Shown: piece after piece, positions 1 to 57,829 of the stretch
How positions within the stretch are numbered: the stretch's first letter is position 1
How the letters are laid out: the number at the start of each line of letters is the position of its first letter
Source of the DNA: a virus
Taxonomy: Duplodnaviria > Heunggongvirae > Uroviricota > Caudoviricetes
Length of the DNA stretch: 57,829 bases
IMG/VR virus record: IMGVR_UViG_2822641076_000001
Location: 1 to 57,829 of that record
Reading direction: 5' to 3' (one strand)
Program-made: the position numbers and the translations under genes
Notes under the pieces: generated by a model
What the model was told of the DNA's origin: nothing
The model's input: the letters and a program-made list of their open reading frames with translations, nothing else
Database searches by the model: none

Positions 1-3000
1 GGGGGAGGAGGCGGTGGTTGTGGTTTCGTTGTTACTGGTGGTTTTGTCTCAATCGGTTTTGGTTTCTCGATGTTGCTTCCACTAATACCATTGCCATTGC
101 CTTCATATGGATTATGAATTTTAGCATTATTAAGCTGATTTACTTTATCAATCGCTTTGTCGATAGTGAAAATTAGATTCTCAGAAATCGACTTACTAAA
201 TTCCTCCAAATTGTTTCTTGCTTCCTCAGAGAACTCACCGATTTTAATCGAGATATCTCCGAATTTCCCTTCCATAACTTCGTTCATTGTATCGTTCATT
301 TTTTCTAATTCTTTACGAATTGTTTCAAAATTCCCTTTGATGAACTCGTCACGAAGGTCAGCCCAGTACTTTTCGTTATCTAGAATTTTGTTATAGTGTT
401 TCTCAATCTCTTCTGCTTCCAAATCAAGTTTTTCAATCTTGTCATTGTAAGCGTCATCTTCTTGTTGTTTTCTGTCTTCTAGAGCTTGGATTTCCGCATC
501 TCTTTGGTCTTCCAATGCTTTCTGTGCTAATTCTCTCTCACGCTCTCGTACCATGTTGTTAATTTCTGTTTCTTTTTCAGCCAATTCTCGTAGTAATTGT
601 TCTTTTTTCTTTCTAGCATCTAATGAATCGTCGAGAGACAGTAGAGAAATATGTTTTAACATTTCTGAACGTTCTTTTTGTAATGCACCAAGACTAGAGT
701 TGAAGTCTTCCTCTTCTTTATCTCCTGTCATTAGTTTCAATTTGTCATCGTATAATTTTGTTATTTTAGCGATTTCTTCATCGTAGTTTTTCAATTTTTG
801 ATTATGAGCTTTTTCAAGAGCTTTCTTCTCTTCTTCAATTGCTTTAAAGGCAATCTCTTTAGCTTTCTCATAATACTTACGCATCTCTTCAATTGCTTGG
901 TCAGCTACGCTTGCACGAATATCCTTAATCTCTTTTTGAGTTTGAAGGATACTGATTGTAACATCACGCCAAGCTTTTTCATTTGTCATGATTTGCTCGT
1001 TTAGCTTTTCAACAATTTCCGCATTGCCTTCGTTTAATTTTAGTTGTTTTTGTAACTCATCGTTTAGATTTTCGTAATGTCCTTTAATTGTTTCTAACCA
1101 GTTCATCTTGTCAACATTTAAGTTAACAATCTCACCGATTTTGTCTTCATCTGTTAAATTGATAATCTCTTTTTGGAAATCTAGTTTCCCTGTTTTGTAG
1201 TGTTCGATTTTCTTAACAACTTCTTCATACTTATTGATAATCTCATCTAAGTAATTCGTAATTGATTCGTTCATCTTTTCACTTACAGAGTTCTTTAGAT
1301 TCTCAATTTCAACTCTCAACGATTGAATTTGTTTGATGTTTCCGTCTAAATCTTGAGCTAATTTGTTATATCTTTCACGTTGTTGTTCTGTATGAGAACT
1401 AATATTTTGAAGTGTAGATAATTCATATTGAAGTTGACTATTTTTATTGATAAGTGTTTGTAATTGTTTCTCTGATTCTTTGCGTTTCTTCTCTTCGATT
1501 CCTGCAATTTGAATTAAAAGCGTTCTGTATTCAGCCGATAATTCTTTAACACGATTCATATGGGCTTCAAGAATACCTGCTTGAGTAGATAAATCACCCA
1601 TTAATCTATCGAATAAATCAGGCTGAAATGCCTCTTGCATAGATTCGCTAGTTCGACTGTAAGCTAACATTGGAGGTGTTTCATATTCACCATAGAGCGT
1701 TTGTGAATCTTTCCAGTCATCATATGAATGGTCAACATCGAAGCTTGAACGTACTGATACTGGTTGCACTGCTGAGACAGACATTGGAGCCATTGGAGGC
1801 ATTGCATAGAACTTAGGCATTATCTCCATACCACTTAGGCTCGTTGGAGCTGAGGCGAATGAATAGTATACAGGGGAATCCACACTAGCCATTCTAGGAG
1901 CAGGAGCAGATTGCATTTCATTCTTCTTACCTGTCCAGTCTTTCCACTTCTCTACAGCACTGTTATAGATACCTTTGAAGACTCCTGAGAAAGTTTCCCA
2001 TGCTCTCTGAGCCATAGATGCACCCTCTTGACCTTCTTGACCAGCTTTCTTCATTGCTTCTCCTGCGTTTTTCGCACCATCTTGAACACCTTTACTTCCA
2101 GTCTCGGCATCCTTTTTCATGTTATCCATAACTTCTTTTGTTTTGTCACCAAGTTCTTTTTCACTCTCTTGGTTCTTCTTGTTGGCGTCAACTCGTTGCT
2201 TTACACCTTCACCATGTTTTTGTGTATATTCACTACTTTTAATAACCATACCGTTTGATGTAATCGTTACTGTATCAAGCATTTCTTTATCTTTGTCGAT
2301 ATTCGCTTGAACTTGGTCTGCTTGTAACTTACCATCTACAATACAATCACCGTATGCATCTCCTAAGATGTTAATTGCATCTTCAAGTGCCTCTGTTTCC
2401 GATTTATCTAGCTGTTTACCCGAAACAAGTTTTGCGTTTGCATCTTCAAATGTTGCTAATGCATCACGCCTCTTACCAATTTCCTCATCAGTTTTTCTGA
2501 TATAAGCATCTTGTTGAAGGACTTCTTCCCTTGAAGCATTGTTTTTATTGAAAATCGCTTCAATTTCTCTCATTCTTGCTTTTTCACTCTCGGATAAATC
2601 AGCAATATTCTTTTCATATAAACCTGCGTATTCTTTTTGCAAACCTTGTTCTTCTCTAATTGCATCCATGTTCAATTCAACTGCGCCAGTCTGCTCATTG
2701 TAACCTGTTACAAGGTCAGGGAATTGTTTTGCTAACTCTTCACGTACTTGTTTATATTGTCTTTCTTGTTTTTCATTTCGTGAAGTCATTTGTCCTAATC
2801 TATCAGAAGAGGCAATTAATTCTTCGGTTGATTTTACTTGGTCTGCACTCATACCAGTGATAGATTCTAGTGTACCTGCTAAATCTGAACTCTTTTTATC
2901 AACATCCTCAATACTATCCGCTAGAGCTTTGTTGTCTCCTGCTCCGATTTTAGCTTCTTTAGCTTCTTTAGCAACTGCATCAGCCAAGTTCTGAACCATA

Positions 3001-6000
3001 GCTTTTGCTTTATTAGAACTGATACCTTGCCCTTCTAGTTGTTTTGTTAATTCTTTTGCTTTGTCACTATTCATGCTGAATTTTTTACCACTGTCTACTA
3101 ATCCACCAACATAGTCTTTCAATTCTCTTTGAACACCTCTCGTAGCCTCGGCTTGTTTATCAAAGCCTTTTGAAGCTGTTTGAGATGCGGAGAATGAATT
3201 TCTTAAAACAGGTGGAAGCTTTGTTAAAGCTTGTCCATACGAAGTTGCTTCTTTAGTGACTTTCTCTGTATGTTTCTCTAAATCAAATCCTTTTTTACTC
3301 CAATCAGCAGATGCGTTTTTGGCTTGAATCATTTTTTGAATTAGCTTTTCGTCTTCTGCTGTTAAATCACGAATTGAGTTTGTTTGGTCTTTGTTTTTCT
3401 TTTTAGCTCTATCTCTTTCATTTGTTAGTTTAACTTGTTCTTTTGCTACACCTAAGATAGCTGTACCGCTTTGTTTAAATGCTTCTTTAACTTTTTTCTC
3501 AGATTCGTACAATTTCATGTTAGCTTCGGCAATCTCTAGAGTGTCTTTTTTAACTGTAGCTCCCATTCCCGAACCAATTACTTTTCCTTCTTTTTTGTAA
3601 TCATAATCTTTCTTTTTCTTATTGTAGTCATCTAAGACATCTGAAAGTTTTTCGTTTGATTTCTTTTGCTTTTGTTGCGCTCTTTCTAGAGAGATTTTCT
3701 TTTCTTCTTTGGCAAGGGCTTTTGCAAGTTCTAACTCTTCCTTAACAGCTTCAACACTTTTCAGTCGAGCATTACCCTGTGCATCAATTTCTTTTGTAGC
3801 AGTAGGTAATAATTTGTTGATTTTATTTTGAACTTCTTCTAATTTTTTTGCATCTTTTGGACTCAAAGCTTCTTTTCGACTTCTAGAAAGTAAATCATAA
3901 TCTTCTACAAGGTCTTCTAATTCAGAACCATGATTTCCAATTGCATCACTTGCTTCTTCTACACGTTTGTTGAACTCTTCTTGTTCTTTTTTCATTTTAG
4001 CGAAGTAGTTTATTGTTTTCTCAATAGCGACTCCCAACGCCATAAAAGCAATAGTCGGAAGAATTGCTGTACTCATAAAGCCTACTAGCCCCATGAATCC
4101 TGCTTTCATTAATCCAATACCTTTTGTTGCGATATTCGTTGCCATTGCTACACCGTTGATTTTAGCTGTAGTTGTAGCTAAAGCCATGTTAGCCATGTTC
4201 ATCTTTGCAACATCTAGCATTCCTGCTTTACCGTTCTCTACTTTTGCTTGTTTTACTTTTTGAATCGCATCATGATATTTCATCATCTGCTGTGCGCTTT
4301 GTTCGTAGTATCTATCAAGCTTTTTAGTTGCCTGTGCATTGATTGCTTGTCCTAATTTTGTTTGAGCATCCGCAAGTTGAACAGTTGCCTGTCTTGCTCT
4401 TCCTTGAGTAGCTTCAAGACGTTCCATTCTTGTAGTTGCCTGCTCAATTGCTCTATAGTTGAACCCTGTGAATTTATTATCAAGCTTTGGAATACCATGA
4501 ATAGCTTTTGCCATTCTTCCAAACATACCAACAGCCTTTTCCCCACGTTGAACCAATTGTGAAGTAGCTTGGTCTCCATAGTTAGCTTTCATTTTGTATG
4601 CTACTAAACCTGCACCAACAAGACCTAGTACAGTACCTAATACACCGAAGTTCTGAGCAAGAGCTGATACACCTTTCATCAGACCTTGTGTCAAGTCTAA
4701 AGCCAACATGAATCCACCATTTAAGAATGCATCACCGAATGCTAATGCCATCTCAGATAATGAGTTCTTTAGTCGGTTAATTCGTGCTTCTAAAGATTTT
4801 TGATACTCAGCATTCTCACGCATTGCTGAACCTTGAGAGTTTAATGAGTCATTTGTCGCTTTAACAGCTAAATCCCAGTTATTCATTAAGGCTAAGAAAC
4901 GAGTTAAATGGTTACGTCCTGCTACTTTAACGGCAATATTTTGTCGTTCCATATCAGTCATGTATTTCCATTTACCTGCTAAATCACTAAATACATTCTC
5001 TACTTTACGTGCATCTCCACCTGCTGTACGAATAGAAACACCTACACCTTTCAGTGCTGTCTCTACATCGGGAAGTGTTGTTACACGAGAGTAAATTGTT
5101 TTTAAGGAGTTACCAATTTGTTTACCTGATTCCATCGTTGTCGCACCAATCGCTGTTACGTGTCCAAGTAAACTATCAATATCTACTCCAAACGTCTTAG
5201 CTGTTGCTGACGCTTTCATCATTGCCTCTGATAATTGTTGAGTCGAAATCGAGTTATTGTTATCGACTTCGTTCATTTTATCTACTAGGTCAATAGATTT
5301 TTCTACTTCGAAGTTGTAACCGTTCAGCGTTGCGATTAATGATTTCATCGCATCATCTGCTTTTAAGTCAGATACGTTCGAAGCTATCGTCGCTGTACGA
5401 GCTAATGAAATTTGTTGCTGTTCAGATAATTGGTCATAAGAACGACTAATCTCTGAGATTGTGTTTAATACATCTTTCGCACTGTTACCAAGCTCAGATG
5501 CCATCTTAATACCACCCTCGAACAGAGCGTTAGTATCTACGTCGTCACTAGCAACACGACGTAAGTCTGTCATGGCTTTATCTAATTCTACGATTTCTTT
5601 CGTTAAAGTTTTGATACCTTGAACAGAACCATAGAATAATGTTGTACTAGCAAACCAAACTGGCACACGTTCTAAAGCGATTTTTAACTGCTCTAAAACA
5701 CCTAAGTTTTTGTTTGCATTGTTTCTAAGTTCGCTACCCATACGAGTAAGCTCTCTAGATGCATGGTTTAATACATAAGCAAACTCTTGAACACTCTTTT
5801 TACCATCGTCGATACGAACTTTAAACTTAGACATTTGCTGTCCATCTCGACCGATTTCGTTGCTCATACTAACAATATTAGCTTTAGCTCCGTGCATTGT
5901 TCTTGATAGATTTTGAACGTCTCTCTCGAAGGATTGAACGTTATTTTTAAAACTACCAAAATTAATCTTATCTCCAACGTTGATTGTTTCTCCTGCTTTT

Positions 6001-7556
6001 AACGATTTAACAGCACTATTAACCTTCTGTTCTAGTCGTCCCAGTTCACTTTCTAATCGTTTAAGATTCTCAACACTTCTATCTGTCTTCATTGAGTTCG
6101 AGATAGAATGAGACATACGAGTAAATTCTTGGTCTACATTTTTCAACTTAGGAGCTAGCGCCTCTAAACGTCTACTTAATGTTTCGAATTTATTCGTTTG
6201 CCCAATAGAAGTATTCACTGTTTGTAGTGATTTACTTACTTTTAGTAATTCTCTATCTAACTTATCAAGCTCTTGAACTTGCTTAGAAGTTGTAATACCT
6301 TGTAATCTAGATAGATGTTGCAAGTACTTATCTGTGCTGTAGCTCTCAGTAGAGGCTTTAGCTCTCAATTGTTGAACTTGTTGCTCTAACTGAATCTTAC
6401 GACGTAAGAACGCTTCTTCTTTCTTTTGCTCAGCAATAGAAGCAGTGCGCTGTCTATTAAGTTCACGTTGCAATTCAATTTCTCTTTGAATCTCTTGGTT
6501 GATTCGTGTTAAGGATTTTAGCTTTTTATCATTGTTATCTAATCCACCGATTGATTGTAATCTCTTAGTGAACTCTAATTCTTTCTCACGAGATAGTGTA
6601 CCTTTCTCTTGAGCGATGTTAAGCTTTTGCTGTAGTCCAAGCATCTTATTTTGAACAGCATACATTTGGTCAAGCTTTTGACGACTCTCTTGATATAATG
6701 CTTGCTTATTCTTTAGTGTTTGTAGAGTATCCTTATCTAGTTTTCCTAGTTGCTGTAATCTCTCTACTTCTTTAATAAGACCTGTATCACCACTTGCTCT
6801 TAATTGACGTTTAAATTCAATTACAGACTGTTCTAGTCTCTTTAGAGCTTTCTCAGACTTATCTACATCCTTATCATTGATTAATGACACTGTATGACGT
6901 AGTTGGTCTTCACCTTTTAATTTCTTGTAGAAGCTATCAACTGCGAACGTTAATTTCTTCATTGTTCCGTCAGCTTTTTCACCTGCTACAGTAATTCTTT
7001 TTAGATTTCCTTCTGCATCTTTATCGAATGTATATCCAACTTTTGCATTTTTAAAGAAATCACGGTCAACCATACGACTAAGGTTTTGAGCCTTTTTCTT
7101 CCACTGGTCTTCACCGAAATCTGCATCTTTGAATGTTCTGCTCAGAGAACTTTTAACAGACTTATTTACCTCTTCACCGATTGTCTTACCTGCATTCTTC
7201 CCAACTTTTTCAGCCTGTGCTTTGTCTGATTCAACTTTGACTTTTACAGATTTATTAGCGATTGAATCAGAAAGTCTTTTGAAAGAGTCTTGGTCTAGCT
7301 TTGTTTTTACTGCTAATGTAACGTGCTTCTTCTCAATACTGCTTTTGAATGTATTCCAAGATTCACCATCAAGCTTTAACTTCGCTTTAATGGAGACCAT
7401 TTTCTTCTCTAAGCTACTCTTAAAATTCTTCCATGCTTCGTTATCTAACTTCAACTTAGAAATCTCAGCATTTAGCCCCTTATGACCATTAAGCTTGCTC
7501 TGTAAGTCTTTAGTGTCCAAGGTAGCTTTAACCTTAATATTTAAATCTCCTGCCAT
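1..7556 (-). CDS. Tail tape measure protein (SPbeta YomI-like), C-terminus runs off the window
   Basis: ATG at 7556 after RBS AAAGGAG (MAGDLNIKVKATLDTKDL...). Read as open to position 1 (>2500 aa), so it is absent from the ORF track. Coiled-coil rich, with a TP901-type TMP core around 4700-5700 (EIVELDKAMTDLRRV...NNNSISTQQLSEAM...IGNSLKTIYSR). Lies downstream of the tail genes. Confidence 0.92.
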   Translation of the reverse strand, partial: MAGDLNIKVKATLDTKDLQSKLNGHKGLNAEISKLKLDNEAWKNFKSSLEKKMVSIKAKLKLDGESWNTFKSSIEKKHVTLAVKTKLDQDSFKRLSDSIANKSVKVKVESDKAQAEKVGKNAGKTIGEEVNKSVKSSLSRTFKDADFGEDQWKKKAQNLSRMVDRDFFKNAKVGYTFDKDAEGNLKRITVAGEKADGTMKKLTFAVDSFYKKLKGEDQLRHTVSLINDKDVDKSEKALKRLEQSVIEFKRQLRASGDTGLIKEVERLQQLGKLDKDTLQTLKNKQALYQESRQKLDQMYAVQNKMLGLQQKLNIAQEKGTLSREKELEFTKRLQSIGGLDNNDKKLKSLTRINQEIQREIELQRELNRQRTASIAEQKKEEAFLRRKIQLEQQVQQLRAKASTESYSTDKYLQHLSRLQGITTSKQVQELDKLDRELLKVSKSLQTVNTSIGQTNKFETLSRRLEALAPKLKNVDQEFTRMSHSISNSMKTDRSVENLKRLESELGRLEQKVNSAVKSLKAGETINVGDKINFGSFKNNVQSFERDVQNLSRTMHGAKANIVSMSNEIGRDGQQMSKFKVRIDDGKKSVQEFAYVLNHASRELTRMGSELRNNANKNLGVLEQLKIALERVPVWFASTTLFYGSVQGIKTLTKEIVELDKAMTDLRRVASDDVDTNALFEGGIKMASELGNSAKDVLNTISEISRSYDQLSEQQQISLARTATIASNVSDLKADDAMKSLIATLNGYNFEVEKSIDLVDKMNEVDNNNSISTQQLSEAMMKASATAKTFGVDIDSLLGHVTAIGATTMESGKQIGNSLKTIYSRVTTLPDVETALKGVGVSIRTAGGDARKVENVFSDLAGKWKYMTDMERQNIAVKVAGRNHLTRFLALMNNWDLAVKATNDSLNSQGSAMRENAEYQKSLEARINRLKNSLSEMALAFGDAFLNGGFMLALDLTQGLMKGVSALAQNFGVLGTVLGLVGAGLVAYKMKANYGDQATSQLVQRGEKAVGMFGRMAKAIHGIPKLDNKFTGFNYRAIEQATTRMERLEATQGRARQATVQLADAQTKLGQAINAQATKKLDRYYEQSAQQMMKYHDAIQKVKQAKVENGKAGMLDVAKMNMANMALATTTAKINGVAMATNIATKGIGLMKAGFMGLVGFMSTAILPTIAFMALGVAIEKTINYFAKMKKEQEEFNKRVEEASDAIGNHGSELEDLVEDYDLLSRSRKEALSPKDAKKLEEVQNKINKLLPTATKEIDAQGNARLKSVEAVKEELELAKALAKEEKKISLERAQQKQKKSNEKLSDVLDDYNKKKKDYDYKKEGKVIGSGMGATVKKDTLEIAEANMKLYESEKKVKEAFKQSGTAILGVAKEQVKLTNERDRAKKKNKDQTNSIRDLTAEDEKLIQKMIQAKNASADWSKKGFDLEKHTEKVTKEATSYGQALTKLPPVLRNSFSASQTASKGFDKQAEATRGVQRELKDYVGGLVDSGKKFSMNSDKAKELTKQLEGQGISSNKAKAMVQNLADAVAKEAKEAKIGAGDNKALADSIEDVDKKSSDLAGTLESITGMSADQVKSTEELIASSDRLGQMTSRNEKQERQYKQVREELAKQFPDLVTGYNEQTGAVELNMDAIREEQGLQKEYAGLYEKNIADLSESEKARMREIEAIFNKNNASREEVLQQDAYIRKTDEEIGKRRDALATFEDANAKLVSGKQLDKSETEALEDAINILGDAYGDCIVDGKLQADQVQANIDKDKEMLDTVTITSNGMVIKSSEYTQKHGEGVKQRVDANKKNQESEKELGDKTKEVMDNMKKDAETGSKGVQDGAKNAGEAMKKAGQEGQEGASMAQRAWETFSGVFKGIYNSAVEKWKDWTGKKNEMQSAPAPRMASVDSPVYYSFASAPTSLSGMEIMPKFYAMPPMAPMSVSAVQPVSVRSSFDVDHSYDDWKDSQTLYGEYETPPMLAYSRTSESMQEAFQPDLFDRLMGDLSTQAGILEAHMNRVKELSAEYRTLLIQIAGIEEKKRKESEKQLQTLINKNSQLQYELSTLQNISSHTEQQRERYNKLAQDLDGNIKQIQSLRVEIENLKNSVSEKMNESITNYLDEIINKYEEVVKKIEHYKTGKLDFQKEIINLTDEDKIGEIVNLNVDKMNWLETIKGHYENLNDELQKQLKLNEGNAEIVEKLNEQIMTNEKAWRDVTISILQTQKEIKDIRASVADQAIEEMRKYYEKAKEIAFKAIEEEKKALEKAHNQKLKNYDEEIAKITKLYDDKLKLMTGDKEEEDFNSSLGALQKERSEMLKHISLLSLDDSLDARKKKEQLLRELAEKETEINNMVRERERELAQKALEDQRDAEIQALEDRKQQEDDAYNDKIEKLDLEAEEIEKHYNKILDNEKYWADLRDEFIKGNFETIRKELEKMNDTMNEVMEGKFGDISIKIGEFSEEARNNLEEFSKSISENLIFTIDKAIDKVNQLNNAKIHNPYEGNGNGISGSNIEKPKPIETKPPVTTKPQPPPPP

Positions 7557-7638
7557 TCTTTCTCACGCTCCTTTGTAGTAGATTGCAGGTTTAAAAAATT
7601 TGCAAATTCTTTAACTGTCCTAATTAGTTTTTGGCAAT

Positions 7639-7663
7639 AAAAAAGCACTTTGTACAAAGTGTC
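7639..7663 (-). terminator. Intrinsic terminator after the recombinase, upstream of the tape measure gene
   Basis: Minus strand GACACTTT-GTAC-AAAGTGC followed by TTTTTT. Confidence 0.6.
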
Positions 7664-7701
7664 TTAAAACGGTAATATATGCATATATTGATTGTTATTC
7701 C

Positions 7702-8676
7702 TTAGAAAATATCGTCTAAATCTTCGCTGTCGTCACGTACAACATAGATTTCTGTCGTCTCACTACTAGCGTGACCTAATAGCTTCTGAGCCGATTTAAT
7801 ATCTTTTCCATCTACTGCAACGATATGTGTTGCTCGTGTAGAACGGATTAAATGGGGATGAACACGAACTCCTAAAATATCTGAGAACAATGCGCTACAC
7901 CAGTGATTGAACATGTTAGCTGAAATTTGTCTGTAGCCTTCTTTGCTACGTGCTACGAATAAGTAAGGACAATCATCTTCTCCTCTTAATTCAAGCCAAC
8001 GTTTCATAGCTGTCATAGCTCGTTCATCGAATGTGAATTTACGAACTTTACCTTCTTTCCCTCTACCTTTCGCACGAATAGAATGCGTAATGTAGAACGG
8101 TTTATCATTTCCTTCTTTGTCTTTTGCTTTCGAATAATCAACTACTTCTTTTAGTAATTGACGACTCTCCTCTCTTCGACAACCTGTCGCATATGTATAA
8201 AGTAAATACGCAACTTCTTGATATCTTTCACGCTTCTCTAATTCTTTAACTAGAGTTTCAAACTGTTCTTTTGTTAATGGGACTTTCTCATGTTTCTTTA
8301 CATTTGGTGGGTTGGGAATGTTTTTGTTGTAGATATTGCGGAATGTTTCATATTCATCAAGGTAGTAGATTTCTAGATATCCACATAGACTCGATACAGC
8401 AGAACGTTTGAATTTAATTGCAGAAGATGATAATCCTTCTTGAATTAAGTAGTTCTGATATCTAAGTGCATCCCTTGGTTTCAATTTGTGTAGTGGTTTG
8501 TTCATACAATTGTTTTTCACCCACATGAAGAATTGCATCAATGCAGAGCGATATTGTTTTAATGTTTGCGGAGATAAATGACCTTGAGTCAAGAACTCCT
8601 CTGTAAGTTGTCTATTAAATGGGTCGATTTCATTCTCCCATACGTCTTTGGTTACTTCGGGCAATCTTTTAGCCAC
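7702..8676 (-). CDS. Tyrosine recombinase (XerC/D family) in the tail module, SPbeta YomM-like position
   Basis: N-terminal SAM-like domain plus a full catalytic set: TGCR, KGRGK, HPHLIR (HxxR), LLGH, TEIY. Confidence 0.9.
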   Translation of the reverse strand: MAKRLPEVTKDVWENEIDPFNRQLTEEFLTQGHLSPQTLKQYRSALMQFFMWVKNNCMNKPLHKLKPRDALRYQNYLIQEGLSSSAIKFKRSAVSSLCGYLEIYYLDEYETFRNIYNKNIPNPPNVKKHEKVPLTKEQFETLVKELEKRERYQEVAYLLYTYATGCRREESRQLLKEVVDYSKAKDKEGNDKPFYITHSIRAKGRGKEGKVRKFTFDERAMTAMKRWLELRGEDDCPYLFVARSKEGYRQISANMFNHWCSALFSDILGVRVHPHLIRSTRATHIVAVDGKDIKSAQKLLGHASSETTEIYVVRDDSEDLDDIF

Positions 8677-8689
8677 GAGTACTCACCTC

Positions 8690-9166
8690 CTAAGTTACTG
8701 TGATTCCTTTATTTCTTAATCCTTTTTTGAGAGCATCAACATGTCGTTTTGATGTCTGTAATTTAATAGCAGTTGGCATTGTAAATTTCCTTGCTACTGG
8801 GTCTCCCATGTGTTCTTTTCTGTAATACTCAGAAGTTGTCCATGTGTAACCTTTACCTGTTTCAACTATGTTTGCTACATTCTTAAATGACATCGTACTT
8901 GCTCTTGTATCGTTCTTTAGGTTAATTGCGACCGAATTAGAGCCTCTTGATACTTTGTACGGCATGTTCTTGTAATCTAATAAACCGCCTTGTTCTTTAC
9001 GTCTCGTATAACGTGAACTAGGCGGAAAACTATATACATGAGCTACAATGCTCTCTCGCATGGTATCTCGCACTTCTTTAACTACTTGAGATTCCATTGT
9101 TTTTTGTAGCTCACCCATAAGATACTTTTCCAATTCAGCGATACTGTTGAAATCCATAATTATCAC
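8690..9166 (-). CDS. Putative tail completion protein (HK97 gp10-like)
   Basis: 158-aa ORF in the tail module, C-terminal ARKFTMPTA..L motif. Function inferred from position. Confidence 0.5.
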   Translation of the reverse strand: MIIMDFNSIAELEKYLMGELQKTMESQVVKEVRDTMRESIVAHVYSFPPSSRYTRRKEQGGLLDYKNMPYKVSRGSNSVAINLKNDTRASTMSFKNVANIVETGKGYTWTTSEYYRKEHMGDPVARKFTMPTAIKLQTSKRHVDALKKGLRNKGITVT

Positions 9167-9735
9167 TCAGCTTTTTTTGGTGTAACTAGCTTTCGAACTT
9201 CTTCATTTTTGATATCCATTTCATCTAGCTCATTATCAAGAGCATCTAGATTTTTCTTCATTTCATCTAAAGTTTTATCAAGTGTTTGATAGAATTTCTC
9301 CAATTCACCTTGAGGTAGATTGTCCATGATTTCACCAACAAGCTCTAAATCTAATAGGACTTTTAAAGTATCAATCTTGCCATCAATGTCGTCAGGAACA
9401 TTTAGAGATGTGAATTTCTTGATGATGATTACAAGCATGTATGTCGCCAATACTTCATCAATAGATTTACCTGCTTTGAAAGCTTTGTCTCTGTCAGAAA
9501 GAAACTCAAATACAGCCTCGGAAATAGCACTAGCTTTGAAATGCTTATTCACTTTTAATGAGTACTCGCCAACAGTTACGTCAATCATCTCGTCAAGATG
9601 TTTTACATCTTTTTTGATGTTCGTAATATTTAAGGCTTTTGGTTTAGTAGCCTTAGGCTTAGTCTCTACTGGTTTAGTAGCCTTAGCTCCCTTAGTAGTT
9701 TTAGTGATTTCTTTTTTAATAGTCTCTTTTGTCAT
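9163..9735 (-). CDS. Putative tail assembly chaperone
   Basis: Start moved to MTKETIK after AAGGAG. Acidic helical protein directly after the tail tube gene, with N-terminal KATKP repeats. Confidence 0.55.
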   Translation of the reverse strand: MTKETIKKEITKTTKGAKATKPVETKPKATKPKALNITNIKKDVKHLDEMIDVTVGEYSLKVNKHFKASAISEAVFEFLSDRDKAFKAGKSIDEVLATYMLVIIIKKFTSLNVPDDIDGKIDTLKVLLDLELVGEIMDNLPQGELEKFYQTLDKTLDEMKKNLDALDNELDEMDIKNEEVRKLVTPKKAE

Positions 9736-9813
9736 AAAAATTAACTCCTTTTCTCTCATTCATTTAGTACTCTTGTAGAGTAAAATGTGACTTTTATTCA
9801 ATTTGAGGGTATG

Positions 9814-9849
9814 AAGAAAATGAGAGATAGAACTATCCTACCTCTCACT
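9814..9849 (-). terminator. Intrinsic terminator after the tail tube gene
   Basis: Minus strand TGAGAGGTAGGATAGTTCTATCTCTCA hairpin followed by TTTTCTT. Confidence 0.6.
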
Positions 9850-9881
9850 AAATTCATTATTTATTACACTTGTAGTGCGAC

Positions 9882-10631
9882 TTAGTACTTGATGTACTCT
9901 ACCATGTCACCGTTTTCGTTAGGGAATACCTCTAAGTCAAGGTTGAACACAGATGGTTCACCGTCAGCTTTGAACTCTAAGTTGATATCAGATTTCATTT
10001 TAGCTTTGTGGATTACGATTTGGAACGCTTCATCTTGTCCAGTGTCAGCGTTACGTAATACAGTGTCACCAACAACTTTGTAGTAACCTGCGAACTTGTT
10101 AGCACTTACTACGATTTTCTCAGCACCAGTAGCTTTTGCGAACTGATAGAACACACGAGCTTTAACTGTTGAAGCAGGAGCTTGTACACCTTCTCCTTTT
10201 TGAGCAGGCGCTTTAAGAGCAATCTCTTTACCTGTTACAGTAAGTTCAAGTTGATTACCTTCTTCATCTAACGCAACTACTGTGTCAGCAATTGGCGTTT
10301 CGGCTAGAGAAGCTTTTGTAGTTCCTAACACCATTGTCTCTGTTTTGAAGATGTTTGTAGCACCAGTAACAACGCCAGTACCGTTAAGCATAGCTAATGT
10401 TTTCATTGATACTAAAGCATCTTGCATTTTCATATTTGCTTCCTTACTGTGAGACCAAGTTAACAGCTTTGAGTTACCTTTTCCACCTTTTGCAGAAGAT
10501 TCCCCTGCTTTCGTCTCAACGCCACTTGTTTTAAGTGTGTCTAGGAAAATTTCTGGTTTTCCTGCATTTGCTCCACCGATTGCGAAGAATGTAACGTCAC
10601 ATACTTCTTTAGCACCGTATTTGTTTAACAT
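9882..10631 (-). CDS. Major tail (tube) protein
   Basis: Strong RBS (AGGAGG). N-terminal YGAKEVCDVTF...FLDTLKTS and C-terminal F.ADGEPSVF..L motifs resemble SPbeta-like tail tube proteins. Confidence 0.75.
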   Translation of the reverse strand: MLNKYGAKEVCDVTFFAIGGANAGKPEIFLDTLKTSGVETKAGESSAKGGKGNSKLLTWSHSKEANMKMQDALVSMKTLAMLNGTGVVTGATNIFKTETMVLGTTKASLAETPIADTVVALDEEGNQLELTVTGKEIALKAPAQKGEGVQAPASTVKARVFYQFAKATGAEKIVVSANKFAGYYKVVGDTVLRNADTGQDEAFQIVIHKAKMKSDINLEFKADGEPSVFNLDLEVFPNENGDMVEYIKY

Positions 10632-10662
10632 AAATTATTTCCTCCTAAAATTTCATTATTTA

Positions 10663-11415
10663 TTACTCTTCAACCACGCTTGACCAATGCTGTAAATTCT
10701 TAATCTCAGCACCTTGAGTCATTGCTAGAATTGAAGTGTCATAACCATCAATAAGTTGTAATCTCTCATACTCGTCATATAGTTGTACAAGAGTTAAATC
10801 CCAAATATTAAACTTTGAGATTGTGTTAGATTTTGTGCTTACTGCACTTACGATTGAATAGAAATCAATATTCTGTGACGATTGATTTTCTTTTCTTTTG
10901 ACTTCCTCTACCTTTTTCTTCCCTTTGTTAAGCTTCTCTAAAATCTTTCTTGTCTTCTCATCGACAGGATTCTCATTAGTCTGTTTGACAGTTTCATCTT
11001 GAATCATATTCTGTTGTTTTAATATCAGGATAGATTCATTGAATGCGCTTTTATCAATGAGCAAGCCTTCTTCAAAAGCAATAGTATGAGTCTCTAAGTC
11101 GATAGCCATGTATGAAGCATTGAAAAAGTACTCTAAAGCTTCTATGTATGTAGCTTGAAACTCGTTCTCTTCCTGTGAACCAAGGATAATCTCATAGATT
11201 GTAAAATCTTTAAATTCATGCAAAGCTTCACTTTCTATCAAATCCTCTTTAGTAATCAGCAATGTTCTCAATAAAGACATATGGTTCAAATACCCTCTTC
11301 GCACTATTTCTCTAAGAGTTTTAGGCTTGAGGAGAGCGTTTCCTACATAAAATCCATCACCCATAAGGCGTCTTAACTTATCATCAAATGGATTCCTAGA
11401 TTTCGTTTGCAACAA
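10663..11415 (-). CDS. Conserved tail-module protein
   Basis: 250-aa ORF overlapping its neighbours in the morphogenesis operon. Confidence 0.6.
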   Translation of the reverse strand: MLQTKSRNPFDDKLRRLMGDGFYVGNALLKPKTLREIVRRGYLNHMSLLRTLLITKEDLIESEALHEFKDFTIYEIILGSQEENEFQATYIEALEYFFNASYMAIDLETHTIAFEEGLLIDKSAFNESILILKQQNMIQDETVKQTNENPVDEKTRKILEKLNKGKKKVEEVKRKENQSSQNIDFYSIVSAVSTKSNTISKFNIWDLTLVQLYDEYERLQLIDGYDTSILAMTQGAEIKNLQHWSSVVEE

Positions 11416-11914
11416 AGTCTGTTACCTCAGCAAATAATCTGATTCCCGAAAATTTCTCATTAACCATTAGATGGGCAAATTCTATGAAGTGAAGTCTACC
11501 TACACCAGTAATACTTTTATCTCTGAAATGCTTCATAATCTCATCAGCGATGTCATACGGTCTCAATGATGGTTTCCCATCATTAATCAGCCATAGCGAT
11601 TTAGCGATGATGATATCAAATACCACCAACGAATCACGTACAACTGTGTCTGTATTCATTTCACCACTGTAGTAGAAGACACGGACTTGAGAACCTTCTT
11701 GAAGAGTAGAATCTACATCAAAAGGAAAAGGGAATACTTTCGTCATAATAAGTTTCGTGCAATCGTACTTTTCACTGTCAACAAAGCTTTTACAAGTCAA
11801 AGGGTTGGAAACGTTGTTCTCTAGGTATTTCGCTAGTGTCTTGTTATCTCTAACTAGACCGTCAATGATTCCAATTAGGTTCGTAGATAATCTGTTTTTC
11901 ATCAATTCCACCAA
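11396..11914 (-). CDS. Putative tail terminator / neck protein
   Basis: 172 aa, RBS AGGAGG, position between head closure and tail tube genes. Confidence 0.5.
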   Translation of the reverse strand: MVELMKNRLSTNLIGIIDGLVRDNKTLAKYLENNVSNPLTCKSFVDSEKYDCTKLIMTKVFPFPFDVDSTLQEGSQVRVFYYSGEMNTDTVVRDSLVVFDIIIAKSLWLINDGKPSLRPYDIADEIMKHFRDKSITGVGRLHFIEFAHLMVNEKFSGIRLFAEVTDFVANEI

Positions 11915-12570
11915 CCTCCTTTATTTTCATCTTGCTCTTTGTTTTCTGTCTCTTTATCGGGTGCATTAACAACAATGTCTAAAGTATACTTACAAAGCCC
12001 GACACCCTCGATTGTATGGGTAATGTTATCCATACCCGAAATCTCGTATCTCTGACCTTGGATGACGAATGTATCGTCAATCTGTAATGTTTTTGTATCG
12101 TCATTAATTTGCATATAAGCGAACATACCACCCTTTGGTACGTCCATATCCATTTTGGTTTTTGCTTCGATATCATACATATCGAGCGTGTAGTACACTT
12201 GTACTTTTGCAGGTTGCTTGTACTTAATACCATTCTTTTCCCATTCGAGGTCATAGTTAGCTCTCTTCAATAATGCTTTAGGTAGGATACCAACCTTTTG
12301 CGTATTGAAGATAAGCCAAGTAGAATTATCATTAAGTTCAACGACACCACCAAGAGGTAGTTTCGTATTAGGGAGAAACAGTGCTTCCAAATCTTCAATC
12401 CTATTACCTTTGGCTACACGAGCTTGATACTCTTCGCCATCAATATGTATCATTTGAGCATTTGAACTCTCCATCAACTTCCTATAATAGAAGTCATCGG
12501 CATTTGTTCTTAATCTTCTACCGAATGGTTCACCTGCACGTCTTTTGTATCTCTCAAAGTAATCGCTCAT
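11902..12570 (-). CDS. Putative head-closure / head-tail joining protein
   Basis: Beta-rich 222-aa ORF in the neck-gene position. Confidence 0.5.
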   Translation of the reverse strand: MSDYFERYKRRAGEPFGRRLRTNADDFYYRKLMESSNAQMIHIDGEEYQARVAKGNRIEDLEALFLPNTKLPLGGVVELNDNSTWLIFNTQKVGILPKALLKRANYDLEWEKNGIKYKQPAKVQVYYTLDMYDIEAKTKMDMDVPKGGMFAYMQINDDTKTLQIDDTFVIQGQRYEISGMDNITHTIEGVGLCKYTLDIVVNAPDKETENKEQDENKGGWWN

Positions 12571-12572
12571 TT

Positions 12573-12899
12573 TTACTCACCGCTTTGCATTGCGACTTCA
12601 CGTATTTTCTTAATAAGACCAATACATTTGAATACTTCACGTTTGATTTCACGGTGAGAAATAACATCCTCTTTGATATAAATCTCTAGAGCTTTTAAAG
12701 TAGAAACTAACGTAACGTACTCTGCACTCATGCGAAGTTTATCAATCACACGATGTAAACCAAATACCTCAATAACTAGTGATTCGATGTTAGATGTTAG
12801 TCCGACATTTTTCTCTTCATATAGAGGGAGTATTTTATAAGTCTTATCAATCAACGATTCGCAATACGAGATGAATACTGGGTCTTTAACATCAATCAT
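12573..12899 (-). CDS. Hypothetical virion-module protein
   Basis: 108 aa, translationally coupled to both neighbours. Confidence 0.6.
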   Translation of the reverse strand: MIDVKDPVFISYCESLIDKTYKILPLYEEKNVGLTSNIESLVIEVFGLHRVIDKLRMSAEYVTLVSTLKALEIYIKEDVISHREIKREVFKCIGLIKKIREVAMQSGE

Positions 12900-13315
12900 T
12901 TCGCCTTGTCCTCCGTATTTCTGATAGCGTAACTGTTCATAGCAGTCTGCACACGTCTTTCGATTTGCTTAGATAATTCCATAACTAGTTTTAAATGATT
13001 CGCTTGTGACGTCATTCGGATGTCTTTATCGGTCAAGGCTTGGATGATAAGCTCATCTGTAGCCATTTTTGGCTTTAGAAATTCGAGTACCATCAACGTT
13101 GCCAAGATATCTTTTTCTTTCATCGTTAACTTCTCATTGAATCCTTCATCTGTCATGTCTTCTAAGTCTTTTGTGCATACTATAAAATTGCTAATCGCTA
13201 AATCTAAGTAGTCTTTTAAATCTTCCTCTAATTCTTCTTTTGTCAGCTTCGCAAAATCATAGCTATCAATTTTACCTAAAAATAGTTTGTAAATCTCTGA
13301 GAATGGGGTTGCCAT
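12896..13315 (-). CDS. Putative head-tail adaptor
   Basis: 139-aa helical protein (MATPFSEIYKLFL...) two genes after the capsid gene. Confidence 0.55.
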   Translation of the reverse strand: MATPFSEIYKLFLGKIDSYDFAKLTKEELEEDLKDYLDLAISNFIVCTKDLEDMTDEGFNEKLTMKEKDILATLMVLEFLKPKMATDELIIQALTDKDIRMTSQANHLKLVMELSKQIERRVQTAMNSYAIRNTEDKAK

Positions 13316-13328
13316 ATGTGTTCACCCC

Positions 13329-13973
13329 TTACTGAATTGTGTCGATGTCAATCGTGATACCTAAAGTGTCTTGAATCGCTTTAATCTTATAGATATCCTT
13401 TAATTCACCGCTTTCAAACTTTCGTGTTGACATGCCTGCGATTAATTGCGCCATACCAAGTGGAGCTTTCTTCATAATCTCAACCATTTCTTTAACATCT
13501 AGCTCAAAGAACTCTTCTAATTGCTTTTCATTTAAAACATGCTTGTACAACTCTGAATATCCTAAGTAGTCAACAACTTCATCGTCTAACATAATGAACC
13601 AGTTATCTCGTAAATATCGTGGGAATTGGTTCTTAATTGTGATTAATTCTCCGACACTCATCTCATTGGTTTGTCCATAATCAGTGAACGCCCAAGTCTC
13701 ACCAGTTTTAGAAGATGTATATTCAACGTGTCCCATAGTTCCATTCATGATAGTAATCATGCGTTCACGGTCAATCTGTCGCTTCTTCGGAGTTGAACCT
13801 CTCTTAATATCTCTTTCGATTTCTGCCATCTCTGCTTGTGATTCTTGGATAGCCTTAATTAATTTTGGTATTGTGAGAGATTTAACATCTGATTCTTCAT
13901 AACCAAACTCATCAACCATAAACTGTACGAGTTCAGCTTTTTTCATAGTTTTTAACTCTGTAAGTTCTTTCAT
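13329..13973 (-). CDS. Conserved protein following the major capsid gene
   Basis: Start moved to MKELTE after GGGGAAAGGA. N-terminal LeM/Rho-N-like helix pair (MKKAELVQF). Confidence 0.6.
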   Translation of the reverse strand: MKELTELKTMKKAELVQFMVDEFGYEESDVKSLTIPKLIKAIQESQAEMAEIERDIKRGSTPKKRQIDRERMITIMNGTMGHVEYTSSKTGETWAFTDYGQTNEMSVGELITIKNQFPRYLRDNWFIMLDDEVVDYLGYSELYKHVLNEKQLEEFFELDVKEMVEIMKKAPLGMAQLIAGMSTRKFESGELKDIYKIKAIQDTLGITIDIDTIQ

Positions 13974-14006
13974 AAATCCTTTCCCCTTTTGCCTCATAAG
14001 TCTGTA

Positions 14007-14043
14007 AAATAAAACTACGCCCAACTATTAGCTGAGCGTAGCG
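14007..14043 (-). terminator. Intrinsic terminator after the major capsid gene
   Basis: Minus strand CTACGCTCAGCTAATAGTTGGGCGTAG followed by TTTTATTTT. Confidence 0.7.
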
Positions 14044-14057
14044 TGCCAATCTTTAGA

Positions 14058-15038
14058 TTAAGCTAGACGGTAGATACCGTAGTGTGTAGAACTCATTACT
14101 GAGATACCTTGCTTCATGATGAAGTCGTACTCAGCAGTTTGGTCAGCATTTTTACCTGCTTCTGTTTCCATGATGATTGCTTCACCTTCGTTAACGATTT
14201 TAACGAACTTGTCAATGCTTGTAGGAACAATCATTAAGAAGTTGTCATCAATCGCAAACTCGTGAGTACCGATTTTGTGAGATTGTGGAATTTCACGTAA
14301 TTCGATACCTGCGATACGACCGAAGAAGCCAGTTGCATTGAACTCATCTTTCATGCGGTCAGATAGTAAAGCAGGAGAAATCTTGCTTAATGCTTTCTTA
14401 GTACCTAATACAATAGCTTGAGAGTCAGTAGCAGTTTCAACGTGAGAAACGATGTCTGTTAATGTATCTAACTCGAAGCTACCGCTACGTTGGTAAGGTG
14501 CTTTTAATTGGTCGTAAGAGTTGTAAACAGCCTCATACACATCGTTACGTAATTTAACTACGAATGATTTAGAGATTGAGTTAACTAATTCGCTCCAATC
14601 TACACGTCCTGCTAAGAAACGGTGAAGTTCTTCGTACACTTTAACTTGGTAAGTTACTGGTGTAACTGTGAACTCGCTGTCGTCAATTAAGCGTTGACGT
14701 CTGTGGTTGCCGTGACCGTCAGCAGTTGTACTAATTTTGAACATGTGGTTAGAAGGCACTTTGAATACGTTAGTATCTCCCATTTTTAAGTTACGGATTT
14801 CAGCGAAACCTGAGAATTGCTCTTCTAATCCTTCACTTACTAGTACTTCTAAAGTTTCTTCGATTAATTCGAAAAGGTCATTCTTGTTTTTACGGAATTT
14901 CTTATAGCTAAATTTGCCATCTTCACATCCGATTTTCTCAAGCATTTCCTTTCGTAATACTTCTTGTGCTTCTGTTGCCGTGTAGTTAGACACACGGTTA
15001 TGGTATAAATCAATACCTAATTTTACAATTGCATTCAT
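14058..15038 (-). CDS. Major capsid protein (SPbeta YonB-like)
   Basis: 326 aa, strong RBS, follows the decoration and protease genes, followed by a terminator. Confidence 0.85.
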   Translation of the reverse strand: MNAIVKLGIDLYHNRVSNYTATEAQEVLRKEMLEKIGCEDGKFSYKKFRKNKNDLFELIEETLEVLVSEGLEEQFSGFAEIRNLKMGDTNVFKVPSNHMFKISTTADGHGNHRRQRLIDDSEFTVTPVTYQVKVYEELHRFLAGRVDWSELVNSISKSFVVKLRNDVYEAVYNSYDQLKAPYQRSGSFELDTLTDIVSHVETATDSQAIVLGTKKALSKISPALLSDRMKDEFNATGFFGRIAGIELREIPQSHKIGTHEFAIDDNFLMIVPTSIDKFVKIVNEGEAIIMETEAGKNADQTAEYDFIMKQGISVMSSTHYGIYRLA

Positions 15039-15098
15039 TATTATTTTTTCCTCCTAATAATTAATTTACATTATTTTTTACACTTGTAGTGCTAGTGA

Positions 15099-15587
15099 TT
15101 AAGCACGTTTTACTTTTAGTACTAAAGCCTCTCCGTCGATTACATCTAAGCTATCTTCTTCGATTACTTCAAATACTAGAGTTGACTTAGCTTCTTTACC
15201 TGCTTTTGTTAACTTCATAGAACCATCTACAGCAGGGATTACTTCGTCGCCTACTTTAACAGCACCAACGAATAAGTCTTTAGTTAATGTGATTACATCA
15301 CCTTTAGACATGCGGTAAGCTCGTGCAGGTTGGTTTGCAGGAATGCGGAAATCACGTAGACGATATTTACGCTCGTCGTACATCACCTCAGGTGCGTGGA
15401 TTAATAGAACATCCTCTGTTGCGATATTTTCAGCAGTTGGAACTACAACTTCATGTACCTCACGGCTGTCAGCAACTTTCTTTCCTAATACTGTGAATAA
15501 ACCATTTGTCATTTCTTTAGTGTGAACAACAGACTCTAAGTTACCGTTGTAACCACTAAGTACCTTATCTTTTCTTACAATTGCCAT
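15099..15587 (-). CDS. Capsid decoration/cement protein (YonC-like)
   Basis: 162 aa between scaffold and capsid genes, strong RBS. Confidence 0.65.
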   Translation of the reverse strand: MAIVRKDKVLSGYNGNLESVVHTKEMTNGLFTVLGKKVADSREVHEVVVPTAENIATEDVLLIHAPEVMYDERKYRLRDFRIPANQPARAYRMSKGDVITLTKDLFVGAVKVGDEVIPAVDGSMKLTKAGKEAKSTLVFEVIEEDSLDVIDGEALVLKVKRA

Positions 15588-15631
15588 GTAATTTTTCCTC
15601 CTATTATTTTCATTATTTATTACATCTGTAA

Positions 15632-17005
15632 TTATTTAGATAAATGCTTATCGAACAATCCACCATAAGCAGATTTTGATTCGTTAGCATCTTCTTCTTT
15701 GCTAAACTCTAAAGTCACAATCGACTTATCTTTACGAGTCTTATTTTGTAATGAGAATTTGGCTAATTTCTTACCAACTCGCTCATACAGCTTAGATTGA
15801 ATTTGTTCTAGAGAATACTCATGAACACTATCAATTAAGTCTTGAATATCACCTTGCTCTAAACTAGCGAACTCTTCATTTTTAATTAGTTCTTTAACAC
15901 TAGCCTCGTGCTTTTCTCGTAATACATTCGCTTTGAAAGTCTCTAATTCAGTATTAGAAGTTAGTAAATTGTCACGCTCTGTGGTAACTCGCTCTAATTC
16001 GGCTTGTGCTTCTGTGTAGAGAGCTTGGTAATCTACTTCTTGAACTTCCTCAACAACTTCTCCTGTAACAACTTCCTCTGCTACAGGCTCAACAGTTTCT
16101 TCAATAGTTTCTTGTACTTCAACTACTGTTTCTTCTGCTTCAACCTCAGCAACTTCCTCAGTTTCAGTTTCAGCTTCTTGAGTTTCTTCAACTACTTCTT
16201 CTTGTACTTCTTCAACGACTTCAACTGCTTCAACAGTCTCCTCAGTAACTTCTTCTGTAGTTACTTCCTCAACAACCGTTTCCTCAGCAGTTTCGCAAAT
16301 GCATTCTACTTGAGTGCATTTTTCACACTTCACTTCTGACACCTCCGTTTCCTCAGACTCAGGTTTCAATGAGAACTTTAACTCGCCTAACATTTCAGCT
16401 AGCTCGTCCTTAAATCTATCTCGGTCTAAGCTGTAAGCTTTAATATCAGCAGATTCGAAGCATGGTCGAACATCATCACCAAGGATGCATAATGCTTGGA
16501 AGTTGAAATTAGTGATGTCATACATATCTTTTTCAGATACATAGTTTCCATCTTTAATATCAATCTCCATTGATTGACCTTTTCCTTCATCTACTACTTT
16601 CTTTGCTTCGGGATAACGTCCCGTCCATAGATAGATACCTTCGATACATAAGTAATCGTTCTTCTTACCGTTCTTTTCCTCTACTTCTTCCCAGTAAACC
16701 TTTGCTGATTCGGGAACAACACCATAAGGAACAGTCGTCTGAACCATTCTGTAATCATCTTCTGTAATCTCGATTTTTCCTCCATGACCTTTGAAATCTT
16801 CTTTCTCAGTGGAGAACTCACCAACTACAGGAATGTTATAAATGGAAGGTAGTGCTTTCTCTACGGCATCTTTATTGATAATAGTTTTGTTAAAATTATC
16901 ACCCGTGTACATTACACGACATTTTGCTCTAGAGAACTGTGGGTTGACTTCTTCAACCTCGTAGAATTTTGCGTTAAATTCCATACGTTTAATCGTCTTT
17001 GTCAT
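15632..17005 (-). CDS. Prohead protease-scaffold fusion (YonD-like)
   Basis: N-terminal protease-like domain (SIYNIPVVG...KGQSMEI...ALCILGDDVRPCFESA) followed by an E/V/T-rich low-complexity scaffold. Start moved to MTKTIK after AAAGGAGGTG. Confidence 0.75.
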   Translation of the reverse strand: MTKTIKRMEFNAKFYEVEEVNPQFSRAKCRVMYTGDNFNKTIINKDAVEKALPSIYNIPVVGEFSTEKEDFKGHGGKIEITEDDYRMVQTTVPYGVVPESAKVYWEEVEEKNGKKNDYLCIEGIYLWTGRYPEAKKVVDEGKGQSMEIDIKDGNYVSEKDMYDITNFNFQALCILGDDVRPCFESADIKAYSLDRDRFKDELAEMLGELKFSLKPESEETEVSEVKCEKCTQVECICETAEETVVEEVTTEEVTEETVEAVEVVEEVQEEVVEETQEAETETEEVAEVEAEETVVEVQETIEETVEPVAEEVVTGEVVEEVQEVDYQALYTEAQAELERVTTERDNLLTSNTELETFKANVLREKHEASVKELIKNEEFASLEQGDIQDLIDSVHEYSLEQIQSKLYERVGKKLAKFSLQNKTRKDKSIVTLEFSKEEDANESKSAYGGLFDKHLSK

Positions 17006-17050
17006 CCATTCACCTCCTTTCAAGTGATTGAGTAAAATATGAATTTTATT

Positions 17051-18547
17051 CTATTTCTTGAACTCGTTCGCTTCTCGCTCTTTGCTCTTCTCTGCTGACT
17101 CAGTTAGGTCACTACCTTCTTTCTCAGGTCGTCCACCTTTATCTGAGGCGTCATTTGCAGATTGAGTATGGCTACTAATTAACGGAACAAGTTTTTCATC
17201 AAGATTTAGGACTTCATTCTCTAACCATGCCATTGTTAATAATGAACTTGGATTTAGTCCTAATGTACTTGCGATAACATTTCTTAGTGGCATACCATAT
17301 TGTCCACCCATTAATGCTTTATCAAATACATCGTCTTTGTTGTAATGAGTGATATCTAATAGAGTGATTTTCATATTCTTAGCTCTGTTTTTGAGCTTCC
17401 TATTAATCCATCTCTCTACTTGTCTTAGGAAGGCAAATGCAATCATTTCATCCGTCTTAACCGACTTATCCAACGCACCCGATGTCATCTTATCTGCACC
17501 GAATAACGTCTGTGGAACACCACTTGTATTCCAAAAGCCTGTTTCTGTTTTAGAAACCTTGTCGATATCCATCTTCTCATTGTCAAACTTAAATTCATCT
17601 ACTTCCATCGGAGTAGTGATTACTCCAACCTGCTCAGGAACAACCTGTGAAATCTGATTGTGGAACAGCATCATTGTGTCGTAATCAATAGCGAAGTCAT
17701 TGTTTAACTCACTATCTTTTCGGATAGGAAGTTTCTGTACTAAGATTTTGTAGTTTCCTAGTTCATCCTTCGTATCACGAAGTTTCTTAGCAACATCAAT
17801 GTCGTAAACGCTTTCAAAAGTAGAAGCGAATGGAGGCATAACAAACTCCAAATCTTCGTTAGCCTTAATACAAATCGTTTGATATGTATCTAACTTTTGC
17901 CATCGTAGATTCTTCTTATCTTTCGTATAAGCAACATACTTCTCACGGAACTCATTCGGATATAATCGAATAACCTTCTTTCTACTATCAAAGTAAGAGA
18001 AGTCGAAAGCGAATGAATAACATCCGTCTTCAATAGCAATAATCTTGCAATACTTCGGATTCAACTTTTGAATGTAATAAGAGTCGCCTATTTCGTGTTC
18101 GTATCCATAGAATACGTCCTCTCTGAAACACGTCTTGGCAATCTTAGCCATCTCATGTCGGATATTCATATTAGAAAGGATTCTAAGAGCTTTATTGTAG
18201 TTCTTCATAATCTTGTCTTTCTGTGAATCAAGCTTGTCCACATCAATGCCATATGGCTCTACAACATATGTCCATAGTGGTAACTGTGAGAAGTAATCAA
18301 TTAATCTCTTATACGGTGAACTAAACGTGTATAAGTAACGTGATACCTCAATTAACTTGTCTTCATTCTTATCAGGGTTTTCAATCCATCTACGAATATC
18401 ATCCTTAGTAAAGTTAAGTGATTTAGTTCTAGAACTCTCATTAATATCAATGTATTGTTCTACTAACTTAGCAAAGTTAATAGATTTCGTATCCATTGCA
18501 CTAAATCTCTGATTCTTTTCATTTAAGTTGGGACTCTTTCTTTTCAC
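17051..18547 (-). CDS. Portal protein (YonE-like)
   Basis: 498 aa between TerL and the protease, with a C-terminal GGRP motif typical of portals. Confidence 0.8.
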   Translation of the reverse strand: MKRKSPNLNEKNQRFSAMDTKSINFAKLVEQYIDINESSRTKSLNFTKDDIRRWIENPDKNEDKLIEVSRYLYTFSSPYKRLIDYFSQLPLWTYVVEPYGIDVDKLDSQKDKIMKNYNKALRILSNMNIRHEMAKIAKTCFREDVFYGYEHEIGDSYYIQKLNPKYCKIIAIEDGCYSFAFDFSYFDSRKKVIRLYPNEFREKYVAYTKDKKNLRWQKLDTYQTICIKANEDLEFVMPPFASTFESVYDIDVAKKLRDTKDELGNYKILVQKLPIRKDSELNNDFAIDYDTMMLFHNQISQVVPEQVGVITTPMEVDEFKFDNEKMDIDKVSKTETGFWNTSGVPQTLFGADKMTSGALDKSVKTDEMIAFAFLRQVERWINRKLKNRAKNMKITLLDITHYNKDDVFDKALMGGQYGMPLRNVIASTLGLNPSSLLTMAWLENEVLNLDEKLVPLISSHTQSANDASDKGGRPEKEGSDLTESAEKSKEREANEFKK

Positions 18548-18558
18548 ACATCCACCTC

Positions 18559-20316
18559 CTATCTATGCAATTTGTATTTTGGTGCTTTGAACGCAAACAT
18601 CTTCGAAATGTCAGTGATTGTCTCTCTTTGTCTCGATTTATTTTTACGTTCCAATAAGTGAATGTAGAATAATCCATATTCCATCGCTGAGAATTTATCC
18701 TTGTTGATTTTCTTTGAAATCTGCTTAACAATCGTGTTATTACCCGACTGTGAATACTCAAGGTTCATAATTTCATCAGCTAATCTGTCTGTCATAACGA
18801 ATGGTAGTAATTGTTTAGCTACCTGCACTGAATCGCTCTTCTTATGAATATCTAATCGAGCTTGTGATTCAGTGTGTGGAATTTTAATATCATGGTTCGC
18901 AATAGAGTTCATGAATACGTTGTGAATGTCACTCGACTTTGTATCTTTGTTTGTAGATTTCAAAGCAAACACCATTGGAATACTGTTCTGACGCTTAAAT
19001 CGGTCATAACGTTCATCGTTAACAACTGAATAAGGTGGGTTTTCATCAATCTCCAATACTAATTGGTCAATTAAACCAGTACCTAAACCGTTGGCATCGA
19101 CTACTACCATTGATGCTTTGTATTCATTTACTTTCTTCTTGAGGAACAATGCTTGCTCTAAGAAGTGCGTTCCTTCCATGCTAAATACGTTTACTAAGTG
19201 TTTGATATATGTACCATCACCACGAGGGGTTATTTTAAATACACATAATGCAGATGTTGCATTGGCATTACCCTCAGAACGGGCAACGTCATAGCTCAGA
19301 ATGTACTCTGCTGACCTATCCATATTGCGGTACTCTGCTTTAGTTAACGTTCTACATTTTTGTAAATCTTCAATTGTAACTAGTGAGTTATCACTAGTAC
19401 CTGTCCATATAGATTCGTATTCTCGTGCGAATGACATAGGATTGAATGTAGGCTGTAGTTTTAAGCTCTGAATGAACTCTTCATCTAACTGACCATATAA
19501 GCAACCTAATCTGTATCCTGCACCAAGTACGAATGATTTTCCGTAATTTAAGTTACTTGGATTCACCATTTCATCTATTACTTCTTGTAGTTTTTCATAA
19601 GCGAAGCTTTGCTTTGTACCACTCGTTGTAATATAGAACTGGAATTTATGTGGTTCATTTGGGTCTTTACCACCGCATGTTGCAATACGGTCATTCGCCA
19701 TCATCGGAATTACCACTTCGTTAAGGACATCTTTCTTCATCGAATCATCGACAATCTCCTCAACTGCTCCACCGTTACGACGACCACCACGAGAACTCTG
19801 TGCTACTTGTACTACGTCTAGTGATGAGCCATTATGGAAAATAAGCTTCGTATAGTCATTTTGGAAGATGGTTTGCTTTACTTCCTTCTGTAGTAGAGGT
19901 AAGTGTTCCCAAATCCGCTCAATGTTCTCTTTCGCAATGTTTGACGCCTGTTGTTTCGTTGGTGCGGCGATAAACAAGTGCGTATCAGGGTACATTATGC
20001 ATTTCAGATACATCGCTAAAATCTGTGTGTATGATTTTGCAGAACCACGGGTTAAAACGAAATAAACCTTCTGATAGCGGAATAGGATTCTAAGCATTAT
20101 TCTTTGGTAGAAATAAAGCTTCACCTTGCTATTAGGAGGTCTAATGTGGTCTACGAATCTATCAGGGTAGCTTCGCCAATATTCACACCACTTACGCCAA
20201 TCGGGTAAGGTCTCTTTGAATGATTTTACCGATGTTTGCTTCTTACTAGGGTCATTATCAGGAACACTCCTAGTTTCAAAGTTTAATTTCTTATTATTTG
20301 TCTTCTTAGAAGCCAC
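18559..20316 (-). CDS. terL: Terminase large subunit
   Basis: Walker A-like TRGSAKS, Walker B VEEIVD, motif III ITTSG, nuclease SYDVAR ... DANGLG ... DKFSA. Confidence 0.93.
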   Translation of the reverse strand: MASKKTNNKKLNFETRSVPDNDPSKKQTSVKSFKETLPDWRKWCEYWRSYPDRFVDHIRPPNSKVKLYFYQRIMLRILFRYQKVYFVLTRGSAKSYTQILAMYLKCIMYPDTHLFIAAPTKQQASNIAKENIERIWEHLPLLQKEVKQTIFQNDYTKLIFHNGSSLDVVQVAQSSRGGRRNGGAVEEIVDDSMKKDVLNEVVIPMMANDRIATCGGKDPNEPHKFQFYITTSGTKQSFAYEKLQEVIDEMVNPSNLNYGKSFVLGAGYRLGCLYGQLDEEFIQSLKLQPTFNPMSFAREYESIWTGTSDNSLVTIEDLQKCRTLTKAEYRNMDRSAEYILSYDVARSEGNANATSALCVFKITPRGDGTYIKHLVNVFSMEGTHFLEQALFLKKKVNEYKASMVVVDANGLGTGLIDQLVLEIDENPPYSVVNDERYDRFKRQNSIPMVFALKSTNKDTKSSDIHNVFMNSIANHDIKIPHTESQARLDIHKKSDSVQVAKQLLPFVMTDRLADEIMNLEYSQSGNNTIVKQISKKINKDKFSAMEYGLFYIHLLERKNKSRQRETITDISKMFAFKAPKYKLHR

Positions 20317-21210
20317 TTATTCCTCACCTTCCCTAAAATCATCGAGTTGTTTCTCGATATCAGGAGGGAGTTCAGTAAGTTGCTCCATACTGAATAAAGT
20401 TCTTGAATAATTTAATAGAATTAACAGTGTTTCATCTGCCAAATCCTTGTGTTCTGTGATTGGAGCAGGCTCAATAAATCCTTCACGTTCTACTTCTTCG
20501 AAAATCTGACTGAACGTTCGGATACCACTTGCTTCATCTGAACTCTTACGGTCTACTGGTCTGAAACCTGCTGACTTCATTGTTTCATCATAGGTCTTAG
20601 ACATCTTCGTATACTCTGTAACAGCTCCACGCTCAAGGAATTTATCTAATTCGATGTTCATCTTGGACAACTGAATTAACAATCGTCTATGCTGTGGAGT
20701 AGACATATCATAAGATTTCTCCATGTCTTTATAGAATTTCTCTAATACAAGTAATTCATAATCTGTGTACTTTAAGCCCCATTTGAGCTTGAGTTCATTT
20801 GTAATTTGGATACTATCATCCGAAATTACTACTTTAGGAGATTCCTGTGATATAACCTCTACATCCTCAAATGTGCTATCTTCATATGACATCTTCCTGT
20901 ATTGAGGAAGTGAATTAATATTTTTGATATACACTCCAATTGGATTAGTCGGTTCACTCTCCAATGTTGATTCCCATGTATCATGTAGATACGGTTTATC
21001 CATCTTCATTAGGATGGATTTTAAGCTTCCTACTAAGTCTCGTTCATCCACTAGAGAGAACAAACACCCTTTACACATGGAAACATATCCATCTGCAAAC
21101 AACGGACTCTGTGACTTATAGAAATTACGCAACGCCATCTCATTTGTACATTTAGAACAAACTTTTTTAGTGGGTTTATTAACCCCCTTTTTGACTGTGA
21201 CCTTCGCCAT
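20317..21210 (-). CDS. YonG-like Zn-finger protein, candidate terminase small subunit
   Basis: CxxC...CxxC motifs (CSKC, CKGC), directly upstream of terL. Start moved to MAKVTV. Confidence 0.55.
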   Translation of the reverse strand: MAKVTVKKGVNKPTKKVCSKCTNEMALRNFYKSQSPLFADGYVSMCKGCLFSLVDERDLVGSLKSILMKMDKPYLHDTWESTLESEPTNPIGVYIKNINSLPQYRKMSYEDSTFEDVEVISQESPKVVISDDSIQITNELKLKWGLKYTDYELLVLEKFYKDMEKSYDMSTPQHRRLLIQLSKMNIELDKFLERGAVTEYTKMSKTYDETMKSAGFRPVDRKSSDEASGIRTFSQIFEEVEREGFIEPAPITEHKDLADETLLILLNYSRTLFSMEQLTELPPDIEKQLDDFREGEE

Positions 21211-21239
21211 AGTTAATCTTCCTTTCCGTTTAAAAGCAT

Positions 21240-21270
21240 TAAAAAAGCACACGAGACAACCTCATGTACT
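21240..21270 (-). terminator. Intrinsic terminator after the phosphoesterase gene
   Basis: Minus strand AGTACATGAG-GTTGT-CTCGTGTGCT followed by TTTTTT. Confidence 0.6.
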
Positions 21271-21281
21271 TGAAAATACTT

Positions 21282-22544
21282 CTAATTAATTTGTAGGTTC
21301 ACTTCAATTGGAATAATCTTTCCATCACCACGTACAACAATAACTCCTTGAGATGCATCAGACATCCCTTTGAAGTTTCGTGCGTAGTCATTGCGTCCCA
21401 TTAAGCTACCAAAGTAAATCTCTTTCTTAGAGAAGTTACGGTCAATAACTTTGTGACTGTGGAAGTGTCCCATTACAAGAGCTGTTAATTCTACGTTATC
21501 CATAGATTCATGCGATGCGATTTTGTTTGCATCTGCTTGCTTCTCTTTGTCTCCGTGAACGAATTTGATGTAAGTGTCTTTCCCGAATTTCTTCAAGATT
21601 GAATAATTGTAATCTGTATTATCAATTAAACTTAATCGTGGAATATTCGCCATCTCAACAAACGTCTTAATGCTCTCATAAATAACTGCTGTCACATTAT
21701 CACCTGTGATTACACTGTCTTTGTGTGACTGCATTCTGTCGTGATTACCACTTGTCAAACCAAGCTCTACATTGCAGTAGGCTGTTAGAGATACTACGAA
21801 ATCAATTACTAAACGTGTTGCTTTATTGATTTGTTCCGCCATATTGAACTCACATTCAAATGGTTGGTTTGTAGGTCTCATTGAGATTTGCTCGATGATA
21901 TCACCATTATGTATTACCGTTACGTCATTAACATTGAATGTCTTAACGTAGTAAAGAACTTCTTCTTTCATCTTCTCTAAGCGTTTCTTAGCGATTTCGA
22001 AGTTGTAGTCATTTCCATAAACACCCTCGACAACTGCTCCCACATGCCAATCTTGTAAGCAAACTACTAATTCGTTTTCACGTCTCTCTAATTTACCTTT
22101 GTAAGCATATTCGGGAACTTCAATAACACAGTTATCTAACATCGCATCTCGAACTTCTTCTGCAATTGTATGGAAGTCAGCTAAATCACGTTTAGCTTTA
22201 TTCAAATCACGAAGAACAATTTGGTTCTCACGTTTTTCTTGATACATTTCACCAACCATATTGCGAATAGATTCTAATTTAGATGTAGAAACCATATCAG
22301 CATGTTTCTTAACAGGTACTAATTTACCAATCTTCTTCTGATAGTCTTTTACAAGACAACGATATGCCTCGTTTACATCTGAGTTTTCGAATCCTTCTTG
22401 TTTCATAAGTTCACGATGTTTTGACCAAACAACACGTCTACTAGGACTCATTTCTTGTAATTGAAGTTTAATTTCCACTGCTGTTTCTAAGTGTTCCTGT
22501 GATACTTCAACTACTTCGTCCTTTTTGTTCGTGTAGCGTCTCAT
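21282..22544 (-). CDS. Calcineurin-like metallophosphoesterase (YonJ-like)
   Basis: Motifs DWHVG, GDIIE, GNHDR, HGD, GHFH. Start moved to MRRYTNK after GAGGCGG. Confidence 0.85.
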   Translation of the reverse strand: MRRYTNKKDEVVEVSQEHLETAVEIKLQLQEMSPSRRVVWSKHRELMKQEGFENSDVNEAYRCLVKDYQKKIGKLVPVKKHADMVSTSKLESIRNMVGEMYQEKRENQIVLRDLNKAKRDLADFHTIAEEVRDAMLDNCVIEVPEYAYKGKLERRENELVVCLQDWHVGAVVEGVYGNDYNFEIAKKRLEKMKEEVLYYVKTFNVNDVTVIHNGDIIEQISMRPTNQPFECEFNMAEQINKATRLVIDFVVSLTAYCNVELGLTSGNHDRMQSHKDSVITGDNVTAVIYESIKTFVEMANIPRLSLIDNTDYNYSILKKFGKDTYIKFVHGDKEKQADANKIASHESMDNVELTALVMGHFHSHKVIDRNFSKKEIYFGSLMGRNDYARNFKGMSDASQGVIVVRGDGKIIPIEVNLQIN

Positions 22545-22545
22545 C

Positions 22546-22749
22546 TTAGTATTCCGCCTCATCATTTGGCTCATTTAAAACCTTGTCCAATTTAATAGTG
22601 AATGAAATCTCAGCTCCATTAAATTTAGCTAGCTCACTATCAATATGGATATCTCCAAGGCAAACACCTTTTTTATCATATTCTGTGATAATTCGATTCT
22701 CAGCATCTAGTAAACCTTTTACACTAATCGTGTGTGTCTCTTTTGCCAT
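22546..22749 (-). CDS. yonK: YonK-family small protein
   Basis: MAKETHTISVKGLLD...FNGAEISFTIK resembles SPbeta YonK as recalled, and the gene is syntenic with the YonJ-like gene. Confidence 0.7.
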   Translation of the reverse strand: MAKETHTISVKGLLDAENRIITEYDKKGVCLGDIHIDSELAKFNGAEISFTIKLDKVLNEPNDEAEY

Positions 22750-22815
22750 GTCTACATTTCCCCTTTTTCTCATAATCCATTACGGTAAATGAAATTTTAC
22801 CGACCTATATACAAC

Positions 22816-22840
22816 AAAAAAGACACCTATCTCGGTGTCG
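22816..22840 (-). terminator. Terminator closing the tRNA/ncRNA operon
   Basis: Minus strand GACACC-GAGATA-GGTGTC followed by TTTTTT. Confidence 0.7.
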
Positions 22841-22916
22841 TATAATACAGAAAATATATTATGTTATTGTATATAATATTATATAATGTATTCGTACATT
22901 TAAATTCTAAATAAGA

Positions 22917-22962
22917 GTGCAGGCTAGCGGAGTCGAACCACTATTAAAACCATAACCTACAT
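22917..22962 (-). ncRNA. tRNA-like minihelix (acceptor stem plus T-arm only)
   Basis: TGTAGGT/GCCTGCA stem enclosing TAGTGG-TTCGACT-CCGCTA. No D or anticodon arm. Confidence 0.45.
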
Positions 22963-22965
22963 ATT

Positions 22966-23040
22966 TGGCACGCCCTCTAGGACTCGAACCTAGAATAGAA
23001 GTTTTGGAGACTTCTGTGTTACCAATTACACTAAAGGCGC
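22966..23040 (-). tRNA. tRNA-Trp(CCA)
   Basis: Cloverleaf, anticodon arm GAAGT-CTCCAAA-ACTTC, encoded CCA. Confidence 0.93.
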
Positions 23041-23100
23041 ATGACACCTTGCCGTTTATATTTAGTAGGAACGGCTAGGGTAGAAACCTACATACATTTG

Positions 23101-23515
23101 AAAAACTCACACAAGAAGTGCAGGAAACTCATGTGAGGTTGCACTTTTTCATATTTAGTTGTCTATAATGTTCGCATAAACCATCGTCAACGAACTCTAT
23201 CGCTCCCACACTTGCCTTCAATATGAGAAACAGAGCGACTTTCCAATGTCTACCGTTGGTGGGTTGGTATCCTTGTCCCACATCTCTTAGTAATTAAGCT
23301 TTTTTTAAGACTCGAACCGTTAATACGCTAGCATGTATTGTCACGTATTCAAGCGTGATAGCTACCTCTTCTATCCTCAACGGTGACTGCGATGATAGCA
23401 AGCAGATAAGACAATCTCTTATCGGGATGGATAATGGTATCTTTAAATCGTCCCCCATTCGGGAATGATGCAGTTGCCTTTGCACCTGACTAATTTTTTA
23501 GGCTTAGTCCACCTT
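23101..23515 (-). ncRNA. Unassigned structured RNA between tRNA-Ser and tRNA-Trp
   Basis: Many hairpins (GACTAA/TTAGTC, GATAAGA/TCTTATC, TCACG/CGTGA, AAGTGCA/TGCACTT) and no credible CDS. Confidence 0.4.
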
Positions 23516-23518
23516 TAA

Positions 23519-23608
23519 TGGAGGGAGAGAGGCTCGAACTCTCGCTACCTTTAAATAGGTACTAACAGTTTAGCAAACTGTCCTCTTCACCAACTTGAGT
23601 ACCCCTCC
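23519..23608 (-). tRNA. tRNA-Ser(GCT)
   Basis: Class II cloverleaf with a long variable arm, ACAGT-TTGCTAA-ACTGT, no encoded CCA. Confidence 0.9.
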
Positions 23609-23640
23609 AAGATAAAATCCAATTCCGTAAAAACAGAACT

Positions 23641-24458
23641 GGTCTTGCGTAGGCTGAGATTAAACCTCGCATTGAGTGCCTTTAGAAAGATTATATCTTC
23701 CTCTCTTATCCACGTAATCCTCTTTTGGAGCAATTACGTATCACTCACAACCGCACGTTTTAATTAGTCGCTGTGCATTCTGCGACCTGTTACACTACTA
23801 CTCAATAGCTCCTATTCTGTCAACGTTGCCACGCTATTAATCTCTGCTAAGAGAACCATGCAATTCACTATCAAACAATCAGAGTTTTGCGAACTCATCA
23901 TGCTCCTCATTCAACTTTCGTTGTGGGGATTTAGGTTGCCTTCGTAATGTAAGGAGACAGGCTTTCGCTTGTATGAATTTTAATTAGTCATATATTAATC
24001 ATCTTTTTAGATTACCATATCTAATACCTGTATTAGTCTCTGTGACCGAAGACGTGCTGTCTCAGTGGCTTCGTAATCTTTTGGATTACAAAATACCACA
24101 CGCCTTCATGTTCTTTCGCCAACTAGCTACTCAAACCGTAATCAAAGTTACTTTGGCTTTCGACCATTTCGCTTTCACTACTGACTGTCGCCCTTGCTTG
24201 TTAGACTCGGACTGTACAATCTCTCGATTCACTCTCGTTTCTTCATTACTTTAGCGTGGAGTGTATTGGTGCTAACCAATACTGCTACTACATCGTTGAC
24301 CTCGTAGCGTTTTCTCCGTAATTTCACGAAACTATCACCATCATCACAATGATGACTTAGGAGTGTCGATTGTGCTTGGATTGACCGTTTACACGGTGGC
24401 AACTTGTCACATTGCCTTTACGCAACTCACGTTACGCTATCAGAGCCAAGCCTCGAAG
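23641..24458 (-). ncRNA. Large structured ncRNA, ROOL-like (alternatively GOLLD)
   Basis: ~800 nt without a credible CDS inside a phage tRNA array. Dense hairpins include two with CAAAAG loops. The 3' segment AAAGGC...TAATCTCAGCCT resembles ROOL as recalled (unverified). Confidence 0.6.
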
Positions 24459-24464
24459 TAAAGA

Positions 24465-24537
24465 TGCACCTTGTAGGGTTCGAACCTACATATAACGGCT
24501 GTTTAGGCGGTCTGCTTTCACTTTAAGCTAAAGATGC
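24465..24537 (-). pseudogene. Degenerate tRNA (mismatched anticodon stem, loop CTAAACA)
   Basis: Intact acceptor (GCATCTT/AAGGTGC), D and T arms. The anticodon arm is irregular. Confidence 0.65.
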
Positions 24538-24552
24538 ATATTGAAGGGAGGG

Positions 24553-24623
24553 AGGAGTTTATCGGACTCGAACCGATTACGCCTTGACTACGCCAAGTGT
24601 TTTGCCTGTTAAACTAAAACTCC
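24553..24623 (-). pseudogene. Degenerate tRNA with a 5-nt anticodon loop (CGTAG)
   Basis: GGAGTTT/AAACTCC acceptor, intact D and T arms, anticodon arm CTTGG-CGTAG-TCAAG. Confidence 0.65.
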
Positions 24624-24626
24624 ATA

Positions 24627-24711
24627 TGGTGGCAGGGGTAGGACTCGAACCTACGAACTCGATTGAGGGGAGATTTACAGTCTCCTGTCATTGCCACTAG
24701 ACTACCCTGCC
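24627..24711 (-). tRNA. tRNA-Tyr(GTA)
   Basis: GGAGA-CTGTAAA-TCTCC, long variable arm, encoded CCA. Confidence 0.95.
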
Positions 24712-24720
24712 ATAATAAAC

Positions 24721-24796
24721 TAGCACCCCTAGAGAGATTCGAACTCCCGACTCACGGGGTAGAAACCCGTTGCTCTATCCACTGAGCTATAGGGGT
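24721..24796 (-). tRNA. tRNA-Arg(TCT)
   Basis: ACGGG-TTTCTAC-CCCGT. The 3' end reads CTA. Confidence 0.9.
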
Positions 24797-24801
24797 AAAA
24801 A

Positions 24802-24876
24802 TGATGTGGTATGAGAGAATCGAACTCTCATCTTCTGATTGGAAGTCAGAAATCATAGCCATTAGACCAATACCAC
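24802..24876 (-). tRNA. tRNA-Gly(TCC)
   Basis: TCTGA-CTTCCAA-TCAGA. The 3' end reads TCA. Confidence 0.9.
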
Positions 24877-24890
24877 ATGCTACAAAACTA

Positions 24891-24964
24891 AGAGGAGAGT
24901 GGGATTTGAACCCACGAATAATAGGGTTGCAACCTACCGTGTTAAGCCTCTTCACCATCTCCTC
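24891..24964 (-). tRNA. tRNA-Cys(GCA)
   Basis: GTAGG-TTGCAAC-CCTAT, U73 discriminator. Confidence 0.9.
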
Positions 24965-24970
24965 ATAAAA

Positions 24971-25123
<153 letters not shown>

Positions 25124-25220
25124 ATAATGGATGCTTGTTTTGATATCATAGGTCAAGCAGAACCTACCGCTTTGCGTACCGAATCGTAGATTAACGACGT
25201 GGAATCGGTAAAAACGTCAA

Positions 25221-25294
25221 TGCCGACTGTAGGAATCGAACCCACGACCTGTTGCTTACAAGGCAACCGCTCTAACCTGCTGAGCTAAGTCGGC
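25221..25294 (-). tRNA. tRNA-Thr(TGT)
   Basis: GTTGC-CTTGTAA-GCAAC. Confidence 0.93.
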
Positions 25295-25299
25295 TTAAA

Positions 25300-25530
25300 G
25301 GAGCTGTTATGTTTTTTACGTGGCGCTACTCCCCTGCGTCCACATCATTCAAGTTTTTCCGTTGCTTGCCAACTAGCTAGCTCCCGTAGTCTAGCAAGAA
25401 TTTTAAAGCCCACGTTTTATGACTTATTGTCACAGGTAGTGGAACACCCATCTTTCCTCTAATCCTATGTAAGCTGTTACCCTCAACATAAGACGACCTT
25501 TCGGAAGGGTCTTTCATCTGCATAATCTGC
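25300..25530 (-). ncRNA. Unassigned ~230-nt structured RNA between tRNA-His and tRNA-Thr
   Basis: Several hairpins and a terminal H-type pseudoknot. No ORF. Confidence 0.4.
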
Positions 25531-25533
25531 ATA

Positions 25534-25604
25534 TCAGCATGGAGAGAATCGAACTCTCATTCATGGATTCACAGTCCACTGCGTTACCATTACGCCACAC
25601 ACTG
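25534..25604 (-). tRNA. tRNA-His(GTG), atypical
   Basis: GTGGA-CTGTGAA-TCCAT. It lacks the G-1/C73 pair (C at -1, A73). Confidence 0.8.
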
Positions 25605-25662
25605 GAAACTAGATACTAAAACTAGGCTAATATCTAGTTTCCAAAGCATGGACTTTGGTCGA

Positions 25663-25736
25663 TTTCCAAGGAAGGCTTCGAACCTCCAAACTCTAGCTTC
25701 AAAGGCTAGTGACTTTACCAATTCGTCTACTCGGAA
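25663..25736 (-). tRNA. tRNA-Gln(TTG)
   Basis: CTAGC-CTTTGAA-GCTAG. Confidence 0.88.
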
Positions 25737-25740
25737 ATAA

Positions 25741-25815
25741 TGGCGGTGCATACGGGATTCGAACCCGTGCTACTTGGTAGACAGCCAAGTGTGTTAACCT
25801 CTACACTAATGCACC
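25741..25815 (-). tRNA. tRNA-Asp(GTC)
   Basis: CTTGG-CTGTCTA-CCAAG, encoded CCA. Confidence 0.95.
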
Positions 25816-25844
25816 ATAAAAGCATCCACTAAGGATGCGAAATA

Positions 25845-26087
25845 TTAAATACTAACTAAACCTTGAATATTCTTTCTTAAAACATCATTCTCAGCTTTAC
25901 TTGTTTTTGCATCTTCTACAAAGGATTGTAGATTAGCAATTTCAGCCTGAGCTTCCTTGATTACTTCGTCTAAATGTGCATCAGAAGCATCAATATCTTC
26001 AATCGCTTTTACAAATACTTCTTGGGCAGATTGTGTTTTAGCTTGAGCTTTTTTAATTCTTTTACCGTGTAAATCTCTTTTAATCAT
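25845..26087 (-). CDS. 80-aa coiled-coil protein inside the tRNA array
   Basis: RBS AAGGGGAAGGGA before MIKRDLHGK. The longer ORF in the track overlaps tRNA-Pro. Confidence 0.7.
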   Translation of the reverse strand: MIKRDLHGKRIKKAQAKTQSAQEVFVKAIEDIDASDAHLDEVIKEAQAEIANLQSFVEDAKTSKAENDVLRKNIQGLVSI

Positions 26088-26121
26088 AATTCCCTTCCCC
26101 TTTTTCTCCGTTTTAAAATAA

Positions 26122-26195
26122 TCGGGATGGCAGGACTTGAACCTACGGCATCCACACCCCAAATGTGGCACTCTACCAAACTGAGCTACATCCCG
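26122..26195 (-). tRNA. tRNA-Pro(TGG)
   Basis: CCACA-TTTGGGG-TGTGG. Confidence 0.93.
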
Positions 26196-26196
26196 A

Positions 26197-26250
26197 TGGA
26201 AGCAGGAGGTGAGTCACGACCTCATAAACAACCCGTTAGTTGCCTCCTGC
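26197..26250 (-). ncRNA. 54-nt tRNA-like RNA ending in CCA
   Basis: GCAGGAGG/CCTCCTGC stem, two short hairpins, 3' end TTCCA. Confidence 0.55.
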
Positions 26251-26251
26251 A

Positions 26252-26327
26252 TGGCGCACCTAGATGGATTCGAACCACCAACCAAAGAGTTAACAGCTCT
26301 CTGCTCTACCATTGGAGCTATAGGTGC
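26252..26327 (-). tRNA. tRNA-Asn(GTT)
   Basis: GAGAG-CTGTTAA-CTCTT, encoded CCA. Confidence 0.95.
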
Positions 26328-26368
26328 AAAAAACGAGATAATAGAGAATCATCTCTACTACCTCGTTA
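26328..26368 (-). terminator. Terminator-like hairpin between HU and the first tRNA
   Basis: AACGAGGTAGTAGAGA-TGAT-TCTCTATTATCTCGTT followed by TTTT, then tRNA-Asn. Confidence 0.6.
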
Positions 26369-26399
26369 ACTTGTAATCTCTATGAGATTTAATTGTGAA

Positions 26400-26690
26400 T
26401 TAACGTACTGAATCTTTTAAAGCTTGAGAAGCCTTGAACTTAGGTACATGCTTTTCAGCAACTTGTACTTCTTCACCAGTTTTCGGGTTACGTGCTGTAC
26501 CTGCTTCTTTGAATTGACGTGTGAACGTTCCTAAACCTGCAACTTTAACTGCACCGTGTTCTTTCATACCTTCTACAATAGCACCTGTTACTGTGTCTAC
26601 CACACGACGAGCGTCAGCTTGATTTAATTTAAGACCCATTTCCTCACGTAAAGTTCCTTGTACCTCTTTAGCTAATAATTGTGTATTCAT
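26400..26690 (-). CDS. hup: HU/IHF-family DNA-binding protein (YonN-like)
   Basis: VKVAGLGTF...ARNPKTGEEVQV.EKHVPKFKASQALKD signature. Start moved to MNTQLL. Confidence 0.95.
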   Translation of the reverse strand: MNTQLLAKEVQGTLREEMGLKLNQADARRVVDTVTGAIVEGMKEHGAVKVAGLGTFTRQFKEAGTARNPKTGEEVQVAEKHVPKFKASQALKDSVR

Positions 26691-26770
26691 TCTTTCATTT
26701 CTCCTTTTTCTCATTAAAATTTAGTATTTTGTAGTTATTAAAATTCATTATTTATTACACTTGTGACAAA

Positions 26771-27127
26771 TTAAGAATCAAACTTGTCACTCTCTAAGCC
26801 GATTGCTGATTTATCAGATTCAGATAGAGTTGAGAAGTTGATGTTTTTATCATCAAACTTATGTAACTTTCTCACTTTGTTGTGAGACATAACCTCTTTA
26901 TCTTCCTTATTCTTCATTTCTTCTTCTTTGTGCCATACAATGTAATTGGATAGGCTGTCTAAGAAGTACTTAACAGGATTACTATTCCAGTTTTTGTTGA
27001 TTTCAGTTTCATACTTTCCAATCAACTCATTAACTTTCATCATCTTCTCCTCTAAAGTAATGGAAGTTTTAAGTTCAATAGTTTCTCCAATTGGTGATAA
27101 AATCTTCATTTTATTTAACCCTCTCAT
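26771..27127 (-). CDS. Hypothetical protein
   Basis: 118-aa ORF co-oriented in the operon. The start may be MKILSP at 27109. Confidence 0.65.
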   Translation of the reverse strand: MRGLNKMKILSPIGETIELKTSITLEEKMMKVNELIGKYETEINKNWNSNPVKYFLDSLSNYIVWHKEEEMKNKEDKEVMSHNKVRKLHKFDDKNINFSTLSESDKSAIGLESDKFDS

Positions 27128-27153
27128 TTATTATGTCATTTAGTAGGTATGTT

Positions 27154-27705
27154 TCAGGCAGTTTTTTGTCGCACTTTTTTACACTTCTTACAATCATGCT
27201 TAAAACCGTCTTTACTCTTCTTATCTTTTGCGAAGAAACTTTCTGTAACTGGTAGTTCCTCTTCACACTCTCGACACTTCTTTGTAACCGCTTTCAAAAT
27301 AGTATGGTTAATGTACTTCTTCCACTCTAACTCATTCTCTTTTGCGATTGATTTGTAGATTGTATTTAGCATTTTTCTAGCGCCACTCTCATCCACACCT
27401 GTTTCCATCCTACCAATGTCAGCGAATGAGTAGCCTCTTGATACCAAGTCAATTAGCATCATTTGACGTTCATTAAAGTTACACTTCTTAATTAATGTTT
27501 CTAATGAAGCATATAGTGCAACCAACTCTTGATTTAGATGCTGTGAGTTACCTGCAACATCGAAGTTATCGTCTTTCTCATCATCGAAATATGGATTAAC
27601 CGTATCCATAAACTCTATTAACCATCTAATTGCATTTTCATCAGAGAGGTTTACTTGTTGAAAGTTACGCTCTCTTGCATGGATATCTATGCTTACCGCA
27701 CCTAT
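27154..27705 (-). CDS. Sigma-region-4-like HTH plus Zn-ribbon protein, probable ATA start
   Basis: The frame stays open 32 codons upstream of ATG 27609, to an ATA located 5 nt after AGGGAGAGGG. HTH-like GYSFADIGRM...SGARKML and CxxC...CxxC. Confidence 0.6.
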   Translation of the reverse strand: MGAVSIDIHARERNFQQVNLSDENAIRWLIEFMDTVNPYFDDEKDDNFDVAGNSQHLNQELVALYASLETLIKKCNFNERQMMLIDLVSRGYSFADIGRMETGVDESGARKMLNTIYKSIAKENELEWKKYINHTILKAVTKKCRECEEELPVTESFFAKDKKSKDGFKHDCKKCKKVRQKTA

Positions 27706-27730
27706 GATAACCCTCTCCCTTCAATTCATA

Positions 27731-27762
27731 ACAAAAAGAGACCGAAATGATTTCGCTCTCTC
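27731..27762 (-). terminator. Terminator after the RecD2 helicase gene
   Basis: GAGAGCGAAA-TCA-TTTCGGTCTC followed by TTTTT. Confidence 0.65.
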
Positions 27763-27845
27763 AATGTTTATTATTCGTTTCATTTGTTAAATCAATATTA
27801 TCATTATTTTTTACACTTGTCAAACTAGCTTTGATTCACAGTGTT

Positions 27846-30074
27846 TTAAGCCGTTTTTGCCAATGTACCTAATTCTTCTAGCAACTCTCCTAAGAAGCTT
27901 TTACGTTTCGTACTAGCAACTTTCCTGATTCCACTGTTCATAGCATCAACCTGTGTCAGTGCAATCAGATACTTCTTAGCTCGTGTCCATCCTGTATATA
28001 ATAGGTTGGCATTTAATTGGTACGTATGTGACTTGTCGGCTATTACCATAACAACTGGTGAACCACTTCCCTGCGATTTATGGATAGTCATACAATAAGA
28101 ATGTACAATCTTAGAGATATCATTGAAGCTGATTGGAACGTTTGCACAGTCAACGAAGTCGATGATTACTACCTTATCTTCCTTATTGATGTCTACAATC
28201 CTTCCTGTATCTCCATTAAAGATATCAACTGTAACACCTTCTGAAATTTCAAGGTCATATGTATTGGCGATATTCATTACGAAATCCCCTACTCGGTACG
28301 TGACCTCGCCCATTTTAGTATTAACTGTATGCTCTTTCTTGTTATCACTTGGCGGATTAGCAAGTTCCTGTAGGTGTTTATTAATCTCAAACACCCCTAA
28401 GTCACCTTTCCTTGTCGGAGATAGAACCATGATATCCTCGGCATCGAATCGTTCAAGCATCTTCTTATAATAGAACTTATAACCGTCAACTATATGACGT
28501 GGCTGAGCAAGGTGGATAATTGCATCCTTACCGAATCGAAGCTTACCACTTTGATTACTAGATAAGACCTTCTCTCCTTCACGTATCTTAGTTGCAATAT
28601 CTAAGACACCGCCATCTTTTTGTCGGAATACTACTGTTAGCTTCGTTACTGGGAATACATCTGAATTGATGCAATCATATAAGAAGTTACCGATTTGTAC
28701 GGATGGTAACTGGAAGTCATCACCGATAAATACAATACGTGCATTTGAGTTATCAATGCCTCTTAGTAACTGTCGTACAAGGAAAATATCACACATAGAT
28801 GATTCATCTACAAGGATTACATCGTGAGAAATCATTGATGGTTCGTCTCCCATATCACGTACACCTAGCGCTCTATGTATAGTAGAAGCATCTTGACCTG
28901 TGTAAGCTGAAAGTACTTTACTTGCCTTCCCAGTTGGAGCAAGAAGTTTAACATTCAACCCTATCTTCTTGGTCATTTCTAATAGAATAGTTTGTAAGAA
29001 TGACTTACCACAACCTGCATATCCAATAAGGAAATTAATGTTGTACTTCGCAAAGTTATGGAAGAAGCTTCTCTGCTCATCCGTAAGAGAAATATCATGT
29101 TCTTTACAATATCCATCTAAGAACGCATCCACATCGAATCCTTCAATTGATTTAGATTCAAAGTGTCGAGCAGTCAACGACTCTGCTACAAACTGTTCTG
29201 CTTCATAAACTCTTCGTAGTGTTACTCTGCGTTCATTGATAATCATTACAACGCTCTTATCTCCTTCTGCAAAAGAAACAAGGCACTCTTCGATGATTGA
29301 TTTGTTGATTGCAAGTAGCTTCTGTGCTTCTTGAATGAGTATCTTCCTATTAATATAGGCGTTACCCTTTCCGTTCTCCTCACCGATACAATAGACGATA
29401 CACGACTTGATACGATGTGGGCTTTCAAGCGGAATACCCATTTGTTTAGCTATAGCATCTGCTTTAGTAAACCCGATTCCTTGAACCTTAGTCAACATAT
29501 ATGGGTTCTCTTCTAGCTTCTGAATTAACAGTGCAGGAGATTCAAACTCTTTAATCAGCTTTGCTACCATACTGAACTTTATATCATATGTATTGAGCCA
29601 AACAAATAACTCTTCTAGTTCTAGATTGTCTTCAATCTTCTTTTTAATCTTTTGATACATCTTCTCGCCTAAGCCTTTGACTTTGTTATAATCAAAATTG
29701 TCCTCTTGGATTAACTTGATTACATCTTGGTCAGGATAAGCCTCATAGATATTTTCCACCTGCAATGCAGTTAGAACTTGTTTTAAGAAAGCTCTCTGTC
29801 CCTCTATTGTTGTAGGAAGTTCCTGCTTAATCGACTCTAACTGATACCCAAAACCATACTTAGGGTCTTTGTATTCTGTTAGTCTTGCCGTATAAGACGC
29901 TCCTATTTCTAATTCGGGCATTGAACCCTTAGCTGTGATGTTCCCATAAGAGTTAAGTCTTACCTTGTGAATATCCTCAAAATCTACTGTGAATGAGTAA
30001 ATGCCAAATGATGAATCCTCATTGTAATACAATCTCTTTTCGGGTGTTACGGCTAACTCTAACACCTCTTCCAT
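27846..30074 (-). CDS. recD2: RecD2-like SF1B helicase
   Basis: N-terminal OB/HhH region (GIGFTKADAIA), Walker A GYAGCGKS, DESSM, GDDFQLPSV, TIHKSQGS, YTGWTRAK. Confidence 0.93.
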   Translation of the reverse strand: MEEVLELAVTPEKRLYYNEDSSFGIYSFTVDFEDIHKVRLNSYGNITAKGSMPELEIGASYTARLTEYKDPKYGFGYQLESIKQELPTTIEGQRAFLKQVLTALQVENIYEAYPDQDVIKLIQEDNFDYNKVKGLGEKMYQKIKKKIEDNLELEELFVWLNTYDIKFSMVAKLIKEFESPALLIQKLEENPYMLTKVQGIGFTKADAIAKQMGIPLESPHRIKSCIVYCIGEENGKGNAYINRKILIQEAQKLLAINKSIIEECLVSFAEGDKSVVMIINERRVTLRRVYEAEQFVAESLTARHFESKSIEGFDVDAFLDGYCKEHDISLTDEQRSFFHNFAKYNINFLIGYAGCGKSFLQTILLEMTKKIGLNVKLLAPTGKASKVLSAYTGQDASTIHRALGVRDMGDEPSMISHDVILVDESSMCDIFLVRQLLRGIDNSNARIVFIGDDFQLPSVQIGNFLYDCINSDVFPVTKLTVVFRQKDGGVLDIATKIREGEKVLSSNQSGKLRFGKDAIIHLAQPRHIVDGYKFYYKKMLERFDAEDIMVLSPTRKGDLGVFEINKHLQELANPPSDNKKEHTVNTKMGEVTYRVGDFVMNIANTYDLEISEGVTVDIFNGDTGRIVDINKEDKVVIIDFVDCANVPISFNDISKIVHSYCMTIHKSQGSGSPVVMVIADKSHTYQLNANLLYTGWTRAKKYLIALTQVDAMNSGIRKVASTKRKSFLGELLEELGTLAKTA

Positions 30075-30432
30075 CTAACCTCTCCCTTCAAATTTCCATA
30101 ATACTACGTTATTTTATCATTATTTTTTACACTTGTCAAAGTGTGGTTTATCCATTATTTATTACACCTGTATAAATAGGAAGGGAAGCAACCCGTCGGC
30201 TACTTCCCTTATAAGATGTTTAAAAATGTTAAGTTAAATATATCATTCAAGACGTACAAAGTCAATACGTTATAGGAGAAAAGTTATTCCCTTTTACTTT
30301 TTCGTTATTTTATACATTTAACGCATTGACAATGTATTATAGTTGTCCTATAATTAACTTATCGGACATAACGATGACACTTAGACGTAAGTGTAACGGA
30401 ATAATAACTAGGAAAAATGGAGATGTTTAAAA

Positions 30433-31497
30433 ATGACAGCAACAGTATTAGAACTACACACAGGACTTAAATCAGAAAACGAACGTATCACCAATTCAAT
30501 CGAGACATTCTTAGAAGGTAAAGGTTTAAAGAGTGCAAACACGAAGACTACATACACTAAGTCAATCAGTCAATTCTTTGAAGATACAAGAGGTAAGAAG
30601 CTAGATGAACTTGTAATGACTGATTTAATATTCACATTCGAAGAAGTACAGAACTATCAAATCGCTTTAACTAAAGTGATGAAGGATAAAGAAGGCAAAG
30701 TAAGAAAGTATAAGAACAAAACGATTAACGGCAAGATTGATGCTGTAAGAAGTTTATATAAATACCTAATGTCTAACGACTATCCTGTTAAGCGTGCATG
30801 GTTTGATATTGACAACCTAACTGAGTTTGACTCTGATAGTTACTCAGTTATCACTTGGGAGGTTGCAGAACAATTCATCAATGCAGTTAAAGGACATAAA
30901 GACGGAGAAGTGAAGTCTCTACTAATCGAATTAGCAGTTGTAACAAGCTATAGATTGGATTCTATGCTTGAAATGACGTGGGATTGCTTTGGTGAGAAAA
31001 ATGGCGTTAAATGCGTAAAAGTACTAGGAAAAGGACAAAAATGGGACGAAAAACCAATAAAAAAGGAACTTTTCGAGCGCTTTATGGAGTTAAAAAAACA
31101 GTCTGATTCTGATAGAGTATTCCCTTCGAATTTATACGCTAGAGCAGTAACAAGAATGATGGATAAGCTAAAAAAAGAATTGGGAATTGTTGATAAGAAT
31201 CTAACGTTTCATAGCTTCAAGAAGTGTGGAATGTATGAGGTAAATGTTATTACTGGCGGAGATATTAAGGAGATTCAACGCCAAGGTAATCACTCTTCTG
31301 AGTTAACGCCTCTTAAATTCTATATGGAGCAGAGTAAAGACTTATCTCAGATGCCATGTCTACAGATTGGTGAGCAAGTTGATTTATCACCATTAGAGAG
31401 TTTAGATAAGGACGAATTAATTAAGTTGATTATGAATAGCGGTCGTGATGTACAAACAAAGTTAATGCAAACTTTTGAGGCAACAGAACAAAATTAA
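30433..31497 (+). CDS. Tyrosine-recombinase-fold protein (integrase or YopP/YopR-like repressor)
   Basis: SYR, GKGQK, FHSFK (Lys in place of the HxxR Arg), GNH, KFY. It has its own TTGACA-17-TATAAT promoter at 30326-30354. Confidence 0.8.
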   Translation: MTATVLELHTGLKSENERITNSIETFLEGKGLKSANTKTTYTKSISQFFEDTRGKKLDELVMTDLIFTFEEVQNYQIALTKVMKDKEGKVRKYKNKTINGKIDAVRSLYKYLMSNDYPVKRAWFDIDNLTEFDSDSYSVITWEVAEQFINAVKGHKDGEVKSLLIELAVVTSYRLDSMLEMTWDCFGEKNGVKCVKVLGKGQKWDEKPIKKELFERFMELKKQSDSDRVFPSNLYARAVTRMMDKLKKELGIVDKNLTFHSFKKCGMYEVNVITGGDIKEIQRQGNHSSELTPLKFYMEQSKDLSQMPCLQIGEQVDLSPLESLDKDELIKLIMNSGRDVQTKLMQTFEATEQN

Positions 31498-31519
31498 AGG
31501 GAGCTAATATCAGCTCCCC

Positions 31520-31906
31520 TTACCCTTTTATATGATAGAATCCACGTCTTGCTTTCTTGATTCTTTTGTCTTTAGTTAATACATTTAATAGGCTATCTCT
31601 CAATGAGGCTTGGTCTACACCTTTATATTGCTCAGTCAATACATTGAAAACATCATCAAGTAAAACAGCTTCCCCACCGTTTAACGTTAGTATGATTTGA
31701 TACACTGATTCCGCAATTTCTTTTGGAGTTATTGTCGGACGCACTTCTTCTTTCACCTGTTCCATTACAACTTTAGCGTCCTCTTCATCCATTTCTCTTA
31801 GTCGTTCTATCATTTCTTTTCTACGGTCATCTAATCTCATCTTTTCTTTTTCTATGGCAATTAAACTCATCTTTATAGCCATTCTTTCATCAAACACTTC
31901 ACTCAT
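31520..31906 (-). CDS. Coiled-coil protein with a C-terminal winged-helix-like domain
   Basis: RBS GAGGTGA before MSEVFDERM. C-terminus RIKKARRGFYHI. Confidence 0.65.
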   Translation of the reverse strand: MSEVFDERMAIKMSLIAIEKEKMRLDDRRKEMIERLREMDEEDAKVVMEQVKEEVRPTITPKEIAESVYQIILTLNGGEAVLLDDVFNVLTEQYKGVDQASLRDSLLNVLTKDKRIKKARRGFYHIKG

Positions 31907-32333
31907 GTCGTCACCTCTGTTCATTATTATTGACACTTGTCATGTATGAGAACGTCAAATACACCCCTCAGACTTGTCAGATTGATTCCTAAGAGGAGTT
32001 TTTCTACTCTGAATATATTTAGCTATAACTCTCATACTAACTCCCTATGAGGCTAGTATACACTCTATATGAAGTTGGAGTTATCGGTCTGTGTATCTAT
32101 CAATTCTTGACAAGTTTGTTTTAACGTATCTATAACCCTACGTAACACACATCCATACGTCCAAATAGTTTTGCACTCACCCCGACGAGAAACAACGTTA
32201 CACGTTATTCTCGTGCGTCTGAGGTATACTCTGTAATGATTAAATCGTACAGAGTTACAAACAAACCTACTCCCCACTGACTCTATTATATTAAAAACCG
32301 ACAACTTGAACAAGTCGTACCAGTTAATTTTTT

Positions 32334-32480
32334 AATAGGTTAACATTTGAGAACGACTATTAATAAAAAGATATACTTTATATATTATTATTAGTTATAT
32401 ATATAATATTTATTAAATAATTAATAGTAATATATATACATCTCTCTTTATTATATGTCAGTCTCAAATGTTAACCTATT
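32334..32480. repeat. 19-bp perfect inverted repeat enclosing an AT-rich core (candidate origin)
   Basis: AATAGGTTAACATTTGAGA at 32334-32352 and its reverse complement at 32462-32480. A third partial copy lies at 33289-33303. Confidence 0.75.
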
Positions 32481-32523
32481 AGATTTTAAATCTCTAAAAA
32501 CAAAAATAAAGCAAGGGAAACCC

Positions 32524-33276
32524 TCACTTTATTACGAGATAGATATTTGGACAATGACGACTACTGTCAGCGATTGTCTCTCTTTTAACAGCTAAGTACC
32601 CTTTCGTTTCTAGCAGTGAAGTGTATTTTCTAATCGTCCTCCTGCTCATTTTTAATACTCCTGTCATATAATCGTATGTACTTTGCATGTATCCTTTTCT
32701 AATACCGTTCTGATATTTTATAAATCCGTAAATCAAGAAGCCTACACAGCCTAATTCTTTGTCTTGGACAATAGACTTGAACACTTCAAAATCAACAGAA
32801 TGAGTATACTCTACTTGGTAGAAAGTACCGTCCAGTACCCCCTCTTCATACCGTGTATGTGCGAGTAAAGGCGATTTGACTTTTATGCCTCGATATGATA
32901 TAATATTCTTATTCGGAATATTCTTACGAATGTCACTAGCAGTTTCGAAGTCAAAGAGATTACCTTCCTCGTCGAAGATAGCTCTGACAGGATACTCACT
33001 AGTGCTTTTTGTGTATCCGATGCTATCAAGAATACCATTATCCTTAATAATGCTGTTTACAGTTTTGTTGTCAGGGTTGTAGCCTAAAAACTCCTTAATC
33101 CTCCGTTGGCTTACAAATTCGTTGTTATCATCAAAATGCAAGCAGTACTTGTACAGGAAATTAATATACGTATAATATGAATAAGCAAACCCGAACTTAC
33201 TAGCGTTCGTGAAATGGCTCGAAAAGTCCTTAAAAATTTCATTAGGTAAATACACAATCATGTTGACTAACACCAA
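32524..33276 (-). CDS. Putative replication initiator / winged-helix protein
   Basis: C-terminal HTH (YDYMTGVLKMSRRTIRKYTSLLETKGYL...NIY). Flanked by the inverted repeat copies. Confidence 0.55.
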   Translation of the reverse strand: MVLVNMIVYLPNEIFKDFSSHFTNASKFGFAYSYYTYINFLYKYCLHFDDNNEFVSQRRIKEFLGYNPDNKTVNSIIKDNGILDSIGYTKSTSEYPVRAIFDEEGNLFDFETASDIRKNIPNKNIISYRGIKVKSPLLAHTRYEEGVLDGTFYQVEYTHSVDFEVFKSIVQDKELGCVGFLIYGFIKYQNGIRKGYMQSTYDYMTGVLKMSRRTIRKYTSLLETKGYLAVKRETIADSSRHCPNIYLVIK

Positions 33277-33414
33277 TCCTCTCGTTGTAATAGGTTAACA
33301 TTTTGTACATTTTATACTAATGTAAAAAATAATGAATGTCAATATTTATTAATATAAAAATTAATGATATAATGTGATTGCAATACATTGCGTCGTTAGA
33401 AAGGATATTACACT

Positions 33415-34068
33415 ATGAAATACACAGAGCGAGATACTGGTAAATCAGTTAACTTACACGAAGAACTTGGAATCGACATGTTGCAGGTATCAAATACTGT
33501 ACTAACGTTCAACCAGTTCCATGAATTTAGTAACCTGCTGTTCCTCGGAATCATGAAAAAAATGCAAAAGATTCAATGCAAACTCCATTTGACCTGTGAA
33601 GGTGCAGAATTTGAATCAACTCATTTTGAAGCGAAAGAAGATAACGGACATCACTTATTCTTCGTCGGAGATGATTTAGTTTCTGCTCGTGAGATTAGTT
33701 CGATGGATATGTTCTATAACTTACATAAAGAGTTCGTGATTAGACTGTATTACCTCTCAAAGAGCGTCAAAAAATACATTCTATTGCGCTTCATTCCCAT
33801 CAAATCAGTCCGTAAGCAGTTGATTGCAGAGTCAGACAACAGATTTAATAGCACTTTGGATATGTCAAAGCTGACTAATAATCCATTGAGAAAAGCGATT
33901 CGTGAGGCTCAAGTTGATGCAATCATAAAGCCACAACCAAAGCTAGATGGAAGTCGTAGAATGCCCGTCATGTTTAGAGGTTACTGGGCTACTGAATCTG
34001 AGCAGTTGAAGCCAAATAATTTTGAGCTAGATAAGGATACCCACATTGCAGAAGCGTTGATGCAATAG
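33415..34068 (+). CDS. Hypothetical protein
   Basis: 217 aa, RBS AGAAAGGA, divergent from the Rep-like gene. Confidence 0.7.
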   Translation: MKYTERDTGKSVNLHEELGIDMLQVSNTVLTFNQFHEFSNLLFLGIMKKMQKIQCKLHLTCEGAEFESTHFEAKEDNGHHLFFVGDDLVSAREISSMDMFYNLHKEFVIRLYYLSKSVKKYILLRFIPIKSVRKQLIAESDNRFNSTLDMSKLTNNPLRKAIREAQVDAIIKPQPKLDGSRRMPVMFRGYWATESEQLKPNNFELDKDTHIAEALMQ

Positions 34069-34069
34069 C

Positions 34070-35460
34070 GGAAATTGTTTATTACACCCCCCTCCCCTCG
34101 TCGATTTAGGCGTGGGGTATTGCTGTATCTAGAGATAATTGAGTCAGCCAATCGGACAAAAAATGATTTTGCGAAATTAATAGAATGCAAATATAAAATT
34201 ATCAGCCATTTGGTTATCGAGTTAGCTAACAGTTGAAGCCAAAATCGAAGTGAATCAAAGTTTAATAGATTCGAAATTAATGCTTGTGAGAGCTGAGAAA
34301 TAAAATGTAAGCCAAAATGATAGAATTGAATACGGAATTTAGCTAACGATGAAGCCTAAAATAAGGGAAATTTTAAGGAGTCATCGTTTTTATTTATGTA
34401 TTATAAGATTGAAAGCAGATGAATCGGTTGGTTATCGGACAAAATTGAGGTTTGAGTTGAGAGCAAAATAATAGATAAATAAGCGGTTTAGCGATAGCGT
34501 TTCGATAGCATCCGAATATAGGGTAAAATCGGACAAAATAATAGGAATTGCAATGAAATTGGCTGACATCGAGTCACCACAGAAAAGTGGGTCTAGGTGA
34601 TGTACAGTTGCGGGGCGGTTCTATTGGTGATGTCGGTTTGCGATTGTAAACTATCCCCCGTCCTATAACTTTACTTGTGGGACACTCGGCTTTATGGATG
34701 TCGTGGCTCGGCTCGGTTGAGCTTGTTGGCGTCGCTCGTCCCCGTGGTCGTCGGCTCGTCGGCTTGGCTCGGTTGGTCGAGATTTTGCCCACGATATTGC
34801 AAGCGATTTGCCCACGGTTGGCGGTTGGGTTTGAGATTCGCCACGGGTTACGGTTGCATGTCGGTCATCGGTTGCAATATAACATATGTCCATCTGTCGA
34901 ACACTATATCAGCAAATTTGCCACAATATGCCACGCTGACATTTGCTCTCTGAGGCGATTATCTCCTACGGCACGTACTACCCCACCTTACTAACTCTCT
35001 CAGAATTGCCCACAGGGAATAGGCAAACTCCTAAAAATTTGCCACATAATACCATCACTATAATTATGTGTGTCTTGTGCATGTGTGGGTTGGTCGGCTC
35101 TGCCTTGCCTTGGTTGGGTTGGCTTGTCTCACCTGTTATGTGTGTATGTCTTGTCATGTCCTTGTGTCTGTCGCTCTCTCTTGTCGTGTCGTGCCTTGTG
35201 CTGTTGGCTCGCTTGCTTGTGCGTGTGGTGTGTGCGTGTGTGCGTCACGCTGTCATGTGTTGGTGTGGTCGTCTTGGTGTGGTGTGCTTGTGTCATGTGT
35301 ATGTAGTGTTATACATGTGGTGTTATGATGTGGTTATGTGGTGCGGTTCTCCTGTTGGTTTCTGTATGGGTAATAGGGCAGGTTATACAGTAGGCTTATA
35401 TGATGGGCTTGTATGGGGATGTATCAATACAACAACGATAGATAAGGAGTAACAGTCTAA
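34070..35460. repeat. Non-coding block of short direct repeats and an A-poor TG-rich tract
   Basis: ATCGGACAAAA x3, GGCTCG(G/T) repeats, ATTTGCC(C)AC-like x6, and only 6 A in 35101-35280. Confidence 0.65.
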
Positions 35461-35570
35461 CTCTATTCCCTTCCATTATCTCGGTTGTTATTGTCTCACT
35501 CATTCAATCTATCTATGAGCATAGCAAAAGAGACAGTGACACTCACATCACTATCCCTTTCCGATTCCTC

Positions 35571-35990
35571 TTATTCTCTTGTCAATCGCTCGTGTGGTGT
35601 CAGACACATGTTAATGAATGTTCTATCACTGTACGATATGGAAATATCTACCCACATAGCAGAGGATATATAAACCTTTATTCTCGGTTGGTCTTTCAAC
35701 ACTATATTGTGATTGTTCCCAATAAACACTATTTGCTCCATTCTGCAATACTTGAAACCCTTCTCTTCATACGCTACTGTAAACCCGTTCGTTAAATATG
35801 CCGTTCCTTTTACTGCATTAAATAACCTACTATCTTTTAACACGTCTAACACCTTGTATAACGTCCTTTCACTCACTTCTATACCATTGGATTCCAACTC
35901 AGCTAAAGTGATGTTGTCATGTCCTTCTAGTGCGTCTGTCACTGCCTTGATTGCTTGTGTTGTTGTTGTGATTGGGCTTAATGTCGTCAT
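35571..35990 (-). CDS. Winged-helix-like DNA-binding protein
   Basis: ITLAELESNGIEVSERTLYKVLDVL. RBS AAGGAG. Confidence 0.6.
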   Translation of the reverse strand: MTTLSPITTTTQAIKAVTDALEGHDNITLAELESNGIEVSERTLYKVLDVLKDSRLFNAVKGTAYLTNGFTVAYEEKGFKYCRMEQIVFIGNNHNIVLKDQPRIKVYISSAMWVDISISYSDRTFINMCLTPHERLTRE

Positions 35991-36251
35991 GTTGTTCTGT
36001 CTCCTTTTATTTCCATCGGTTTATTTTCCTGTTTTTAATTATCAGATATTTCACAAATCAAAAATGATTTATAACTTTATGTAATTCTTTTCCAATCTAT
36101 CAAGGAAATCAATTTGCTTTTTCGTTTGGCTGATTTTACTATTAATTTTATAATTGGTTATCAATCTTTTAATTCTAGAAATCATTTTCCAATTCTCCTT
36201 TTAGTTGGTCGGGACTCGTGAGAGTCCCAGTTTTTAAAATTTTATTTTTGA

Positions 36252-36950
36252 TTAATTCCAAAAGTCAGATTTTACCCAACTACCATCCTCAGCTTGTACA
36301 TATCCATCTTTATTTCTATTTTCATCATTCAAATCATTTTCACGAAAATCTTTATCATAATCGCCTTTTTCCACCTTTTGAATATCGACAATTCTGTCAG
36401 TTGTGTTCCATAAATTCATAGCAACATTAATTTTGTCACCTAGTTTGTAAGTACCATTATTTTCTAAAACCATTGTGTCATTTGGGTTAAATTCATTTAC
36501 TAGGAAAATATATTCATCATCGTTAAAATCGTTAATTCCCTTTTCATTTGCATCCGTTACAATGTAAGTATTTTGAACCGTTGACATGTTTTGCACGTAA
36601 ACTATTTCAATGTCATCATGATTAAATTGTACTATTACGTTTTGCCCAACCATCGGGATATGATAGTCCATTTCCTCAGCGTTCGCATAAACAAAATCAG
36701 TGTCATCATGAATGTTATCCAGTTTGTAATATCCGTCTTCTGTTTTCTCTCCGTTGTATTTAAATTCTTGCATGAAAATGAAATCCTTATTTGTATCATG
36801 TGTAGAACGTGCAACCGTTGTTTTCTCTTCTGCTTTTGCATTACTGATAATTTCTAAATCCATTGATAGAAAACCTAGTCCTAAAATCGCTCCAATAATT
36901 CCAATTCCAACCATTTTTTTGATAAACTTTTTCATTTTAATTTGCTCCAT
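36252..36950 (-). CDS. Exported/membrane-anchored protein
   Basis: N-terminal KKFIKK plus a hydrophobic helix and an A-K-A signal-peptidase-like site. Confidence 0.7.
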   Translation of the reverse strand: MEQIKMKKFIKKMVGIGIIGAILGLGFLSMDLEIISNAKAEEKTTVARSTHDTNKDFIFMQEFKYNGEKTEDGYYKLDNIHDDTDFVYANAEEMDYHIPMVGQNVIVQFNHDDIEIVYVQNMSTVQNTYIVTDANEKGINDFNDDEYIFLVNEFNPNDTMVLENNGTYKLGDKINVAMNLWNTTDRIVDIQKVEKGDYDKDFRENDLNDENRNKDGYVQAEDGSWVKSDFWN

Positions 36951-36999
36951 TCACTTTTTATTTTTTTGTTTTAATTTCATTATTTTTTACATTTGTTTT

Positions 37000-37104
37000 T
37001 TAAAAGAAAGAAATAGTTTGAACCTTTCGAGCATGAACTAAGATTAACTTTCCGTTTACTACCATCATCATTTTAATTTCTTGTACTCGTGTAATTGTCA
37101 ACAT
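37000..37104 (-). CDS. 34-aa small protein (not in the ORF track)
   Basis: Own promoter and AGGAGATGTTTAAAAATG leader. MLTITRVQEIKMMMVVNGKLILVHARKVQTISFF. Confidence 0.6.
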   Translation of the reverse strand: MLTITRVQEIKMMMVVNGKLILVHARKVQTISFF

Positions 37105-37363
37105 TTTTAAACATCTCCTGTTTTATATATTTTGTAAGTGTTGTTCGTCTCAACTACCTTACATTTAAAATTTTATCAAATTAATAGTGCACTGTCAATG
37201 GATTTTAGAAAAATAGTTTTTTATTTTCGTTTCCATTAATGATATCAATTAGAAGCCTCAGATTGGCTTGTATGCGTTTCTATCCTTTCCATGTGTAATC
37301 ATATTAGATAACAAACTAGGACAAAAAGCATACTTTTTTCAAAAAATCAAGACTTGCCTTTCA

Positions 37364-37981
37364 TTATTTTTTACATTTATAAAGAATTTCTTTGGCGTGG
37401 TCAATCCACTCCGCCAAACACTCACAAGATATATTATCAATTTCAGAAAACTCTGTTTTGTTCTTGTTATAAGATTGCTGAATTTTACTAAATTGAATCA
37501 TCACTAAATTTTTATCCAGTAATGACAATTCGCTCATATGGTACATTCTGACATCAACAGTCTTTTGCAGAGTCCAAACCGCTTCTAATTTATGGTTTGT
37601 TAATTGCTCTCTCACTTGATATAAGCCGTTTGCAAATTGTCCCAATTCGTAAATTTCATTATTATGTCGAACCGCTAAACGGTTTTCAAATTTGATAATT
37701 TTACGTTTTAAAATCTTCCCATTAATCAGGACGTTAATTACCATATTGCTAAAGATATTATTATTCACGTACTCTTTAATGAAAGAATAAATTCCATCTT
37801 TCTTAGTTTCGTCTACAATCCCCATTGCACGATAAGAAGTTTCAAAAAGTACTACACGATATTTGTTATCAAGGTTATAAGCGTTACCGCCTTTTTGTTC
37901 GCCTGTGATATCATCTTTAATTAGAACATACTCATTTTTTAAAACTGGCTTTTCGATTACTACTGTTAAATTATCTGTCAT
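37364..37981 (-). CDS. Hypothetical protein downstream of hammerhead 1
   Basis: 205 aa with the GGAGATGTTTAAAAATG leader. Confidence 0.75.
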   Translation of the reverse strand: MTDNLTVVIEKPVLKNEYVLIKDDITGEQKGGNAYNLDNKYRVVLFETSYRAMGIVDETKKDGIYSFIKEYVNNNIFSNMVINVLINGKILKRKIIKFENRLAVRHNNEIYELGQFANGLYQVREQLTNHKLEAVWTLQKTVDVRMYHMSELSLLDKNLVMIQFSKIQQSYNKNKTEFSEIDNISCECLAEWIDHAKEILYKCKK

Positions 37982-38012
37982 TTTTAAACATCTCCATTTT
38001 GTAAATTATTTT

Positions 38013-38078
38013 TGGTTTGTCTCATCAGCATGTAAAGAACCACTTTACATGGACGGGACTCGAAAGTCCCGTTTCGAC
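38013..38078 (-). ncRNA. Type II hammerhead ribozyme 1
   Basis: GTC-GAAA-C-GGGAC(TTTCGA)GTCCC-GTC^-CATGTAAAG(TGGTT)CTTTACATG-CTGATGA-GAC-A-AACCA. Full core, GUC cleavage triplet, and loop I pairs with the 3' tail. Confidence 0.92.
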
Positions 38079-38132
38079 TTGTGGGAACGTCTTCCCTACA
38101 TTTGTTATTATAAGTGATAACAAATGTATATG

Positions 38133-38279
38133 TCAATCATTATTTTTTTCATTTGTATCAATCGGGAAAAATTCACCTTTTGTAATCTTGTTTCTGATTG
38201 CTTCAATACTAACTGGTACTAGAAGCGGAGAAAACAACCCAATCAGAATAATAATTGCATCCATAAATTGATTTAACAT
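38133..38279 (-). CDS. 48-aa small membrane protein (not in the ORF track)
   Basis: Leader AAGGTGTTTAAAAATG and a hydrophobic segment AIIILIGLFSPLLVPV. Confidence 0.6.
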   Translation of the reverse strand: MLNQFMDAIIILIGLFSPLLVPVSIEAIRNKITKGEFFPIDTNEKNND

Positions 38280-38409
38280 TTTTAAACACCTTTTCCTTTT
38301 TAGATTTTTGTAAGTCGTTTGTTCAACTACCTTACATTTAATATTTTACTAAAAAAGAAGACCACTGTCAATGCATTTAATTAAAATAATTTATTATTTT
38401 TTACATTTG

Positions 38410-38652
38410 TTACGAATCTTTAATTGTAACACTTTTTCCACTTTTCTCTAGAAAGTCGATTGATTCTCTAAGGACGGTTTCCGCACTTTCATAGACCACA
38501 CTTCCCAAAACAAGGCTTATATATCCCTCATGAGCATCGCCACCAATCCAATTTTCAGAATCGGAAATCTCATAATCATAACCGCCACACTCAAGAACAA
38601 CCTCCATTCCATCTTCTAGCATTTCCACGGCTTCTTTAAATTCAATTACCAT
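38410..38652 (-). CDS. Hypothetical acidic protein
   Basis: RBS AAAGGAG, with a class B operator upstream. Confidence 0.7.
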   Translation of the reverse strand: MVIEFKEAVEMLEDGMEVVLECGGYDYEISDSENWIGGDAHEGYISLVLGSVVYESAETVLRESIDFLEKSGKSVTIKDS

Positions 38653-38733
38653 TTTTATTCTCCTTTCATCAACCTAATGTTATTATAAATGATAACAATT
38701 ATTTTTGTAAACAATTATTTTTTACACTTGTTA

Positions 38734-39057
38734 TTAATACGTACCGATGGTTAGTTTTAACGTTTTTTTCTCTATATCAATTTCATATTCGCTATAACAA
38801 ATTTCAGCCGTTAAATGATTATCAAGGACAAAATCCTCGTCTAAATCTTCATCATGTTCCCTAACTAGTTCTATGTAGTCTCTCTGCATTCTCTCCGCAC
38901 TTCTAGTTGTATCCAAATCACCAAGCGAAATACTTCCACATACAGACGCTAACTCCTGATAACTAGTTTCCAACTGTTCACCATTGATAATTACAATCCC
39001 GTCTATAATCCCTTTGATGGCATTTCCGCCAATTAAATGTGCTACTATCATTTTCAT
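38734..39057 (-). CDS. Hypothetical protein
   Basis: Start moved to MKMIVAHL after AAGAGG. Confidence 0.7.
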   Translation of the reverse strand: MKMIVAHLIGGNAIKGIIDGIVIINGEQLETSYQELASVCGSISLGDLDTTRSAERMQRDYIELVREHDEDLDEDFVLDNHLTAEICYSEYEIDIEKKTLKLTIGTY

Positions 39058-39152
39058 TTCCTCTTTTCTGTATAATAGTTTCTTCGTTAACCTAATGTTA
39101 TTATAAATGATAACTAATTCGGATGTCAATCATTATTTTTTACATTTGTAAT

Positions 39153-39812
39153 TTAAATTTCAAAACTTAATTGCTCCAAGTCTCTTGCATACATTCGAGC
39201 CGTTTGTTTTAGCACACAAACCGCCTGTGACAATGAAATACTTTTAACGCCAATTCTACTAATATAGAATTTTAATTCTTTTGCTCGTTCATCCCAGTAT
39301 TGTAATTTAATTCCGTTTAAATTACCGTCTCTTTCAAGACAAACTTTAATTTCCTCTTTTGTAGCAGGTAGCAAAGGAATTAAAGTTTTTAAACCGATTC
39401 CATTTACAACATTTGTGTAAAATTCTTCGTGGCTCATGATTTCCCCAGTTTCCTTGACCATCATAGAATTAACCTTGTTAAACTCTTTTAAATTCATTTT
39501 ATTTTCCACCTTTTCATTTTTGATTAATGTATCATTGATTCTTTCATTTATTTGGTCAAGAGCTTCCCAAAACCATTCAGTACCTCGTAATTCTGTACGA
39601 GTTTCATTTTCTTTAGCTATCCAGTTTTTAATGAACGTAGTATCAGTAATTAGAGACCACTCTTTATTTAAAGTGCGTTCCACATATGCTTGAACCTCTT
39701 CTACAGTCTCGCCAATCTGTGAAGCGATTGACACCGTACCATCCGTACATTTAATTAAGAAAGAGTATTTGTTTAATGTTTCAGCTTGTGTCAGTTCCAT
39801 TTTAATTTCCAC
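39153..39812 (-). CDS. Hypothetical protein
   Basis: 219 aa with its own promoter and RBS AAAAGG. Confidence 0.7.
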   Translation of the reverse strand: MEIKMELTQAETLNKYSFLIKCTDGTVSIASQIGETVEEVQAYVERTLNKEWSLITDTTFIKNWIAKENETRTELRGTEWFWEALDQINERINDTLIKNEKVENKMNLKEFNKVNSMMVKETGEIMSHEEFYTNVVNGIGLKTLIPLLPATKEEIKVCLERDGNLNGIKLQYWDERAKELKFYISRIGVKSISLSQAVCVLKQTARMYARDLEQLSFEI

Positions 39813-39907
39813 CTTTTTATTTTATTTTCGAACCTATAGTTATTATAAATGATAACAATTGCGGATGTCAATCATTATTTTTTACATTTGTGAAATCACT
39901 TTCTTTT

Positions 39908-39974
39908 CGGCTTGTCTCATCAGTATGAATAGAGCCACTATTTCACAGACTGGGAATTATTCCCCAGTTTCGAC
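39908..39974 (-). ncRNA. Type II hammerhead ribozyme 2
   Basis: GTC-GAAA-C-TGGG(GAATAATT)CCCA-GTC^-TGTGAAATAG(TGGCT)CTATTCATA-CTGATGA-GAC-A-AGCCG. The pseudoknot covaries with copy 1. Confidence 0.9.
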
Positions 39975-39999
39975 CGTTGATTTATGAATTTTGTACTTA

Positions 40000-40287
40000 T
40001 TATTCGTGTGTTTCCGTGTATTTTACTTCCATCCAAGTATAATGTTCGGCTAAATTTTTATGAATCTTTTTCGCCTCGGCTTGTGCCTTCGTTTCTTCCT
40101 CTTGTTTGTATATAATTACAACCATGTCCTCAAGTAAATCCTCATTACTATCTAAAAGGTTAACCATTAAATCAAAACCGCTTTCGTCTTCGTCTCCATT
40201 CCAGTTGAAAAGTTCGACTTGTAATTTGCTCACTCTTGATTCATTAATCTTTTTCTTTACTTCTCTCAAATCCATATTACGTTCCAT
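40000..40287 (-). CDS. Hypothetical protein
   Basis: AGGAGATGTTTAAAAATG leader before MERNMDL. Confidence 0.72.
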   Translation of the reverse strand: MERNMDLREVKKKINESRVSKLQVELFNWNGDEDESGFDLMVNLLDSNEDLLEDMVVIIYKQEEETKAQAEAKKIHKNLAEHYTWMEVKYTETHE

Positions 40288-40452
40288 TTTTAAACATCTC
40301 CTTTGTTGCATCTGTTGTTATTATAAATGATAACAACTTTATATGTCAACACTTATTTTTGTAGTTGAGAAAAGGTGTACTTCCCTCAACTACATTTAAA
40401 ATTCTATCAGATAATAAATCCACTGTCAATGCATTATATGAAATTTGTTCAT

Positions 40453-40734
40453 TTATTTTTCAATGTAGTAATGAACACTTTTTCCAACCTCAGCAGAGCA
40501 ATTATAATAAGTGAACTCATTAATTTTTCGCTCCATATTTGATAATTCGCCTTCTTTTTCGTTTCCTAACACATCAACGGTTTTCAAGTCGTCTTGTGTC
40601 CACTCAACAGGGATTGCCATATTAAAAGGATGTCCCATGTTTGGGAAGCTTTTAGAAGGACATAATAAGCCTTTAAAAGCACCTTCCTTTTTGATGATAG
40701 ATTTTACTTGTGCTTTCGTGATTTTAATTAACAT
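40453..40734 (-). CDS. Hypothetical protein
   Basis: AGGAGATGTTTGAAAATG leader before MLIKITK. Confidence 0.72.
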   Translation of the reverse strand: MLIKITKAQVKSIIKKEGAFKGLLCPSKSFPNMGHPFNMAIPVEWTQDDLKTVDVLGNEKEGELSNMERKINEFTYYNCSAEVGKSVHYYIEK

Positions 40735-41117
40735 TTTCAAACATCTCCTTCGTTGCGTCTTTTGTTATTATAAATGATAACAAAATGACATGTCAACAAC
40801 TAATTTCATTATTTGTTTCACTTGTATTCCGTTTGTTTATTACGTCCCTAATGTTACAGAAAAATCAGTGCACTGTCAATGGATTTTATGAATTATTTTT
40901 AGTTTGTAGTTTTCAATCACGCATATATATAGAAGAAACTCGAAACTACCATATAAAGAGCATTTCGACTTATATTGTATTTTTTATTCGTAATTATCTG
41001 ACTATAATCGCAGCAAAAACCAGTAAACAAAATCAAAATAGAGACAACAGGAAGAATGAGAGACAGAGCGATGACATAGGCGAGCGGTACGGCTCGTTCA
41101 TTTTTGACACTCAGTTC

Positions 41118-41376
41118 GTATCCATTTCTATGATTTACAATGAAATCGTATTAAGTAATAGGCACGCACATATTCCCACCAATATATGCACCACAATACA
41201 CATAGGCGCAGGTGCAAGCACCACATATACTCACTAACGCTAGCACACACTATGTATTGTGCATCTATCATAGGGGTACACACCTATATTTTTAGTGTGC
41301 ATTATGTATCCATTTCTACAATTCATAATGAAAACGCATTAAGTAATAGGCGCTCAAATATTGCCACCAATATAAT
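41118..41376. repeat. ~70-bp imperfect direct repeat
   Basis: GTATCCATTTCTA...AATGAAA...TTAAGTAATAGGC...ATATT.CCACCAATATA at ~41118-41187 and ~41306-41376. Confidence 0.75.
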
Positions 41377-41965
41377 ATATAATAGGCACATATATAACAT
41401 ACCATTATAGTAGTTGTATATAAATTACATAATAAGATATAGTATTATATAACTATATATAATGTAACATATTGTAATGGCATCTTATGTAAGAGATTAA
41501 TATATAATAGAATGTATATTAATCTAGGACAGATTCATAGAAGAAGATAGAAATATACATATAATAGGCGTCGCATAATGATGCATTTACGCGTTACACA
41601 TACAGTAATATGCAGGTGTCTTTGTGATGTCTCGGCTAAGCATGGCGCATTTCATATGCAAGGACATGCGAATCAGCAACGGAATGGCATACAGCTATAT
41701 ATACAGCGCTTAGAATGCAAAACAAATTAATAGATTAATATAGAGAGAATTATATATACGTGTATTTGCGGTGCAGGTGCGACGACACATGGAATCGCTG
41801 AGGCAAAAATCACTTAGTTGCGAAGCATTTACAAGCCTCCCTAAGCCTCCCGAAACGTTGATGTTTTGCGACGTGTCGTTGACGGATTCTGTCATGCCCT
41901 ATCGAGCTGTATGGCGTCACTATGATTGTATAAAAGAGTGATTTTACCTCAACATAGCATGGAAA

Positions 41966-42370
41966 CCACAAATCAAAATTCGTTAATTTGCAACGGATTC
42001 TGAAATCAGAAATCAAATTCGGATTGCGAAATCAAAAAGAAATCCCGAAATCAGTTTCCGAAACCAAATTCAAAAACCAAATTCAAAAATGAACCTCCAA
42101 GAACAACAGCGAAACTCAAATGATTTTCAGACCTGTTCCCCACCTCCTCACGGCAAATCCATGAATCAAAACACATTTTGTAAATAATTTTCGTTTTATA
42201 CAATCCACAAATCATAAAAGAAATCGAGAAATCATAAAAGAAAATTGAAAAAGAGAATCAAATTTAGAATCCCGAAAAGAAAATCATTCTCTATGCTTTC
42301 CTATACCTTTTAGCCTCACGAATCGAGTTTCTTCTATAAATAGGACTCCGTTGGAATCCACAAATCAAAA
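41966..42370 (+). repeat. AAATC-rich direct repeat array
   Basis: 12 AAATC copies, including CCACAAATCA x3. Non-coding. Confidence 0.6.
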
Positions 42371-42588
42371 ACAAATTATATAATATTATATAATGTAATA
42401 TAAAATATTATAATAAATCCATTGACAGTGGATGGGTAAAAATGTATACTAATCCATGTAATCAACAAACGGGAGCTGATAAGCAACAAGAAACCCGAAA
42501 GCATAATTAATTTATTACTTGTCTTTAACTAGACAAATCTCAAAACAGAAACAAAAAATGATTTTAGGAATTAAGGGGATGTTTAAAA

Positions 42589-42897
42589 ATGAAATTAGAA
42601 TTTTCACGTCATGCACAGGAGCGTATCACAGAGCGTCATATTACACGAGGAGAAATTGTTTGTGCTGTATTATATGGAAATCGAGAAAAGGCAAACAAAC
42701 GTTGGACATTCGAATATACATATAAAGATTTTGTTATTGTGGTTGCAGAACATGAAAATGGCAAAATGGTTGTGGTATCATGTGAGTATACACAAAAATT
42801 TACCAAATACGCTAAGAAATTCGCAAAACAAAACGGAATCGGATTCTACAAAGCTCTTAGACGCTTGAGAGAATCTAACTTTACACTAGCATCATAA
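42589..42897 (+). CDS. DUF4258-like protein (RelE/BrnT-like fold)
   Basis: F SRHAQER..ER.I...EI...V..G pattern. First gene of the rightward array. Confidence 0.6.
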   Translation: MKLEFSRHAQERITERHITRGEIVCAVLYGNREKANKRWTFEYTYKDFVIVVAEHENGKMVVVSCEYTQKFTKYAKKFAKQNGIGFYKALRRLRESNFTLAS

Positions 42898-42914
42898 GAA
42901 AAGAGGAAACGACA

Positions 42915-43361
42915 TTGAAAACTAGTATAGAAACTATTGATTCCAGTCTTTTGTTTGACTGTGAAATGATGATGATTGCTACAGGAAAAAGCTTTAGTCA
43001 ACTGGAAAAGCAGTACAAGAGTGATATAAGCGCTCATGAGCAGTATTTAGAAAGAAACATTGACACAGACGGGAATAAACTTTCTCAGGAGCTTAGAGAA
43101 ACATATGTGGAGGCAATAGAAAGTTTTAATATAGCTTTAAAAACAGTGCAGAAATATATTGCATTTTTGAATGGCGAAATAGATGTTGCTATCTCTGAAA
43201 ATGAAAGATGTAAAGGTATTAACTATCAACGAATACCTTTTTCTTACCATCAAGCTCAAATTAAAGAAATAATAACTTTAAATCTATCTGATAGCGTTAA
43301 AGTTATTAAAAAGCATTTCCCAAGCGAATACAATAAATATAAGTCACTACTTAAATCTTAA
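42915..43361 (+). CDS. Hypothetical protein
   Basis: TTG start after AAGAGG. Confidence 0.65.
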   Translation: MKTSIETIDSSLLFDCEMMMIATGKSFSQLEKQYKSDISAHEQYLERNIDTDGNKLSQELRETYVEAIESFNIALKTVQKYIAFLNGEIDVAISENERCKGINYQRIPFSYHQAQIKEIITLNLSDSVKVIKKHFPSEYNKYKSLLKS

Positions 43362-43386
43362 ATATTAATTTTAGAGGTGTTTAAAA

Positions 43387-44100
43387 ATGTTACCGAAGAA
43401 ATATGACAAGTATGACCGTATAGAAGTAGATGAAAAAGATTTTGAAAGAATCTCAAAATGGGTTCACAACCATTACGAATCAGAGAATGGAGCTTTCCCA
43501 CTAGAGAAAGGCATCTTGCAAATCAATGCACAATTTAACGGGTTGGACGCAACTTCGTTTAATGTGTTCGAGCTACATAAGAACTATATCAACATTGAAA
43601 TATATGATAGTAAAGAAGACAAGCTATTAGAATTTGAAATTCGAAACACCAATGGTGAATTGAAGTATAAACTTAAAGACTCATTTAAAATGAAGAGTCC
43701 ATCATTACAAACTCAGGCGGATTTTAGGAATAATCGTATGATGAGTTTTACAGCTAAGATGTTCATGCAAATCATGTACTTCATGGCTAACTTCATAGAA
43801 GAGAAGAGAGTTGTTCGTGAGATGAATCCTCAATACCAACCATCTAATCTATTAGAAGTTAAACCTAAAGCAACGCCTGTAAAAAGGTCTATGAGGACTA
43901 TTGGACGAACAATATATAGGCTTACAGCTAATCGTGAAGTGTTAGAAAAACGCCCTTACGAGCGTCATACAGACGCTTGGACTCGTCGAGGTCATTTTAG
44001 ATATCTCAAGAACGGTAATCGTGTTTGGATTGAACCAACCGTTGTTAAAGCAAAAGGCGTTAAGACAGCAGAAATTGAATCGGCTACTTATAAATTGTAG
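43387..44100 (+). CDS. Phage protein with a C-terminal W.RRGHFR...G.R.W motif
   Basis: 237 aa with the shared leader. Confidence 0.7.
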   Translation: MLPKKYDKYDRIEVDEKDFERISKWVHNHYESENGAFPLEKGILQINAQFNGLDATSFNVFELHKNYINIEIYDSKEDKLLEFEIRNTNGELKYKLKDSFKMKSPSLQTQADFRNNRMMSFTAKMFMQIMYFMANFIEEKRVVREMNPQYQPSNLLEVKPKATPVKRSMRTIGRTIYRLTANREVLEKRPYERHTDAWTRRGHFRYLKNGNRVWIEPTVVKAKGVKTAEIESATYKL

Positions 44101-44279
44101 TTGTATAGTATCTTTGAATACTATTTCTATAAAGGATTTCAAGATAATATTTAAAGATACTATTTTAATAAAATCCATTGACAGTGGATTTATAATGTTA
44201 TATGATATTATTAAATGTTATATATTATTATATAATCGTATATAACATAATGTATTGTAATGAATAGGAGATGTTTAAA

Positions 44280-44633
44280 ATGAAAATTCGTGTCGTACAA
44301 CTCAACGAGAACGAACGACCAGTAGTAGCAGAAATCGACGCATCACAAGAAATTTTCAGTAAAGGCTTAGAAGGCGCTATTGTCACGGATGATATCCATC
44401 TATGGTTCAAGAACGAAAAAGATGAAGAAGATGTTTTGAAAGATAATCTTATCTTTGCGTATGAAGACCTAGAGTGGGAAGTAATCTGTGGCAATGCATT
44501 TTTCGCATCATACATCGGAGGAAAAGACACCTTATCTTTGACTGATAAACAAATCACAGAAATACAAAACAGAATAACGCCAGTAATAACACGTACAGGC
44601 GAAACGTTATTCGCAATCCGTTTAGACCAATAA
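44280..44633 (+). CDS. DUF3846-like protein, paralog 1
   Basis: MKIRVV...ICGNAFFAS...SLTDKQI. Confidence 0.7.
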   Translation: MKIRVVQLNENERPVVAEIDASQEIFSKGLEGAIVTDDIHLWFKNEKDEEDVLKDNLIFAYEDLEWEVICGNAFFASYIGGKDTLSLTDKQITEIQNRITPVITRTGETLFAIRLDQ

Positions 44634-44656
44634 AGCATAATAGGAGATGTTTAAAA

Positions 44657-45019
44657 ATGAAAATACGTGTCGTAAAAGTTAATATGGGTGAGAAGCCAAG
44701 AATCACAGAAATTGAAGATACTCTAGAGGCTTCAAAGGAAGTTGTCGGTGGCTACATAGAACGTGTTGCAATCGGAACTGAGATTGATTTATGGATTAAT
44801 GAAGAAGGAAAACTAGATGACGAGTTAAAGGAAAATATCGTTCTAGTCACTAAAGGTCGTCCCTATGATGTCGTTCACGGCAATGTATTCTTCGCATCAC
44901 ATGATGACTCAGGCAATACAATCTCTCTAACCGACGAGCAAATAGAAGATTTAAAACGAAGAACAATGTCGGCAGTTACACCAACAGGTGAAGAACTAAT
45001 GGCAATCATTGTAGACTAA
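44657..45019 (+). CDS. DUF3846-like protein, paralog 2
   Basis: VGGYIE...LWINEEGKL...HGNVFFAS...SLTDEQI. Confidence 0.75.
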   Translation: MKIRVVKVNMGEKPRITEIEDTLEASKEVVGGYIERVAIGTEIDLWINEEGKLDDELKENIVLVTKGRPYDVVHGNVFFASHDDSGNTISLTDEQIEDLKRRTMSAVTPTGEELMAIIVD

Positions 45020-45049
45020 TCGAAATTTTAAATAGGAGATGAACAACTT

Positions 45050-45523
45050 ATGTTAAATGAAGCGCAATCATTCAACGATACACGAACAAATGATTTCCGA
45101 CACATTTCTGATAGAGATTTCAAATATCTTCAGTCGTTAATCCCCGTTATGGGCAAAGCAACACCTGTAGTAGATGGAACTGATTACGAGTTAGAAATGA
45201 TGGGGATTTCCCCAACAAAACTAATCAATTACTTCGAAACAGATGAATTTGCTGATTTAATTTTCCGATGCTCAATAGGTGAGTTCGATACAGATAATGG
45301 CGATTTAGTAATTAAACACACTCAAGATGAAGAGTTTGTTGTAGGCGGAGTACAATATGAAATCACCGTCAAATATGTAGATAATGACGTCGTATTTGGA
45401 TACTATCTCGACAAAGGTGACAAAAACTACTTTTTAAGCAAGTCTCTCAAGAGACGTGGAGAAATTCAATTCCTAGAAAAGTTCTTATTCCTCAACGATA
45501 CATATGTTCAGACTGAGTTTTAA
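45050..45523 (+). CDS. Hypothetical protein
   Basis: 157 aa with RBS AGGAGA. Confidence 0.7.
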   Translation: MLNEAQSFNDTRTNDFRHISDRDFKYLQSLIPVMGKATPVVDGTDYELEMMGISPTKLINYFETDEFADLIFRCSIGEFDTDNGDLVIKHTQDEEFVVGGVQYEITVKYVDNDVVFGYYLDKGDKNYFLSKSLKRRGEIQFLEKFLFLNDTYVQTEF

Positions 45524-45529
45524 ACCATC

Positions 45530-45553
45530 GAAGAGCTTCGGCTCTTCTTTTTT
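45530..45553 (+). terminator. Intrinsic terminator
   Basis: GAAGAGC-TTCG-GCTCTTC-TTTTTT. Confidence 0.85.
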
Positions 45554-45712
45554 ATTGAAATTATTTAAAATAATCCATTGACAGTGGATTTATAATGTAT
45601 TATATTATAAGAGTAAGTTATGTGATATTAATTTATCGAACATTATATAATGTAATATAATATAATGTTATGTAAGTTAATATAAAATAATATTATAGGA
45701 GATGTTATAAAA

Positions 45713-46486
45713 ATGGCTACTTTAAGAGAGAAATTGATTGATTCATTGCAAATCTCAGAAGACCATCCAAAAGTGGACGCACTAATATTTACAAGATTGG
45801 TCGGTATCGAATGCGCTGACTACTGTACACGATGTGGCGGTACTGGCAACTATTCATACAATCCGATGCACGGTTCTACTTGTTTCAAGTGTGACGGTAG
45901 AAAATATCAAATGCCAAAAATTACGAAAAAGCTTCTAGTGAAAGTTGAAGAGGCAATCGCAGAAGGGAAGTTACAGCATTACTTTGAAGAAACGCAGAAG
46001 AGACAGAAAATCAAGTTATTCATAAAAGAGATAACAAGATATGAAGTATATTCAGATACAATGTTCAAGGATGACGATTTTGGTAAATACTACGACGCAG
46101 GACAGAAAAAAGATAACTCATACGAACACCATGTATATGAGCTATGGACGAGTCATGATAAATTTATAGAAAGCATCAAAGAGAAGTGTCGATACTTCGG
46201 TAGAAATGTCCATCCAAGACTAGCTCAGAAGAAAGCTGAGATGGAGAAAGATATTTTTGATAACTACAAAGAATACTTTGAACGAATCAGAGAGAACTAC
46301 AGTATCCTAACTAATAAAGATAGATTGATTACATATGCAACAAAGAAACAAGAACAACGAAAATCTGAGCAAAAAGAGTCGCTTATAAAGCTATTGAAAG
46401 AATCCGTGGAAGCAGAGGACTGGAAGATGGTGAACTTCTGCTCAGAGGGATTAATGAATATACAGGAGGGCAAGAAGCCCTTCTAG
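45713..46486 (+). CDS. Zn-finger protein (DnaJ-like CxxCxGxG)
   Basis: CTRCGGTG...CFKCDG. Confidence 0.75.
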   Translation: MATLREKLIDSLQISEDHPKVDALIFTRLVGIECADYCTRCGGTGNYSYNPMHGSTCFKCDGRKYQMPKITKKLLVKVEEAIAEGKLQHYFEETQKRQKIKLFIKEITRYEVYSDTMFKDDDFGKYYDAGQKKDNSYEHHVYELWTSHDKFIESIKEKCRYFGRNVHPRLAQKKAEMEKDIFDNYKEYFERIRENYSILTNKDRLITYATKKQEQRKSEQKESLIKLLKESVEAEDWKMVNFCSEGLMNIQEGKKPF

Positions 46487-46587
46487 GCTTCATTAATAAC
46501 AAATCAGCAGATTACTTGCAATCATTGGTAGGTATAGTATAAGATAACAATACAGAAATTAAAAATAATGAATAAGGGGATATCGTT

Positions 46588-46830
46588 ATGTATATTAGAG
46601 AGTTTGAAGTAACAACGAACGCAACGTTCAAACACGGTTGGGAGTTATTTGGATATCAAAAAGAATTTATTGGTGCTGTCCAAAACGTAGAGGCGATGGC
46701 TATTGGCTTAGGTCGTCAATTCTTGTTTGATGATATGTTATTTAATGTTGTAGACATCGAGCGACTAGAGGGCGAAACTCGCTATCATTTAGATGAAGTA
46801 CGACCTGCACCAATCAAACTGGAAGTTTAA
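46588..46830 (+). CDS. Hypothetical protein
   Basis: 80 aa with RBS AAGGGG. Confidence 0.65.
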   Translation: MYIREFEVTTNATFKHGWELFGYQKEFIGAVQNVEAMAIGLGRQFLFDDMLFNVVDIERLEGETRYHLDEVRPAPIKLEV

Positions 46831-46928
46831 TTACAACTGTAAAAAATAATAAAAAGCAACATTCTATATGTTGCTTTTCCTAACCACCTGTGTTATCATT
46901 AATAGTAACAATATAAGGAGTTGACATT

Positions 46929-47189
46929 ATGGGAAATCAAACAAATCAAGAGCAGATGATTGCAGAACAAAAAGAGCAATTCGCAAAAATTATTAAACAG
47001 CAAATGAAAAACCGCAATCTAACTGTTAGAGGTGTTGCAGAGCTAATTGAAAATTTCAGCTTCCCTCAATTAACTCGTATCACAGGCGGAAAGAACTATA
47101 ATATTGACACTCTAATTAAAGTTCTAGATGTACTTGGACTTGAGTTAAACGTCACGTTGAAAGACATTGACAACAAAGATAGTAAGTAA
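46929..47189 (+). CDS. XRE-family HTH regulator
   Basis: LTVRGVAELI...FPQLTRITGGKNYNIDTLIKVLDVLG. Confidence 0.8.
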   Translation: MGNQTNQEQMIAEQKEQFAKIIKQQMKNRNLTVRGVAELIENFSFPQLTRITGGKNYNIDTLIKVLDVLGLELNVTLKDIDNKDSK

Positions 47190-47203
47190 GAAGGAGATAT
47201 AAG

Positions 47204-47407
47204 ATGTTCGAATGTGTTGAATGCAATAAAAGCCTTGAAGCTATGGCTTATGCAGAGATTGATGATATCAAAATATGTTTACCATGCTACTCAGAAGGGA
47301 TTCCTCAACCTCCAAGAAGAAGCGACTTTGATTGGGAGAAGAAATCAAAGGAGCGCAAAGAAGCAATCAGGAATCGCAATGTAGAACTTCTAAGAAAGTA
47401 CGGTTAA
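47204..47407 (+). CDS. Small Zn-ribbon protein
   Basis: CVEC...CLPC. Confidence 0.6.
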   Translation: MFECVECNKSLEAMAYAEIDDIKICLPCYSEGIPQPPRRSDFDWEKKSKERKEAIRNRNVELLRKYG

Positions 47408-47436
47408 TATATAAGGGGAAATGGGAGATGTTTAAA

Positions 47437-47928
47437 ATGTTAGAATCACGTTATGACAAGACCGACGGGTTTTGGAAATACCATGATGAGAATGGTGGCT
47501 TTCAAATAAGACATGTAACTAAGAAGCAATTTGAAGAGGAAAAATCAGCTTTACACAAGCTATGCAAGCCTCTGTCAGAGGAATACATTAGACATTTTGG
47601 TCTTACAGAATATCATATATGTACCGATAGAGATAAAATTGTATCTCTCATCAAAGAATTACAAAAGCGTGGTTATGTATTCTCTATGAATGATGAAGAG
47701 CGTCAGACTATCATATTAGAGCGGACAGCTTATTCACACGCTATGCGTTGCAGGTATTATCATCAATTAAAAGTGAAATACGCCAAACCGTGGGGACAAT
47801 ATCAATTCTTATGGGAATCAAGTTTTTACTTTCCTAAGAACAGACGTGTAAAATTCGGCTCAAAGTACCTGCCTCTACGGAGATATACAGAATCTCCATT
47901 TGGGTTGGGAAGCACATGCAAATTATAA
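47437..47928 (+). CDS. Hypothetical protein
   Basis: Start moved to MLESRY after the GGGAGATGTTTAAAATG leader. Confidence 0.65.
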   Translation: MLESRYDKTDGFWKYHDENGGFQIRHVTKKQFEEEKSALHKLCKPLSEEYIRHFGLTEYHICTDRDKIVSLIKELQKRGYVFSMNDEERQTIILERTAYSHAMRCRYYHQLKVKYAKPWGQYQFLWESSFYFPKNRRVKFGSKYLPLRRYTESPFGLGSTCKL

Positions 47929-47944
47929 AATAAGATGTTTAAAA

Positions 47945-48358
47945 ATGTTAGAGAGGAAGATTAAAATGGAATCAGCATCAAAATCAGCATTAGTATCACT
48001 CAGAGCAGATAATAAGATTTATATTATGGCGGACGAAGGGATGATTTCAGGCTTCGAGAACAAGCAAAAAGCATTGGATTTCTTCCAAAAGGGCTACAAC
48101 CAGTCTCATAGAAGAGGATATGAAGCTAGTATGTCAGCGTGTATAAACTACATAACATTCCAACCTGCAATCCATGAGATTAGTGAGGATGAGCTACAAG
48201 GGCTAGTAGAGCAGGGAGTCATTGTGCCTGAGACATTTAAGAGTTATAGATTAAATCATATCTCAGGAATGATGACAGGTGCGCTATGTACAGGTGAAAA
48301 CGCTGAAAAATGGCATGAGAGCGGAACATCACCACGATTAATTGAGGAACAATTCTAA
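47945..48358 (+). CDS. Hypothetical protein
   Basis: Start at MLERKIK or MESASK. Confidence 0.65.
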   Translation: MLERKIKMESASKSALVSLRADNKIYIMADEGMISGFENKQKALDFFQKGYNQSHRRGYEASMSACINYITFQPAIHEISEDELQGLVEQGVIVPETFKSYRLNHISGMMTGALCTGENAEKWHESGTSPRLIEEQF

Positions 48359-48600
48359 TGAGTGAATATGTTATTTATCTTTCCAGTGAAGAAACACCAA
48401 AAGATGTACATAACTCTTATGGATACTGGGGAGGAAAAATACTTTCTTCGGGTGGTATGCGCTACCCATCAATAGGTGTTTGCAGTGATAAAAAAGATGT
48501 GAAGAAATACAAATCAAAGAAGAGAGCCGAAAATATGGCTGAAAAGCTCGCAGACAGATGTTTCTATGTTCTATCTTGGGTAGTTGAAGAAATCGAATAA
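48358..48600 (+). CDS. Hypothetical protein
   Basis: Coupled TAATG start. Confidence 0.65.
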   Translation: MSEYVIYLSSEETPKDVHNSYGYWGGKILSSGGMRYPSIGVCSDKKDVKKYKSKKRAENMAEKLADRCFYVLSWVVEEIE

Positions 48601-48613
48601 CGGAGGGGTTTTT

Positions 48614-48898
48614 ATGCGTAAACAGATGTATCAAAATTATATTGAAAAACTAAATGAAGAAAGAGTTGACAGTTCCTCTTTAACAGTGGAGCGTATTAAA
48701 AATCTAGGTACTAAAGAATGCCTTATCTGCTCTACAAGCACAGTAGAGTTAGGAATAATGCATAAGTTAACTATAACGGAGACCAGTGTTATCGAGAGCG
48801 AAAATGAATATATCGTTTTAGATGCATTTGGATATATAATATGGACAGATGACGCAAAAGGTACATTTGATTACATACAAGGATTTACTAAAGAGTAG
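48614..48898 (+). CDS. Hypothetical protein
   Basis: RBS GGAGGGG before MRKQMY. Confidence 0.65.
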   Translation: MRKQMYQNYIEKLNEERVDSSSLTVERIKNLGTKECLICSTSTVELGIMHKLTITETSVIESENEYIVLDAFGYIIWTDDAKGTFDYIQGFTKE

Positions 48899-48912
48899 AG
48901 GAGAGTTTTAAA

Positions 48913-49119
48913 ATGAGTGAAGAAAAAGTATTTTTACATTGGACGAAAAGAGGATGGGATACACCAAAAATGTTTAGAGGTGTTCCATGCTGTGCAGAGT
49001 TTGAATCATTAGAAAAGCTAAAAAAGACTATGAGCAATTGTATTTACAATGGAGAGTGGGTTACAGACTCGAAAGGGAACGCTATCGACATAGATTTAGA
49101 GAGCATTTGTGCAGGTTAA
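48913..49119 (+). CDS. Hypothetical protein
   Basis: RBS GAGGAG. Confidence 0.65.
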   Translation: MSEEKVFLHWTKRGWDTPKMFRGVPCCAEFESLEKLKKTMSNCIYNGEWVTDSKGNAIDIDLESICAG

Positions 49120-49159
49120 CTTTGGATAAAATATTTATTTGATTGAAGGGGGACACATT

Positions 49160-49327
49160 ATGAAAAGATACAATATAACAATTGTTTACAGCAATGGGTT
49201 ATCAAGAAGCACATCTAATAACTCTCTCAATAAAGAGGAAGCGATTAATACTGCTTTAAAAACTGACATGGATGCAGAAAATATAATCTCTATCACTATT
49301 GTAGAGCATGTGAGAGAAGATATATAA
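49160..49327 (+). CDS. Hypothetical protein
   Basis: RBS AAGGGGG before MKRYNI. Confidence 0.55.
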   Translation: MKRYNITIVYSNGLSRSTSNNSLNKEEAINTALKTDMDAENIISITIVEHVREDI

Positions 49328-49335
49328 AGAGCCGT

Positions 49336-49557
49336 ATGACAAAGGAGACTCAAATGAACGGGAATAAAGTGTACAAGGGAAGTGCTTTAAAAGCTTGGTT
49401 TTTGAGCAAACCGAACATCAGAAGGATATTGATTCCTAGCGGTGATAGTTTTCACATCATGAATCTAGATGAAATCATTGATACTGACTACTATTTAATT
49501 ACACAAAGAGACTTCAACTCTATAACAATTGAAGAAGTCGAACTAATAACAGATTAA
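49336..49557 (+). CDS. Hypothetical protein
   Basis: 73 aa. The start may be MNGNKV. Confidence 0.55.
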   Translation: MTKETQMNGNKVYKGSALKAWFLSKPNIRRILIPSGDSFHIMNLDEIIDTDYYLITQRDFNSITIEEVELITD

Positions 49558-49577
49558 AGAATTAAGGGGAGATAATC

Positions 49578-50231
49578 TTGGAGAAGCATATCATTATTGA
49601 ATTAAAAGATAAGACAAAGTACACAAATCTTGAAGGTTTAGGCAATAACCTAGAAACAGTTGAGGAAATCAAAGAACAACTAGATAAAACAGGGGAATAT
49701 GTATTTCAACCCTTCGTAGGCGAACAAATTACTCTTAAAAAATCAGATATCAGAGCAATCCGTCACACTAAGAGCTATACATCTACTTCTTACAGTCCTT
49801 TTGGTAATTCATACAAGATTAGAACTCATTTCTTACCCGATGGTGCAGTTAATATTCATAAAAAGAACTCGCTAGGAAGAATTGATTCAACTCTAACACT
49901 TGATAGTAAGACTGCTTTGCAATTGGCTAGGGATATCTTAGAGAAAGAAGCCGAGAGGGAACAAATTTATAATATTAATCAAGATAAGCATGAGAATCTT
50001 CGTGATATTGATGAAATATTATCAATTGCTATCAGTCAAGACTGGGAAATTGATGCTACAAAGTCATATACAATGATTGGTTTCCAAAATGATAGATTTA
50101 AAGTAATGCTCCACACTATAGAAGGACATTACTCAATTCAAGATAAAGAAACGAACAAGGGGATTGTACATGACGTGAATAGCATAGATGATGGTGGTTA
50201 TCCCGAAATCTTCAACATGTTTTATAAGTAA
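49578..50231 (+). CDS. Hypothetical protein
   Basis: TTG start after AAGGGGAG. Confidence 0.65.
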   Translation: MEKHIIIELKDKTKYTNLEGLGNNLETVEEIKEQLDKTGEYVFQPFVGEQITLKKSDIRAIRHTKSYTSTSYSPFGNSYKIRTHFLPDGAVNIHKKNSLGRIDSTLTLDSKTALQLARDILEKEAEREQIYNINQDKHENLRDIDEILSIAISQDWEIDATKSYTMIGFQNDRFKVMLHTIEGHYSIQDKETNKGIVHDVNSIDDGGYPEIFNMFYK

Positions 50232-50239
50232 GTCACACT

Positions 50240-50275
50240 AAAGATAGAAGTAAAATTCTATCTTTTATTTTTCTG
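50240..50275 (+). terminator. Intrinsic terminator
   Basis: AAGATAGAA-GTAAAA-TTCTATCTT-TTATTTTT. Confidence 0.65.
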
Positions 50276-50347
50276 AAATAGTCCATTGACAGTGGACTTT
50301 AAGTGGTGCTATAATGAGTACATAAGATGAAGAGGAGATGTTTAAAA

Positions 50348-50779
50348 ATGAAAAACGAAATCAAAGCAGTAGAAGAAAGAATCGAATTAGCTAGTATGTT
50401 AAATGGGGTATTCAATGTTAGAATGAAGGGTAATTGGAGACCTCAAATAGAAGGTGCAAGCGTTATGACAGCGGAAAGTGTTGTTGAAGAGTTCTACGTT
50501 GAGTCAATTAGAACAGGAGAATACCACGGAAATAAAACAGCACTTCTAATCGGTACAGACTACCACAATAGAGAATTATCACTTCCTGTGAGTAGAATTA
50601 TTGATGCTCACAAAGTAGATACGGATGAACAAACTAAATTAAAAACATTTAATATAGCTTTAGATGTACTAAAGGAAACATGCACCGAGGACGATGCAAA
50701 TTATGCATTAGTCTTAAAAATGGCTAAAGAATTAGAGGATAAAGGGATTAAAGAATATATCCCAGTAAGAGCTTCATAA
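50348..50779 (+). CDS. Hypothetical protein
   Basis: Class A promoter plus the GAGGAGATGTTTAAAAATG leader. Confidence 0.72.
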   Translation: MKNEIKAVEERIELASMLNGVFNVRMKGNWRPQIEGASVMTAESVVEEFYVESIRTGEYHGNKTALLIGTDYHNRELSLPVSRIIDAHKVDTDEQTKLKTFNIALDVLKETCTEDDANYALVLKMAKELEDKGIKEYIPVRAS

Positions 50780-50856
50780 ATATAACAATTAGAATAGAGG
50801 AGGGGAGACGTTCCCCTCTTAATATAAATAACAAATAGCATTAAGGAGCATATACG

Positions 50857-52305
50857 ATGGACGATATTATTATGATGGCAAATCAGCAGATTACAGAAGA
50901 CGACCTATATCCTCTAACAGAGGAAAACATAGCATTATTCAATGAAAAAGGATATAAATTACCGACTCGTGAGGAATTGAAACGAGATGCAGAGAGTCAA
51001 GATTTATCAATTGATGATTTCTATTTATGCGATAAGATTTTTGAACCATTCTGCTACTGCAAGTTTCCTGTATACTTCGGCACAACATCGTTAAAAGAAG
51101 TATTTGGTCTTCATGGCATGACGCCACTGAAAAAGCATATTGAATGGCTTGAGGCACATGCAAATAAATTGCTTCATGAGAAGAAGGATTACTTTGGATT
51201 CCTAACATTCACTAATACGCATGTTAAATTCATGTTCATGAATAAAATGTACTGGGATGTTCCAGTAGAAGACCGATACGAGTTATTCATCGAGTTTTAC
51301 ACTCATGAGGACTATGGACACCATTTAATTGATAGAAAGTTGATACAGGATGCAGTTAAGCACCAACAAACAGCATACAAAGATGAAATGCTATCTCGAT
51401 TAAATGACACTCTATCAAATGTCGGTACAGATGAAATGATTACTATCTACAGAGGATGCGGTGATAAATCAACTGCTCCTACAGAATCTATGAGTTGGAC
51501 ACTAAGCCTTGATACAGCAATATTCTTCGCAATGCGTAGAGGATTAGATGGTGATATCTATGAAGCAAAAGTGAAGAAAGAACACGTTATCGACTATCTA
51601 CAAGGAAGAAACGAAGAGGAGATTCTAGCATTCCCTCAGCATGTAGAAGATATCAAGCCTTATAATATGATTAAAACAAATGAAGAGATTCGAGCAATGC
51701 TAGATGATGAATATGCAGAAGAGTATCACTTATACAAGAATACATTCATCTTAGATAAATACTTTGACAATCCTGAGGGTATTCATGGTACTCTACACTG
51801 TAAACGTGTATTATTCCACGCATTATCACTGTCACGAGCGCTGAATCTAAACATGAGAGACAGAGGAATCCTATGCAATGTAGCTTGCTTCCATGATATC
51901 GGTCGTGAGAATGATGATGAAGACAGAGAACACGGAAAGCTAAGCGTATTAAAGCACCATGAAGAAATCTCAGGTAGTTTCCCGTATACGTGTATTGACG
52001 TAGTAAATAGAGAAGATACAAGTGAAGAATATGAATTACATCATATGACGGATGATGAAGTTGATATTATCGAATTTATCATGGAGTATCATTGTATTGG
52101 CGATGAAGAATCAAAAGATGCTTTACACAATCTAAACTGGGACAATGAGAAAACCGAGAGAGCATGGAATCTATATGTGATTTTTAAAGATGCTGACGGG
52201 CTAGACAGAGTTCGTATCAAAGATTTGGATACTAAATACCTAAGAACAGCAGAAGCAAAGAATCGTGTACTATTTGCATACGGGTTATTAAAAGGAATTA
52301 AATAA
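50857..52305 (+). CDS. ADP-ribosyltransferase-like domain fused to an HD-domain phosphohydrolase
   Basis: TIYRG...SMSWTLS...NEEEIL (R-S-ExE pattern), then HGTLHCKRV...HDIGR...EHG...KDADGLDRVR. Confidence 0.7.
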   Translation: MDDIIMMANQQITEDDLYPLTEENIALFNEKGYKLPTREELKRDAESQDLSIDDFYLCDKIFEPFCYCKFPVYFGTTSLKEVFGLHGMTPLKKHIEWLEAHANKLLHEKKDYFGFLTFTNTHVKFMFMNKMYWDVPVEDRYELFIEFYTHEDYGHHLIDRKLIQDAVKHQQTAYKDEMLSRLNDTLSNVGTDEMITIYRGCGDKSTAPTESMSWTLSLDTAIFFAMRRGLDGDIYEAKVKKEHVIDYLQGRNEEEILAFPQHVEDIKPYNMIKTNEEIRAMLDDEYAEEYHLYKNTFILDKYFDNPEGIHGTLHCKRVLFHALSLSRALNLNMRDRGILCNVACFHDIGRENDDEDREHGKLSVLKHHEEISGSFPYTCIDVVNREDTSEEYELHHMTDDEVDIIEFIMEYHCIGDEESKDALHNLNWDNEKTERAWNLYVIFKDADGLDRVRIKDLDTKYLRTAEAKNRVLFAYGLLKGIK

Positions 52306-52484
52306 TACAAGCACCTTCAAAAGAAAAGATAACCAGTCCATTGACAATGTTTATTATGTAAAAATTATATACTTACAAAGAAAATAATTCCTCTTATGGG
52401 GTTTTATTTTTTTACCATGTAGTGCATTGACAGTGGACTATCAAGGTGCTATACTAAGTATAGAAATTGAGGAGGGGAAATGAC

Positions 52485-52712
52485 ATGGCTAGAAACAGAT
52501 TAAAAGAGCTTGCTAAAGACCTAGTATTCGTAAATGACAACCTAGAAAAAGATAACGTTAATGAATTAGATATAACAGAGTTAAAGGCGCATCAAAATCA
52601 AATCATGGACGAACTTATAAAAGGTGGATACAGCACCGATTTGCTAGTTCAATACATGAAGGAATACAGAGAAGTTCCCGTTGGTGGTTTTAACGAATGG
52701 ATTAACAGTTAA
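52485..52712 (+). CDS. Hypothetical protein
   Basis: Class A promoter and RBS GAGGAGGGG. Confidence 0.65.
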   Translation: MARNRLKELAKDLVFVNDNLEKDNVNELDITELKAHQNQIMDELIKGGYSTDLLVQYMKEYREVPVGGFNEWINS

Positions 52713-52825
52713 TGGTGCAGGTGAGAGCAATCTCACCTAAAATTTTAACAAACAGTGCATTGACAGTGGATTTTAAATTTGCTATAATGAATATAGAAAT
52801 TAAAGTATAAGGGAGAACGATTATA

Positions 52826-53407
52826 ATGACAGAGCTTAAATTTGAAACAAGAGAAAAGAAAGTCGATGAATTAACTGAGTATCATGTATTTGATGTAACA
52901 GGGGAGAACGAAATTTATGCAGGTTGTGTAAAGAATTTCAGATGGAACGCAAGCTTATCTGACGGTGGATTCAATAGACTTGAGCCATTCAATGCAAACA
53001 ATGAAAGATTAGGTCATGGTGGTGGAGAAGAAACCGACGTTCAAGAGTTAATTGATTATGTTAAAAGCGTACACACAAGCAATGTTGAGATAGAAAACAA
53101 GATAGCAGAACAATGGGAAACTCAAAGGGAAGATGCTCTAAGATTAGGTACTACCGAGGAGAAGTTTAAGAGATATCACAATGTTAGAAACTACGTTGAA
53201 AGAGTAGTTAAAGCAGAAAAGGATTTAGTTCACTTAAAATATATTCTTGATGAAATAGTATCGGCTTATGAGTCAGAGGCAATTGCGTCTATTCGTACTG
53301 AGGGAGTAGAAATAGTATTCAAGGAAGCAATTGATAAGCGTGAAAAAGAAATTGCAGAGATTGAAAGAGACATAGAACAAGTTACAGGATGGATAAAAGA
53401 GTATTAA
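52826..53407 (+). CDS. Hypothetical protein with a C-terminal coiled coil
   Basis: Class A promoter and RBS AAGGGAG. Confidence 0.7.
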   Translation: MTELKFETREKKVDELTEYHVFDVTGENEIYAGCVKNFRWNASLSDGGFNRLEPFNANNERLGHGGGEETDVQELIDYVKSVHTSNVEIENKIAEQWETQREDALRLGTTEEKFKRYHNVRNYVERVVKAEKDLVHLKYILDEIVSAYESEAIASIRTEGVEIVFKEAIDKREKEIAEIERDIEQVTGWIKEY

Positions 53408-53430
53408 ACCGAATAGAAGGAGTATTTTAA

Positions 53431-53736
53431 ATGGTATTGTGGGGATTTCAAGAAGTAGATGGATGGCACTTTTCAAAGAAGTGGAATTATTATCAAAGAA
53501 CAGAGGGGAGAGCAGTAGCTTATATACAGCAATATATTGGTTTCTACTGCCTCCAAGTGTATGAGCGTGGGTTATTGGGTATCTGTGATATCGAATATCG
53601 CACAGAGAGCTTCCAAGAAGCAGTAGATAAAGCTGTAGAGTTCTTAGAAACGTATAAGGACAAGAATAAGCATGATATGGCTAAAGACTATTGGAGTCCT
53701 CACAATACTCAAGGTTATTGGCAAACAAAGTATTAA
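53431..53736 (+). CDS. Hypothetical protein
   Basis: RBS AAGGAG. Confidence 0.65.
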   Translation: MVLWGFQEVDGWHFSKKWNYYQRTEGRAVAYIQQYIGFYCLQVYERGLLGICDIEYRTESFQEAVDKAVEFLETYKDKNKHDMAKDYWSPHNTQGYWQTKY

Positions 53737-53753
53737 AGAGAGAAGGAATTAAA

Positions 53754-54002
53754 ATGGGAATGCGTAAATGTGATTCATGCAACGGTTGGTACAATCAGCA
53801 GGATAAGGAGAAGCATTGTTGGTCGTGCCAAGAACAAGGTAAGGATAGACCAGAAATGGTACATTTAGTTTATGAAGAAGAAAGTGTTGGACATTCAAAA
53901 GTAGTATTCGTTAGAAGAAATGAAGTTGATGCTAAGGCTGACGTTGATTTCCGTGTAAAGCAAAATATTAAATCTTGGTATGAAACGCATTTCTTGCGAT
54001 AG
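53754..54002 (+). CDS. Small Zn-finger protein
   Basis: CDSC...CWSC. Start moved to MGMRK. Confidence 0.6.
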   Translation: MGMRKCDSCNGWYNQQDKEKHCWSCQEQGKDRPEMVHLVYEEESVGHSKVVFVRRNEVDAKADVDFRVKQNIKSWYETHFLR

Positions 54003-54044
54003 GTTGATAATATAAGAGTTTTATACAATAGGGAGGAATATATA

Positions 54045-54257
54045 ATGAATACAAATGAATGGAAAGTAGAATTTACGATAGGAGAAACAAAAATTAGTAG
54101 ATTAGCAGATGTATCATCGTTAGAAGCTATTCAAGAAGAAGGGAAGAGAGTCATGGTAGTCAATAATGCTGTAAGCAAGATAAAAAAGGATACAGGCATA
54201 AATCTAAGAGATATTATAGAAGACGTTCATTCAAATGCTGTAATAAGATTAGTATAA
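54045..54257 (+). CDS. Hypothetical protein
   Basis: RBS GGGAGG. Confidence 0.6.
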   Translation: MNTNEWKVEFTIGETKISRLADVSSLEAIQEEGKRVMVVNNAVSKIKKDTGINLRDIIEDVHSNAVIRLV

Positions 54258-54342
54258 AATTCTCATTTTATTTTAAAGGGGTTCTATAGGGGAGATATAG
54301 AAATAGCTATACATTCGATTTTCAAATAAGGGAGAGATACGC

Positions 54343-54555
54343 GTGGAGAAAAAAGACATTAATTTAATTATTTTGGTTTCAAATTTAAGCAAGTCTTTTA
54401 TAATTATTTGGGACACAAAGGACGGAATTGAAGTGATGGGTGAAGATGAAATAATTAACGAATACATCGAAATTCGTTTTACAGAATTAGATGAATTTAT
54501 GAAGTGGGGAAGAGAGTATTTAGCAAATATAGACATGAAATATAAGAGCTCTTAA
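54343..54555 (+). CDS. Hypothetical protein
   Basis: GTG start after AAGGGAG. Confidence 0.55.
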   Translation: MEKKDINLIILVSNLSKSFIIIWDTKDGIEVMGEDEIINEYIEIRFTELDEFMKWGREYLANIDMKYKSS

Positions 54556-54593
54556 AATAAAAGTCTGATTTCATGAAAGAGGGAGGTGACAAT

Positions 54594-54746
54594 ATGGAGA
54601 AGGAAAGAAAAGAAATAAACGGATGGAAATATTATCGTAGCGATGATGGAAAAATGGTTGCTTACCACAGAAGTGCAGGCGAACAATTAATTTTTGAAAC
54701 AGATGAAGCATTTGACAGATGGTTAGAAGCAGAAAAGAATGAGTAA
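54594..54746 (+). CDS. 50-aa protein (not in the ORF track)
   Basis: RBS GGGAGGTGA. MEKERKEINGWKYYRSDDGKMVAYHRSAGEQLIFETDEAFDRWLEAEKNE. Confidence 0.6.
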   Translation: MEKERKEINGWKYYRSDDGKMVAYHRSAGEQLIFETDEAFDRWLEAEKNE

Positions 54747-54762
54747 ATTTAGGAGGGATACA

Positions 54763-54924
54763 ATGGCAAGCCAAAAAGACTTTCACGAAGCGAAAGACGA
54801 AGTGTATAATGCTCTAGTCAAAGCAACACAGGATAAATATTTAAGTACAGAAGAAATCCTGCTGTTAATGAATGAAATTCAAACAGAAGTTCTTAGAAAC
54901 GCTATTAAAAATAAATTTCGATAA
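54763..54924 (+). CDS. Hypothetical protein
   Basis: RBS AGGAGG before MASQKD. Confidence 0.6.
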   Translation: MASQKDFHEAKDEVYNALVKATQDKYLSTEEILLLMNEIQTEVLRNAIKNKFR

Positions 54925-54951
54925 CGAGTGAATAAGGATGGTAACGGTTAA

Positions 54952-55275
54952 ATGAATGTAATAGAAAGCACAAATAAAAACGAAATATCCTACATGGTTT
55001 TAAAGGTAGGAGATGAATACTTTTGCGACGCATGGGAAGAGTGGGACGCTGACGTAGACAACTTTTCCTTCACAAGCAACATAGAGAGCGCATATAAGTT
55101 TTATGGTGGTCTATCGCCTAAATGGGGCAATACTCCGAAATACTTATGCGATGATAACGGAAAGATAATTGATACATTGGCACAAGCTCAAGAATATTTT
55201 GGTGGTGAAGTACTTGTTGTAAATAAAAAAGTAACTACAATAACAAGATTTGAAGTTAGCAATCTAAGTGATTAG
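54952..55275 (+). CDS. Hypothetical protein
   Basis: 107 aa. Confidence 0.6.
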   Translation: MNVIESTNKNEISYMVLKVGDEYFCDAWEEWDADVDNFSFTSNIESAYKFYGGLSPKWGNTPKYLCDDNGKIIDTLAQAQEYFGGEVLVVNKKVTTITRFEVSNLSD

Positions 55276-55310
55276 ATAAATTTCTGGTTTTAAATTAGGA
55301 GGTAGATAAT

Positions 55311-55526
55311 ATGGGTTCTTTGGAGATTACTATGACAATCAAATGTGGAGAGTGTATCACACATTCTAACTTCTCTTTAAGGCGTTATGGGATTGAAGAT
55401 ACTCTAATGCTTATAGAGACTATCAATCGCCATCATTTGGGTTATTTCAAAGCCAAGAAGACAAATCATAATGAAATTAACATCGAATGTACTCAATGTG
55501 GTCATGTGGATGAGCTTATCCTTTAA
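55311..55526 (+). CDS. Small Zn-ribbon protein
   Basis: CGEC...CTQCG. RBS AGGAGG. Confidence 0.65.
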   Translation: MGSLEITMTIKCGECITHSNFSLRRYGIEDTLMLIETINRHHLGYFKAKKTNHNEINIECTQCGHVDELIL

Positions 55527-55565
55527 TACAGGTCTGATTTCAAACGAATGGAAAGGTGAGCGAGA

Positions 55566-55838
55566 ATGAAAAAGCATCAAAAAGTAGAAACAATTGAACG
55601 AATGCTGAACGAACTTGGCAACGAACATAATGTTGGTGGTTTTAATGAGTACGACCAAGAAATAACTAATCTATTTGGAGAAATTTTACCTTACCTATCT
55701 CATGAAGGGTTGAATTTCGCTATGAATTACATAGAAGAAGCAAGTAAGGTTGGGGTTAATAGAAGAAAACCAATGACCATTGAAGATATGAAACAATGGG
55801 CAACAGATAATAATAGAAGACGAGGACTGAATGTATAA
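55566..55838 (+). CDS. Hypothetical protein
   Basis: RBS AAAGGTGAG. Confidence 0.6.
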   Translation: MKKHQKVETIERMLNELGNEHNVGGFNEYDQEITNLFGEILPYLSHEGLNFAMNYIEEASKVGVNRRKPMTIEDMKQWATDNNRRRGLNV

Positions 55839-55853
55839 AAGGAGCGAGTTGCT

Positions 55854-56288
55854 TTGCCAACATTAAAACTTTCTATTCCTGACCCAAATAAGCCTTGTGT
55901 CAGAATTAGTGGAATTAATTACAGTAAGAACCCATTAAACATACTAGGGGAAGTAATCCTTGAACGAACAGAGACATCAGGAGGATTAAAACAATATAAA
56001 GTAATGCAAACCGATTTCCCAAAGTGCTTCCCTCTAGAAGAGAGTTATTGGAACATTACCGATATGTTTTGTAATGCATGTAATAAACATATACATGATT
56101 ACACGGTGACTTGTTTAACAAAAGAATATGAAAAATTAAGACACAGCTCTAATTTTCCAGTATTCAGTAAGCATAAGTATAAAAATGGATGGAAAGTTCT
56201 TATTTACAACCCAAATGAAAAGAGATTGGATTTACCAATCAATGAATTAATAGACGAAGGAAAAGAAGTAGTAAAACTTGTGGTTTAA
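55854..56288 (+). CDS. Hypothetical protein
   Basis: TTG start after AAAGGAG. Confidence 0.6.
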   Translation: MPTLKLSIPDPNKPCVRISGINYSKNPLNILGEVILERTETSGGLKQYKVMQTDFPKCFPLEESYWNITDMFCNACNKHIHDYTVTCLTKEYEKLRHSSNFPVFSKHKYKNGWKVLIYNPNEKRLDLPINELIDEGKEVVKLVV

Positions 56289-56432
56289 ATATAAGTTTGA
56301 TTTCATATAAAGGGAAAACATAGCAATAACAAGTCAAAAGATTTCAACGCAGTTTTCTTTGCAGTTCTATCAAAATATGAGATTATAGGAATCTACAGAA
56401 TTAAATAAACATGTATTAGAGGAGAATACAGG

Positions 56433-56621
56433 ATGTATGGTCAAGTAGCTGAGGTTTTCTATAAGGGTAAAGTGTTCGACTTGTTTATCACTTGTACATA
56501 TCGTGATACACCTGAGGATTTAAGTAGAATGGGATTATATCGACTTACAACATTAGAAAAAGAACATCCTGAACTTACATTAGAAGAAATAGTTGAACTA
56601 GTTAACACTGAAAAACTATAA
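56433..56621 (+). CDS. Hypothetical protein
   Basis: RBS GAGGAG. Confidence 0.6.
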   Translation: MYGQVAEVFYKGKVFDLFITCTYRDTPEDLSRMGLYRLTTLEKEHPELTLEEIVELVNTEKL

Positions 56622-56637
56622 TAATTTTAGAAAGGAA

Positions 56638-57009
56638 ATGATAAAAATGATTAAAGAAGTAAGAGATGTAGTAGCTTATATAGTAGGACGATACATCAGC
56701 AAATTAAATAAAAGCAGTGTCTATTCTTATGAAGACAATAATTACATTAGTATTAGTGGTGATGTGAAAGATAATCAAATAAATGTTTTCGACCACAGAA
56801 CCAATAAACATATGAGTGGAAACGGTCGGAGTGGAGACTTCTCACTTTTCAACTACGCTACTTCAAAACATGTCAATATTAAATTTAATGGCGATAAGTT
56901 TTCGGGATACGATTACGATTCTTGCCAACATTTTAGCGGTGCAGTGAGAAAGAACTCTATTTCGCTTTATGATTACGAAACTTCCAGTTATTACGATTAT
57001 TCTCTATAA
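56638..57009 (+). CDS. Beta-rich hypothetical protein
   Basis: Repeated F/Y-x-Y-D strands. RBS AAAGGA. Confidence 0.65.
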   Translation: MIKMIKEVRDVVAYIVGRYISKLNKSSVYSYEDNNYISISGDVKDNQINVFDHRTNKHMSGNGRSGDFSLFNYATSKHVNIKFNGDKFSGYDYDSCQHFSGAVRKNSISLYDYETSSYYDYSL

Positions 57010-57019
57010 GGAGCTATAA

Positions 57020-57454
57020 ATGGATTTTCAACAGAATATCAAGAAGGCATTCTACAACAAGCCATTCAATAGAGAAGCTGTACTCACTCACTTTAGAGAC
57101 TTCGGATATAATGAGGTCTCTAATGAGGACAGAGAGGGTTATCATCGCTTTCTCTTCACACAGAGTGGCAAAAAGAAAACGCTATTTATGAAATCAAATG
57201 ATAAAGGCGTCGTTAAATACATTAAAGTGCAAGAGGGTAGAAGTCATCTACCTAAAACTGACTCCAAAACATTTAGTAATCTGATTAAATTGATATTCGT
57301 ATTCATGATAATAGGTTGTGGATACTGGTTTATCTCTCATTTAGACTCAGATACTACTACGAAAGAAGATAATCCTTATAATCGAGATTATGATGGAGAT
57401 GGAATCAAGGGAACGAGGAGCGATAATGATATCTATCGCAAACATTTTAAGTAA
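57020..57454 (+). CDS. Single-pass membrane protein
   Basis: TM segment LIKLIFVFMIIGCGYWFI and a C-terminal DYDGDG Ca-binding-like motif. Confidence 0.65.
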   Translation: MDFQQNIKKAFYNKPFNREAVLTHFRDFGYNEVSNEDREGYHRFLFTQSGKKKTLFMKSNDKGVVKYIKVQEGRSHLPKTDSKTFSNLIKLIFVFMIIGCGYWFISHLDSDTTTKEDNPYNRDYDGDGIKGTRSDNDIYRKHFK

Positions 57455-57467
57455 GAGGAGAGAGAAT

Positions 57468-57829
57468 ATGAGTTACGTGTTAAAAGTTTTTGGTAAGTAT
57501 GTAGCAGAAGGTGTTGGATTCAACAAAGAACAAGGTGTATGGGACGTTACTCTAATCAGTAGCGAAGTAGATGCACAATCTTACAGAACAAAAGAGCGAG
57601 CAGAAACAGTAGCAGGATTTGTAGAGCAACACTATTTTGAAGAGGATGGGACACAGGTTACATGTATTGTTGAAGAAAACTATGCTAAACATCGCATCAC
57701 GGCTTTGAAATGGTCATTAGAGCAAGCTCAGACGCAGTTAAACCGTGCAGAGAGTAATTACAAAACTGGAACGAATACAAGAGCAGATGAAGACGAAATT
57801 GTAAAGCTGAGACTAGTTGTAGGCTCTCT
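57468..57829 (+). CDS. Hypothetical protein, runs off the window end
   Basis: RBS GAGGAG before MSYVLKVFGKY. Open to the end of the window. Confidence 0.65.
   Translation, partial: MSYVLKVFGKYVAEGVGFNKEQGVWDVTLISSEVDAQSYRTKERAETVAGFVEQHYFEEDGTQVTCIVEENYAKHRITALKWSLEQAQTQLNRAESNYKTGTNTRADEDEIVKLRLVVGS

Follow-up and report, generated by a model that had tools for sequence, protein, structure and literature searches.

GOLLD RNAs are among the largest non-coding RNAs of bacteria and phages and form protein-free cages that are larger than the ribosome. The ideas published so far about their biological role are the encapsulation or storage of tRNAs and an interaction with the ribosome.

The family is characterized by a conserved 3' domain, a variable 5' domain and a location near phage tRNAs, and its cages consist of RNA only, are built as 12- and 14-mers and enclose the linker that follows the first hairpin of the 3' domain and is named J13/15 in the literature (PMC12286853, PMC12990946). 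In the solved GOLLDs, the 5' domain caps the cage and fixes its copy number (PMC12286853, PMC12990946). The env-38 GOLLD, with 833 nt of which residues 1-420 form the 5' region and residues 421-833 the 3' region, assembles into a 14-mer cage (PDB 9MEE; PMC12286853). The 700-nt GOLLD of Streptococcus agalactiae forms a 12-mer, and its 3' domain alone forms mainly a 10-mer (PDB 9L0R, 9LMF; PMC12990946). ROOL is a further large structured RNA that is found beside phage tRNAs (PMC5737381).

The locus described here is a gene-free stretch of approximately 800 bases in the window, by which we mean the whole stretch of DNA that was analyzed (57,829 nucleotides); the window is the opening 57.8 kb of a virus record of 153,621 bp with an estimated completeness of 94%. 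We consider this stretch, with a probability of roughly 0.85, to be a true GOLLD gene, read from the minus strand, with the two-domain build of the family and a structure of about 807 nt. Both the presence of GOLLD in phage tRNA arrays and the variability of 5' domains within the family are already known, and the sole unusual point of this GOLLD is that the type of its front half is found in just one other phage.

Assignment to the GOLLD family

A scan of the whole window with Rfam 15 placed the GOLLD model (RF02032, gathering score 150 bits) at 24108-23651 on the minus strand with 204.4 bits and an E-value of 2.6e-56, the match covering model positions 1-416 of 416 and thus being full-length. 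It is the only strong non-tRNA Rfam match in the window, it was obtained again when 22800-24700 was searched at a relaxed threshold (E up to 10), and the whole 153.6-kb phage record holds one GOLLD. By a hand count on the printed Rfam alignment, 89 of the 98 GOLLD consensus pairs are standard pairs, with none of the consensus helices of the 3' domain deleted, and the first hairpin, long-range helix and terminal stems of that domain also appear in an MFE fold computed without constraints. The near-invariant 3' block GUGGAUAAG..GGAA..AUAAUC..UAAUCUCA, which is common to all verified GOLLDs, was found at 23714-23655 and aligned with 15 other GOLLDs.

A sequence-only reading of the same region had proposed a ROOL/GOLLD-like giant non-coding RNA beside tRNAs, with a 3' motif resembling that of ROOL and a length that might point to an expanded ROOL variant. 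The GOLLD part of this proposal is borne out by the score of 204.4 bits against a cut-off of 150, whereas the ROOL part is not. ROOL shares with the present RNA the genomic habit of a large structured RNA beside phage tRNAs (PMC5737381), as well as the formation of RNA-only cages, but searches with its model (RF03087) were negative at E<=10 in 22800-24700, at the gathering score in the window and across the entire 153.6-kb phage record, while the GOLLD model reaches 204 bits in the same place. The supposed ROOL-like motif belongs to GOLLD. ROOL also differs in its unrelated sequence and fold, in its size of approximately 580 nt and in its intertwined 5' and 3' regions, the window RNA having at least 807 nt and two separable domains. 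A length of about 800 nt is normal for GOLLD, as the 833 nt of env-38 illustrate, and therefore does not indicate an expanded ROOL. The comparison with both Rfam models, which had been put forward as the way to check the proposal, thus settles the identity, with GOLLD above its cut-off over the full model and ROOL giving nothing: the stretch is GOLLD and not ROOL, and the chance that it is a ROOL or an expanded variant of it is negligible.

The four hairpins on which the sequence-only reading was built are all present, as checked directly. In the minus-strand RNA, a perfect stem of 8 bp capped by a loop of 4 nt occupies 24282-24263, a second perfect stem, of 6 bp, occupies 24354-24339, 24089-24073 reads GUAAUC-CAAAA-GAUUAC, and 23739-23712 is a longer stem with CCAAAAG at its top; the latter two, which had been singled out for their common CAAAAG loop, both belong to the Rfam GOLLD consensus structure. 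The impression of densely packed hairpins is likewise confirmed by a control with 300 mononucleotide shuffles, in that 24462-23610 contains 8 perfect hairpins of >=6 bp as compared to 1.4 +/- 1.3 in the shuffled sequences, none of which (0/300) reached 8. The span originally suggested, 23641-24458, is nearly the same as that of the delimited RNA, 23651-24462; no strand had been given for it, and the RNA lies on the minus strand, as do all 16 tRNAs of the array.

Extent and parts of the RNA

The Rfam GOLLD model covers the conserved 3' domain alone. Since this domain begins at 24108 and the upstream tRNA-like gene ends at 24463, 354 nt (24462-24109) are left for the 5' domain. The total length comes to approximately 807-853 nt, with a structure of about 807 nt (24457-23651) lying inside an 853-nt gap between two tRNAs. 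The parts of the locus are the following:

24463-24538, minus strand: tRNA-like gene, called tRNA-Phe(AAA), whose 3' end abuts the GOLLD 5' end (ARAGORN; Rfam tRNA, 46.9 bits)
24109-24462, minus strand: GOLLD 5' domain, 354 nt (fold z-scores, covariance models, pair counts against L177)
24439-24382, minus strand: part of the 5' domain, three-hairpin array with the loops GUGA, GUGACAA and GUAA
24369-24224, minus strand: part of the 5' domain, multi-branch sub-domain containing the two perfect hairpins of the sequence-only reading
24222-24137, minus strand: part of the 5' domain, a hairpin bearing the conserved GUCCGAGU..UAAC..GCAAGGGC motif, and a stem with a GNRA-like cap
23651-24108, minus strand: conserved 3' domain, 458 nt (RF02032)
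24047-24108, minus strand: first hairpin of the 3' domain, model positions 1-62, apical loop CAAAA(G) (Rfam alignment)
23954-24046, minus strand: single-stranded linker, about 93 nt (Rfam alignment)
23651-23953, minus strand: core of the 3' domain, model positions ~156-416 (Rfam alignment)
23619-23642, minus strand: hairpin and U-rich tail directly after the GOLLD 3' end (consensus scan)
23518-23609, minus strand: tRNA-Ser(GCU), the downstream neighbor (ARAGORN, Rfam)
22822-22839, minus strand: intrinsic-terminator-like site downstream of tRNA-Trp, the last tRNA, consisting of a GC-rich stem of 6 bp and then TTTTTT

The first hairpin of the 3' domain (24108-24047) contains zero non-canonical pairs in the Rfam alignment. 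It is followed by the linker, which consists of an AU-rich variable part (24046 to about 23975, where 19 nt are inserted as compared to the model) and then of the conserved segment AAGCGAAAGCCUGUCUC, and in which (24046-23954) neither ARAGORN nor Rfam finds a tRNA. The core of the domain is formed by a long-range helix around a multi-stem region, followed by the terminal stems that carry the near-invariant GUGGAUAAG..UAAUCUCA block.

Beyond the 3' end of GOLLD, the hairpin at 23642-23619 may act as a weak terminator or as a 3'-protecting hairpin, and the 5' end of tRNA-Ser(GCU) is a probable RNase P site, which would define how far the GOLLD precursor can extend on its 3' side. The terminator-like site at 22839-22822 is the better one of the two and is likely to be where the tRNA/GOLLD transcription unit ends. 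The frequency of promoter-like sites in the region does not exceed the chance expectation, and none of them stands out.

The 5' domain and its counterpart in a second viral contig

The 5' domain folds better than its shuffled versions on the minus strand (z -2.07) and not on the plus strand (z +0.40). Searches with blastn and nhmmer among the GOLLD loci, of which about 100 are lake-type and which were gathered by two conserved-motif scans of IMG/VR, revealed no sequence relative of this domain besides its own clade and a weak match in one further locus, L177. Similarly, when a profile HMM built on 49 lake-type GOLLDs of full length was aligned to the window, the alignment began only at the 3' domain.

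L177 (IMGVR_UViG_3300026484_000001) is a 154,998-bp viral contig that has its own GOLLD 3' domain (224 bits). Three covariance models, R1, R2 and R3, were built from the window clade alone. R2, which represents the multi-branch sub-domain, matches L177 at 7916-8060 with 46 bits (E 7e-10), R1 matches at 8062-8146 with 30.5 bits (E 1.6e-4), and the top match of R3, the three-hairpin model, is at the expected place (7845-7902, 9.6 bits). The three matches are collinear and lie directly upstream of the L177 GOLLD 3' domain. No match to R1 and R2 was found in the GOLLD loci L042, L077, L158, L191 and L192 or in several lake-type loci.

Base pairing in the two 5' domains was compared in two counts: 22 of 49 pairs are changed on both sides in the first, at 98.5% pairing, and 9 of 26 pairs in the second, at 98.1% pairing. 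Taken together, pairing is retained at 98% over 75 predicted pairs, 31 of which differ on both sides, with the reservation that the comparison comprises in effect two lineages and that the alignments were fitted to the model structure, which makes the counts lean towards that structure. In slid controls, where the partners were moved by 1-3 columns, between 0 and 3 pairs are changed on both sides. Given the size of this effect and the E-values of the covariance models, a chance origin of the conserved pairing appears unlikely as judged from these sequence comparisons. The outermost helices of the 5' domain (RNA positions 1-25 and 327-348) receive no support from L177. Alignment of the window and L177 by MAFFT followed by RNAalifold gave a muddled consensus, and an alignment guided by the covariance models was needed.

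Among the conserved elements is a 23-nt hairpin-top motif, GTCCGAGT(N1-2)TAACNNGCAAGGGC, which in IMG/VR is confined to the window clade and L177/L216. The conserved loops of the 5' domain include several GNRA tetraloops (GUGA or GUAA, GUAA, CGAAA or GCAA). In the solved cages, elements of this kind mediate tertiary contacts and contacts between subunits.

The GOLLD of L177 thus shares with that of the window a 5' domain of the same type, in which about 300 nt are collinear and compensatory changes are numerous, a similar Rfam score (224 vs 204) and a hairpin after the 3' end, which in L177 is AU-rich and located at the equivalent place. It differs in that sequence identity is only about 50%, in that its linker holds a weak tRNA-like fold (33 bits, 8241-8309) where the window linker has none, and in that it is preceded by 1.6 kb of gene-free DNA with repeated promoter-like cassettes, so its own 5' end may be further out. 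Within this upstream DNA, at 6860-7640 of L177, four copies of the cassette (…TTTACGGTATAATATAGG…) were observed, each apparently placed before a short structured or tRNA-like unit. The neighboring genes of L177, which encode GroEL, a GGDEF protein and an amidase, are unlike those of the window and show no similarity to them. The presence of the same 5' architecture directly before the 3' domain in L177, despite these dissimilar neighbors, indicates that the two halves travel together, and from these sequences we conclude that the 5' and 3' halves constitute one unit that has been moved between phages.

Evidence on transcription and on the unity of the two domains

The stretch, or a sequence nearly identical to it, was found in 20 public runs from 14 studies, which include isolates, metagenomes from rhizosphere, soil and gut, and five RNA runs, four of them labelled as soil metatranscriptomes. 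Two soil metatranscriptomes contain contigs that match the window exactly over 24187-24445 and 24083-24301, the second of which crosses the border between the 5' and 3' domains, and in the same two data sets the protein-coding flanks at 22400-22947 and 26373-26500 have no coverage. These contigs lend weak support to transcription of the stretch as one RNA, being few and of low depth, carrying no strand or end information, and coming from RNA libraries, which can contain DNA. In the raw RNA-seq runs X22 and X24, which bear the same species label and come from strains without the phage, GOLLD is uncovered and 1-3 stray reads fall on tRNA genes.

These observations bear on the reading that only 24108-23651 is GOLLD and that the 354 nt upstream are a separate element, such as a small RNA, decayed tRNAs or a spacer. 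Such a reading draws on the fact that the Rfam GOLLD model leaves precisely these 354 nt uncovered, on the lack of a sequence relative among about 100 lake-type GOLLD loci, and on a weak promoter-like site inside the domain (24369-24340). However, the same architecture stands directly upstream of the 3' domain in L177 amid dissimilar neighbors, an exact contig from an RNA library crosses the domain border, no other Rfam family matches the 354-nt part, and variability of the 5' domain has been described for the family (PMC12286853, PMC12990946). A separate upstream element is therefore improbable, and the two-domain GOLLD RNA is the reading that we retain.

Variation within the clade

The window clade comprises at least 4 haplotypes that are 96-99.9% identical and come from isolates as well as from soil and rhizosphere data; a protein-guided search for syntenic relatives in IMG/VR returned the same clade only, and blastn of the whole stretch and of its 3' 130 nt against 50,697 phage records gave no usable match. 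Within the clade, 7 of the 8 substitutions located in predicted stems keep the pairing, and one hairpin shows a compensatory double change from C-G to U-A. The least conserved section relative to the HuA3-9-type relative is the AU-rich part of the linker, with an identity of 90% as compared to 96-97% elsewhere and with a 4-nt indel. Such a fast-changing linker fits the variable, inward-facing linker that was described for GOLLD (PMC12286853, PMC12990946).

The pattern of variation also speaks to whether the stretch is a decaying, non-functional GOLLD remnant in the tRNA array. Its Rfam score of 204 is well below the 297-335 of lake-type GOLLDs, and more distant relatives of the phage lack GOLLD, as would suit a remnant. 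Against this, the full model is covered without the loss of a helix, substitutions both within the clade and relative to L177 keep the pairing, conservation amounts to 96-99.9% over at least 4 haplotypes, and other verified GOLLDs score equally low (Mycobacterium 197, L191 181), making decay a very improbable explanation.

The same holds, to a still greater degree, for the proposition that the stretch encodes one or more small proteins. Two ORFs could be named in its favor, one of 57 aa (24402-24229, minus strand, TTG start) and one of 70 aa (24042-24254, plus strand, GTG start), but all ORFs are short (<=70 aa) and have non-ATG starts, those in the homologous stretch of L177 are not collinear with those of the window, the substitutions are compensatory in pairs rather than codon-like, and the match to a structured-RNA model is full-length. 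A protein-coding function can practically be set aside in favor of the structured GOLLD RNA.

Comparison with other GOLLDs

The lake/marine-type GOLLDs, represented by env-38, share with the window RNA a full-length 3' domain with its CAAAAG-loop hairpin, linker, long-range helix and invariant block, and further share the size of about 0.8 kb, the location in a phage tRNA array and the two-domain layout. In contrast, their 5' domain has no detectable sequence similarity to that of the window, and the lake-type HMM and the window covariance models do not detect each other's sequences. When the canonical P1-P12 layout of the lake type was looked for in the 5' domain of the window, one hairpin motif was found in common, the hairpin top CCGAG..UAAC..GGG, which is a possible shared element and a lead only, since the motif scan elsewhere was at chance level. 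That scan, with CCGAGU(N1-3)UAAC(NN)GCAAGG, returned 25 further, unrelated viral contigs (L217-L241), several of them with complementary flanks; none of these loci is near a GOLLD 3' motif or has HMM similarity. By a hand estimate, 25 is approximately the number expected by chance.

The GOLLDs of S. agalactiae and Mycobacterium resemble that of the window in their Gram-positive hosts and in a reduced or altered 5' domain, the likeness to S. agalactiae being drawn from its description only. The Mycobacterium GOLLD (L077, 197 bits) also resides in a tRNA array and differs by a tRNA in its linker, where the window GOLLD has none. Embedded linker tRNAs were seen at 545-613 of L077 and at 5866-5937 of the viral contig L042, and such an insertion has been described in the literature.

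A pattern scan of genome contigs gave 38 matches, of which 17 were checked together with the viral loci L042 and L059; among these 19 loci, only L077 and L042 are GOLLDs according to Rfam. An early impression that there are many GOLLDs with unique 5' regions was dropped, the other loci checked being chance matches. A scan of metagenomes for GOLLDs with a long terminal hairpin gave five loci, namely four lake-type GOLLDs and one marginal match to the 3' end. No publication linking GOLLD RNA with B. cereus was found, which is weak evidence of novelty.

The phage, its tRNA array and neighboring genes

According to ARAGORN, the GOLLD gene lies inside an array of 16 tRNAs, all on the minus strand. 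Neighboring genes encode an exonuclease, the large terminase, the portal protein and a RecD/Dda-like helicase, and relatives carry the YonK, YonG, YonD and YonB families, from which it follows that the phage is SPbeta-like. Some members of the exonuclease cluster bear names from B. cereus HuA3-9 and B. wiedmannii; their contigs, found in several assemblies, are 152-154 kb long. These contigs of about 153 kb suggest a separate replicon, and we regard the element as a phage or plasmid-prophage of the Bacillus cereus group.

Two distant relatives fetched via the exonuclease gene, L112 (exonuclease 64% identical) and L113, keep the tRNA array in the same slot, and GOLLD was not found in either of them; GOLLD is therefore accessory cargo. 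Both of these GOLLD-free relatives have a DUF2828/DUF7788 gene (L112:6195-7637, L113:4229-5659) between the tRNA array and the yonK/exonuclease genes, which in L112 lies exactly where the phage of the window has GOLLD, tRNA-Ser and a skipping-rope RNA.

The skipping-rope RNA (RF02924) is located at 23251-23385 on the minus strand, between tRNA-Ser and tRNA-Trp and just downstream of GOLLD, with 47.1 bits against a cut-off of 36.7. A piece of it (approximately 23259-23371) is exactly missing in the 96%-identical HuA3-9-type relatives L111 and L114, and its presence or absence is thus polymorphic; a contig from a soil metatranscriptome matches 23277-23471, in the skipping-rope area. On the other side of GOLLD, the gene called tRNA-Phe at 24463-24538 shows the anticodon AAA; inspection by eye reveals a C-C mismatch in its anticodon stem, its Rfam score is low, and it may be an aberrant or decoy tRNA. 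It is followed at higher coordinates by two adjacent tRNA-Tyr(GUA) genes of unlike build on the minus strand, 24551-24623 and 24627-24711, of which one has 73 nt and lacks the long extra arm that the other, with 85 nt, possesses.

Proposed maturation, assembly and role

In the scheme that we propose, GOLLD would be transcribed together with the tRNAs of the array and would be freed by the processing of tRNA ends, that is, by 3' trimming of the upstream tRNA-like gene and an RNase P cut at tRNA-Ser, with the 3' hairpin serving as protection. We regard this course of events as somewhat better than an even bet.

With more confidence, and by homology with the env-38 and S. agalactiae GOLLDs, whose 5' domains differ from that of the window, we expect that copies of the RNA probably assemble without protein into a closed dihedral cage, whose rings would be built from the 3' domains and whose caps from the 5' domains, with the linker pointing inward. 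The cap domain is unlike both solved ones, and the copy number (10-14) is therefore not predictable here. One tentative extension, which we hold to be rather unlikely, is that the 5' domain of the window and L177 represents a third, previously undescribed GOLLD cap architecture, giving a cage whose copy number or geometry would be unlike those of the solved 12-mer and 14-mer.

As to function, our best guess is that the RNA would have a job in lytic growth that is tied to the supply of phage tRNAs and to translation.

Implications

In kind, this GOLLD adds little, as GOLLD in phage tRNA arrays is well known. Its value lies in the uncommon 5' domain with covariation between two phages, which points to the two halves moving as a unit and offers a natural variant for the question of how the cap sets the size of the cage. 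The host is a cultivable lysogen of the Bacillus cereus group with near-identical phages in several isolates, and the distant relatives that carry DUF2828/DUF7788 in the GOLLD slot provide material for knock-out and comparison experiments. Should the 5' domain indeed be a third type of cap, a culturable and tractable prophage of the B. cereus group, together with its GOLLD-free relatives, would make a practical system in which to study the function of the cage.

Follow-up and report, generated by a model that had tools for sequence, protein, structure and literature searches.

The 57,829-nt stretch analysed here (the window) is part of a large plasmid-prophage of the Bacillus cereus group, which several B. 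cereus-group isolates contain as free-standing contigs of 150-154 kb and which has Alp/ParM-like and Rep genes. Positions 30433..31497 (+) encode a 354-aa tyrosine recombinase of the YopP/Tyrovirus gp19 type having HSFK at box II; the gene is monocistronic and a hairpin terminator directly follows its stop codon. At 32524..33276 (-) lies the gene for a 250-aa regulator, the ortholog of Tsamsa gp253 (tblastn 3.9e-28) and a member of phrog_19047, "transcriptional regulator" (PHROG 7e-58), which also gave a weak HTH_36 match. About 7 kb beyond the window, behind a further copy of the promoter motif described below, are an MrpR-family gene (genome 64533-65600) and, next after it, the gene for a 90-aa CylR2/VanU-like XRE helix-turn-helix protein (65616-65888), both within an operon spanning 64533-66679.

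The genome contains about 16 strong, early promoters of the sigma-A (host) type, here called class A, 12 of which are inside the window. In every copy a -10-like hexamer, often with an extended TG, lies 17-18 bp 3' of the -35 hexamer TTGACA on the same strand, and the orientation of the motif matches that of the genes, the four leftward copies serving leftward genes and the rightward copies rightward genes. Upon searching the window with CCATTGACAGTGG and allowing up to two mismatches we found 11 matches, whereas 0.76 were expected and all of 100 shuffles gave fewer. Four matches were on the minus strand (37189, 38362, 40420 and 40870) and seven on the plus strand (42419, 44175, 45575, 50283, 52338, 52424 and 52757). 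Exact occurrences of CATTGACAATG numbered two, at 30324 and 52339, the former bringing the total to 12 promoters, and the 21-mer AAATCCATTGACAGTGGATTT occurred once, at 44171. The initial annotation, which had described twelve promoters with the -35 box embedded in a repeated palindrome, variant copies at 52339 and 30324 and arms of up to 10 bp, was thus borne out as to the motif itself, its coordinates differing from our matches by a one-base offset. Beyond the window there are four more, at genome positions 58871, 61455, 64237 and 117407.

The leftward class A promoters are those at 37180..37210 (AATCCATTGACAGTGCACT, driving a leftward gene), 38353..38383, 40411..40441 and 40861..40891 (all on the minus strand). 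The last two lie about 80 and 83 bp, respectively, upstream of class B promoters, and in the case of 40411..40441 both promoters serve one gene. The genome also has an AT-rich element, designated class C. On the plus strand the promoter at 42410..42455 opens the first rightward early unit and is followed by those at 44166..44211 (the longest arms, given by the 21-mer), 45566..45611, 50274..50320 (AGTCCATTGACAGTGGACT, with perfect outer symmetry), 52415..52460 and 52748..52793. The copy at 52329..52375 (+) is a variant, a putative half-operator with an intact left arm and a degraded right arm, and has a terminator-like hairpin about 50 nt downstream. The promoter of the YopP-like gene, 30315..30357 (+; AACGCATTGACAATGTATT, -10 TATAAT at 17 bp), is a weak class A variant having two arm mismatches and A at +3, and is identical in the sister phage G001, the proteins of which are about 95-97% identical to those of the present phage. 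The partition (59586) and replication (62161) operons likewise have class A promoters in front of them. As a plasmid prophage must keep its par and rep genes expressed, simple all-or-none repression in lysogeny cannot be the whole story.

Profiling of the 16 sites gave a 19-bp dyad, A-R-T-S-C-A-TTGACAG-T-G-S-A-Y-T, centred on the A of TTGACA at about position -32. The dyad is imperfect, T at -3 being paired with G at +3 in 14 of 16 sites and with A only in the two variant sites. The positions outside the search pattern were still informative and symmetric: A at -9 (16/16) faces T at +9 (12/16), A or G at -8 (11/5) faces T or C at +8 (10/6), a matched R/Y degeneracy, T at -7 faces A at +7 (14/16 each) and C/G at -6 faces mostly G at +6, with the information content falling off at +/-10. 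This symmetry exceeds the needs of a promoter consensus, the mean number of palindromic positions being 6.4 of 9 at class A sites versus 3.7 of 9 at the 73 other TTGACA sequences of the genome. Moreover, the arms alone (ARTSCA-N7-TGSAYT) occur nine times in the genome and in all nine the spacer is TTGACAG. Such a 6-7-6 geometry suits two recombinase-fold protomers no less than a helix-turn-helix dimer. Comparison with G001 showed the dyad to be conserved above its surroundings (93.7% identity versus 79% for the upstream flank and 80% for the promoter spacer).

Dyads centred on the -35 box recur in FADO (AATCCGTTGACAACGGATT, a perfect palindrome in about 18 copies), vB_BcoS-136 (ATCTGTTGACAAWAGAT, about 25 copies), Tsamsa (ATCGCTTGACAAGAGAA) and KKP_3916 (TCGCTTGACAAGCGA). 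The dyad-wrapped -35 design is common to the present phage and four other lineages, with arms that vary from lineage to lineage and a symmetry that is retained in each. The arms of the present phage differ from those of Tsamsa, which has the same host group, and nearly equal those of FADO, which has a different host. As the arm sequences do not track the host, they point to a phage factor rather than a host factor. The -35 dyad was absent from SPbeta, a Staphylococcus SPbeta-like phage, Geobacillus E3 (GeoE3) and Lactococcus phage 949. The five dyad-bearing genomes are related, and thus the co-occurrence of the dyad with candidate genes partly reflects shared ancestry; column-wise covariation of arm sequence with the candidate proteins raised no candidate above background. 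Given the symmetry, the phylogenetic footprint and the recurrence of one architecture with different arms in four lineages, the dyad very probably serves as the operator of a dimeric repressor encoded by the phage. In this respect the initial annotation is supported; its choice of the product of 30433..31497 as the MrpR-like repressor of that operator is not.

The explanation that we favor as a whole, at a probability of roughly 0.6, is that the class A dyad is the operator of a dimeric phage repressor for which the 354-aa protein is not the best candidate. The 19-bp dyad would embed the -35 hexamer throughout the class of about 16 sigma-A-type early promoters, a phage-encoded protein would bind both 6-bp arms as a symmetric dimer, and the arm-bound dimer would block sigma region 4 at the -35 box such that all early units would be shut off together. 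The putative repression module is the operon at 64533-66679, with its MrpR-family and XRE genes, which is a more probable source of the repressor than the 354-aa protein.

The 354-aa protein proved to be the ortholog of SPbeta YopP rather than of MrpR. It matched YopP over its full length (blastp 6e-29, 27% identity), yopP was its sole tblastn match in SPbeta, and blastp against YopR/MrpR gave an E value of 0.33, no detectable similarity. Pfam returned PF00589 (9.6e-13) plus a weak SAM_4 match and nothing else; neither MrpR family (PF22822, PF22823) was matched, and the PDB sequence search retrieved no 8A0A chain. The protein is 34-36% identical in alignment to Tsamsa gp255, vB_BcoS-136 gp100 and 949 ORF1, and its full-length match, H-x-x-K/R box and C-terminal extension make it a member of the YopP/Tyrovirus gp19 family. 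With SPbeta YopP (position D of the yopM-R/sro operon) and the "XerD-like" gp19 of Tyrovirus (PMC8612738; PMC9703825) it has in common HSFK, the invariant Tyr and plasmid/helicase genes as neighbours. Unlike SPbeta yopP, the present gene stands as a single cistron outside the operon of the MrpR-like gene. No demonstrated function of any member of this family was found in the literature searched.

The initial annotation had noted HSFK in place of the catalytic HxxR, and H260-S-F-K263 indeed aligns with that box. However, the rest of the active site argues against catalytic loss. R174, K200, H260, H287 and Y297 are retained, giving five of the six catalytic residues with Lys as Arg II, and thus the protein lacks the loss of most catalytic residues that is characteristic of the MrpR family. 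Of 146 representatives of the YopP-like family, between 139 and 146 retain each of Arg I, Lys, His II, His III and Tyr; at Arg II, 94 have K and 52 have R. This alternation suggests that Lys is tolerated and that HSFK is no sign of decay. The predicted structure, which the initial annotation had wished to see compared with MrpR, told the same: the best fold matches of the AF2 model (pLDDT 80) were the active recombinases Tn1549 Int, XerH, XerA, Cre and lambda Int, and MrpR was not among the top 50. The 354-aa protein is probably an Xer-like recombinase that is still catalytic, and could possibly act in dimer resolution of the plasmid-prophage or as an accessory DNA-binding factor. A dif-like site is located near 132.8 kb.

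It is improbable that the 354-aa protein, autoregulated and catalytically inactive, serves as the master repressor at the palindrome. The weak dyad variant in its own promoter, conserved in G001, speaks for this proposal, as do the Lys at Arg II and the match of the 6-7-6 layout to tyrosine recombinase sites, which have inverted arms 6-8 bp apart. SroD, which occupies the place of YopP in the sro operon, is reportedly an auxiliary repressor in SPbeta-family phages and, if that is correct, there is some room for the 354-aa protein as a repressor. Against it, the putatively autoregulatory promoter variant was not reproduced in relatives: the promoter of the Tsamsa YopP-like gene lacks the dyad of that lineage, and no dyad promoter was found at the gene in FADO or KKP_3916. 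Moreover, YopP-like genes were present in all nine genomes compared, including the four dyad-less phages (949, SPbeta, the Staphylococcus SPbeta-like phage and GeoE3), and virulent 949 has the gene but neither MrpR nor the dyad. Recombination among 16 such sites in both orientations by a catalytically competent enzyme would also scramble the genome. Orthology to YopP, the separate MrpR gene, the conserved active site, the presence in 949 and the unreproduced promoter variant together tip the balance toward the 354-aa protein being an active integrase, or another factor binding the motif, either of which the initial annotation had held to contradict its proposal.

The true MrpR-family member is the 64533-65600 protein. 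It matched PDB 8A0A (3.5e-24 over residues 47-352) and phrog_5830 (3.8e-72), contains both MrpR domains (PF22822 2.2e-19 and PF22823 5.5e-16, both above cut-offs) and was found by tblastn with YopR (8.6e-24 at 64683-65588). The promoters of its operon are the class A variant at 64237 and a second promoter carrying a half-site. The XRE gene directly follows the MrpR-like gene in all five dyad-bearing lineages, and within the Tyrovirus clade its product diverges fastest of the candidates (40-45% identity versus 57-63% for the others), the pattern expected of an immunity-specificity determinant. The XRE model resembles VanUg, CylR2 and the N-terminal domain of TP901-1 CI, with weak fold matches (best E 4e-3 for a single-sequence model of pLDDT 72) and a Pfam score of 20.7 bits, below the curated cut-off of 22 bits. 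A 77-aa homolog in dyad-less 949 makes its phyletic fit imperfect. As with the classical -35-overlapping operators of dimeric XRE/Cro-CI repressors (lambda, 434, TP901-1 CI, CylR2), the putative operator is a dyad of 17-19 bp over the core promoter with the outer arms best conserved, and the putative immunity operon includes a small gene of the XRE helix-turn-helix type. Unlike a single clustered OL/OR switch, there is one putative operator per promoter across about 16 transcription units, and unlike classical operators its centre is the -35 hexamer itself.

We rank the candidate readers of the dyad as the XRE protein, the MrpR-like protein, the gp253-like regulator and the YopP-like protein, in descending order. 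The XRE protein is only a tentative first choice, the MrpR-like protein is possible but less so, another binder or none at all is doubtful, and the gp253-like and YopP-like proteins are both unlikely. If the MrpR-like protein reads the dyad it would do so with one protomer per arm, and the dyad would be the functional equivalent of SPBRE, the element of MrpR (YopR, SroF) in SPbeta and phi3T. Both regulons are those of large Bacillus siphoviruses in which a repeat is dispersed over about 10-16 early promoters (PMC10516654; bioRxiv 10.1101/2025.11.27.690993), the roughly 10 ChAP-seq peaks of MrpR in SPbeta (PMC10516654) being paralleled by about 16 copies here. In both, the element precedes the repressor operon. 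The MrpR-like gene is found in every dyad-bearing genome and is missing, among the nine genomes, from virulent 949 alone. Five of nine SPBRE copies also contain ATACA-N7-TGTAT, which has the same 5+7+5 geometry as ATCCA-TTGACAG-TGGAT. However, MrpR and SroF are monomers (PMC10516654; bioRxiv 10.1101/2025.11.27.690993), and the box of which SroF reads 24/26 bp is asymmetric and AT-rich. SPBRE, taken whole, spans about 22 bp, is asymmetric and AT-rich and takes no set position relative to the promoter, whereas the present element is a GC-containing dyad fixed in place on the -35 hexamer. MrpR occurs without the -35 dyad in SPbeta, the Staphylococcus SPbeta-like phage and GeoE3.

Binding by the gp253-like regulator, which could then be an early-to-middle switch factor of the lytic cycle rather than a lysogeny repressor, is unlikely. 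In every dyad-bearing lineage its gene adjoins the YopP-like one, the gene was not found in 949, SPbeta or the Staphylococcus SPbeta-like phage, its PHROG annotation is that of a regulator, and lytic shut-off would suit class A promoters ahead of rep and par genes. However, the gene is also present in dyad-less GeoE3, its own promoter lacks the dyad, the HTH_36 match that would speak for DNA binding by its product is weak, and no solved relative was found. Least probable is that there is no dedicated binder, the promoters being recent copies of one cassette or the flanks tuning contacts with RNA polymerase. TTGACA is partly palindromic by itself (TG-A-CA), and other promoter classes of this genome also have stereotyped flanks, but the arms stayed conserved and symmetric as the spacers and upstream flanks diverged, the arms change between lineages without loss of symmetry, and polymerase contacts do not demand a dyad. 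A rather speculative reading is that recombinase-fold proteins read the dyad, one per arm (two MrpR-like proteins, or an MrpR-like and a YopP-like protein), the early-promoter operators having derived from tyrosine-recombinase core sites with 6-bp arms and a 7-bp spacer. If so, the -35 box would occupy the former crossover spacer, and the same kind of site, in decayed form, would be seen in SPBRE (ATACA-N7-TGTAT).

A search of the window with CCATTGACAGTGG, allowing two or fewer mismatches, gave 11 matches where 0.76 were expected, and none of 100 shuffled sequences reached 11. The palindromes listed in the initial annotation were recovered with their positions shifted by one base, and the CATTGACAATG variant occurred exactly twice, at 30324 and 52339. 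The window spans positions 1-57,829 of a phage record of 153,621 bp, and further copies lie beyond it at genome positions 58871, 61455, 64237 and 117407, giving 16 sites, 12 of them in the window. In every copy TTGACA is followed on the same strand by a -10-like hexamer at 17-18 bp, often with an extended TG. These dyad-bearing promoters are of the host sigma-A type and were named class A.

With the 16 sites aligned on the A of TTGACA, positions outside the search pattern also proved informative. Position -9 was A in 16 of 16 sites versus T at +9 in 12 of 16, -8 was A or G (11 and 5 sites) versus T or C at +8 (10 and 6), T at -7 and A at +7 were each found in 14 of 16, and C or G at -6 was paired mostly with G at +6. 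Given this symmetric information and its sharp fall at +/-10, the class A element is a 19-bp dyad, A-R-T-S-C-A TTGACAG T-G-S-A-Y-T. Its single systematic asymmetry is T at -3 and G at +3, with A at +3 in the two variants only. Class A sites had 6.4 of 9 positions palindromic versus 3.7 of 9 for the 73 remaining TTGACA occurrences, and an arms-only dyad pattern occurred nine times in the genome, each time enclosing TTGACAG. Within individual sites -8 and +8 were not correlated; hence the half-sites vary independently. The half-operator variant promoter at 52341 (52341-52420) has a hairpin and T-run about 50 nt downstream, and may yield a short non-coding transcript immediately upstream of the next class A promoter.

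By megablast the region had no match in the phage collection. The sister phage G001, an IMG/VR contig of 152,852 bp with terminal repeats and protein identities of 95-97%, retains 15 orthologous dyad sites. The dyad was 93.7% identical and the -10 region 94%, versus 79% for the adjoining upstream sequence and 80% for the spacer, and changes within the dyad were confined to degenerate positions. We also compared eight further, more distant genomes that encode the 354-aa YopP-like protein (30433-31497), listing the consensus promoters of each. The design recurs, with other arm sequences, in four of these lineages: FADO (AATCCGTTGACAACGGATT, a perfect palindrome in about 18 copies in the early region), vB_BcoS-136 (ATCTGTTGACAAWAGAT, about 25 copies), Tsamsa (ATCGCTTGACAAGAGAA) and KKP_3916 (TCGCTTGACAAGCGA). 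No such dyad was found among the consensus promoters of Geobacillus E3, a Staphylococcus SPbeta-like phage, SPbeta or Lactococcus 949. Symmetry retained despite sequence change is the pattern expected of the site of a dimeric protein. The arms differ in two B. cereus-group phages and nearly coincide in phages of different hosts, so the factor that reads the dyad is probably phage-encoded. Count, symmetry and occurrence in relatives bear out the palindromic promoters first noted from the window, and these sequence comparisons make the dyad a likely operator. A dimeric repressor site placed over the -35 box is a classical principle; with the dyad centred at about -32, a dimer sitting there would be expected to shut out sigma region 4.

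Two features are specific to this phage's dyad: the -35 hexamer itself serves as the centre of the likely operator, and a common scaffold carries arms that change from lineage to lineage. We found no publication describing a palindrome-centred -35 design for Tyrovirus-like phages. The dyad resembles SPBRE, the dispersed SPbeta element bound by MrpR (YopR), in being dispersed with one operator per unit. MrpR and SroF are monomeric, and the boxes that they recognize are long, asymmetric and AT-rich (PMC10516654; bioRxiv 10.1101/2025.11.27.690993), and the SPBRE that we derived from SPbeta promoters was asymmetric, AT-rich and variable in its position relative to the promoters. Its asymmetry and AT-richness rule it out as a direct sequence relative of the dyad, and its variable position rules it out as the mere spacer of a fixed promoter. 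Five of nine SPBRE copies contain ATACA-N7-TGTAT, a 5+7+5 geometry as in this phage's dyad.

The initial annotation had proposed the 354-aa protein, in which HSFK replaces HxxR, as an autoregulated master repressor of the MrpR type. The homology argument was wrong: in blastp the protein matched YopP over its full length at 6e-29 versus 0.33 for YopR. yopP was its sole SPbeta match, HSFK is present in YopP too, Pfam gave a match to Phage_integrase only, and a PDB search matched no MrpR chain. The AlphaFold model (pLDDT 80) most resembled Tn1549 Int, XerH, XerA, IntI, Cre and lambda Int, with MrpR outside the first 50 matches. Upon alignment with Tsamsa gp255, vB_BcoS-136 gp100, 949 ORF1, YopP and the canonical integrase of the window (7702-8676), the catalytic set differed only in having Lys at Arg II, with Arg I, the hairpin Lys, His II, His III and the Tyr nucleophile in register; the aligned catalytic residues were invariant across 12 homologs. 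A profile search of 1.84 billion cluster representatives with this family gave 361 proteins at E <=1e-30. In 146 aligned representatives Arg I was conserved in 146, Lys in 144, His II in 146, His III in 139 and Tyr in 145, and the Arg II position was K in 94 and R in 52. A catalytic set kept in this way with K or R at Arg II argues for selection on a working active site that accepts Lys, not for decay. Judged by these residues, the YopP/gp19-type protein retains its active site. The 354-aa protein is unlikely to be the dyad repressor. Brady et al. (2023) reportedly described SroD of the sro operon as an auxiliary repressor. SPbeta YopP has been described only as having a XerC-type integrase domain and belonging to the yopM-R operon (PMC8612738).

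The defining feature of tyroviruses is a set of three conserved tyrosine recombinases, gp19, gp50 and gp175, of which gp19 adjoins plasmid-like genes and gp50 lies in the structural module (PMC9703825). By position and similarity their counterparts are the 354-aa protein (gp19), the 324-aa integrase 7702-8676 (gp50) and an MrpR-like protein (gp175). A tempting mis-assignment is thereby corrected, in that only one of the three conserved tyrosine-recombinase-fold proteins of these phages is MrpR-like. The 7702-8676 recombinase (minus strand, canonical HxxR box, inside the structural module) has 57-63% identity in Tsamsa, vB_BcoS-136, FADO and even virulent 949, and is conserved far better than both other recombinase-fold proteins.

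The MrpR-like protein was found by tblastn with SPbeta YopR (genome 64683-65588, 8.6e-24). The 355-aa ORF (genome 64533-65600) matched PDB 8A0A at 3.5e-24 over nearly its full length and both MrpR Pfam domains above cut-offs, and by these matches its product is a real MrpR homolog. Upstream is a terminator (genome ~64072-64094), with the class A variant promoter at genome 64237 between terminator and gene; another promoter, about 115 bp ahead of the start, has a class A half-site, TTGGCAATGGATTT, as its downstream flank. Directly after the gene lies one encoding a 90-aa XRE protein (genome 65616-65888), whose match to a Cro/C1-type helix-turn-helix fell below threshold. Its single-sequence model (pLDDT 72) resembled VanUg, CylR2, the TP901-1 CI N-terminal domain and further XRE repressors with weak E-values, and a word-indexed homolog search returned only the protein itself. 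The MrpR-like gene has in its leader, between its two promoters, a perfect 6-5-6 palindrome, ATACACATTCAGTGTAT (genome 64351-64367; L005 7353-7369), with arms identical to the SPBRE arms ATACA/TGTAT, which may be an autoregulatory site.

Candidate dyad binders were compared across nine lineages. The YopP-like protein was present in nine of nine, four of which lack the dyad, and the MrpR-like protein was absent from virulent 949 only. The gp253-like regulator, a 250-aa protein (32524-33276, minus strand), was present in all five dyad-bearing lineages plus GeoE3. In each of the five lineages with the dyad, the XRE gene comes right after the MrpR-like gene, and 949 has a free-standing 77-aa XRE homolog. 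Within the Tyrovirus clade the XRE protein was the most diverged candidate (40-45% identity versus 57-63% for the others), the behaviour expected of an immunity determinant. Column-wise covariation between arm sequence and candidate proteins over the five lineages made no family stand out. From these sequence patterns we rank the XRE protein as the leading candidate, ahead of the MrpR-like protein, the gp253-like regulator and, last, the 354-aa protein. An 'IKY' opening the XRE recognition helix is common to this phage and FADO, an anecdotal observation. Another XRE protein, XRE118 (genome 134995-135351, HTH_3 1e-15), is not favoured as binder, as it is absent from vB_BcoS-136, Tsamsa and KKP_3916. 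This 118-aa strong HTH_3 protein (1e-15) has a 36%-identical match in FADO and forms a divergent pair with a 75-aa ORF (genome 134712-135351) that looks like a cI/cro-type switch.

Near-identical 354-aa proteins are encoded on stand-alone 150-154 kb contigs in B. anthracis-labelled, B. cereus, B. bombysepticus and B. wiedmannii assemblies. Together with the actin-like partition gene and Rep initiator of the genome, these contigs fit a plasmid prophage. The class A promoters at 58871 and 61455 lie upstream of exactly the partition and replication operons, so class A cannot be merely silent in a lysogen. The two promoters may be under partial or autoregulatory repression, or else the dyad may act in early-to-middle shut-off in lytic growth. 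The Tyrovirus paper mentions neither promoters nor repressors (PMC9703825), and the lysogeny control of these plasmid prophages was previously undescribed. Class A maps a compact, testable regulon in the Tyrovirus-like plasmid prophages of the B. cereus group, which are large and widespread Bacillus phages. Arms that differ by lineage on a common scaffold would account for heteroimmunity among co-occurring phages and would supply orthogonal repressor/operator pairs for Bacillus genetics.

Two other promoter classes were seen. Class B (AAAAAATAATGA-TTGACA-N18-TATAAT) has the -10 box flanked by an inverted repeat of its own, TTGTTAT...ATAACAA, and occurs on the minus strand at 38136, 39129, 39871, 40349 and 40796 (38090-38140, 39085-39135, 39825-39875, 40305-40355 and 40750-40800). 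Two copies lie about 80 bp downstream of the class A promoter of the same gene as tandem promoters. The class C element, ACAAGTGTAAAAAATAATGA, is present in about 70 copies genome-wide, pointing the same way as the genes and lying 10-40 nt ahead of ribosome-binding sites (e.g., window 27801-27823, 30117-30139 and 15070-15090; genome 66836, 67953, 81982 and 91166). About 15 of 20 positions agree between this element and SPBRE. We read it as a promoter class, not an MrpR or lysogeny operator, given its distribution upstream of nearly every middle and late operon and its match to the A-rich spacer of the general Tsamsa and vB_BcoS-136 promoter, TTGACA-AGCATAAAAAATAATGA-TATAAT. As most class C copies lack the -35 and -10 hexamers, a phage factor may read them, for example the sigma-like protein 27154-27609.

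A stereotyped translation-initiation cassette, GGAGATGTTTAAAAATG, is reused before 9-13 early genes including the YopP-like gene (window 30419-30435, 37105-37122, 40288-40305, 44266-44282, 50333-50349 and others). An AT-rich composite repeat, ATTATATAATATTATATAATGTAATATAA, adjoins class A promoters and is also found just upstream of the Alp/ParM-like partition gene (window 42376-42400, 45635-45670 and 22870-22890; genome 59467-59510); its role may be that of a centromere or of a further operator.

What the first reader, a model, noticed from the sequence alone, without database searches (positions are those of the whole stretch)
35571..40900. Ribozyme-punctuated array of single-gene expression cassettes between two non-coding repeat blocks
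Seen in sequence: ten small leftward genes, most with their own near-consensus sigma-A promoter carrying a class A or class B palindrome. They share a class C box, a common RBS/start leader and 5' hairpins, and two hammerhead ribozymes sit at cassette junctions. Inference: this is a modular early (host-takeover or anti-defence) region. Two repressors would gate separate cassette subsets, and self-cleavage would insulate transcripts or set their stability. Hammerheads are known in phages, but I do not recall this combination being described as a system.
Basis: partly seen in the sequence, partly recalled or inferred. Interest (0 to 1): 0.85.

Follow-up and report, generated by a model that had tools for sequence, protein, structure and literature searches.

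The report
Phage early-gene array with two hammerheads
This is the early-gene region of a large Bacillus phage: a row of small genes of unknown function, each behind a very strong host-type promoter, with two genuine self-cutting hammerhead RNAs between genes, a tidy example of an arrangement known in phages since 2011 whose purpose is still unproven.

Summary
Between 35.6 and 40.9 kb there are 11 small leftward ORFs. Six promoters match TTGACA-18-TATAAT (five at 12/12) and carry a GTTATC-N6-GATAAC dyad over the -10 (class A). Four promoters carry an invariant CATTGACAGTG block at the -35 (class B). A common leader, 5' hairpins and two hammerheads are also present.

Both hammerheads are complete type II ribozymes with a loop I / 3'-tail pseudoknot. 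Rfam does not call them. A model built from 70 other viral copies scores them at 58 and 54 bits, with no other hit in the 153.6 kb genome. They are identical in the one close relative (L127).

The interpretation needs three corrections:
- The 'class C box' is not a cassette feature. It is a 21-nt motif found 50-67 times genome-wide, probably the phage's middle/late promoter; the phage encodes a sigma factor.
- Class B promoters extend over 30-64 kb on both arms.
- Type II pseudoknot hammerheads flanking single phage genes were described by Perreault et al. 2011, and this scan has met such arrays on other DNA.

Cassette content does differ from L127 by whole genes. Verdict: a new member of a known kind, of moderate interest.

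The parts
40851..40879 (-). Class B sigma-A-type promoter PB4 (TTGACA-17-TAACAT), with the CATTGACAGTG block at the -35
40764..40796 (-). Class A promoter PA6 (TTGACA-18-TATAAT, 12/12) with dyad GTTATCATTTATAATAAC at 40764-40781 over the -10
40453..40734 (-). Gene 1, 93 aa, no known family; leader GGAGATGTTTGAAAATG
   Evidence: 89% identical to the L127 homologue
40350..40429 (-). Class B promoter PB3 (TTGACA-17-TAGAAT) and its leader, which begins with a 15-bp hairpin (-19.3 kcal/mol, z -5.9)
40317..40349 (-). Class A promoter PA5 (12/12) with dyad at 40317-40334; sits in tandem behind PB3
40000..40287 (-). Gene 2, 95 aa, no known family
39905..39977 (-). HH-b, a type II hammerhead. Stem II is GUC 39974-39972 with GAC 39916-39914. 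Stem III hairpin is 39968-39949. C17 is 39948, so the predicted cut is 39948|39947. Stem I hairpin is 39947-39924. CUGAUGA is 39923-39917. Loop I UGGCU pairs with the tail AGCCG. It lies 25 nt after the stop of gene 2 and upstream of the next C box and promoter.
   Evidence: 54.0 bits, E 6e-13
39839..39889 (-). C box (39889-39872) abutting class A promoter PA4 (12/12; dyad 39839-39856)
39153..39800 (-). Gene 3, 215 aa. Residues 98-215 match a stand-alone 118-aa gene of L127. Residues 1-97 are an extra module fused in frame. An internal RBS and ATG are kept near 39497.
   Evidence: (D13)
39097..39147 (-). C box (39147-39130) abutting class A promoter PA3 (12/12; dyad 39097-39114)
38734..39051 (-). 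Gene 4, 105 aa, no known family
38679..38729 (-). C box (38729-38712) and class A promoter PA2 (TTTACA-18-TATAAT, 11/12; dyad 38679-38696)
38410..38652 (-). Gene 5, 80 aa, phrog_5365 (unknown function)
38280..38408 (-). C box (38408-38391), class B promoter PB2 (TTGACA-17-TAAAAT) and a leader with a 5' hairpin
38133..38279 (-). Gene 6, 48 aa; its last codons and stop lie inside the next C box and -35
38104..38154 (-). C box variant (38154-38137) abutting class A promoter PA1 (12/12; dyad 38104-38121)
38010..38081 (-). HH-a, a type II hammerhead in the 5' UTR of gene 7. Stem II is GUC 38078-38076 with GAC 38021-38019. Stem III (UUCG loop) is 38072-38053. C17 is 38052, so the predicted cut is 38052|38051. 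Stem I (9 bp) is 38051-38029. CUGAUGA is 38028-38022. Loop I UGGUU pairs with the tail AACCA. The start codon lies 38 nt downstream. A leader hairpin at 38100-38080 precedes it.
   Evidence: the MFE fold is the hammerhead fold, z -3.9; 58.4 bits, E 4e-14
37364..37981 (-). Gene 7, 205 aa, no known family; its last codons lie in a C box
37200..37378 (-). C box (37378-37361) followed by a ~160-nt non-coding unit holding a promoter-less dyad GTAATCATATTAGATAAC (37295-37312). The unit occurs twice in L127.
37105..37198 (-). Class B promoter PB1 (TTGACA-17-TAAAAT) and a leader with a 5' hairpin (-10.7 kcal/mol, z -3.7)
37000..37104 (-). Gene 8, a 34-aa ORF behind the common leader; whether it codes is uncertain
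36252..36994 (-). C box (36994-36977) and gene 9 (232 aa; hydrophobic N-terminus; phrog_20419, unknown function)
35571..36232 (-). Hairpin 36232-36211, whose stem sequence resembles stem III of HH-a; gene 10 (38 aa, 36185-36069); gene 11 (139 aa, 35990-35571), for which there is only a weak lead to a winged-helix fold
35061..35420 (-). Untranslated tract that on the transcribed strand is 34% C, 15% G and 9% U; a candidate Rho loading site that would end the terminator-less array
   Evidence: (no leftward intrinsic terminators)
40900..42450 (.). 1.5-kb non-coding divergence region with a ~69-bp direct repeat (41118 and 41306); it ends at the first rightward class B promoter (42422-42450)

Best explanation
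The stretch is the leftward arm of the early transcription region of a ~154 kb Bacillus cereus-group siphovirus.

Shown from the sequence: ten strong host sigma-A-type promoters drive eight of eleven small accessory genes of unknown function. No intrinsic terminators lie between the genes.

Inferred: each promoter fires into the genes downstream of it, so overlapping read-through transcripts arise. They probably run on into a C-rich, G-poor tract at 35.4-35.1 kb that could load Rho.

Shown as sequence, structure and conservation: two type II pseudoknot hammerhead ribozymes sit in this array.

Inferred: the ribozymes cut these transcripts at fixed points.
- HH-a lies between promoter PA1 and the ribosome-binding site of the 205-aa gene. 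Whatever promoter made the transcript, cleavage would give that mRNA the same 5' end: a 5'-OH directly on the 9-bp stem I hairpin. The upstream RNA would end in the stem III hairpin with a 2',3'-cyclic phosphate.
- HH-b does the same job 25 nt after the stop of the 95-aa gene. It would give that mRNA a hairpin-capped 3' end and uncouple it from the next cassette.
- The ribozymes would therefore act as fixed end-makers, or insulators, in place of terminators. Whether cutting raises or lowers mRNA stability in Bacillus is open.

Inferred from the conserved dyads: GTTATC-N6-GATAAC over the -10 (class A) and the near-palindrome CCAYTGWCARTGG over the -35 (class B) are operator sites for unidentified regulators.

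Inferred from position: the 'class C box' (ACAAGTGTAAAAAATAATGAA) is the phage's own genome-wide promoter-type element. It is probably read by RNA polymerase carrying the phage-encoded SigB/F/G-like sigma factor. If so, array genes that have both a C box and a sigma-A promoter can be expressed in both phases.

Shown by comparison with L127: genes enter and leave the array as whole cassettes, in at least one case between repeated promoter modules.
For: Promoters:
- One search finds five 12/12 and five 10-11/12 leftward sites. It finds no credible leftward intrinsic terminator between cassettes.

Dyads:
- The class A dyad occurs 8 times against 0.2 expected.
- The spacer between the -35 and the dyad varies among copies while the dyad does not.
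- Two L127 copies read GTTATCAT-TT-ATGATAAC, a perfect 8+8 palindrome.

Hammerheads:
- All core nucleotides and the type II topology are present.
- There are two in the genome, against 1 in total across 30 simulated genomes.
- The minimum-free-energy fold of HH-a is the hammerhead fold.
- The two copies differ in stems I and III and in the pseudoknot while keeping every pair: UGGUU/AACCA versus UGGCU/AGCCG.
- A covariance model built from 70 other viral copies gives 58.4 and 54.0 bits, E about 1e-13, with only these two hits in 153.6 kb.
- In that viral set 91% of cells pair against 67% after shuffling, and all five pseudoknot pairs covary.
- Loop-to-tail pairing of at least 5 bp occurs in 65 of 95 copies, against a permuted mean of 14.8 and a maximum of 27.
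- Rfam RF02276 recognises 11 members of the same set.
- In L127, HH-a and about 100 nt around it are identical, although the block averages 84% identity. HH-b is identical within the fold.

Position:
- In 72 of 115 viral copies an SD-led ORF starts within 40 nt downstream (median 27), against 2 of 115 in a mirror control.
- HH-a, at 38 nt, fits this pattern.

C box:
- It is a 21-nt block with no conserved -35.
- There are 50-67 copies, all co-oriented with the genes and 8-130 nt before start codons. One sits in a divergent intergenic region (33318+). Others precede the RNR, DNA polymerase and tail genes.
- The phage sigma factor gene lies at G000 70645-71379, with two C boxes and a sigma-A-type promoter upstream.
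- No T7-like RNA polymerase was found.

Cassette turnover:
- L127 has three SD-led genes with no counterpart anywhere in this genome, and the window has an extra 97-aa module.
- The first L127-only cassette is bounded by two copies of the 75-nt promoter-plus-leader module.

Rho tract.

Literature: type II hammerheads with a loop I / 3'-tail pseudoknot, and multiple copies flanking single prophage genes, are described in PMC3088659. Type II hammerheads cleave in vivo in Desulfovibrio vulgaris (PMC8782182).
Against: - No RNA evidence of any kind was obtained.
- Rfam's own Hammerhead_II model does not reach threshold, or even E of 10, on either copy.
- My model was built from sequences picked with a pattern taken from the window's copies, so the core match is partly circular.
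- HH-b does not sit in the usual place just before an RBS. A C box and a promoter lie between it and the next gene.
- No regulator for either dyad was found. Repeated promoter modules could share sequence partly through recent duplication.
- Nothing shows that the phage sigma factor reads the C box.
- Six annotated relatives (Kirov, Izhevsk, pW4, Thrax3, 0524phi7-1, Nate) have no such hammerhead, so the ribozymes are not needed for this kind of early region.
- From established knowledge of the glmS ribozyme, stated from memory: in Bacillus subtilis a 5'-OH end can make RNA a target of RNase J1. Cleavage could therefore destabilise the downstream mRNA rather than protect it.
Confidence: 0.7

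Rival explanations
1. The array is an integrated, undescribed system in which two dedicated repressors gate two separate subsets of anti-defence or host-takeover cassettes, and the ribozymes were recruited specifically as insulators of that system.
For: Two distinct conserved dyads overlap the core promoter elements. The class A promoter-operator is found only in this phage and in L127. Cassettes turn over between the two phages. A weak winged-helix lead exists for the last gene of the array (score 0.86, below the level at which such hits are reliable).
Against: Class B sites are spread over 30-64 kb on both arms, and two cassettes carry B and A in tandem, so the subsets are not separate. The C box, counted as a shared cassette part, is genome-wide. 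No repressor was found. No cassette protein matches any defence, anti-defence or takeover family. Hammerheads occupy only two of about ten junctions. The same ribozyme class sits before genes in over 120 unrelated viral contigs. The arrangement is published.
Confidence: 0.15
2. The hammerheads are passengers: mobile or relic self-cleaving elements carried along with exchanged cassettes, with no role in expression of the array.
For: Only 2 of about 10 junctions have one. Six annotated relatives with similar early regions have none. HH-b is not in the usual pre-RBS position. A hairpin at 36232-36211 resembles stem III of HH-a and could be a decayed copy. The biological role of bacterial and phage hammerheads is still called unresolved in the 2019 review PMC6765202.
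Against: Both are intact at every core position. They keep all pairs despite differing from each other. They are identical in L127, although the surrounding DNA has diverged by 4-16%. Across the class the position just upstream of an RBS is strongly non-random, 72 of 115 against 2.
Confidence: 0.12
3. The C box is not a promoter. It is instead an UP-element-like enhancer of the adjacent sigma-A promoters, or a 3'-end, processing or protein-binding signal that marks gene ends.
For: In four cassettes it abuts the -35 hexamer exactly where an UP element would lie. It is A-rich. It often overlaps the stop codon of the preceding gene. At 70539 it sits in the loop of a terminator-like hairpin.
Against: Most of the 50-67 copies have no sigma-A -35 or -10 after them and lie 8-40 nt before an RBS. 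One copy (33318, + strand) opens a rightward gene in a divergent intergenic region, where there is no upstream gene to end. A 21-nt invariant block is far more specific than an UP element.
Confidence: 0.2

Closest known systems
Type II hammerhead ribozymes with a loop I / 3'-tail pseudoknot (Rfam RF02276; Perreault et al. 2011, PMC3088659)
   Same: Identical catalytic core (CUGAUGA, GAAA, C17). [quoted passage not shown] A 5-bp pseudoknot forms between loop I and the nucleotides 1 nt after stem II. The setting is a phage, between small genes of unknown function.
   Different: Both copies score below Rfam's threshold. Stem I is long (9-10 pairs) with a 5-nt loop, a minority form in the viral set (8 of the 90 copies that qualified for model building). 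This is, as far as the searchable literature shows, an unreported host group: large Bacillus cereus-group siphoviruses.
Multiple hammerheads flanking single genes in prophages (Clostridium scindens, Azorhizobium caulinodans, Agrobacterium tumefaciens ardA locus; Perreault et al. 2011), and the halovirus HF1/HF2 hammerhead in front of the first early gene
   Same: Ribozymes lie at gene junctions of a long phage transcription unit. One copy sits in a 5' UTR just before the start codon of an early gene. The proposed role is cutting long transcripts into gene-length mRNAs.
   Different: Here most genes also have their own strong promoter, so processing is not needed to express them. Only two junctions carry a ribozyme. 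One ribozyme lies about 20 nt after a predicted transcription start, and the other lies before a promoter.
Early-gene arrays of large Bacillus phages, for example the SPO1 host-takeover module with its many strong sigma-A early promoters and the phage sigma cascade gp28 then gp33/34 (from general knowledge, not tested here)
   Same: Dense strong host-type promoters stand before many small ORFan genes. A phage-encoded sigma factor goes with a different, genome-wide promoter-type motif for later genes.
   Different: No sequence relationship was found. The sigma factor here is a single SigB/F/G-like protein. The motif differs from the SPO1 middle and late consensus sequences. SPO1 is not known to have ribozymes in that module.
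RiboJ-type synthetic ribozyme insulators (a hammerhead plus a hairpin placed between promoter and RBS; from general knowledge)
   Same: HH-a occupies the same place, between promoter and RBS. Cleavage would remove the promoter-dependent 5' leader and leave a hairpin at the new 5' end.
   Different: RiboJ is an engineered device derived from a plant satellite RNA. Here the arrangement is natural and its effect is untested.

Membership tests
Hammerhead ribozyme, type II | Conserved catalytic core: C3-U4-G5-A6-N7-G8-A9, G12-A13-A14, and a non-G nucleotide at position 17 | tested here: met
   Both copies have CUGAUGA, GAAA and C17
Hammerhead ribozyme, type II | Three stems around the core with stems I and III closed by loops and stem II open, and with standard pairs next to the core (A15.1-U16.1, 10.1-11.1, 1.1-2.1) | tested here: met
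   Stem III has 8 perfect pairs in both copies in the strict gap-free count. Stem I has 9 perfect pairs in HH-a. In HH-b it has 6 perfect pairs in that count, or about 10 allowing one bulged A. Stem II is G-C, A-U, C-G. The MFE fold of HH-a is exactly this structure.
Hammerhead ribozyme, type II | Tertiary contact between stems I and II, here a pseudoknot between loop I and the 3' tail of stem II | tested here: met
   UGGUU/AACCA and UGGCU/AGCCG, both starting 1 nt after stem II, with a compensatory difference between the copies. The helix covaries across 70 viral copies and exceeds the permutation control.
Hammerhead ribozyme, type II | Score at or above the gathering threshold of Rfam RF02276 (37 bits) | tested here: not met
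   There was no hit at the gathering score, nor at E up to 10, even on 170-nt stretches. The same model does recognise 11 viral copies from my pattern-selected set. A model built from 70 such copies scores the window at 58.4 and 54.0 bits. The failure therefore reflects the long stem I and short loop, not the core.
Hammerhead ribozyme, type II | Site-specific self-cleavage giving a 2',3'-cyclic phosphate and a 5'-OH | not testable with these tools
Sigma-A (sigma-70 type) promoter | -35 TTGACA and -10 TATAAT hexamers with 17 +/- 1 bp spacing | tested here: met
   Five sites at 12/12 and five at 10-11/12, all leftward and each upstream of a gene
Sigma-A (sigma-70 type) promoter | Transcription starts 6-9 nt after the -10 | not testable with these tools
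   No RNA data were available
Repressor-operator control of phage early promoters | A dyad-symmetric site overlapping core promoter elements, conserved beyond what the promoter needs | tested here: met
   GTTATC-N6-GATAAC occurs 8 times against 0.2 expected. A perfect 8+8 palindrome occurs in L127. The CATTGACAGTG block is invariant in all class B copies of both phages.
Repressor-operator control of phage early promoters | A cognate DNA-binding regulator encoded by the phage | tested here: inconclusive
   There are only weak leads: gene 11 scores 0.86 to winged-helix clusters in the Atlas with no Pfam hit. HTH_36 in the 250-aa protein at 32524-33276 scores just below Pfam's cut-off.
Phage sigma-factor-dependent middle/late promoter (reading of the C box) | A conserved motif upstream of, and co-oriented with, non-early genes across the genome, plus a phage-encoded sigma factor | tested here: met
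   50-67 copies lie before replication, nucleotide-metabolism and tail genes. A 244-aa SigB/F/G-like sigma factor is encoded.
Phage sigma-factor-dependent middle/late promoter (reading of the C box) | Transcription initiates at the motif and depends on the phage sigma factor | not testable with these tools
   Needs RNA 5'-end mapping or in vitro transcription

The most novel reading that the evidence does not exclude
The array is a natural plug-and-play expression platform. Standard parts would let unrelated accessory genes be swapped in and out by recombination between the repeated modules and still be expressed predictably in both early and later phases. The parts are a sigma-A promoter with an operator, a phage-sigma C box, a common leader, a 5'-terminal hairpin, and in two places a hammerhead that resets the mRNA end. 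On this reading the hammerheads act as true insulators, natural counterparts of RiboJ, whose 5'-OH-plus-hairpin product escapes RNase J1. That would give phage type II hammerheads their first defined function.
Probability: 0.25. Interest if true: 0.6.

Novelty: new member of a known kind. Interest (0 to 1): 0.35.

Why it matters
What bacterial and phage hammerheads are for has been open since 2011, and the 2019 review still calls it undefined. This locus is a convenient test case for three reasons:
- It has only two ribozymes in a 154 kb genome.
- One sits about 20 nt after a consensus sigma-A promoter and 38 nt before a start codon. The other sits in a 3' UTR.
- The host group is genetically tractable, and the roles of RNase J1, RNase Y and Rho in RNA decay and termination are well studied in its relative Bacillus subtilis.

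Active and dead ribozyme reporters would show directly whether cleavage stabilises, destabilises or merely separates the mRNAs.

Three results beyond the locus may be useful:
- In the viral set I sampled (over 120 contigs), these ribozymes sit a median of 27 nt before a start codon.
- Rfam's RF02276 misses the form with a long stem I and a short loop.
- The 21-nt C box, together with a phage sigma factor, defines a likely transcription programme for this unstudied phage lineage.

None of this is a new kind of system.

Tried and rejected
- Rfam at the gathering score and at E up to 10, on the whole window, on the region and on short stretches, gave no hammerhead call. The only trace was an 11.7-bit partial type III match to HH-b, which uses the wrong GAAA and which I reject. 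RF02276 on the whole genome found no candidates.
- Megablast of the array against phages gave no match. Against plasmids it gave one 171-bp piece. Distant blastn gave only ~300-bp gene pieces at 67-75% identity in Tsamsa-like, Kirov-like, Basilisk-like and Tsarbombavirus phages. A 166-nt query holding promoter PA1 and HH-a found nothing in phages.
- The class A promoter-operator pattern was absent from bacterial genome and metagenome contigs and present only in L127's genome among viral contigs.
- A strict hammerhead pattern in Kirov, Izhevsk and pW4 gave only chance hits without hairpins. My covariance model found none in those three, nor in Thrax3, 0524phi7-1 or Nate.
- I first thought stem II of HH-b might be extended by CGG/CCG. 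L127 has U in place of that G with no compensating change, so I dropped the idea.
- I considered that the left non-coding block might hold the genome ends, by analogy with Izhevsk's layout. L127's genome is complete with terminal repeats, and the array lies about 105-112 kb into that record, away from the ends. I do not claim this.
There was no PF00940 hit, though that search rang in no control genome either. None of the nine large ORFs I scanned is a polymerase of that kind; three longer ORFs (457, 481 and 512 aa) and the two giant ORFs were not scanned.
- Function of the cassette proteins: Pfam, PHROGs, PADLOC and PDB sequence searches gave nothing usable. The Atlas search for gene 11 gave only a sub-threshold winged-helix lead.
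- Literature searches for the C-box sequence and for hammerheads in Bacillus phages found nothing relevant.

Full report
**What the window is.** The window is the first 57.8 kb of a 153.6 kb virus record that CheckV estimates as 94% complete. Only short gene pieces match annotated phages, at 67-75% identity. All of those phages infect the Bacillus cereus group: Kirov, Izhevsk, Thrax, MrDarsey, Nate, pW4 and a Tsarbombavirus. One close relative exists in IMG/VR. It is a complete 152.9 kb genome with terminal repeats, referred to here as L127 or G001, and its array DNA is 84-96% identical.

**The observation.** On the minus strand between 40734 and 35571 there are 11 small ORFs with plausible ribosome-binding sites.
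- The promoter scan gives five perfect TTGACA-18-TATAAT sites, one 11/12 site, and four further sites at 10-11/12. All are leftward.
- The six sites with an 18-bp spacer carry GTTATCA(T/C)TTATAATAAC over the -10; this is class A.
- The four sites with a 17-bp spacer carry an invariant AT.CATTGACAGTG block around the -35; this is class B.
- The repeat finder recovers these families, the leader GGAGATGTTTAAAAATG and the 'C box' as multi-copy direct repeats.
- Three of the four class B leaders begin with a hairpin 3 nt from the predicted start, and so does the class A leader ahead of HH-a.
- No credible leftward intrinsic terminator lies between the cassettes.

The description is therefore accurate. 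The count is eleven ORFs rather than ten, and the last three genes have no sigma-A-type promoter of their own.

**The hammerheads are real.** Rfam reports no hammerhead in the window. It reports none for the region at E up to 10, and none on 170-nt stretches apart from an 11.7-bit partial type III match that uses the wrong GAAA. RF02276 finds no candidates in the genome. Read directly, however, both sites have the full type II architecture: 5'-GUC, GAAA, stem III hairpin, C17, stem I hairpin, CUGAUGA, GAC-3'.
- My own scan for this architecture finds exactly these two sites in 153.6 kb on both strands. Thirty simulated genomes gave one hit in total.
- The minimum-free-energy fold of HH-a is the hammerhead fold, with z = -3.9.
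- In both copies loop I can pair with the five nucleotides that start 1 nt after stem II. The two copies differ there in a compensatory way: UGGUU/AACCA versus UGGCU/AGCCG.
It often occurs several times per contig, for example seven times in 3 kb in L041.
- In those copies stem II is 3-4 bp.
- Loop I pairs with the tail far more often than in a permutation control: 65 of 95 against a mean of 14.8 and a maximum of 27.
- On an alignment of 70 of them, 91% of cells pair against 67% after shuffling, and every pseudoknot pair shows changes on both sides.
- Rfam's RF02276 does recognise 11 of these viral copies, so the set belongs to the curated family.
- A covariance model built from the 70 viral copies alone scores the window's sites at 58.4 and 54.0 bits (E about 1e-13), full length. 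It finds nothing else in the genome.

The window's copies have a long stem I with a 5-nt loop. That is a minority form and probably explains why the Rfam model misses them.

In L127, HH-a and about 100 nt around it are identical to the window, although the block averages 84% identity. HH-b is identical within the fold.

The predicted cuts are 38052|38051 and 39948|39947.

**Where the ribozymes sit.** HH-a lies about 20 nt after the predicted start of promoter PA1 and 38 nt before the start codon of the 205-aa gene. This is the usual place for the class. In 72 of 115 viral copies an SD-led ORF starts within 40 nt downstream (median 27), against 2 of 115 in a mirror control. HH-b lies 25 nt after the stop of the 95-aa gene, but a C box and promoter PA4 separate it from the next gene. 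In L127 an extra 108-aa gene ends inside the stem III loop of HH-b.

**What the C box is.**
- The box is not special to the array. At up to 3 mismatches it occurs 67 times in the genome, and at up to 2 mismatches 50 times. It is always co-oriented with the local genes.
- It is a contiguous 21-nt block, ACAAGTGTAAAAAATAATGAA, with no conserved -35. It lies 8-130 nt before start codons.
- It precedes the ribonucleotide reductase, DNA polymerase and tail genes.
- One copy opens a rightward gene in a divergent intergenic region (33318), which argues for a promoter rather than a gene-end signal.
- Consensus sigma-A-type promoters are confined to about 30-64 kb.
- The phage encodes a 244-aa SigB/F/G-like sigma factor. 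The gene is itself preceded by a sigma-A-type promoter and two C boxes.
- I found no phage RNA polymerase.

The simplest reading is a cascade. Host sigma-A drives the early region, including the sigma gene, and the phage sigma factor then reads the C boxes. Array genes that have both elements could be expressed in both phases. This is inference. The exact box occurs only in this phage and in L127, and it is absent from the searchable literature.

**Operators.** The class A dyad is best written GTTATC-N6-GATAAC.
- It occurs 8 times in the window against 0.2 expected. Seven copies lie in the array, including a promoter-less copy in a ~160-nt non-coding unit that L127 has twice.
- Two L127 copies are perfect 8+8 palindromes.
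- The spacer between the -35 and the dyad varies among copies while the dyad does not. That points to a constraint beyond promoter function.
- Class B is a near-palindrome around TTGACA, invariant in all copies of both phages. It is used by 17 sites from 30 to 64 kb and beyond, on both arms.
- Two cassettes have class B and class A in tandem, so 'two repressors gating separate subsets' is not what the layout shows.
- No regulator was identified; there are only weak leads.

**Cassette turnover.** Ten of the eleven genes are syntenic with L127 at 58-96% protein identity. L127 has three extra SD-led genes (145, 108 and 71 aa) that have no counterpart anywhere in this genome. The window's 215-aa ORF carries an extra 97-aa N-terminal module fused in frame to what is a stand-alone 118-aa gene in L127. 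The 145-aa cassette is bounded by two copies of the 75-nt promoter-plus-leader module, as expected from recombination between repeats. Homologues of single cassette genes occur in unrelated Bacillus phages, including a myovirus.

**Mechanism.** There are many strong promoters and no terminators, so overlapping read-through transcripts are expected.
- The ribozymes would cut them at fixed points.
- The upstream RNA would end in the stem III hairpin with a cyclic phosphate.
- The downstream RNA would start with a 5'-OH directly on the stem I hairpin.
- From established knowledge of Bacillus RNA decay, stated from memory, 5'-terminal hairpins protect mRNAs, whereas the 5'-OH made by the glmS ribozyme attracts RNase J1. 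The direction of the effect therefore cannot be predicted and must be measured.
- After the last gene, the transcripts enter a tract that is 34% C, 15% G and 9% U on the RNA strand. Such a tract could load Rho.

**Comparison with what is known.** Perreault et al. 2011 (PMC3088659) described all of the following:
- type II hammerheads and the loop I / 3'-tail pseudoknot;
- stem II of as few as one or two pairs;
- several hammerheads flanking single genes or short gene blocks in prophages, with the proposal that long phage transcripts are cut into gene-length mRNAs;
- a halovirus hammerhead in front of the first early gene, whose cleavage site matches the mapped 5' end.

Type II copies cleave in vivo in Desulfovibrio vulgaris (PMC8782182). 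The 2019 review still calls the biological purpose undefined (PMC6765202). This scan has already filed a four-ribozyme phage early operon under the same heading (note e1-3425814).

**Verdict.** This is a new member of a known kind. Its value is as a clean, tractable test case, together with the side results on the C box and on the placement of this ribozyme class.

Noticed in passing
window 23651-24108 (-), 22969-26327 (-), 23251-23385 (-): A GOLLD RNA (204 bits against a threshold of 150) lies inside an array of 16 tRNA genes. A skipping-rope RNA (47 bits against a threshold of 36.7) lies beside it.
   Followed up: no
whole genome G000; in the window e.g. 9871, 15085, 26762, 27818, 30134, 33318, 36994-39889, 46835: A 21-nt motif, ACAAGTGTAAAAAATAATGAA, occurs 50-67 times, always co-oriented with the genes and usually 10-25 nt before an RBS. 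It has no conserved -35. It is found only in this phage and its one close relative, and is absent from the searchable literature. It is probably the phage's own promoter.
   Followed up: partly
G000 70645-71379 (+), outside the window (L128:1378-2112): A phage-encoded 244-aa sigma factor of SigB/F/G type. Its gene is preceded by a sigma-A-type promoter and two C boxes, one of which sits in the loop of a terminator-like hairpin.
   Followed up: partly
window 35061-35420: On the strand transcribed by the array this tract is 34% C, 15% G and only 9% U (3% U in 35101-35280). It could be a Rho loading site that ends the terminator-less array. It creates spurious ORFs on the other strand.
   Followed up: partly
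window 37200-37363; L127 5418-5610 and 6622-6791: A ~160-nt non-coding unit lies between a C box and a class B promoter. It holds a promoter-less GTTATC-N6-GATAAC-type dyad, and it is single in the window but duplicated in L127. Its role is unknown.
   Followed up: partly
window 36211-36232 (-): The hairpin GGGACUCucacGAGUCCC lies between genes 9 and 10. Its stem is nearly the same as stem III of HH-a (GGGACUuucgAGUCCC) and it is preceded by AAAAC. It could be a remnant of a third hammerhead or an independent 3' hairpin.
   Followed up: no
window 39153-39800 (-), junction near 39497: The 215-aa ORF is an in-frame fusion of a 97-aa module with a gene that stands alone in L127 and in pW4-like phages. 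The internal RBS (GGTGGA) and ATG are kept, so both a long and a short product are possible.
   Followed up: partly
L127 3568-3894 with the hammerhead at 3874-3946: In the relative, an extra 108-aa gene ends with its stop codon inside the stem III loop of HH-b. The ribozyme therefore overlaps the end of a coding sequence, and the predicted cut falls a few nucleotides after the stop.
   Followed up: no
viral loci L001-L120, e.g. L041 8402-11317: Type II hammerheads with the same GUC/GAC stem II are very common in IMG/VR; over 120 contigs were found before the scan hit its limit. They often form arrays, for example 7 in 3 kb. In 63% of copies a start codon lies within 40 nt downstream. Rfam RF02276 misses the form with a long stem I and a short loop (L048, L127, this window).
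   Followed up: partly
window 42589-42897 (+) and 32524-33276 (-): The first rightward gene after the divergence region encodes a DUF4258 protein (27 bits against a cut-off of 25). A 250-aa leftward protein has an HTH_36 match just below Pfam's cut-off (23.9 against 25).
   Followed up: no

Follow-up and report, generated by a model that had tools for sequence, protein, structure and literature searches.

The window analysed here, a stretch of 57,829 nucleotides within a 153,621-bp virus record, carries on its minus strand a leftward array of small genes, and one cassette of this array contains a type II hammerhead, HH-1, between a strong promoter and a small gene. From upstream to downstream, the features of this cassette are:

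38133..38279, minus strand: upstream ORF of 48 aa, driven by a promoter at 38371
38107..38136, minus strand: promoter with TTGACA (38136-38131), an 18-nt spacer and TATAAT (38112-38107), matching the sigma-70-type consensus at 12/12 positions
38080..38100, minus strand: leader hairpin UGUAGGGAAGACGUUCCCACA, the predicted 5' end of the primary transcript
38079-38011, minus strand: hammerhead HH-1, type II
37991..37995, minus strand: Shine-Dalgarno sequence GGAGA, inside a shared leader GGAGATGTTTAAAAATG
37364..37981, minus strand: downstream gene, an ORF of 205 aa and an orphan

Both promoter hexamers had been named, at these same positions, by a previous reading made from the sequence alone (the sequence-only reading). 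Transcription is likely to start near 38100, which would place HH-1 about 22 nt past the start; the promoter ends about 30 nt ahead of the ribozyme, and the ATG at 37981 follows it after 37 nt. The stop codon (TGA) of the 48-aa ORF is located inside the -35 hexamer of the HH-1 promoter, 54 nt from the ribozyme, and a minus-strand terminator scan of the region from about 40.6 to 34.5 kb, which was crude and could miss AT-rich terminators, predicted none. With no predicted terminator and with the upstream stop codon in the -35 box, read-through RNA should reach HH-1 and be cut there. The earlier placement of the ribozyme in a 5' UTR is thus right for transcripts starting near 38100, but it gives only half the picture.

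The leader hairpin at 38080-38100 is 100% identical in a related phage (L121, see below), and similar TGTA...TACA leader hairpins are present at other promoters of the array. A cut at the predicted site, between 38052 and 38051, would sever this hairpin from the mRNA. In the fold of the predicted 3' product the Shine-Dalgarno sequence is weakly paired, within a low-probability structure, and largely unpaired.

Promoters with a 12/12 match are found on the same strand at 40796, 40349, 39871, 39129 and 38136, and further promoters in the array match at 11/12 positions. Those at 40796 and 40349 are followed by a short leader of about 33 nt that ends in GGAGATGTTTAAAAATG. The leader of the HH-1 cassette starts and ends as this shared leader does and holds the hairpin and the ribozyme (about 100 nt) in between, which look like an insertion into the shared leader. 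A ribozyme is present in the leader of 1 of about 10 cassettes. The spacer and -10 element of the HH-1 promoter carry the palindrome TTGTTATCAYTTATAATAACAA, which is shared: all 12/12 promoters between 38107 and 40796 (minus strand) have a common A-rich box upstream and this operator-like palindrome over the -10 element. A second promoter type (TGCATTGACAGTG...TAAAAT) is interleaved with them, and its leaders carry 5' hairpins.

The 205-aa protein has no match in PHROGs, Pfam or the ESM Atlas, and a tblastn search of 50,697 phage records was empty; the only relative found is encoded in L121 (87% identical). Five neighbouring small ORFs gave nothing in Pfam and only unnamed or weak families in PHROGs. 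A blastn search with the 1.1-kb region against the 50,697 phage records returned no match. The nearest named relatives are the large Bacillus siphoviruses vB_BcoS-136 and Tsamsa, with about 49% amino acid identity in a RecD-like helicase. Elsewhere in the window, about 12 kb from the hammerheads and also on the minus strand, a cluster at 22969-26327 comprises a GOLLD RNA (23651-24108, 204 bits), a skipping-rope RNA (23251-23385, 47 bits) and 16 tRNA genes.

Structure and detection of HH-1

From 38079 to 38013 the minus strand reads AGUC-GAAA-C-GGGAC-UUUCGA-GUCCC-G-UC / CAUGUAAAG-UGGUU-CUUUACAUG-CUGAUGA-GAC-A-AACCA, with the slash marking the predicted cut. The individual elements, all on the minus strand, are:

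38078-38076 and 38021-38019: stem II, 3' strand GUC and 5' strand GAC, 3 bp, open
38075-38072: GAAA of the core
38072-38053: stem III hairpin, with A15.1-U16.1, C-G, then GGGAC/GUCCC
38052: C17, with the predicted cut between 38052 and 38051
38051-38029: stem I, CAUGUAAAG/CUUUACAUG, 9 bp, with loop I UGGUU at 38042-38038
38028-38022: CUGAUGA of the core
38017-38013: 3' tail AACCA, complementary to loop I UGGUU and forming a 5-bp pseudoknot with it

The sequence-only reading had described a complete type II hammerhead at 38013-38078, and each element that it listed is found at the minus-strand coordinates it gave; its cut position is exact, as counted from C17. The catalytic core (C3 U4 G5 A6 N7 G8 A9, G12 A13 A14 and a non-G H17) shows zero deviations. 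Standard pairs flank the core in all three stems, namely G38021-C38076 (10.1-11.1), C38051-G38029 (1.1-2.1) and A38072-U38053 (15.1-16.1); the absence of such core-adjacent pairs was a rejection criterion for Perreault et al. 2011 (PMC3088659). The minimum free energy (MFE) structure of 38100-38005 consists of the hammerhead three-way junction and the leader hairpin, with an energy of -31.2 kcal/mol (z = -4.1) that none of 200 shuffles equalled. In this structure a 5-nt loop closes the 9-bp stem I, a 4-nt loop closes the 8-bp stem III, and the 3-bp stem II is open. The hammerhead is the plain MFE fold even with the full leader attached, and there is no competing fold.

The pairing of loop I with the 3' tail, also noted earlier, is present and is matched by class-wide covariation of the pseudoknot in 25 relatives (see below). 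Its 5 bp compare with the at least 4 bp between loop I and the sequence 3' of stem II that type II hammerheads require. As stem II comprises only 3 bp, the activity of HH-1 would depend on this pseudoknot. The element contains no aptamer-like extension or conserved extra element. Rfam searches of the window and of slices gave no match to the glmS fold, and the hammerhead model accounts for the whole element. From its sequence, HH-1 is a genuine and complete type II hammerhead for which cleavage is predicted.

The Rfam hammerhead model, which the sequence-only reading had proposed as a check, supports this assignment. Model RF02276 (Hammerhead_II) aligns to an 81-nt slice over its full length (model positions 1-66, 38079-38011) with 43.2 bits, above the gathering score of 37; on so short a slice the filters are laxer. 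The hammerhead was missed in three other Rfam searches: of the whole window at the gathering threshold, of a 201-nt slice (E <= 10) and of the genome with RF02276. A poor match to the model was considered as the cause and ruled out by the score of the 81-nt slice and by architecturally identical elements on other viral contigs, which reach 39-47 bits with RF02276. HH-1 is lost by the speed filters and not for want of score, and its AU-rich stems probably explain this loss. In this phage with 36% GC, an element above the threshold was thus lost by the default filters and seen only with a slice of about 80 nt.

A separate covariance model, R1, was built on 25 type II hammerheads, all from other IMG/VR contigs, with both copies of the window excluded, and was run with filters off. 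Its structure, used for the model and for pair counts, was supplied by hand; when RNAalifold was applied to the MAFFT alignment A1, misalignment kept it from recovering stem I, and it chose the pseudoknot instead. The members of R1 were retrieved by a pattern in which the core and stem II are fixed, so that independent signal comes only from stem I, stem III and the pseudoknot. R1 scores HH-1 with 58.2 bits (E = 3.5e-14). Apart from HH-1 and a second copy, HH-2, the best hit of the window has 10.3 bits, and over the genome's other 96 kb the best hit reaches 14 bits.

Motifs with stem I >= 6, stem III >= 7 and stem II >= 3, the stem lengths of the weaker of the two copies, occurred in 0 of 1500 dinucleotide-preserving shuffles of the window, while loose motifs (stems of 4, 4 and 2) arise at about 0.1 per shuffled window. 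A 4-bp pseudoknot test was uninformative in the shuffles, and the criteria matched to the actual stem lengths were used instead. A whole-genome scan for type I and type III hammerheads gave no candidates.

A second copy, a related phage and the wider class

Our motif scan of the 153,621-bp record gave exactly two matches, HH-1 and HH-2, which lie 1.9 kb apart on the same strand. HH-2 comprises, on the minus strand:

39975-39905: hammerhead HH-2, type II, found in our scan, R1 46.2 bits
39974-72: GUC
39971-68: GAAA
39948: C17, with the predicted cut at 39948/39947
39937-33: loop I UGGCU
39923-17: CUGAUGA
39916-14: GAC
39912-08: tail AGCCG

HH-2 shares the core and stem II (GUC/GAC) with HH-1; stems I and III differ and are still paired. 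The pseudoknot is changed on both sides in a compensatory manner, from UGGUU/AACCA in HH-1 to UGGCU/AGCCG in HH-2. With RF02276 the second copy scores 31.0 bits, under the gathering score of 37. Taken alone, HH-2 prefers a competing fold (-18.9 versus -16.1 kcal/mol for the hammerhead, with the pseudoknot term left out), and its hammerhead fold becomes the nested MFE only if the pseudoknot is counted. HH-2 is located 25 nt past the stop codon at 40000 and about 40 nt before the promoter at 39871.

Both ribozymes are also carried by a related 152.8-kb phage, IMGVR_UViG_2541047117_000001 (locus L121). They are unchanged there (100% identical) in DNA that is 84-92% identical overall nearby, and the coding DNA beside them is diverged or replaced outright. 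The blocks of promoter and hammerhead are virtually identical between the two phages (window 37940-38290 and 39780-40060, L121:3690-4045 and L121:1790-2075). About 300 bp are extra in L121 before HH-2, and about 280 bp of the window's 215-aa gene are absent from it. From this comparison the regulatory junctions look conserved and the cargo genes swapped. The sole difference within or touching either ribozyme is the base 5' of stem II of HH-2, which is G in the window (39975) and U in L121 (position 1877); this U could pair with the A that follows GAC and so extend stem II of HH-2 to four pairs. A pattern search of the Bacillus phages Tsamsa and vB_BcoS-136 found no hammerhead, a single match being at the control rate.

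The class to which HH-1 belongs was described in phages and prophages by Perreault et al. 2011 (PMC3088659). A pattern fixing the core and the GUC/GAC stem II finds matches in at least 120 viral contigs. Stems I and III reach at least 3 bp in 136 of the 148 matches listed, and the pseudoknot of loop I with the tail is seen in most. In the 25 relatives used for R1, 93.7% of cells form standard pairs, compared to 69% when shuffled and 28-38% with slid partners, and the covariation score is 0.63 versus 0.18. For the pseudoknot helix, 95% of cells are paired and 5/5 pairs show double changes. HH-1 shares with the RF02276 class the circular permutation with capped stems I and III and an open stem II, the invariant core, the short stem II and a pseudoknot of at least 4 bp with the commonest pairing of the family, UGGYU/ARCCA. 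Like other members, it is located in phage DNA, where it lies in sense orientation among co-directional genes and just before a ribosome site.

While the structure is the same, the context of HH-1 and HH-2 differs from that of the class: one perfect promoter precedes HH-1 by about 30 nt, and another follows HH-2 after about 40 nt. For 124 type II hammerheads among the matches listed, those flanked by sufficient sequence, the stop codon of the upstream same-strand ORF precedes the ribozyme by a median of 4 nt, and often by 0-2 nt. In the same 124, a start codon led by a Shine-Dalgarno sequence follows a median of 26 nt past stem II and is found within 40 nt in 74%, compared to 10% at random positions. 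HH-1 fits the class downstream, where the ATG follows after 37 nt, and differs upstream, where the stop codon is 54 nt off and the promoter and leader hairpin intervene. A sigma-70 promoter matching at >=11/12 positions within 100 nt on either side was found for 0/129 of the relatives listed, in a rough test across diverse hosts. Thus the promoter-adjacent setting of HH-1 is atypical, as its relatives usually show the order stop codon, hammerhead and ribosome site.

Two further features of the class were observed. One contig (IMGVR_UViG_3300008255_000242, L041:8401-11326) carries seven type II hammerheads within 3 kb on one strand, several of them above the Rfam cut-off and each with a different, covarying pseudoknot. 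In addition, as the stop codon abuts the ribozyme in the 124 hammerheads listed, a terminating ribosome would cover the 5' part of the ribozyme, and upstream translation may therefore be coupled to hammerhead folding in the class.

Proposed transcript processing and its alternatives

Our preferred reading, held with slightly better than even confidence, is that HH-1 is an active ribozyme transcribed with the leftward array of early genes in a large siphovirus-like phage (153.6 kb), where it would trim transcripts and yield a usable, end-protected mRNA. The hairpins of stem III and stem I would form as the RNA polymerase passes, the 3-bp stem II (GUC/GAC) would close the core, and the pseudoknot UGGUU/AACCA would dock stems I and II. 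The 2'-OH of C38052 is then expected to attack its own 3' phosphate. The upstream piece would then end in the stem III hairpin and bear a 2',3'-cyclic phosphate, and the downstream piece would start at C38051 with a 5'-OH; both the cut site and the end chemistry follow from membership of the family. As the two products would be joined by only 3 + 5 bp, they should part. As the cut is located 5' of loop I and also of the tail, the mRNA of the 205-aa gene would keep at its 5' end a 9-bp hairpin within an H-type pseudoknot, about 18 nt before the Shine-Dalgarno sequence. RNAs from the proximal promoter near 38100 and read-through RNAs would be trimmed to one common 5' end, and the 205-aa gene would be uncoupled from upstream RNA. 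One block upstream, HH-2 would act as a 3'-end maker for the gene at 40287-40000.

Published systems provide partial precedents for this reading. The hammerheads in prophage clusters (the A. tumefaciens ardA region, C. scindens and A. caulinodans) resemble HH-1 and HH-2 in that they lie on one strand and bracket small phage genes, either singly or in short blocks. Clustered prophage hammerheads cleave within in vitro transcripts of about 2 kb, and those of A. tumefaciens also in vivo; they flank single genes, and it was proposed that they turn long phage transcripts into gene-length mRNAs (PMC3088659). In our phage, however, there are only two copies, cleavage is a prediction, and the genes have strong promoters of their own, so that the ribozymes would not be the sole route to gene-length RNAs. 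In D. vulgaris, three type II hammerheads are active in vivo, at least one of them beside phage genes (PMC8782182).

The closest precedent for the layout of promoter, hammerhead and gene is HHphage of the haloviruses HF1 and HF2, a hammerhead located in an early transcript, in the leader that precedes the first ORF and a few nucleotides short of the start codon. For this major early transcript, the 5' end was mapped to within 3 nt of the hammerhead cut site, so that here the stable species is the product of the cut (PMC3088659). HHphage differs in that it is a variant in structure, has a very short stem II, depends on high Mg2+ or salt and belongs to an archaeal host, whereas HH-1 is a canonical type II hammerhead in a phage of Firmicute type. 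The glmS ribozyme of B. subtilis is likewise a self-cleaving 5' UTR RNA that leaves a 5'-OH on the coding fragment, as predicted for HH-1. The likeness is positional only: glmS has an unrelated fold, is ligand-dependent and cuts at its own 5' edge, while HH-1 has no ligand-binding domain and its predicted new 5' end is a paired hairpin-pseudoknot. Synthetic insulators of the RiboJ type place a hammerhead between promoter and ribosome site and give the same hairpin-capped 5' end with any promoter; RiboJ was engineered from a plant satellite hammerhead with a different topology and an added hairpin. HH-1 is a natural element for which the same insulating role is predicted.

The opposite outcome, a destabilising switch like that of glmS, is possible but unlikely in our view. 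Here the cut would remove the 5' triphosphate together with the leader hairpin, a 5'-3' exonuclease of the RNase J1 type would degrade the product, and the 205-aa gene would be held down despite its very strong promoter. The sequence-only reading had drawn on the same argument, alongside the alternative that the structured end protects the mRNA; its precedent stands, as in B. subtilis the 5'-OH RNA left by glmS cleavage is broken down by RNase J1 (PMC3997798), but it applies by analogy only, the pointer to a host being a likeness of about 49% between the helicase and those of Bacillus siphoviruses. Since RNase J1 can attack a 5'-OH RNA, a short-lived product is conceivable under the processing reading as well. 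The leader hairpin that the cut would sever is like the 5' hairpins of other cassettes, and the restriction of the leader ribozyme to this one cassette could serve to tune down a single, possibly toxic orphan gene. Against such a switch, the predicted product starts with the fully paired 9-bp hairpin of the pseudoknot and offers no single-stranded 5' overhang. Moreover, across the relatives hammerheads directly precede the ribosome sites of many different genes, up to seven of them in 3 kb, which would be odd if cleavage destroyed the message, and the major transcript of HF1/HF2 is a product of the cut (PMC3088659). Both arguments favour processing and end-capping, and the context of the relatives together with the published cases leads us to lean towards a usable and stable cut product. 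Other observations weigh against this preference: if HH-1 served only to cut polycistronic RNA, the promoter directly upstream, a setting shared by 0/129 of the relatives listed, would make it partly redundant, and the presence of a ribozyme leader in so few of the cassettes suggests that a general need for insulation is met otherwise.

Cleavage might also be conditional, modulated by promoter origin, ribosomes, a phage protein or Mg2+, so that the ratio of cut to uncut RNA shifts during infection. Regulated cleavage was raised by Perreault et al. for phage hammerheads (PMC3088659), the competing fold of HH-2 would be compatible with it, and the operator-like palindrome in the promoters around both copies makes it probable that transcript origin is regulated. 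HH-1 itself, though, folds into the hammerhead as its MFE without a competitor and lacks an aptamer-like extension, matching the compact constitutive type II consensus, and we consider a conditional ribozyme improbable. An inactive relic or a chance look-alike is very improbable. It would agree with the occurrence of loose motifs by chance, the silence of the default Rfam pipeline on HH-1 and the lack of a hammerhead in Tsamsa and vB_BcoS-136, yet HH-1 exceeds the Rfam threshold with relaxed filters, no shuffle reached the quality of HH-1 and HH-2, the two copies carry compensatory changes, and both are perfectly conserved in L121 amid divergence. Finally, HH-1 and HH-2 could together release a 1896-nt RNA (39947-38052) with four small genes, whose ends would rebuild a chimeric hammerhead and be closed into an exonuclease-resistant mRNA circle through the ribozyme's reverse reaction or an RtcB-type ligase, or which would be handled as a unit. 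The identical cores and stems II of the two copies would suit this, and an RNA cut at both sites would carry a 5'-OH as well as a 2',3'-cyclic phosphate. Perreault et al. mentioned such excision and ligation for RNA between paired hammerheads, but found none of the products when these were sought in other clusters (PMC3088659). Moreover, GUC/GAC is the common stem II of the class, and four promoters inside the block would leave most of the RNA without both ends. We regard paired excision as extremely improbable.

Both the ribozyme class and its punctuation of phage transcripts are already known, and HH-1 is a well-supported, fairly ordinary example in a somewhat unusual, promoter-adjacent setting. 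The loss of HH-1, which lies above the threshold, by default Rfam filters in AT-rich DNA implies that hammerheads are probably under-annotated in low-GC phages. What the thousands of hammerheads in bacteria and phages are for is still listed as undefined in a review (PMC6765202). The phage studied here offers a natural comparison, with near-identical ribozymes in a 5' leader after a promoter (HH-1) and in a 3' trailer before a promoter (HH-2), both amid cassettes that otherwise share their promoters and ribosome-site leaders. This pair is a test bed for what a phage hammerhead does to messages, be it to stabilise them, to destabilise them or only to keep them apart.

Follow-up and report, generated by a model that had tools for sequence, protein, structure and literature searches.

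A second type II hammerhead ribozyme between a stop codon and a consensus promoter in a phage gene array

Several hammerhead ribozymes are known to flank genes in prophages, where processing of long phage transcripts has been proposed as their role (Perreault et al. 2011, PMC3088659). Type II hammerheads located near phage-like genes of Desulfovibrio cleave in vivo (PMC8782182), and a 2019 review describes the purpose of hammerheads in bacterial and phage genomes as still not concretely defined (PMC6765202). We analyzed a stretch of 57,829 nt from a Caudoviricetes genome (IMG/VR record IMGVR_UViG_2822641076_000001, positions 1 to 57,829; hereafter, the window) in which one hammerhead copy lies after a promoter and another lies just ahead of one. 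What would a self-cleaving RNA do at the end of one gene when the next gene has a promoter of its own? No new kind of RNA is introduced by this locus: a 2011 publication (PMC3088659) already covered the fold of type II hammerheads, their pseudoknot, and the multi-copy arrangement in phages, and the second copy is unusual only in its placement just upstream of a consensus promoter. Its value is as a compact test case for the purpose of phage hammerheads: two copies of the same subtype, 1.9 kb apart, one following and one preceding a consensus promoter, with no terminators. This value is increased by a related model species, Bacillus subtilis, where work has been done on RNase J1 and on what becomes of 5'-OH ends.

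Anatomy and detection of the second copy

Judged by its sequence features, the element is a genuine type II hammerhead and the second copy in the window (copy 2, Table 1). The conserved core is complete, comprising CUGAUGA, GAA, the A39968-U39949 pair, and C17 within the GUC, and the pairs that adjoin the core are standard (G39916-C39972, U39947-A39924, and A39968-U39949). Along the RNA, the 5' strand of stem II is followed by GAAA, the stem III hairpin, UC, the stem I hairpin, CUGAUGA, and the 3' strand of stem II. This order defines the type II permutation, in which loops cap stems I and III and a short stem II is left open. In the alignment to covariance model R2 (described below), no non-standard pair is marked, and helices II, I, and III measure 3, 9, and 8 bp, respectively; a stem II of just 2 bp is frequent among type II ribozymes (Perreault et al. 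2011, PMC3088659). Loop I pairs with the bases just past stem II over 5 bp, where at least 4 bp is expected of a type II pseudoknot, an interaction required for fast cleavage (PMC3088659). Core, permutation, and a pseudoknot beginning one base past stem II are shared with Rfam family RF02276 (PMC3088659), the consensus of which has UGG as part of loop I and AGCC as part of the tail, as copy 2 does. A sequence-only reading of this DNA had already delimited the element, its pseudoknot, and a cleavage position at 39948/39947; each was re-derived on the minus strand.

Table 1. Positions of the hammerhead copies, the parts of copy 2, and the adjacent genes and promoter in the window.
Feature	Position	Strand	Basis or detail
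Upstream gene, 95 aa, without known family	40000..40287	(-)	ORF; weak PHROG match, no Pfam match
Type II hammerhead ribozyme, copy 2	39906..39975	(-)	Rfam RF02276, model R2, stem-checking descriptor
Copy 2 stem II 5' strand, GUC	39974-39972	(-)	
Copy 2 core G12-A13-A14	39971-39969	(-)	
Copy 2 stem III	39968-39949	(-)	A15.1-U16.1 plus 7 pairs, 8 bp; loop AUAA
Copy 2 predicted cleavage site, C17 (39948) / U1.1 (39947)	39948/39947	(-)	Where the GUC triplet lies with respect to stems I and III
Copy 2 stem I	39947-39924	(-)	6 bp, bulged A, 3 bp; 9 bp in all
Copy 2 loop I UGGCU, 5' half of pseudoknot	39937-39933	(-)	5 bp with 39912-39908
Copy 2 CUGAUGA	39923-39917	(-)	
Copy 2 stem II 3' strand, GAC	39916-39914	(-)	Followed by a single A
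Copy 2 3' tail AGCCG, 3' half of pseudoknot	39912-39908	(-)	One base past stem II
Promoter, consensus sigma-A/sigma-70 type, TTGACA-18 nt-TATAAT	39842..39871	(-)	12/12 match
Downstream gene, 215 aa, without assigned function	39153..39800	(-)	ORF and Shine-Dalgarno; opens the 1896-nt segment between the cleavage sites
Type II hammerhead ribozyme, copy 1	38011..38079	(-)	Cleavage 38052/38051; Rfam 43.2 bits, R2 73.9 bits

The stems of copy 2 are AU-rich. Its nested hammerhead fold is calculated at -16.4 kcal/mol, as against -18.9 kcal/mol for the best nested fold, which spends the pseudoknot strands on an ordinary helix. In copy 1, the hammerhead is itself the fold of minimum free energy (-23.1 kcal/mol). 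An intrinsic terminator overlapping copy 2 was considered and rejected: no U-run follows stem III, and none is predicted.

Comparison of the two copies is informative about selection. Core, stem II, and spacer are identical, in line with the common core noticed earlier, and the helices differ at 11 pairs, 9 on both sides and 2 on one side only, with all 11 still paired. The differences fall in stem III (four pairs, all two-sided), in stem I (five pairs, four two-sided and one a one-sided change from A-U to G-U), and in the pseudoknot (two pairs, one a two-sided change from U-A to C-G and the other one-sided). The sequence-only reading had held that stems I and III diverge while staying paired, that the pseudoknot changes in a compensatory manner (UGGCU/AGCCG versus UGGUU/AACCA), and that this suggests selection on function in both copies. 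These claims withstood closer analysis: none of the nine differing pairs across the two stems is broken, the same pseudoknot covariation recurs across at least 91 distinct phage hammerheads, and selection is supported for the fold in both copies because no difference between them breaks a pair. A larger structured RNA surrounding the hammerheads was also entertained and dropped, as the flanks of copies 1 and 2 are alike in the ribozyme only, and the family's 10 nt upstream vary freely, with a ribosome-binding site usually next downstream.

Standard annotation captures these elements poorly. The Rfam model of RF02276 (Hammerhead_II) aligns to copy 2 over its full length (39905-39975; 31.0 bits, E 3.8e-5 in a 96-nt search), below the curated gathering cut-off of 37 bits, which is a database threshold rather than a property of the RNA; the shortfall is due to the AU-rich stems and the bulge. 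Copy 1 exceeds the cut-off at 43.2 bits. With model R2, a covariance model built from 33 phage hammerheads from which the window sequences were left out, copy 2 scores 65.1 bits (39906-39974; E 4.4e-15) and copy 1 reaches an E value of 2e-17 (73.9 bits); across the whole window, R2 finds no site besides these two at E values up to 1. A pattern of core words and spacings matches 2 sites in the window (copy 2, and copy 1 at 38022-38076) against 0.03 expected. Similarly, a descriptor that checks the stems matches exactly 2 sites in the 153.6-kb phage genome against 0.017 expected per genome, the mean over 60 simulated genomes of matched length and dinucleotide make-up. Chance origin of copies 1 and 2 is thus excluded.

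Neither hammerhead was reported by Rfam scans of the whole window at gathering thresholds, by permissive scans of 901 nt and 5.5 kb, or by an RF02276 family search of the phage's own genome. Given that 96-nt scans recover both copies, these misses are losses to the speed filters rather than absences: both default and permissive Rfam filters drop the two copies once about 900 nt or more is searched, even copy 1 with its 43.2 bits. Because the default filters lost both copies, one of them above the cut-off, annotation of phages from low-GC hosts probably misses some AU-rich type II hammerheads.

Family placement and covariation

Both copies belong to a subtype that can be written as GUC-GAAAC...GUC...CUGAUGA-GAC-AA, in which stem II is GUC/GAC followed by AA. 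The exact subtype occurs at at least 120 IMG/VR viral loci, which include at least 91 distinct sequences with closed stems, and in just 22 stretches, spread over many phyla, among 185,579 prokaryote species genomes (one per species); it is therefore mainly a phage element. None of those 22 prokaryote matches is from Bacillus, making the host group new for this subtype.

Copy 2 agrees with its IMG/VR relatives in stem II, spacer, and core, all identical, and its stem I is also a familiar form. Among the matches listed, the stem I of copy 1 (9 bp with a 5-nt loop) is the commonest, with 25 members, and that of copy 2 (6 bp, a 1-nt 5' bulge, 3 bp, and a 5-nt loop) is shared by 6 other members, which places it third of the 20 forms. 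The bulge is accordingly a recurrent family trait and not a sign of decay, since six other distinct members share it.

Covariation across the family points to a maintained fold. In a 35-member alignment, 97.5% of cells are paired, compared with 72.6% when partners are shuffled, and two-sided changes occur in 17 of the 23 pairs. The subtype pattern fixes stem II and the core, and closed stems I and III were selected for; the pseudoknot is consequently the only covariation test free of selection by the search. There, the mean helix length over the 91 distinct sequences listed is 4.16 bp versus 3.53 +/- 0.06 bp with shuffled partners, and a value as high as that observed arises in 0 of 1000 shuffles. 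Within the 35 phage hammerheads aligned, the pseudoknot helix is 94% paired, with two-sided changes in four of its five pairs. The position that differs between the window copies is C-G in 23 members, U-A in 11, G-C in 1, and unpaired in none, and the words UGGCU/AGCCG and UGGUU/AACCA both recur among subtype members.

Multiple copies also occur elsewhere in the family. At least seven IMG/VR loci hold two co-directional copies of the subtype, 0.3 to 1.8 kb apart. A 36-kb viral contig, IMGVR_UViG_3300044911_003373, carries four co-directional copies in two pairs (0.37 and 0.59 kb apart) and is the densest array among the matches listed. The two copies in the window resemble the hammerheads of Perreault et al. 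(2011) in occurring in phage or prophage DNA, in bracketing one or a few genes in the same direction, and in the role that can be proposed for them; their cleavage sites enclose 1896 nt with four genes.

Family placement relative to genes separates the two copies. In 77 of the 106 non-redundant IMG/VR instances listed (73%), a gene start (Shine-Dalgarno sequence, start codon, and an ORF of 40 aa or more) lies no more than 40 nt past the tail; the same is true of 7.9% of random positions. Since a gene start usually follows the ribozyme this closely, the 3' product of the cut is normally a working mRNA. Copy 1 fits this placement, and copy 2 is atypical in that a promoter intervenes: unlike most subtype members in IMG/VR, it is followed by a promoter rather than by a Shine-Dalgarno sequence and start codon, and it departs from RF02276 in being AU-rich, below the cut-off, and placed before a promoter rather than a ribosome-binding site. 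Promoter adjacency as a family trait was examined and rejected; a near-consensus promoter lies within 150 nt downstream in 2 of 103 instances and upstream in 0 of 103, a count in which only sigma-70-type promoters are visible.

The surrounding gene array and possible functions

Copy 2 sits in an array of small leftward genes. The gene upstream ends in a stop codon at 40002-40000, followed by a second in-frame TAA; the stop lies 25 nt before the ribozyme, exactly as read from the sequence originally, and a further 36 nt separate the ribozyme from the next -35 element. In that promoter, the -35 occupies 39866-39871 and the -10 occupies 39842-39847, the latter inside a GTTAT...ATAAC palindrome. 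The sequence-only reading had assigned this promoter to a gene starting at 39812. The promoter stands, with a match of 12/12, but the gene more likely starts with the ATG at 39800, given that its own Shine-Dalgarno sequence contains the GTG at 39812. Copy 1 occupies the 5' leader of gene 37981-37364, downstream of the promoter at 38136-38107, about 20 nt past a -10 and ahead of the ribosome-binding site.

Promoters are plentiful in this array and terminators are not. Those at 40796, 40349, 39871, 39129, and 38136 match the consensus at 12/12 positions, and four others match at 11/12. No intrinsic terminator is predicted on the minus strand from 40633 down to 35000, so transcripts that read through from one cassette into the next are expected. 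The promoters at 40796, 40349, 39871, 39129, 38711, and 38136 (all on the minus strand) have in common a ACAAATGTAAAAAATAATGA-like box upstream and, covering the -10, a GTTATCATTTATAATAAC palindrome. Another class is marked by CATTGACAGTGG, found at 40429, 38371, and 37198 and, with one mismatch, at 40879. On their sequence elements, the two classes look like operator-controlled sets. In the cassettes at 39129, 38711, and 38371, the same promoter box comes straight after a stop codon without a ribozyme. A GGGAAGACGUUCCC hairpin at 38083-38096 (minus strand) lies between the likely start of the transcript from promoter 38136 and copy 1 and is kept in the closest relative; cleavage of copy 1 would strip both this 5' hairpin and the triphosphate end.

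That relative is a 152.9-kb IMG/VR record with direct terminal repeats in which both ribozymes are base-for-base identical to those of the window and 2028 nt apart; the proteins flanking the ribozymes are 87-88% identical to ours. Identity is not specific to the ribozyme, because a block of about 200 nt around copy 2, aligning window 39830-40000 to positions 2830-3012 of the corresponding locus in the relative, is near-identical as a whole; it takes in some 25 nt ahead of the ribozyme, the ribozyme itself, the promoter, and the ribosome-binding site, as far as the start codon. The gene on the upstream side is unrelated in the relative, where that ORF reads into the ribozyme and has its stop codon within the loop of stem III; downstream, the protein differs over its first ~93 residues and is shared over residues 94-215. 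With flanks that are unrelated or divergent, the conserved block looks like a module at a mosaic junction.

Hammerhead-class cleavage leaves a 2',3'-cyclic phosphate and a 5'-OH, and it cuts RNA without stopping RNA polymerase. We propose that copy 2 is a working ribozyme in a terminator-free early-gene array, where it would cut read-through RNA into defined units, a reading to which we assign a probability of roughly 0.6. Its starting point is what has been established directly, namely the motif, family membership, covariation, and genomic context of copy 2. Transcripts from promoters 40796, 40429, and 40349 would cross gene 40287-40000 into the ribozyme, where stem III would fold before stem I. 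As soon as transcription has supplied CUGAUGA, the AGCCG tail, and between them the 3-bp stem II strand, the pseudoknot of loop I with the tail would fix stems I and II next to each other, and self-cleavage after C39948 would follow, as anatomy and family lead us to infer. Held together by a 3-bp stem II only, the products should part at once, which would make the cut one-way.

The upstream mRNA would then end in the 8-bp hairpin plus GUC bearing the cyclic phosphate, and such a hairpin-capped 3' end could perform the RNA-stability task of a terminator hairpin while leaving the polymerase running. For the next cassette, RNA arising by read-through would carry its new 5'-OH on the base that opens the 9-bp stem I hairpin. 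Because both new ends would be closed by hairpins, a role in generating stable, defined mRNA ends fits the locus; together with copy 1, situated 1896 nt further on, the cut would divide early transcripts and free the stability and translation of each unit from upstream transcription. Within this proposal, in vivo cleavage, what becomes of the ends, and any benefit to the phage are inferred. The suggestion that copy 2 acts as a terminator substitute or insulator is thus plausible at the level of RNA, through a defined 3' end, and fails where stopping the polymerase is concerned: a hammerhead does not halt transcription, so copy 2 cannot replace a terminator for that purpose or for preventing promoter occlusion.

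Two known systems frame the fate of the cut ends. The copy 1 layout of promoter, ribozyme, and ribosome-binding site is that of RiboJ insulators (PMC7536230), which are engineered, combine a hammerhead with a hairpin, derive from a satellite-RNA hammerhead, and have a different permutation from copies 1 and 2. A comparable effect at copy 1 would trim the promoter-specific leader and leave a standard, hairpin-closed 5' end. Copy 2 precedes its promoter, a layout that RiboJ designs do not use. Among synthetic ribozyme insulators, one that was AU-rich did not work in its context (PMC7536230). The Bacillus glmS ribozyme shares the end chemistry and comes from a closely related host genus, and it illustrates how, in Bacillus, the fate of an mRNA can hang on cleavage by a ribozyme (PMC11780869, citing Collins 2007). 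RNase J1 of B. subtilis degrades the 5'-OH product of glmS, and a trimming activity converts 5'-OH ends (PMC11780869); stabilization of the downstream product of copy 2 is therefore not assured. Unlike the hammerhead, glmS has an unrelated fold, depends on a metabolite cofactor, and destabilizes the mRNA of its own gene, whereas no ligand is known for the hammerhead, the 3' product of which has a hairpin at its start.

The glmS precedent opens an opposite reading, that copy 2 erases read-through: RNA released with a 5'-OH would be degraded by the host's RNase J1, leaving gene 39800-39153 to be expressed solely from its own operator-controlled promoter, regardless of transcription from upstream. 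This appears unlikely, although the position upstream of a consensus promoter with an operator-like palindrome over its -10, the lack of a terminator shielding that gene from upstream transcripts, and RNase J1 attack on the glmS product (PMC11780869) all speak for it. The 9-bp hairpin at the very first base of the 3' product weighs against it; structure at the 5' terminus should hinder 5' exonucleases. Furthermore, copy 1 lies downstream of a promoter, and 73% of the listed members lie right before a ribosome-binding site, where the 3' product has to be usable. A tentative extension, which we likewise regard as improbable, would make the two ribozymes natural insulators in opposite layouts, copy 1 standardizing a 5' end and copy 2 condemning read-through RNA to RNase J1. 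If so, the next gene would answer only to its own operator-controlled promoter, and the locus would offer the first defined biological role for a phage hammerhead as well as a design that engineers have not used.

Copy 2 might instead be a passenger or a decaying copy that arrived with a mobile intergenic cassette and is inactive or weak here, without a role of its own. A score under the Rfam cut-off, a hammerhead fold that is not the minimum-free-energy fold, and an atypical position would all be expected of such an element; so would the sharp borders of the block conserved in the relative, with unrelated genes upstream as for a shuffled module, and the ribozyme-free cassettes at 39129, 38711, and 38371 that have the same promoter box. 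We nonetheless consider it quite unlikely. Neutral decay would hit the 13 core bases first, and these, the core-adjoining pairs, and the pseudoknot are intact; all 11 differences from copy 1 keep pairing, and a stem I with this bulge recurs naturally in the family.

The remaining readings assign more specific tasks to the cut, and both are far less credible. In one, the 1896-nt RNA from 39947 to 38052 would be released whole and circularized or joined by an RNA ligase. Co-directional ribozymes do bracket a four-gene segment, and the phage does encode a PF09414-family RNA ligase (genome 127314-127790, plus strand; 103.7 bits; a 297-aa ORF located 70 kb past the end of the window), with a second, weaker PF09414 match at genome 109922-110350. 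RtcB ligates 5'-OH and cyclic-phosphate ends directly, and a PF09414-type ligase needs healed ends. No RtcB is encoded in the phage genome, and the PF09414 ligase is probably linked to tRNA repair; circularization of the segment is unlikely for want of RtcB and because the PF09414 ligase needs healed ends. Three promoters inside the segment mean, moreover, that most of its RNA would lack the 5' ribozyme end, and we give excision and rejoining very little credence. The other makes copy 2 a terminator substitute in the strict sense, with a 5'-to-3' exonuclease entering at the cut, chasing the polymerase, and dislodging it ahead of the promoter so that occlusion is prevented. A strong promoter does have its -35 just 36 nt past copy 2, with no intrinsic terminator, but a stretch of only about 75 nt from the cut to the -35 gives an exonuclease scant distance in which to catch up, a stable hairpin would cap the nascent RNA at its 5' end, and the family context gives no hint of termination, with genes at most 40 nt downstream in 73% of the listed instances. 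We hold this version to be highly improbable. Set beside these alternatives, division of read-through RNA into defined units by a working copy 2 is the reading we prefer.

Phage affiliation and other structured RNAs

The phage is most likely of a ~154-kb, Bacillus cereus group type, judging from DNA comparisons. A near-identity search among named phages gave no match, and a plasmid search gave only one match, of 171 nt, to a B. thuringiensis plasmid. In a search for distant DNA similarity, matches were confined to short gene fragments from phages of the B. cereus group. Two of these phages, Kirov and pW4, have no hammerhead according to model R1.

Two further structured RNAs were found elsewhere in the window, inside an array of 16 tRNA genes (22969-26327, minus strand). 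A GOLLD RNA is present at full length at 23651-24108 (minus strand; 204 bits, E 3e-56), together with a skipping-rope RNA at 23251-23385 (minus strand; 47 bits). GOLLD was described from lake metagenomes and Lactobacillales; unlike those sources, its carrier here resembles phages of the B. cereus group.
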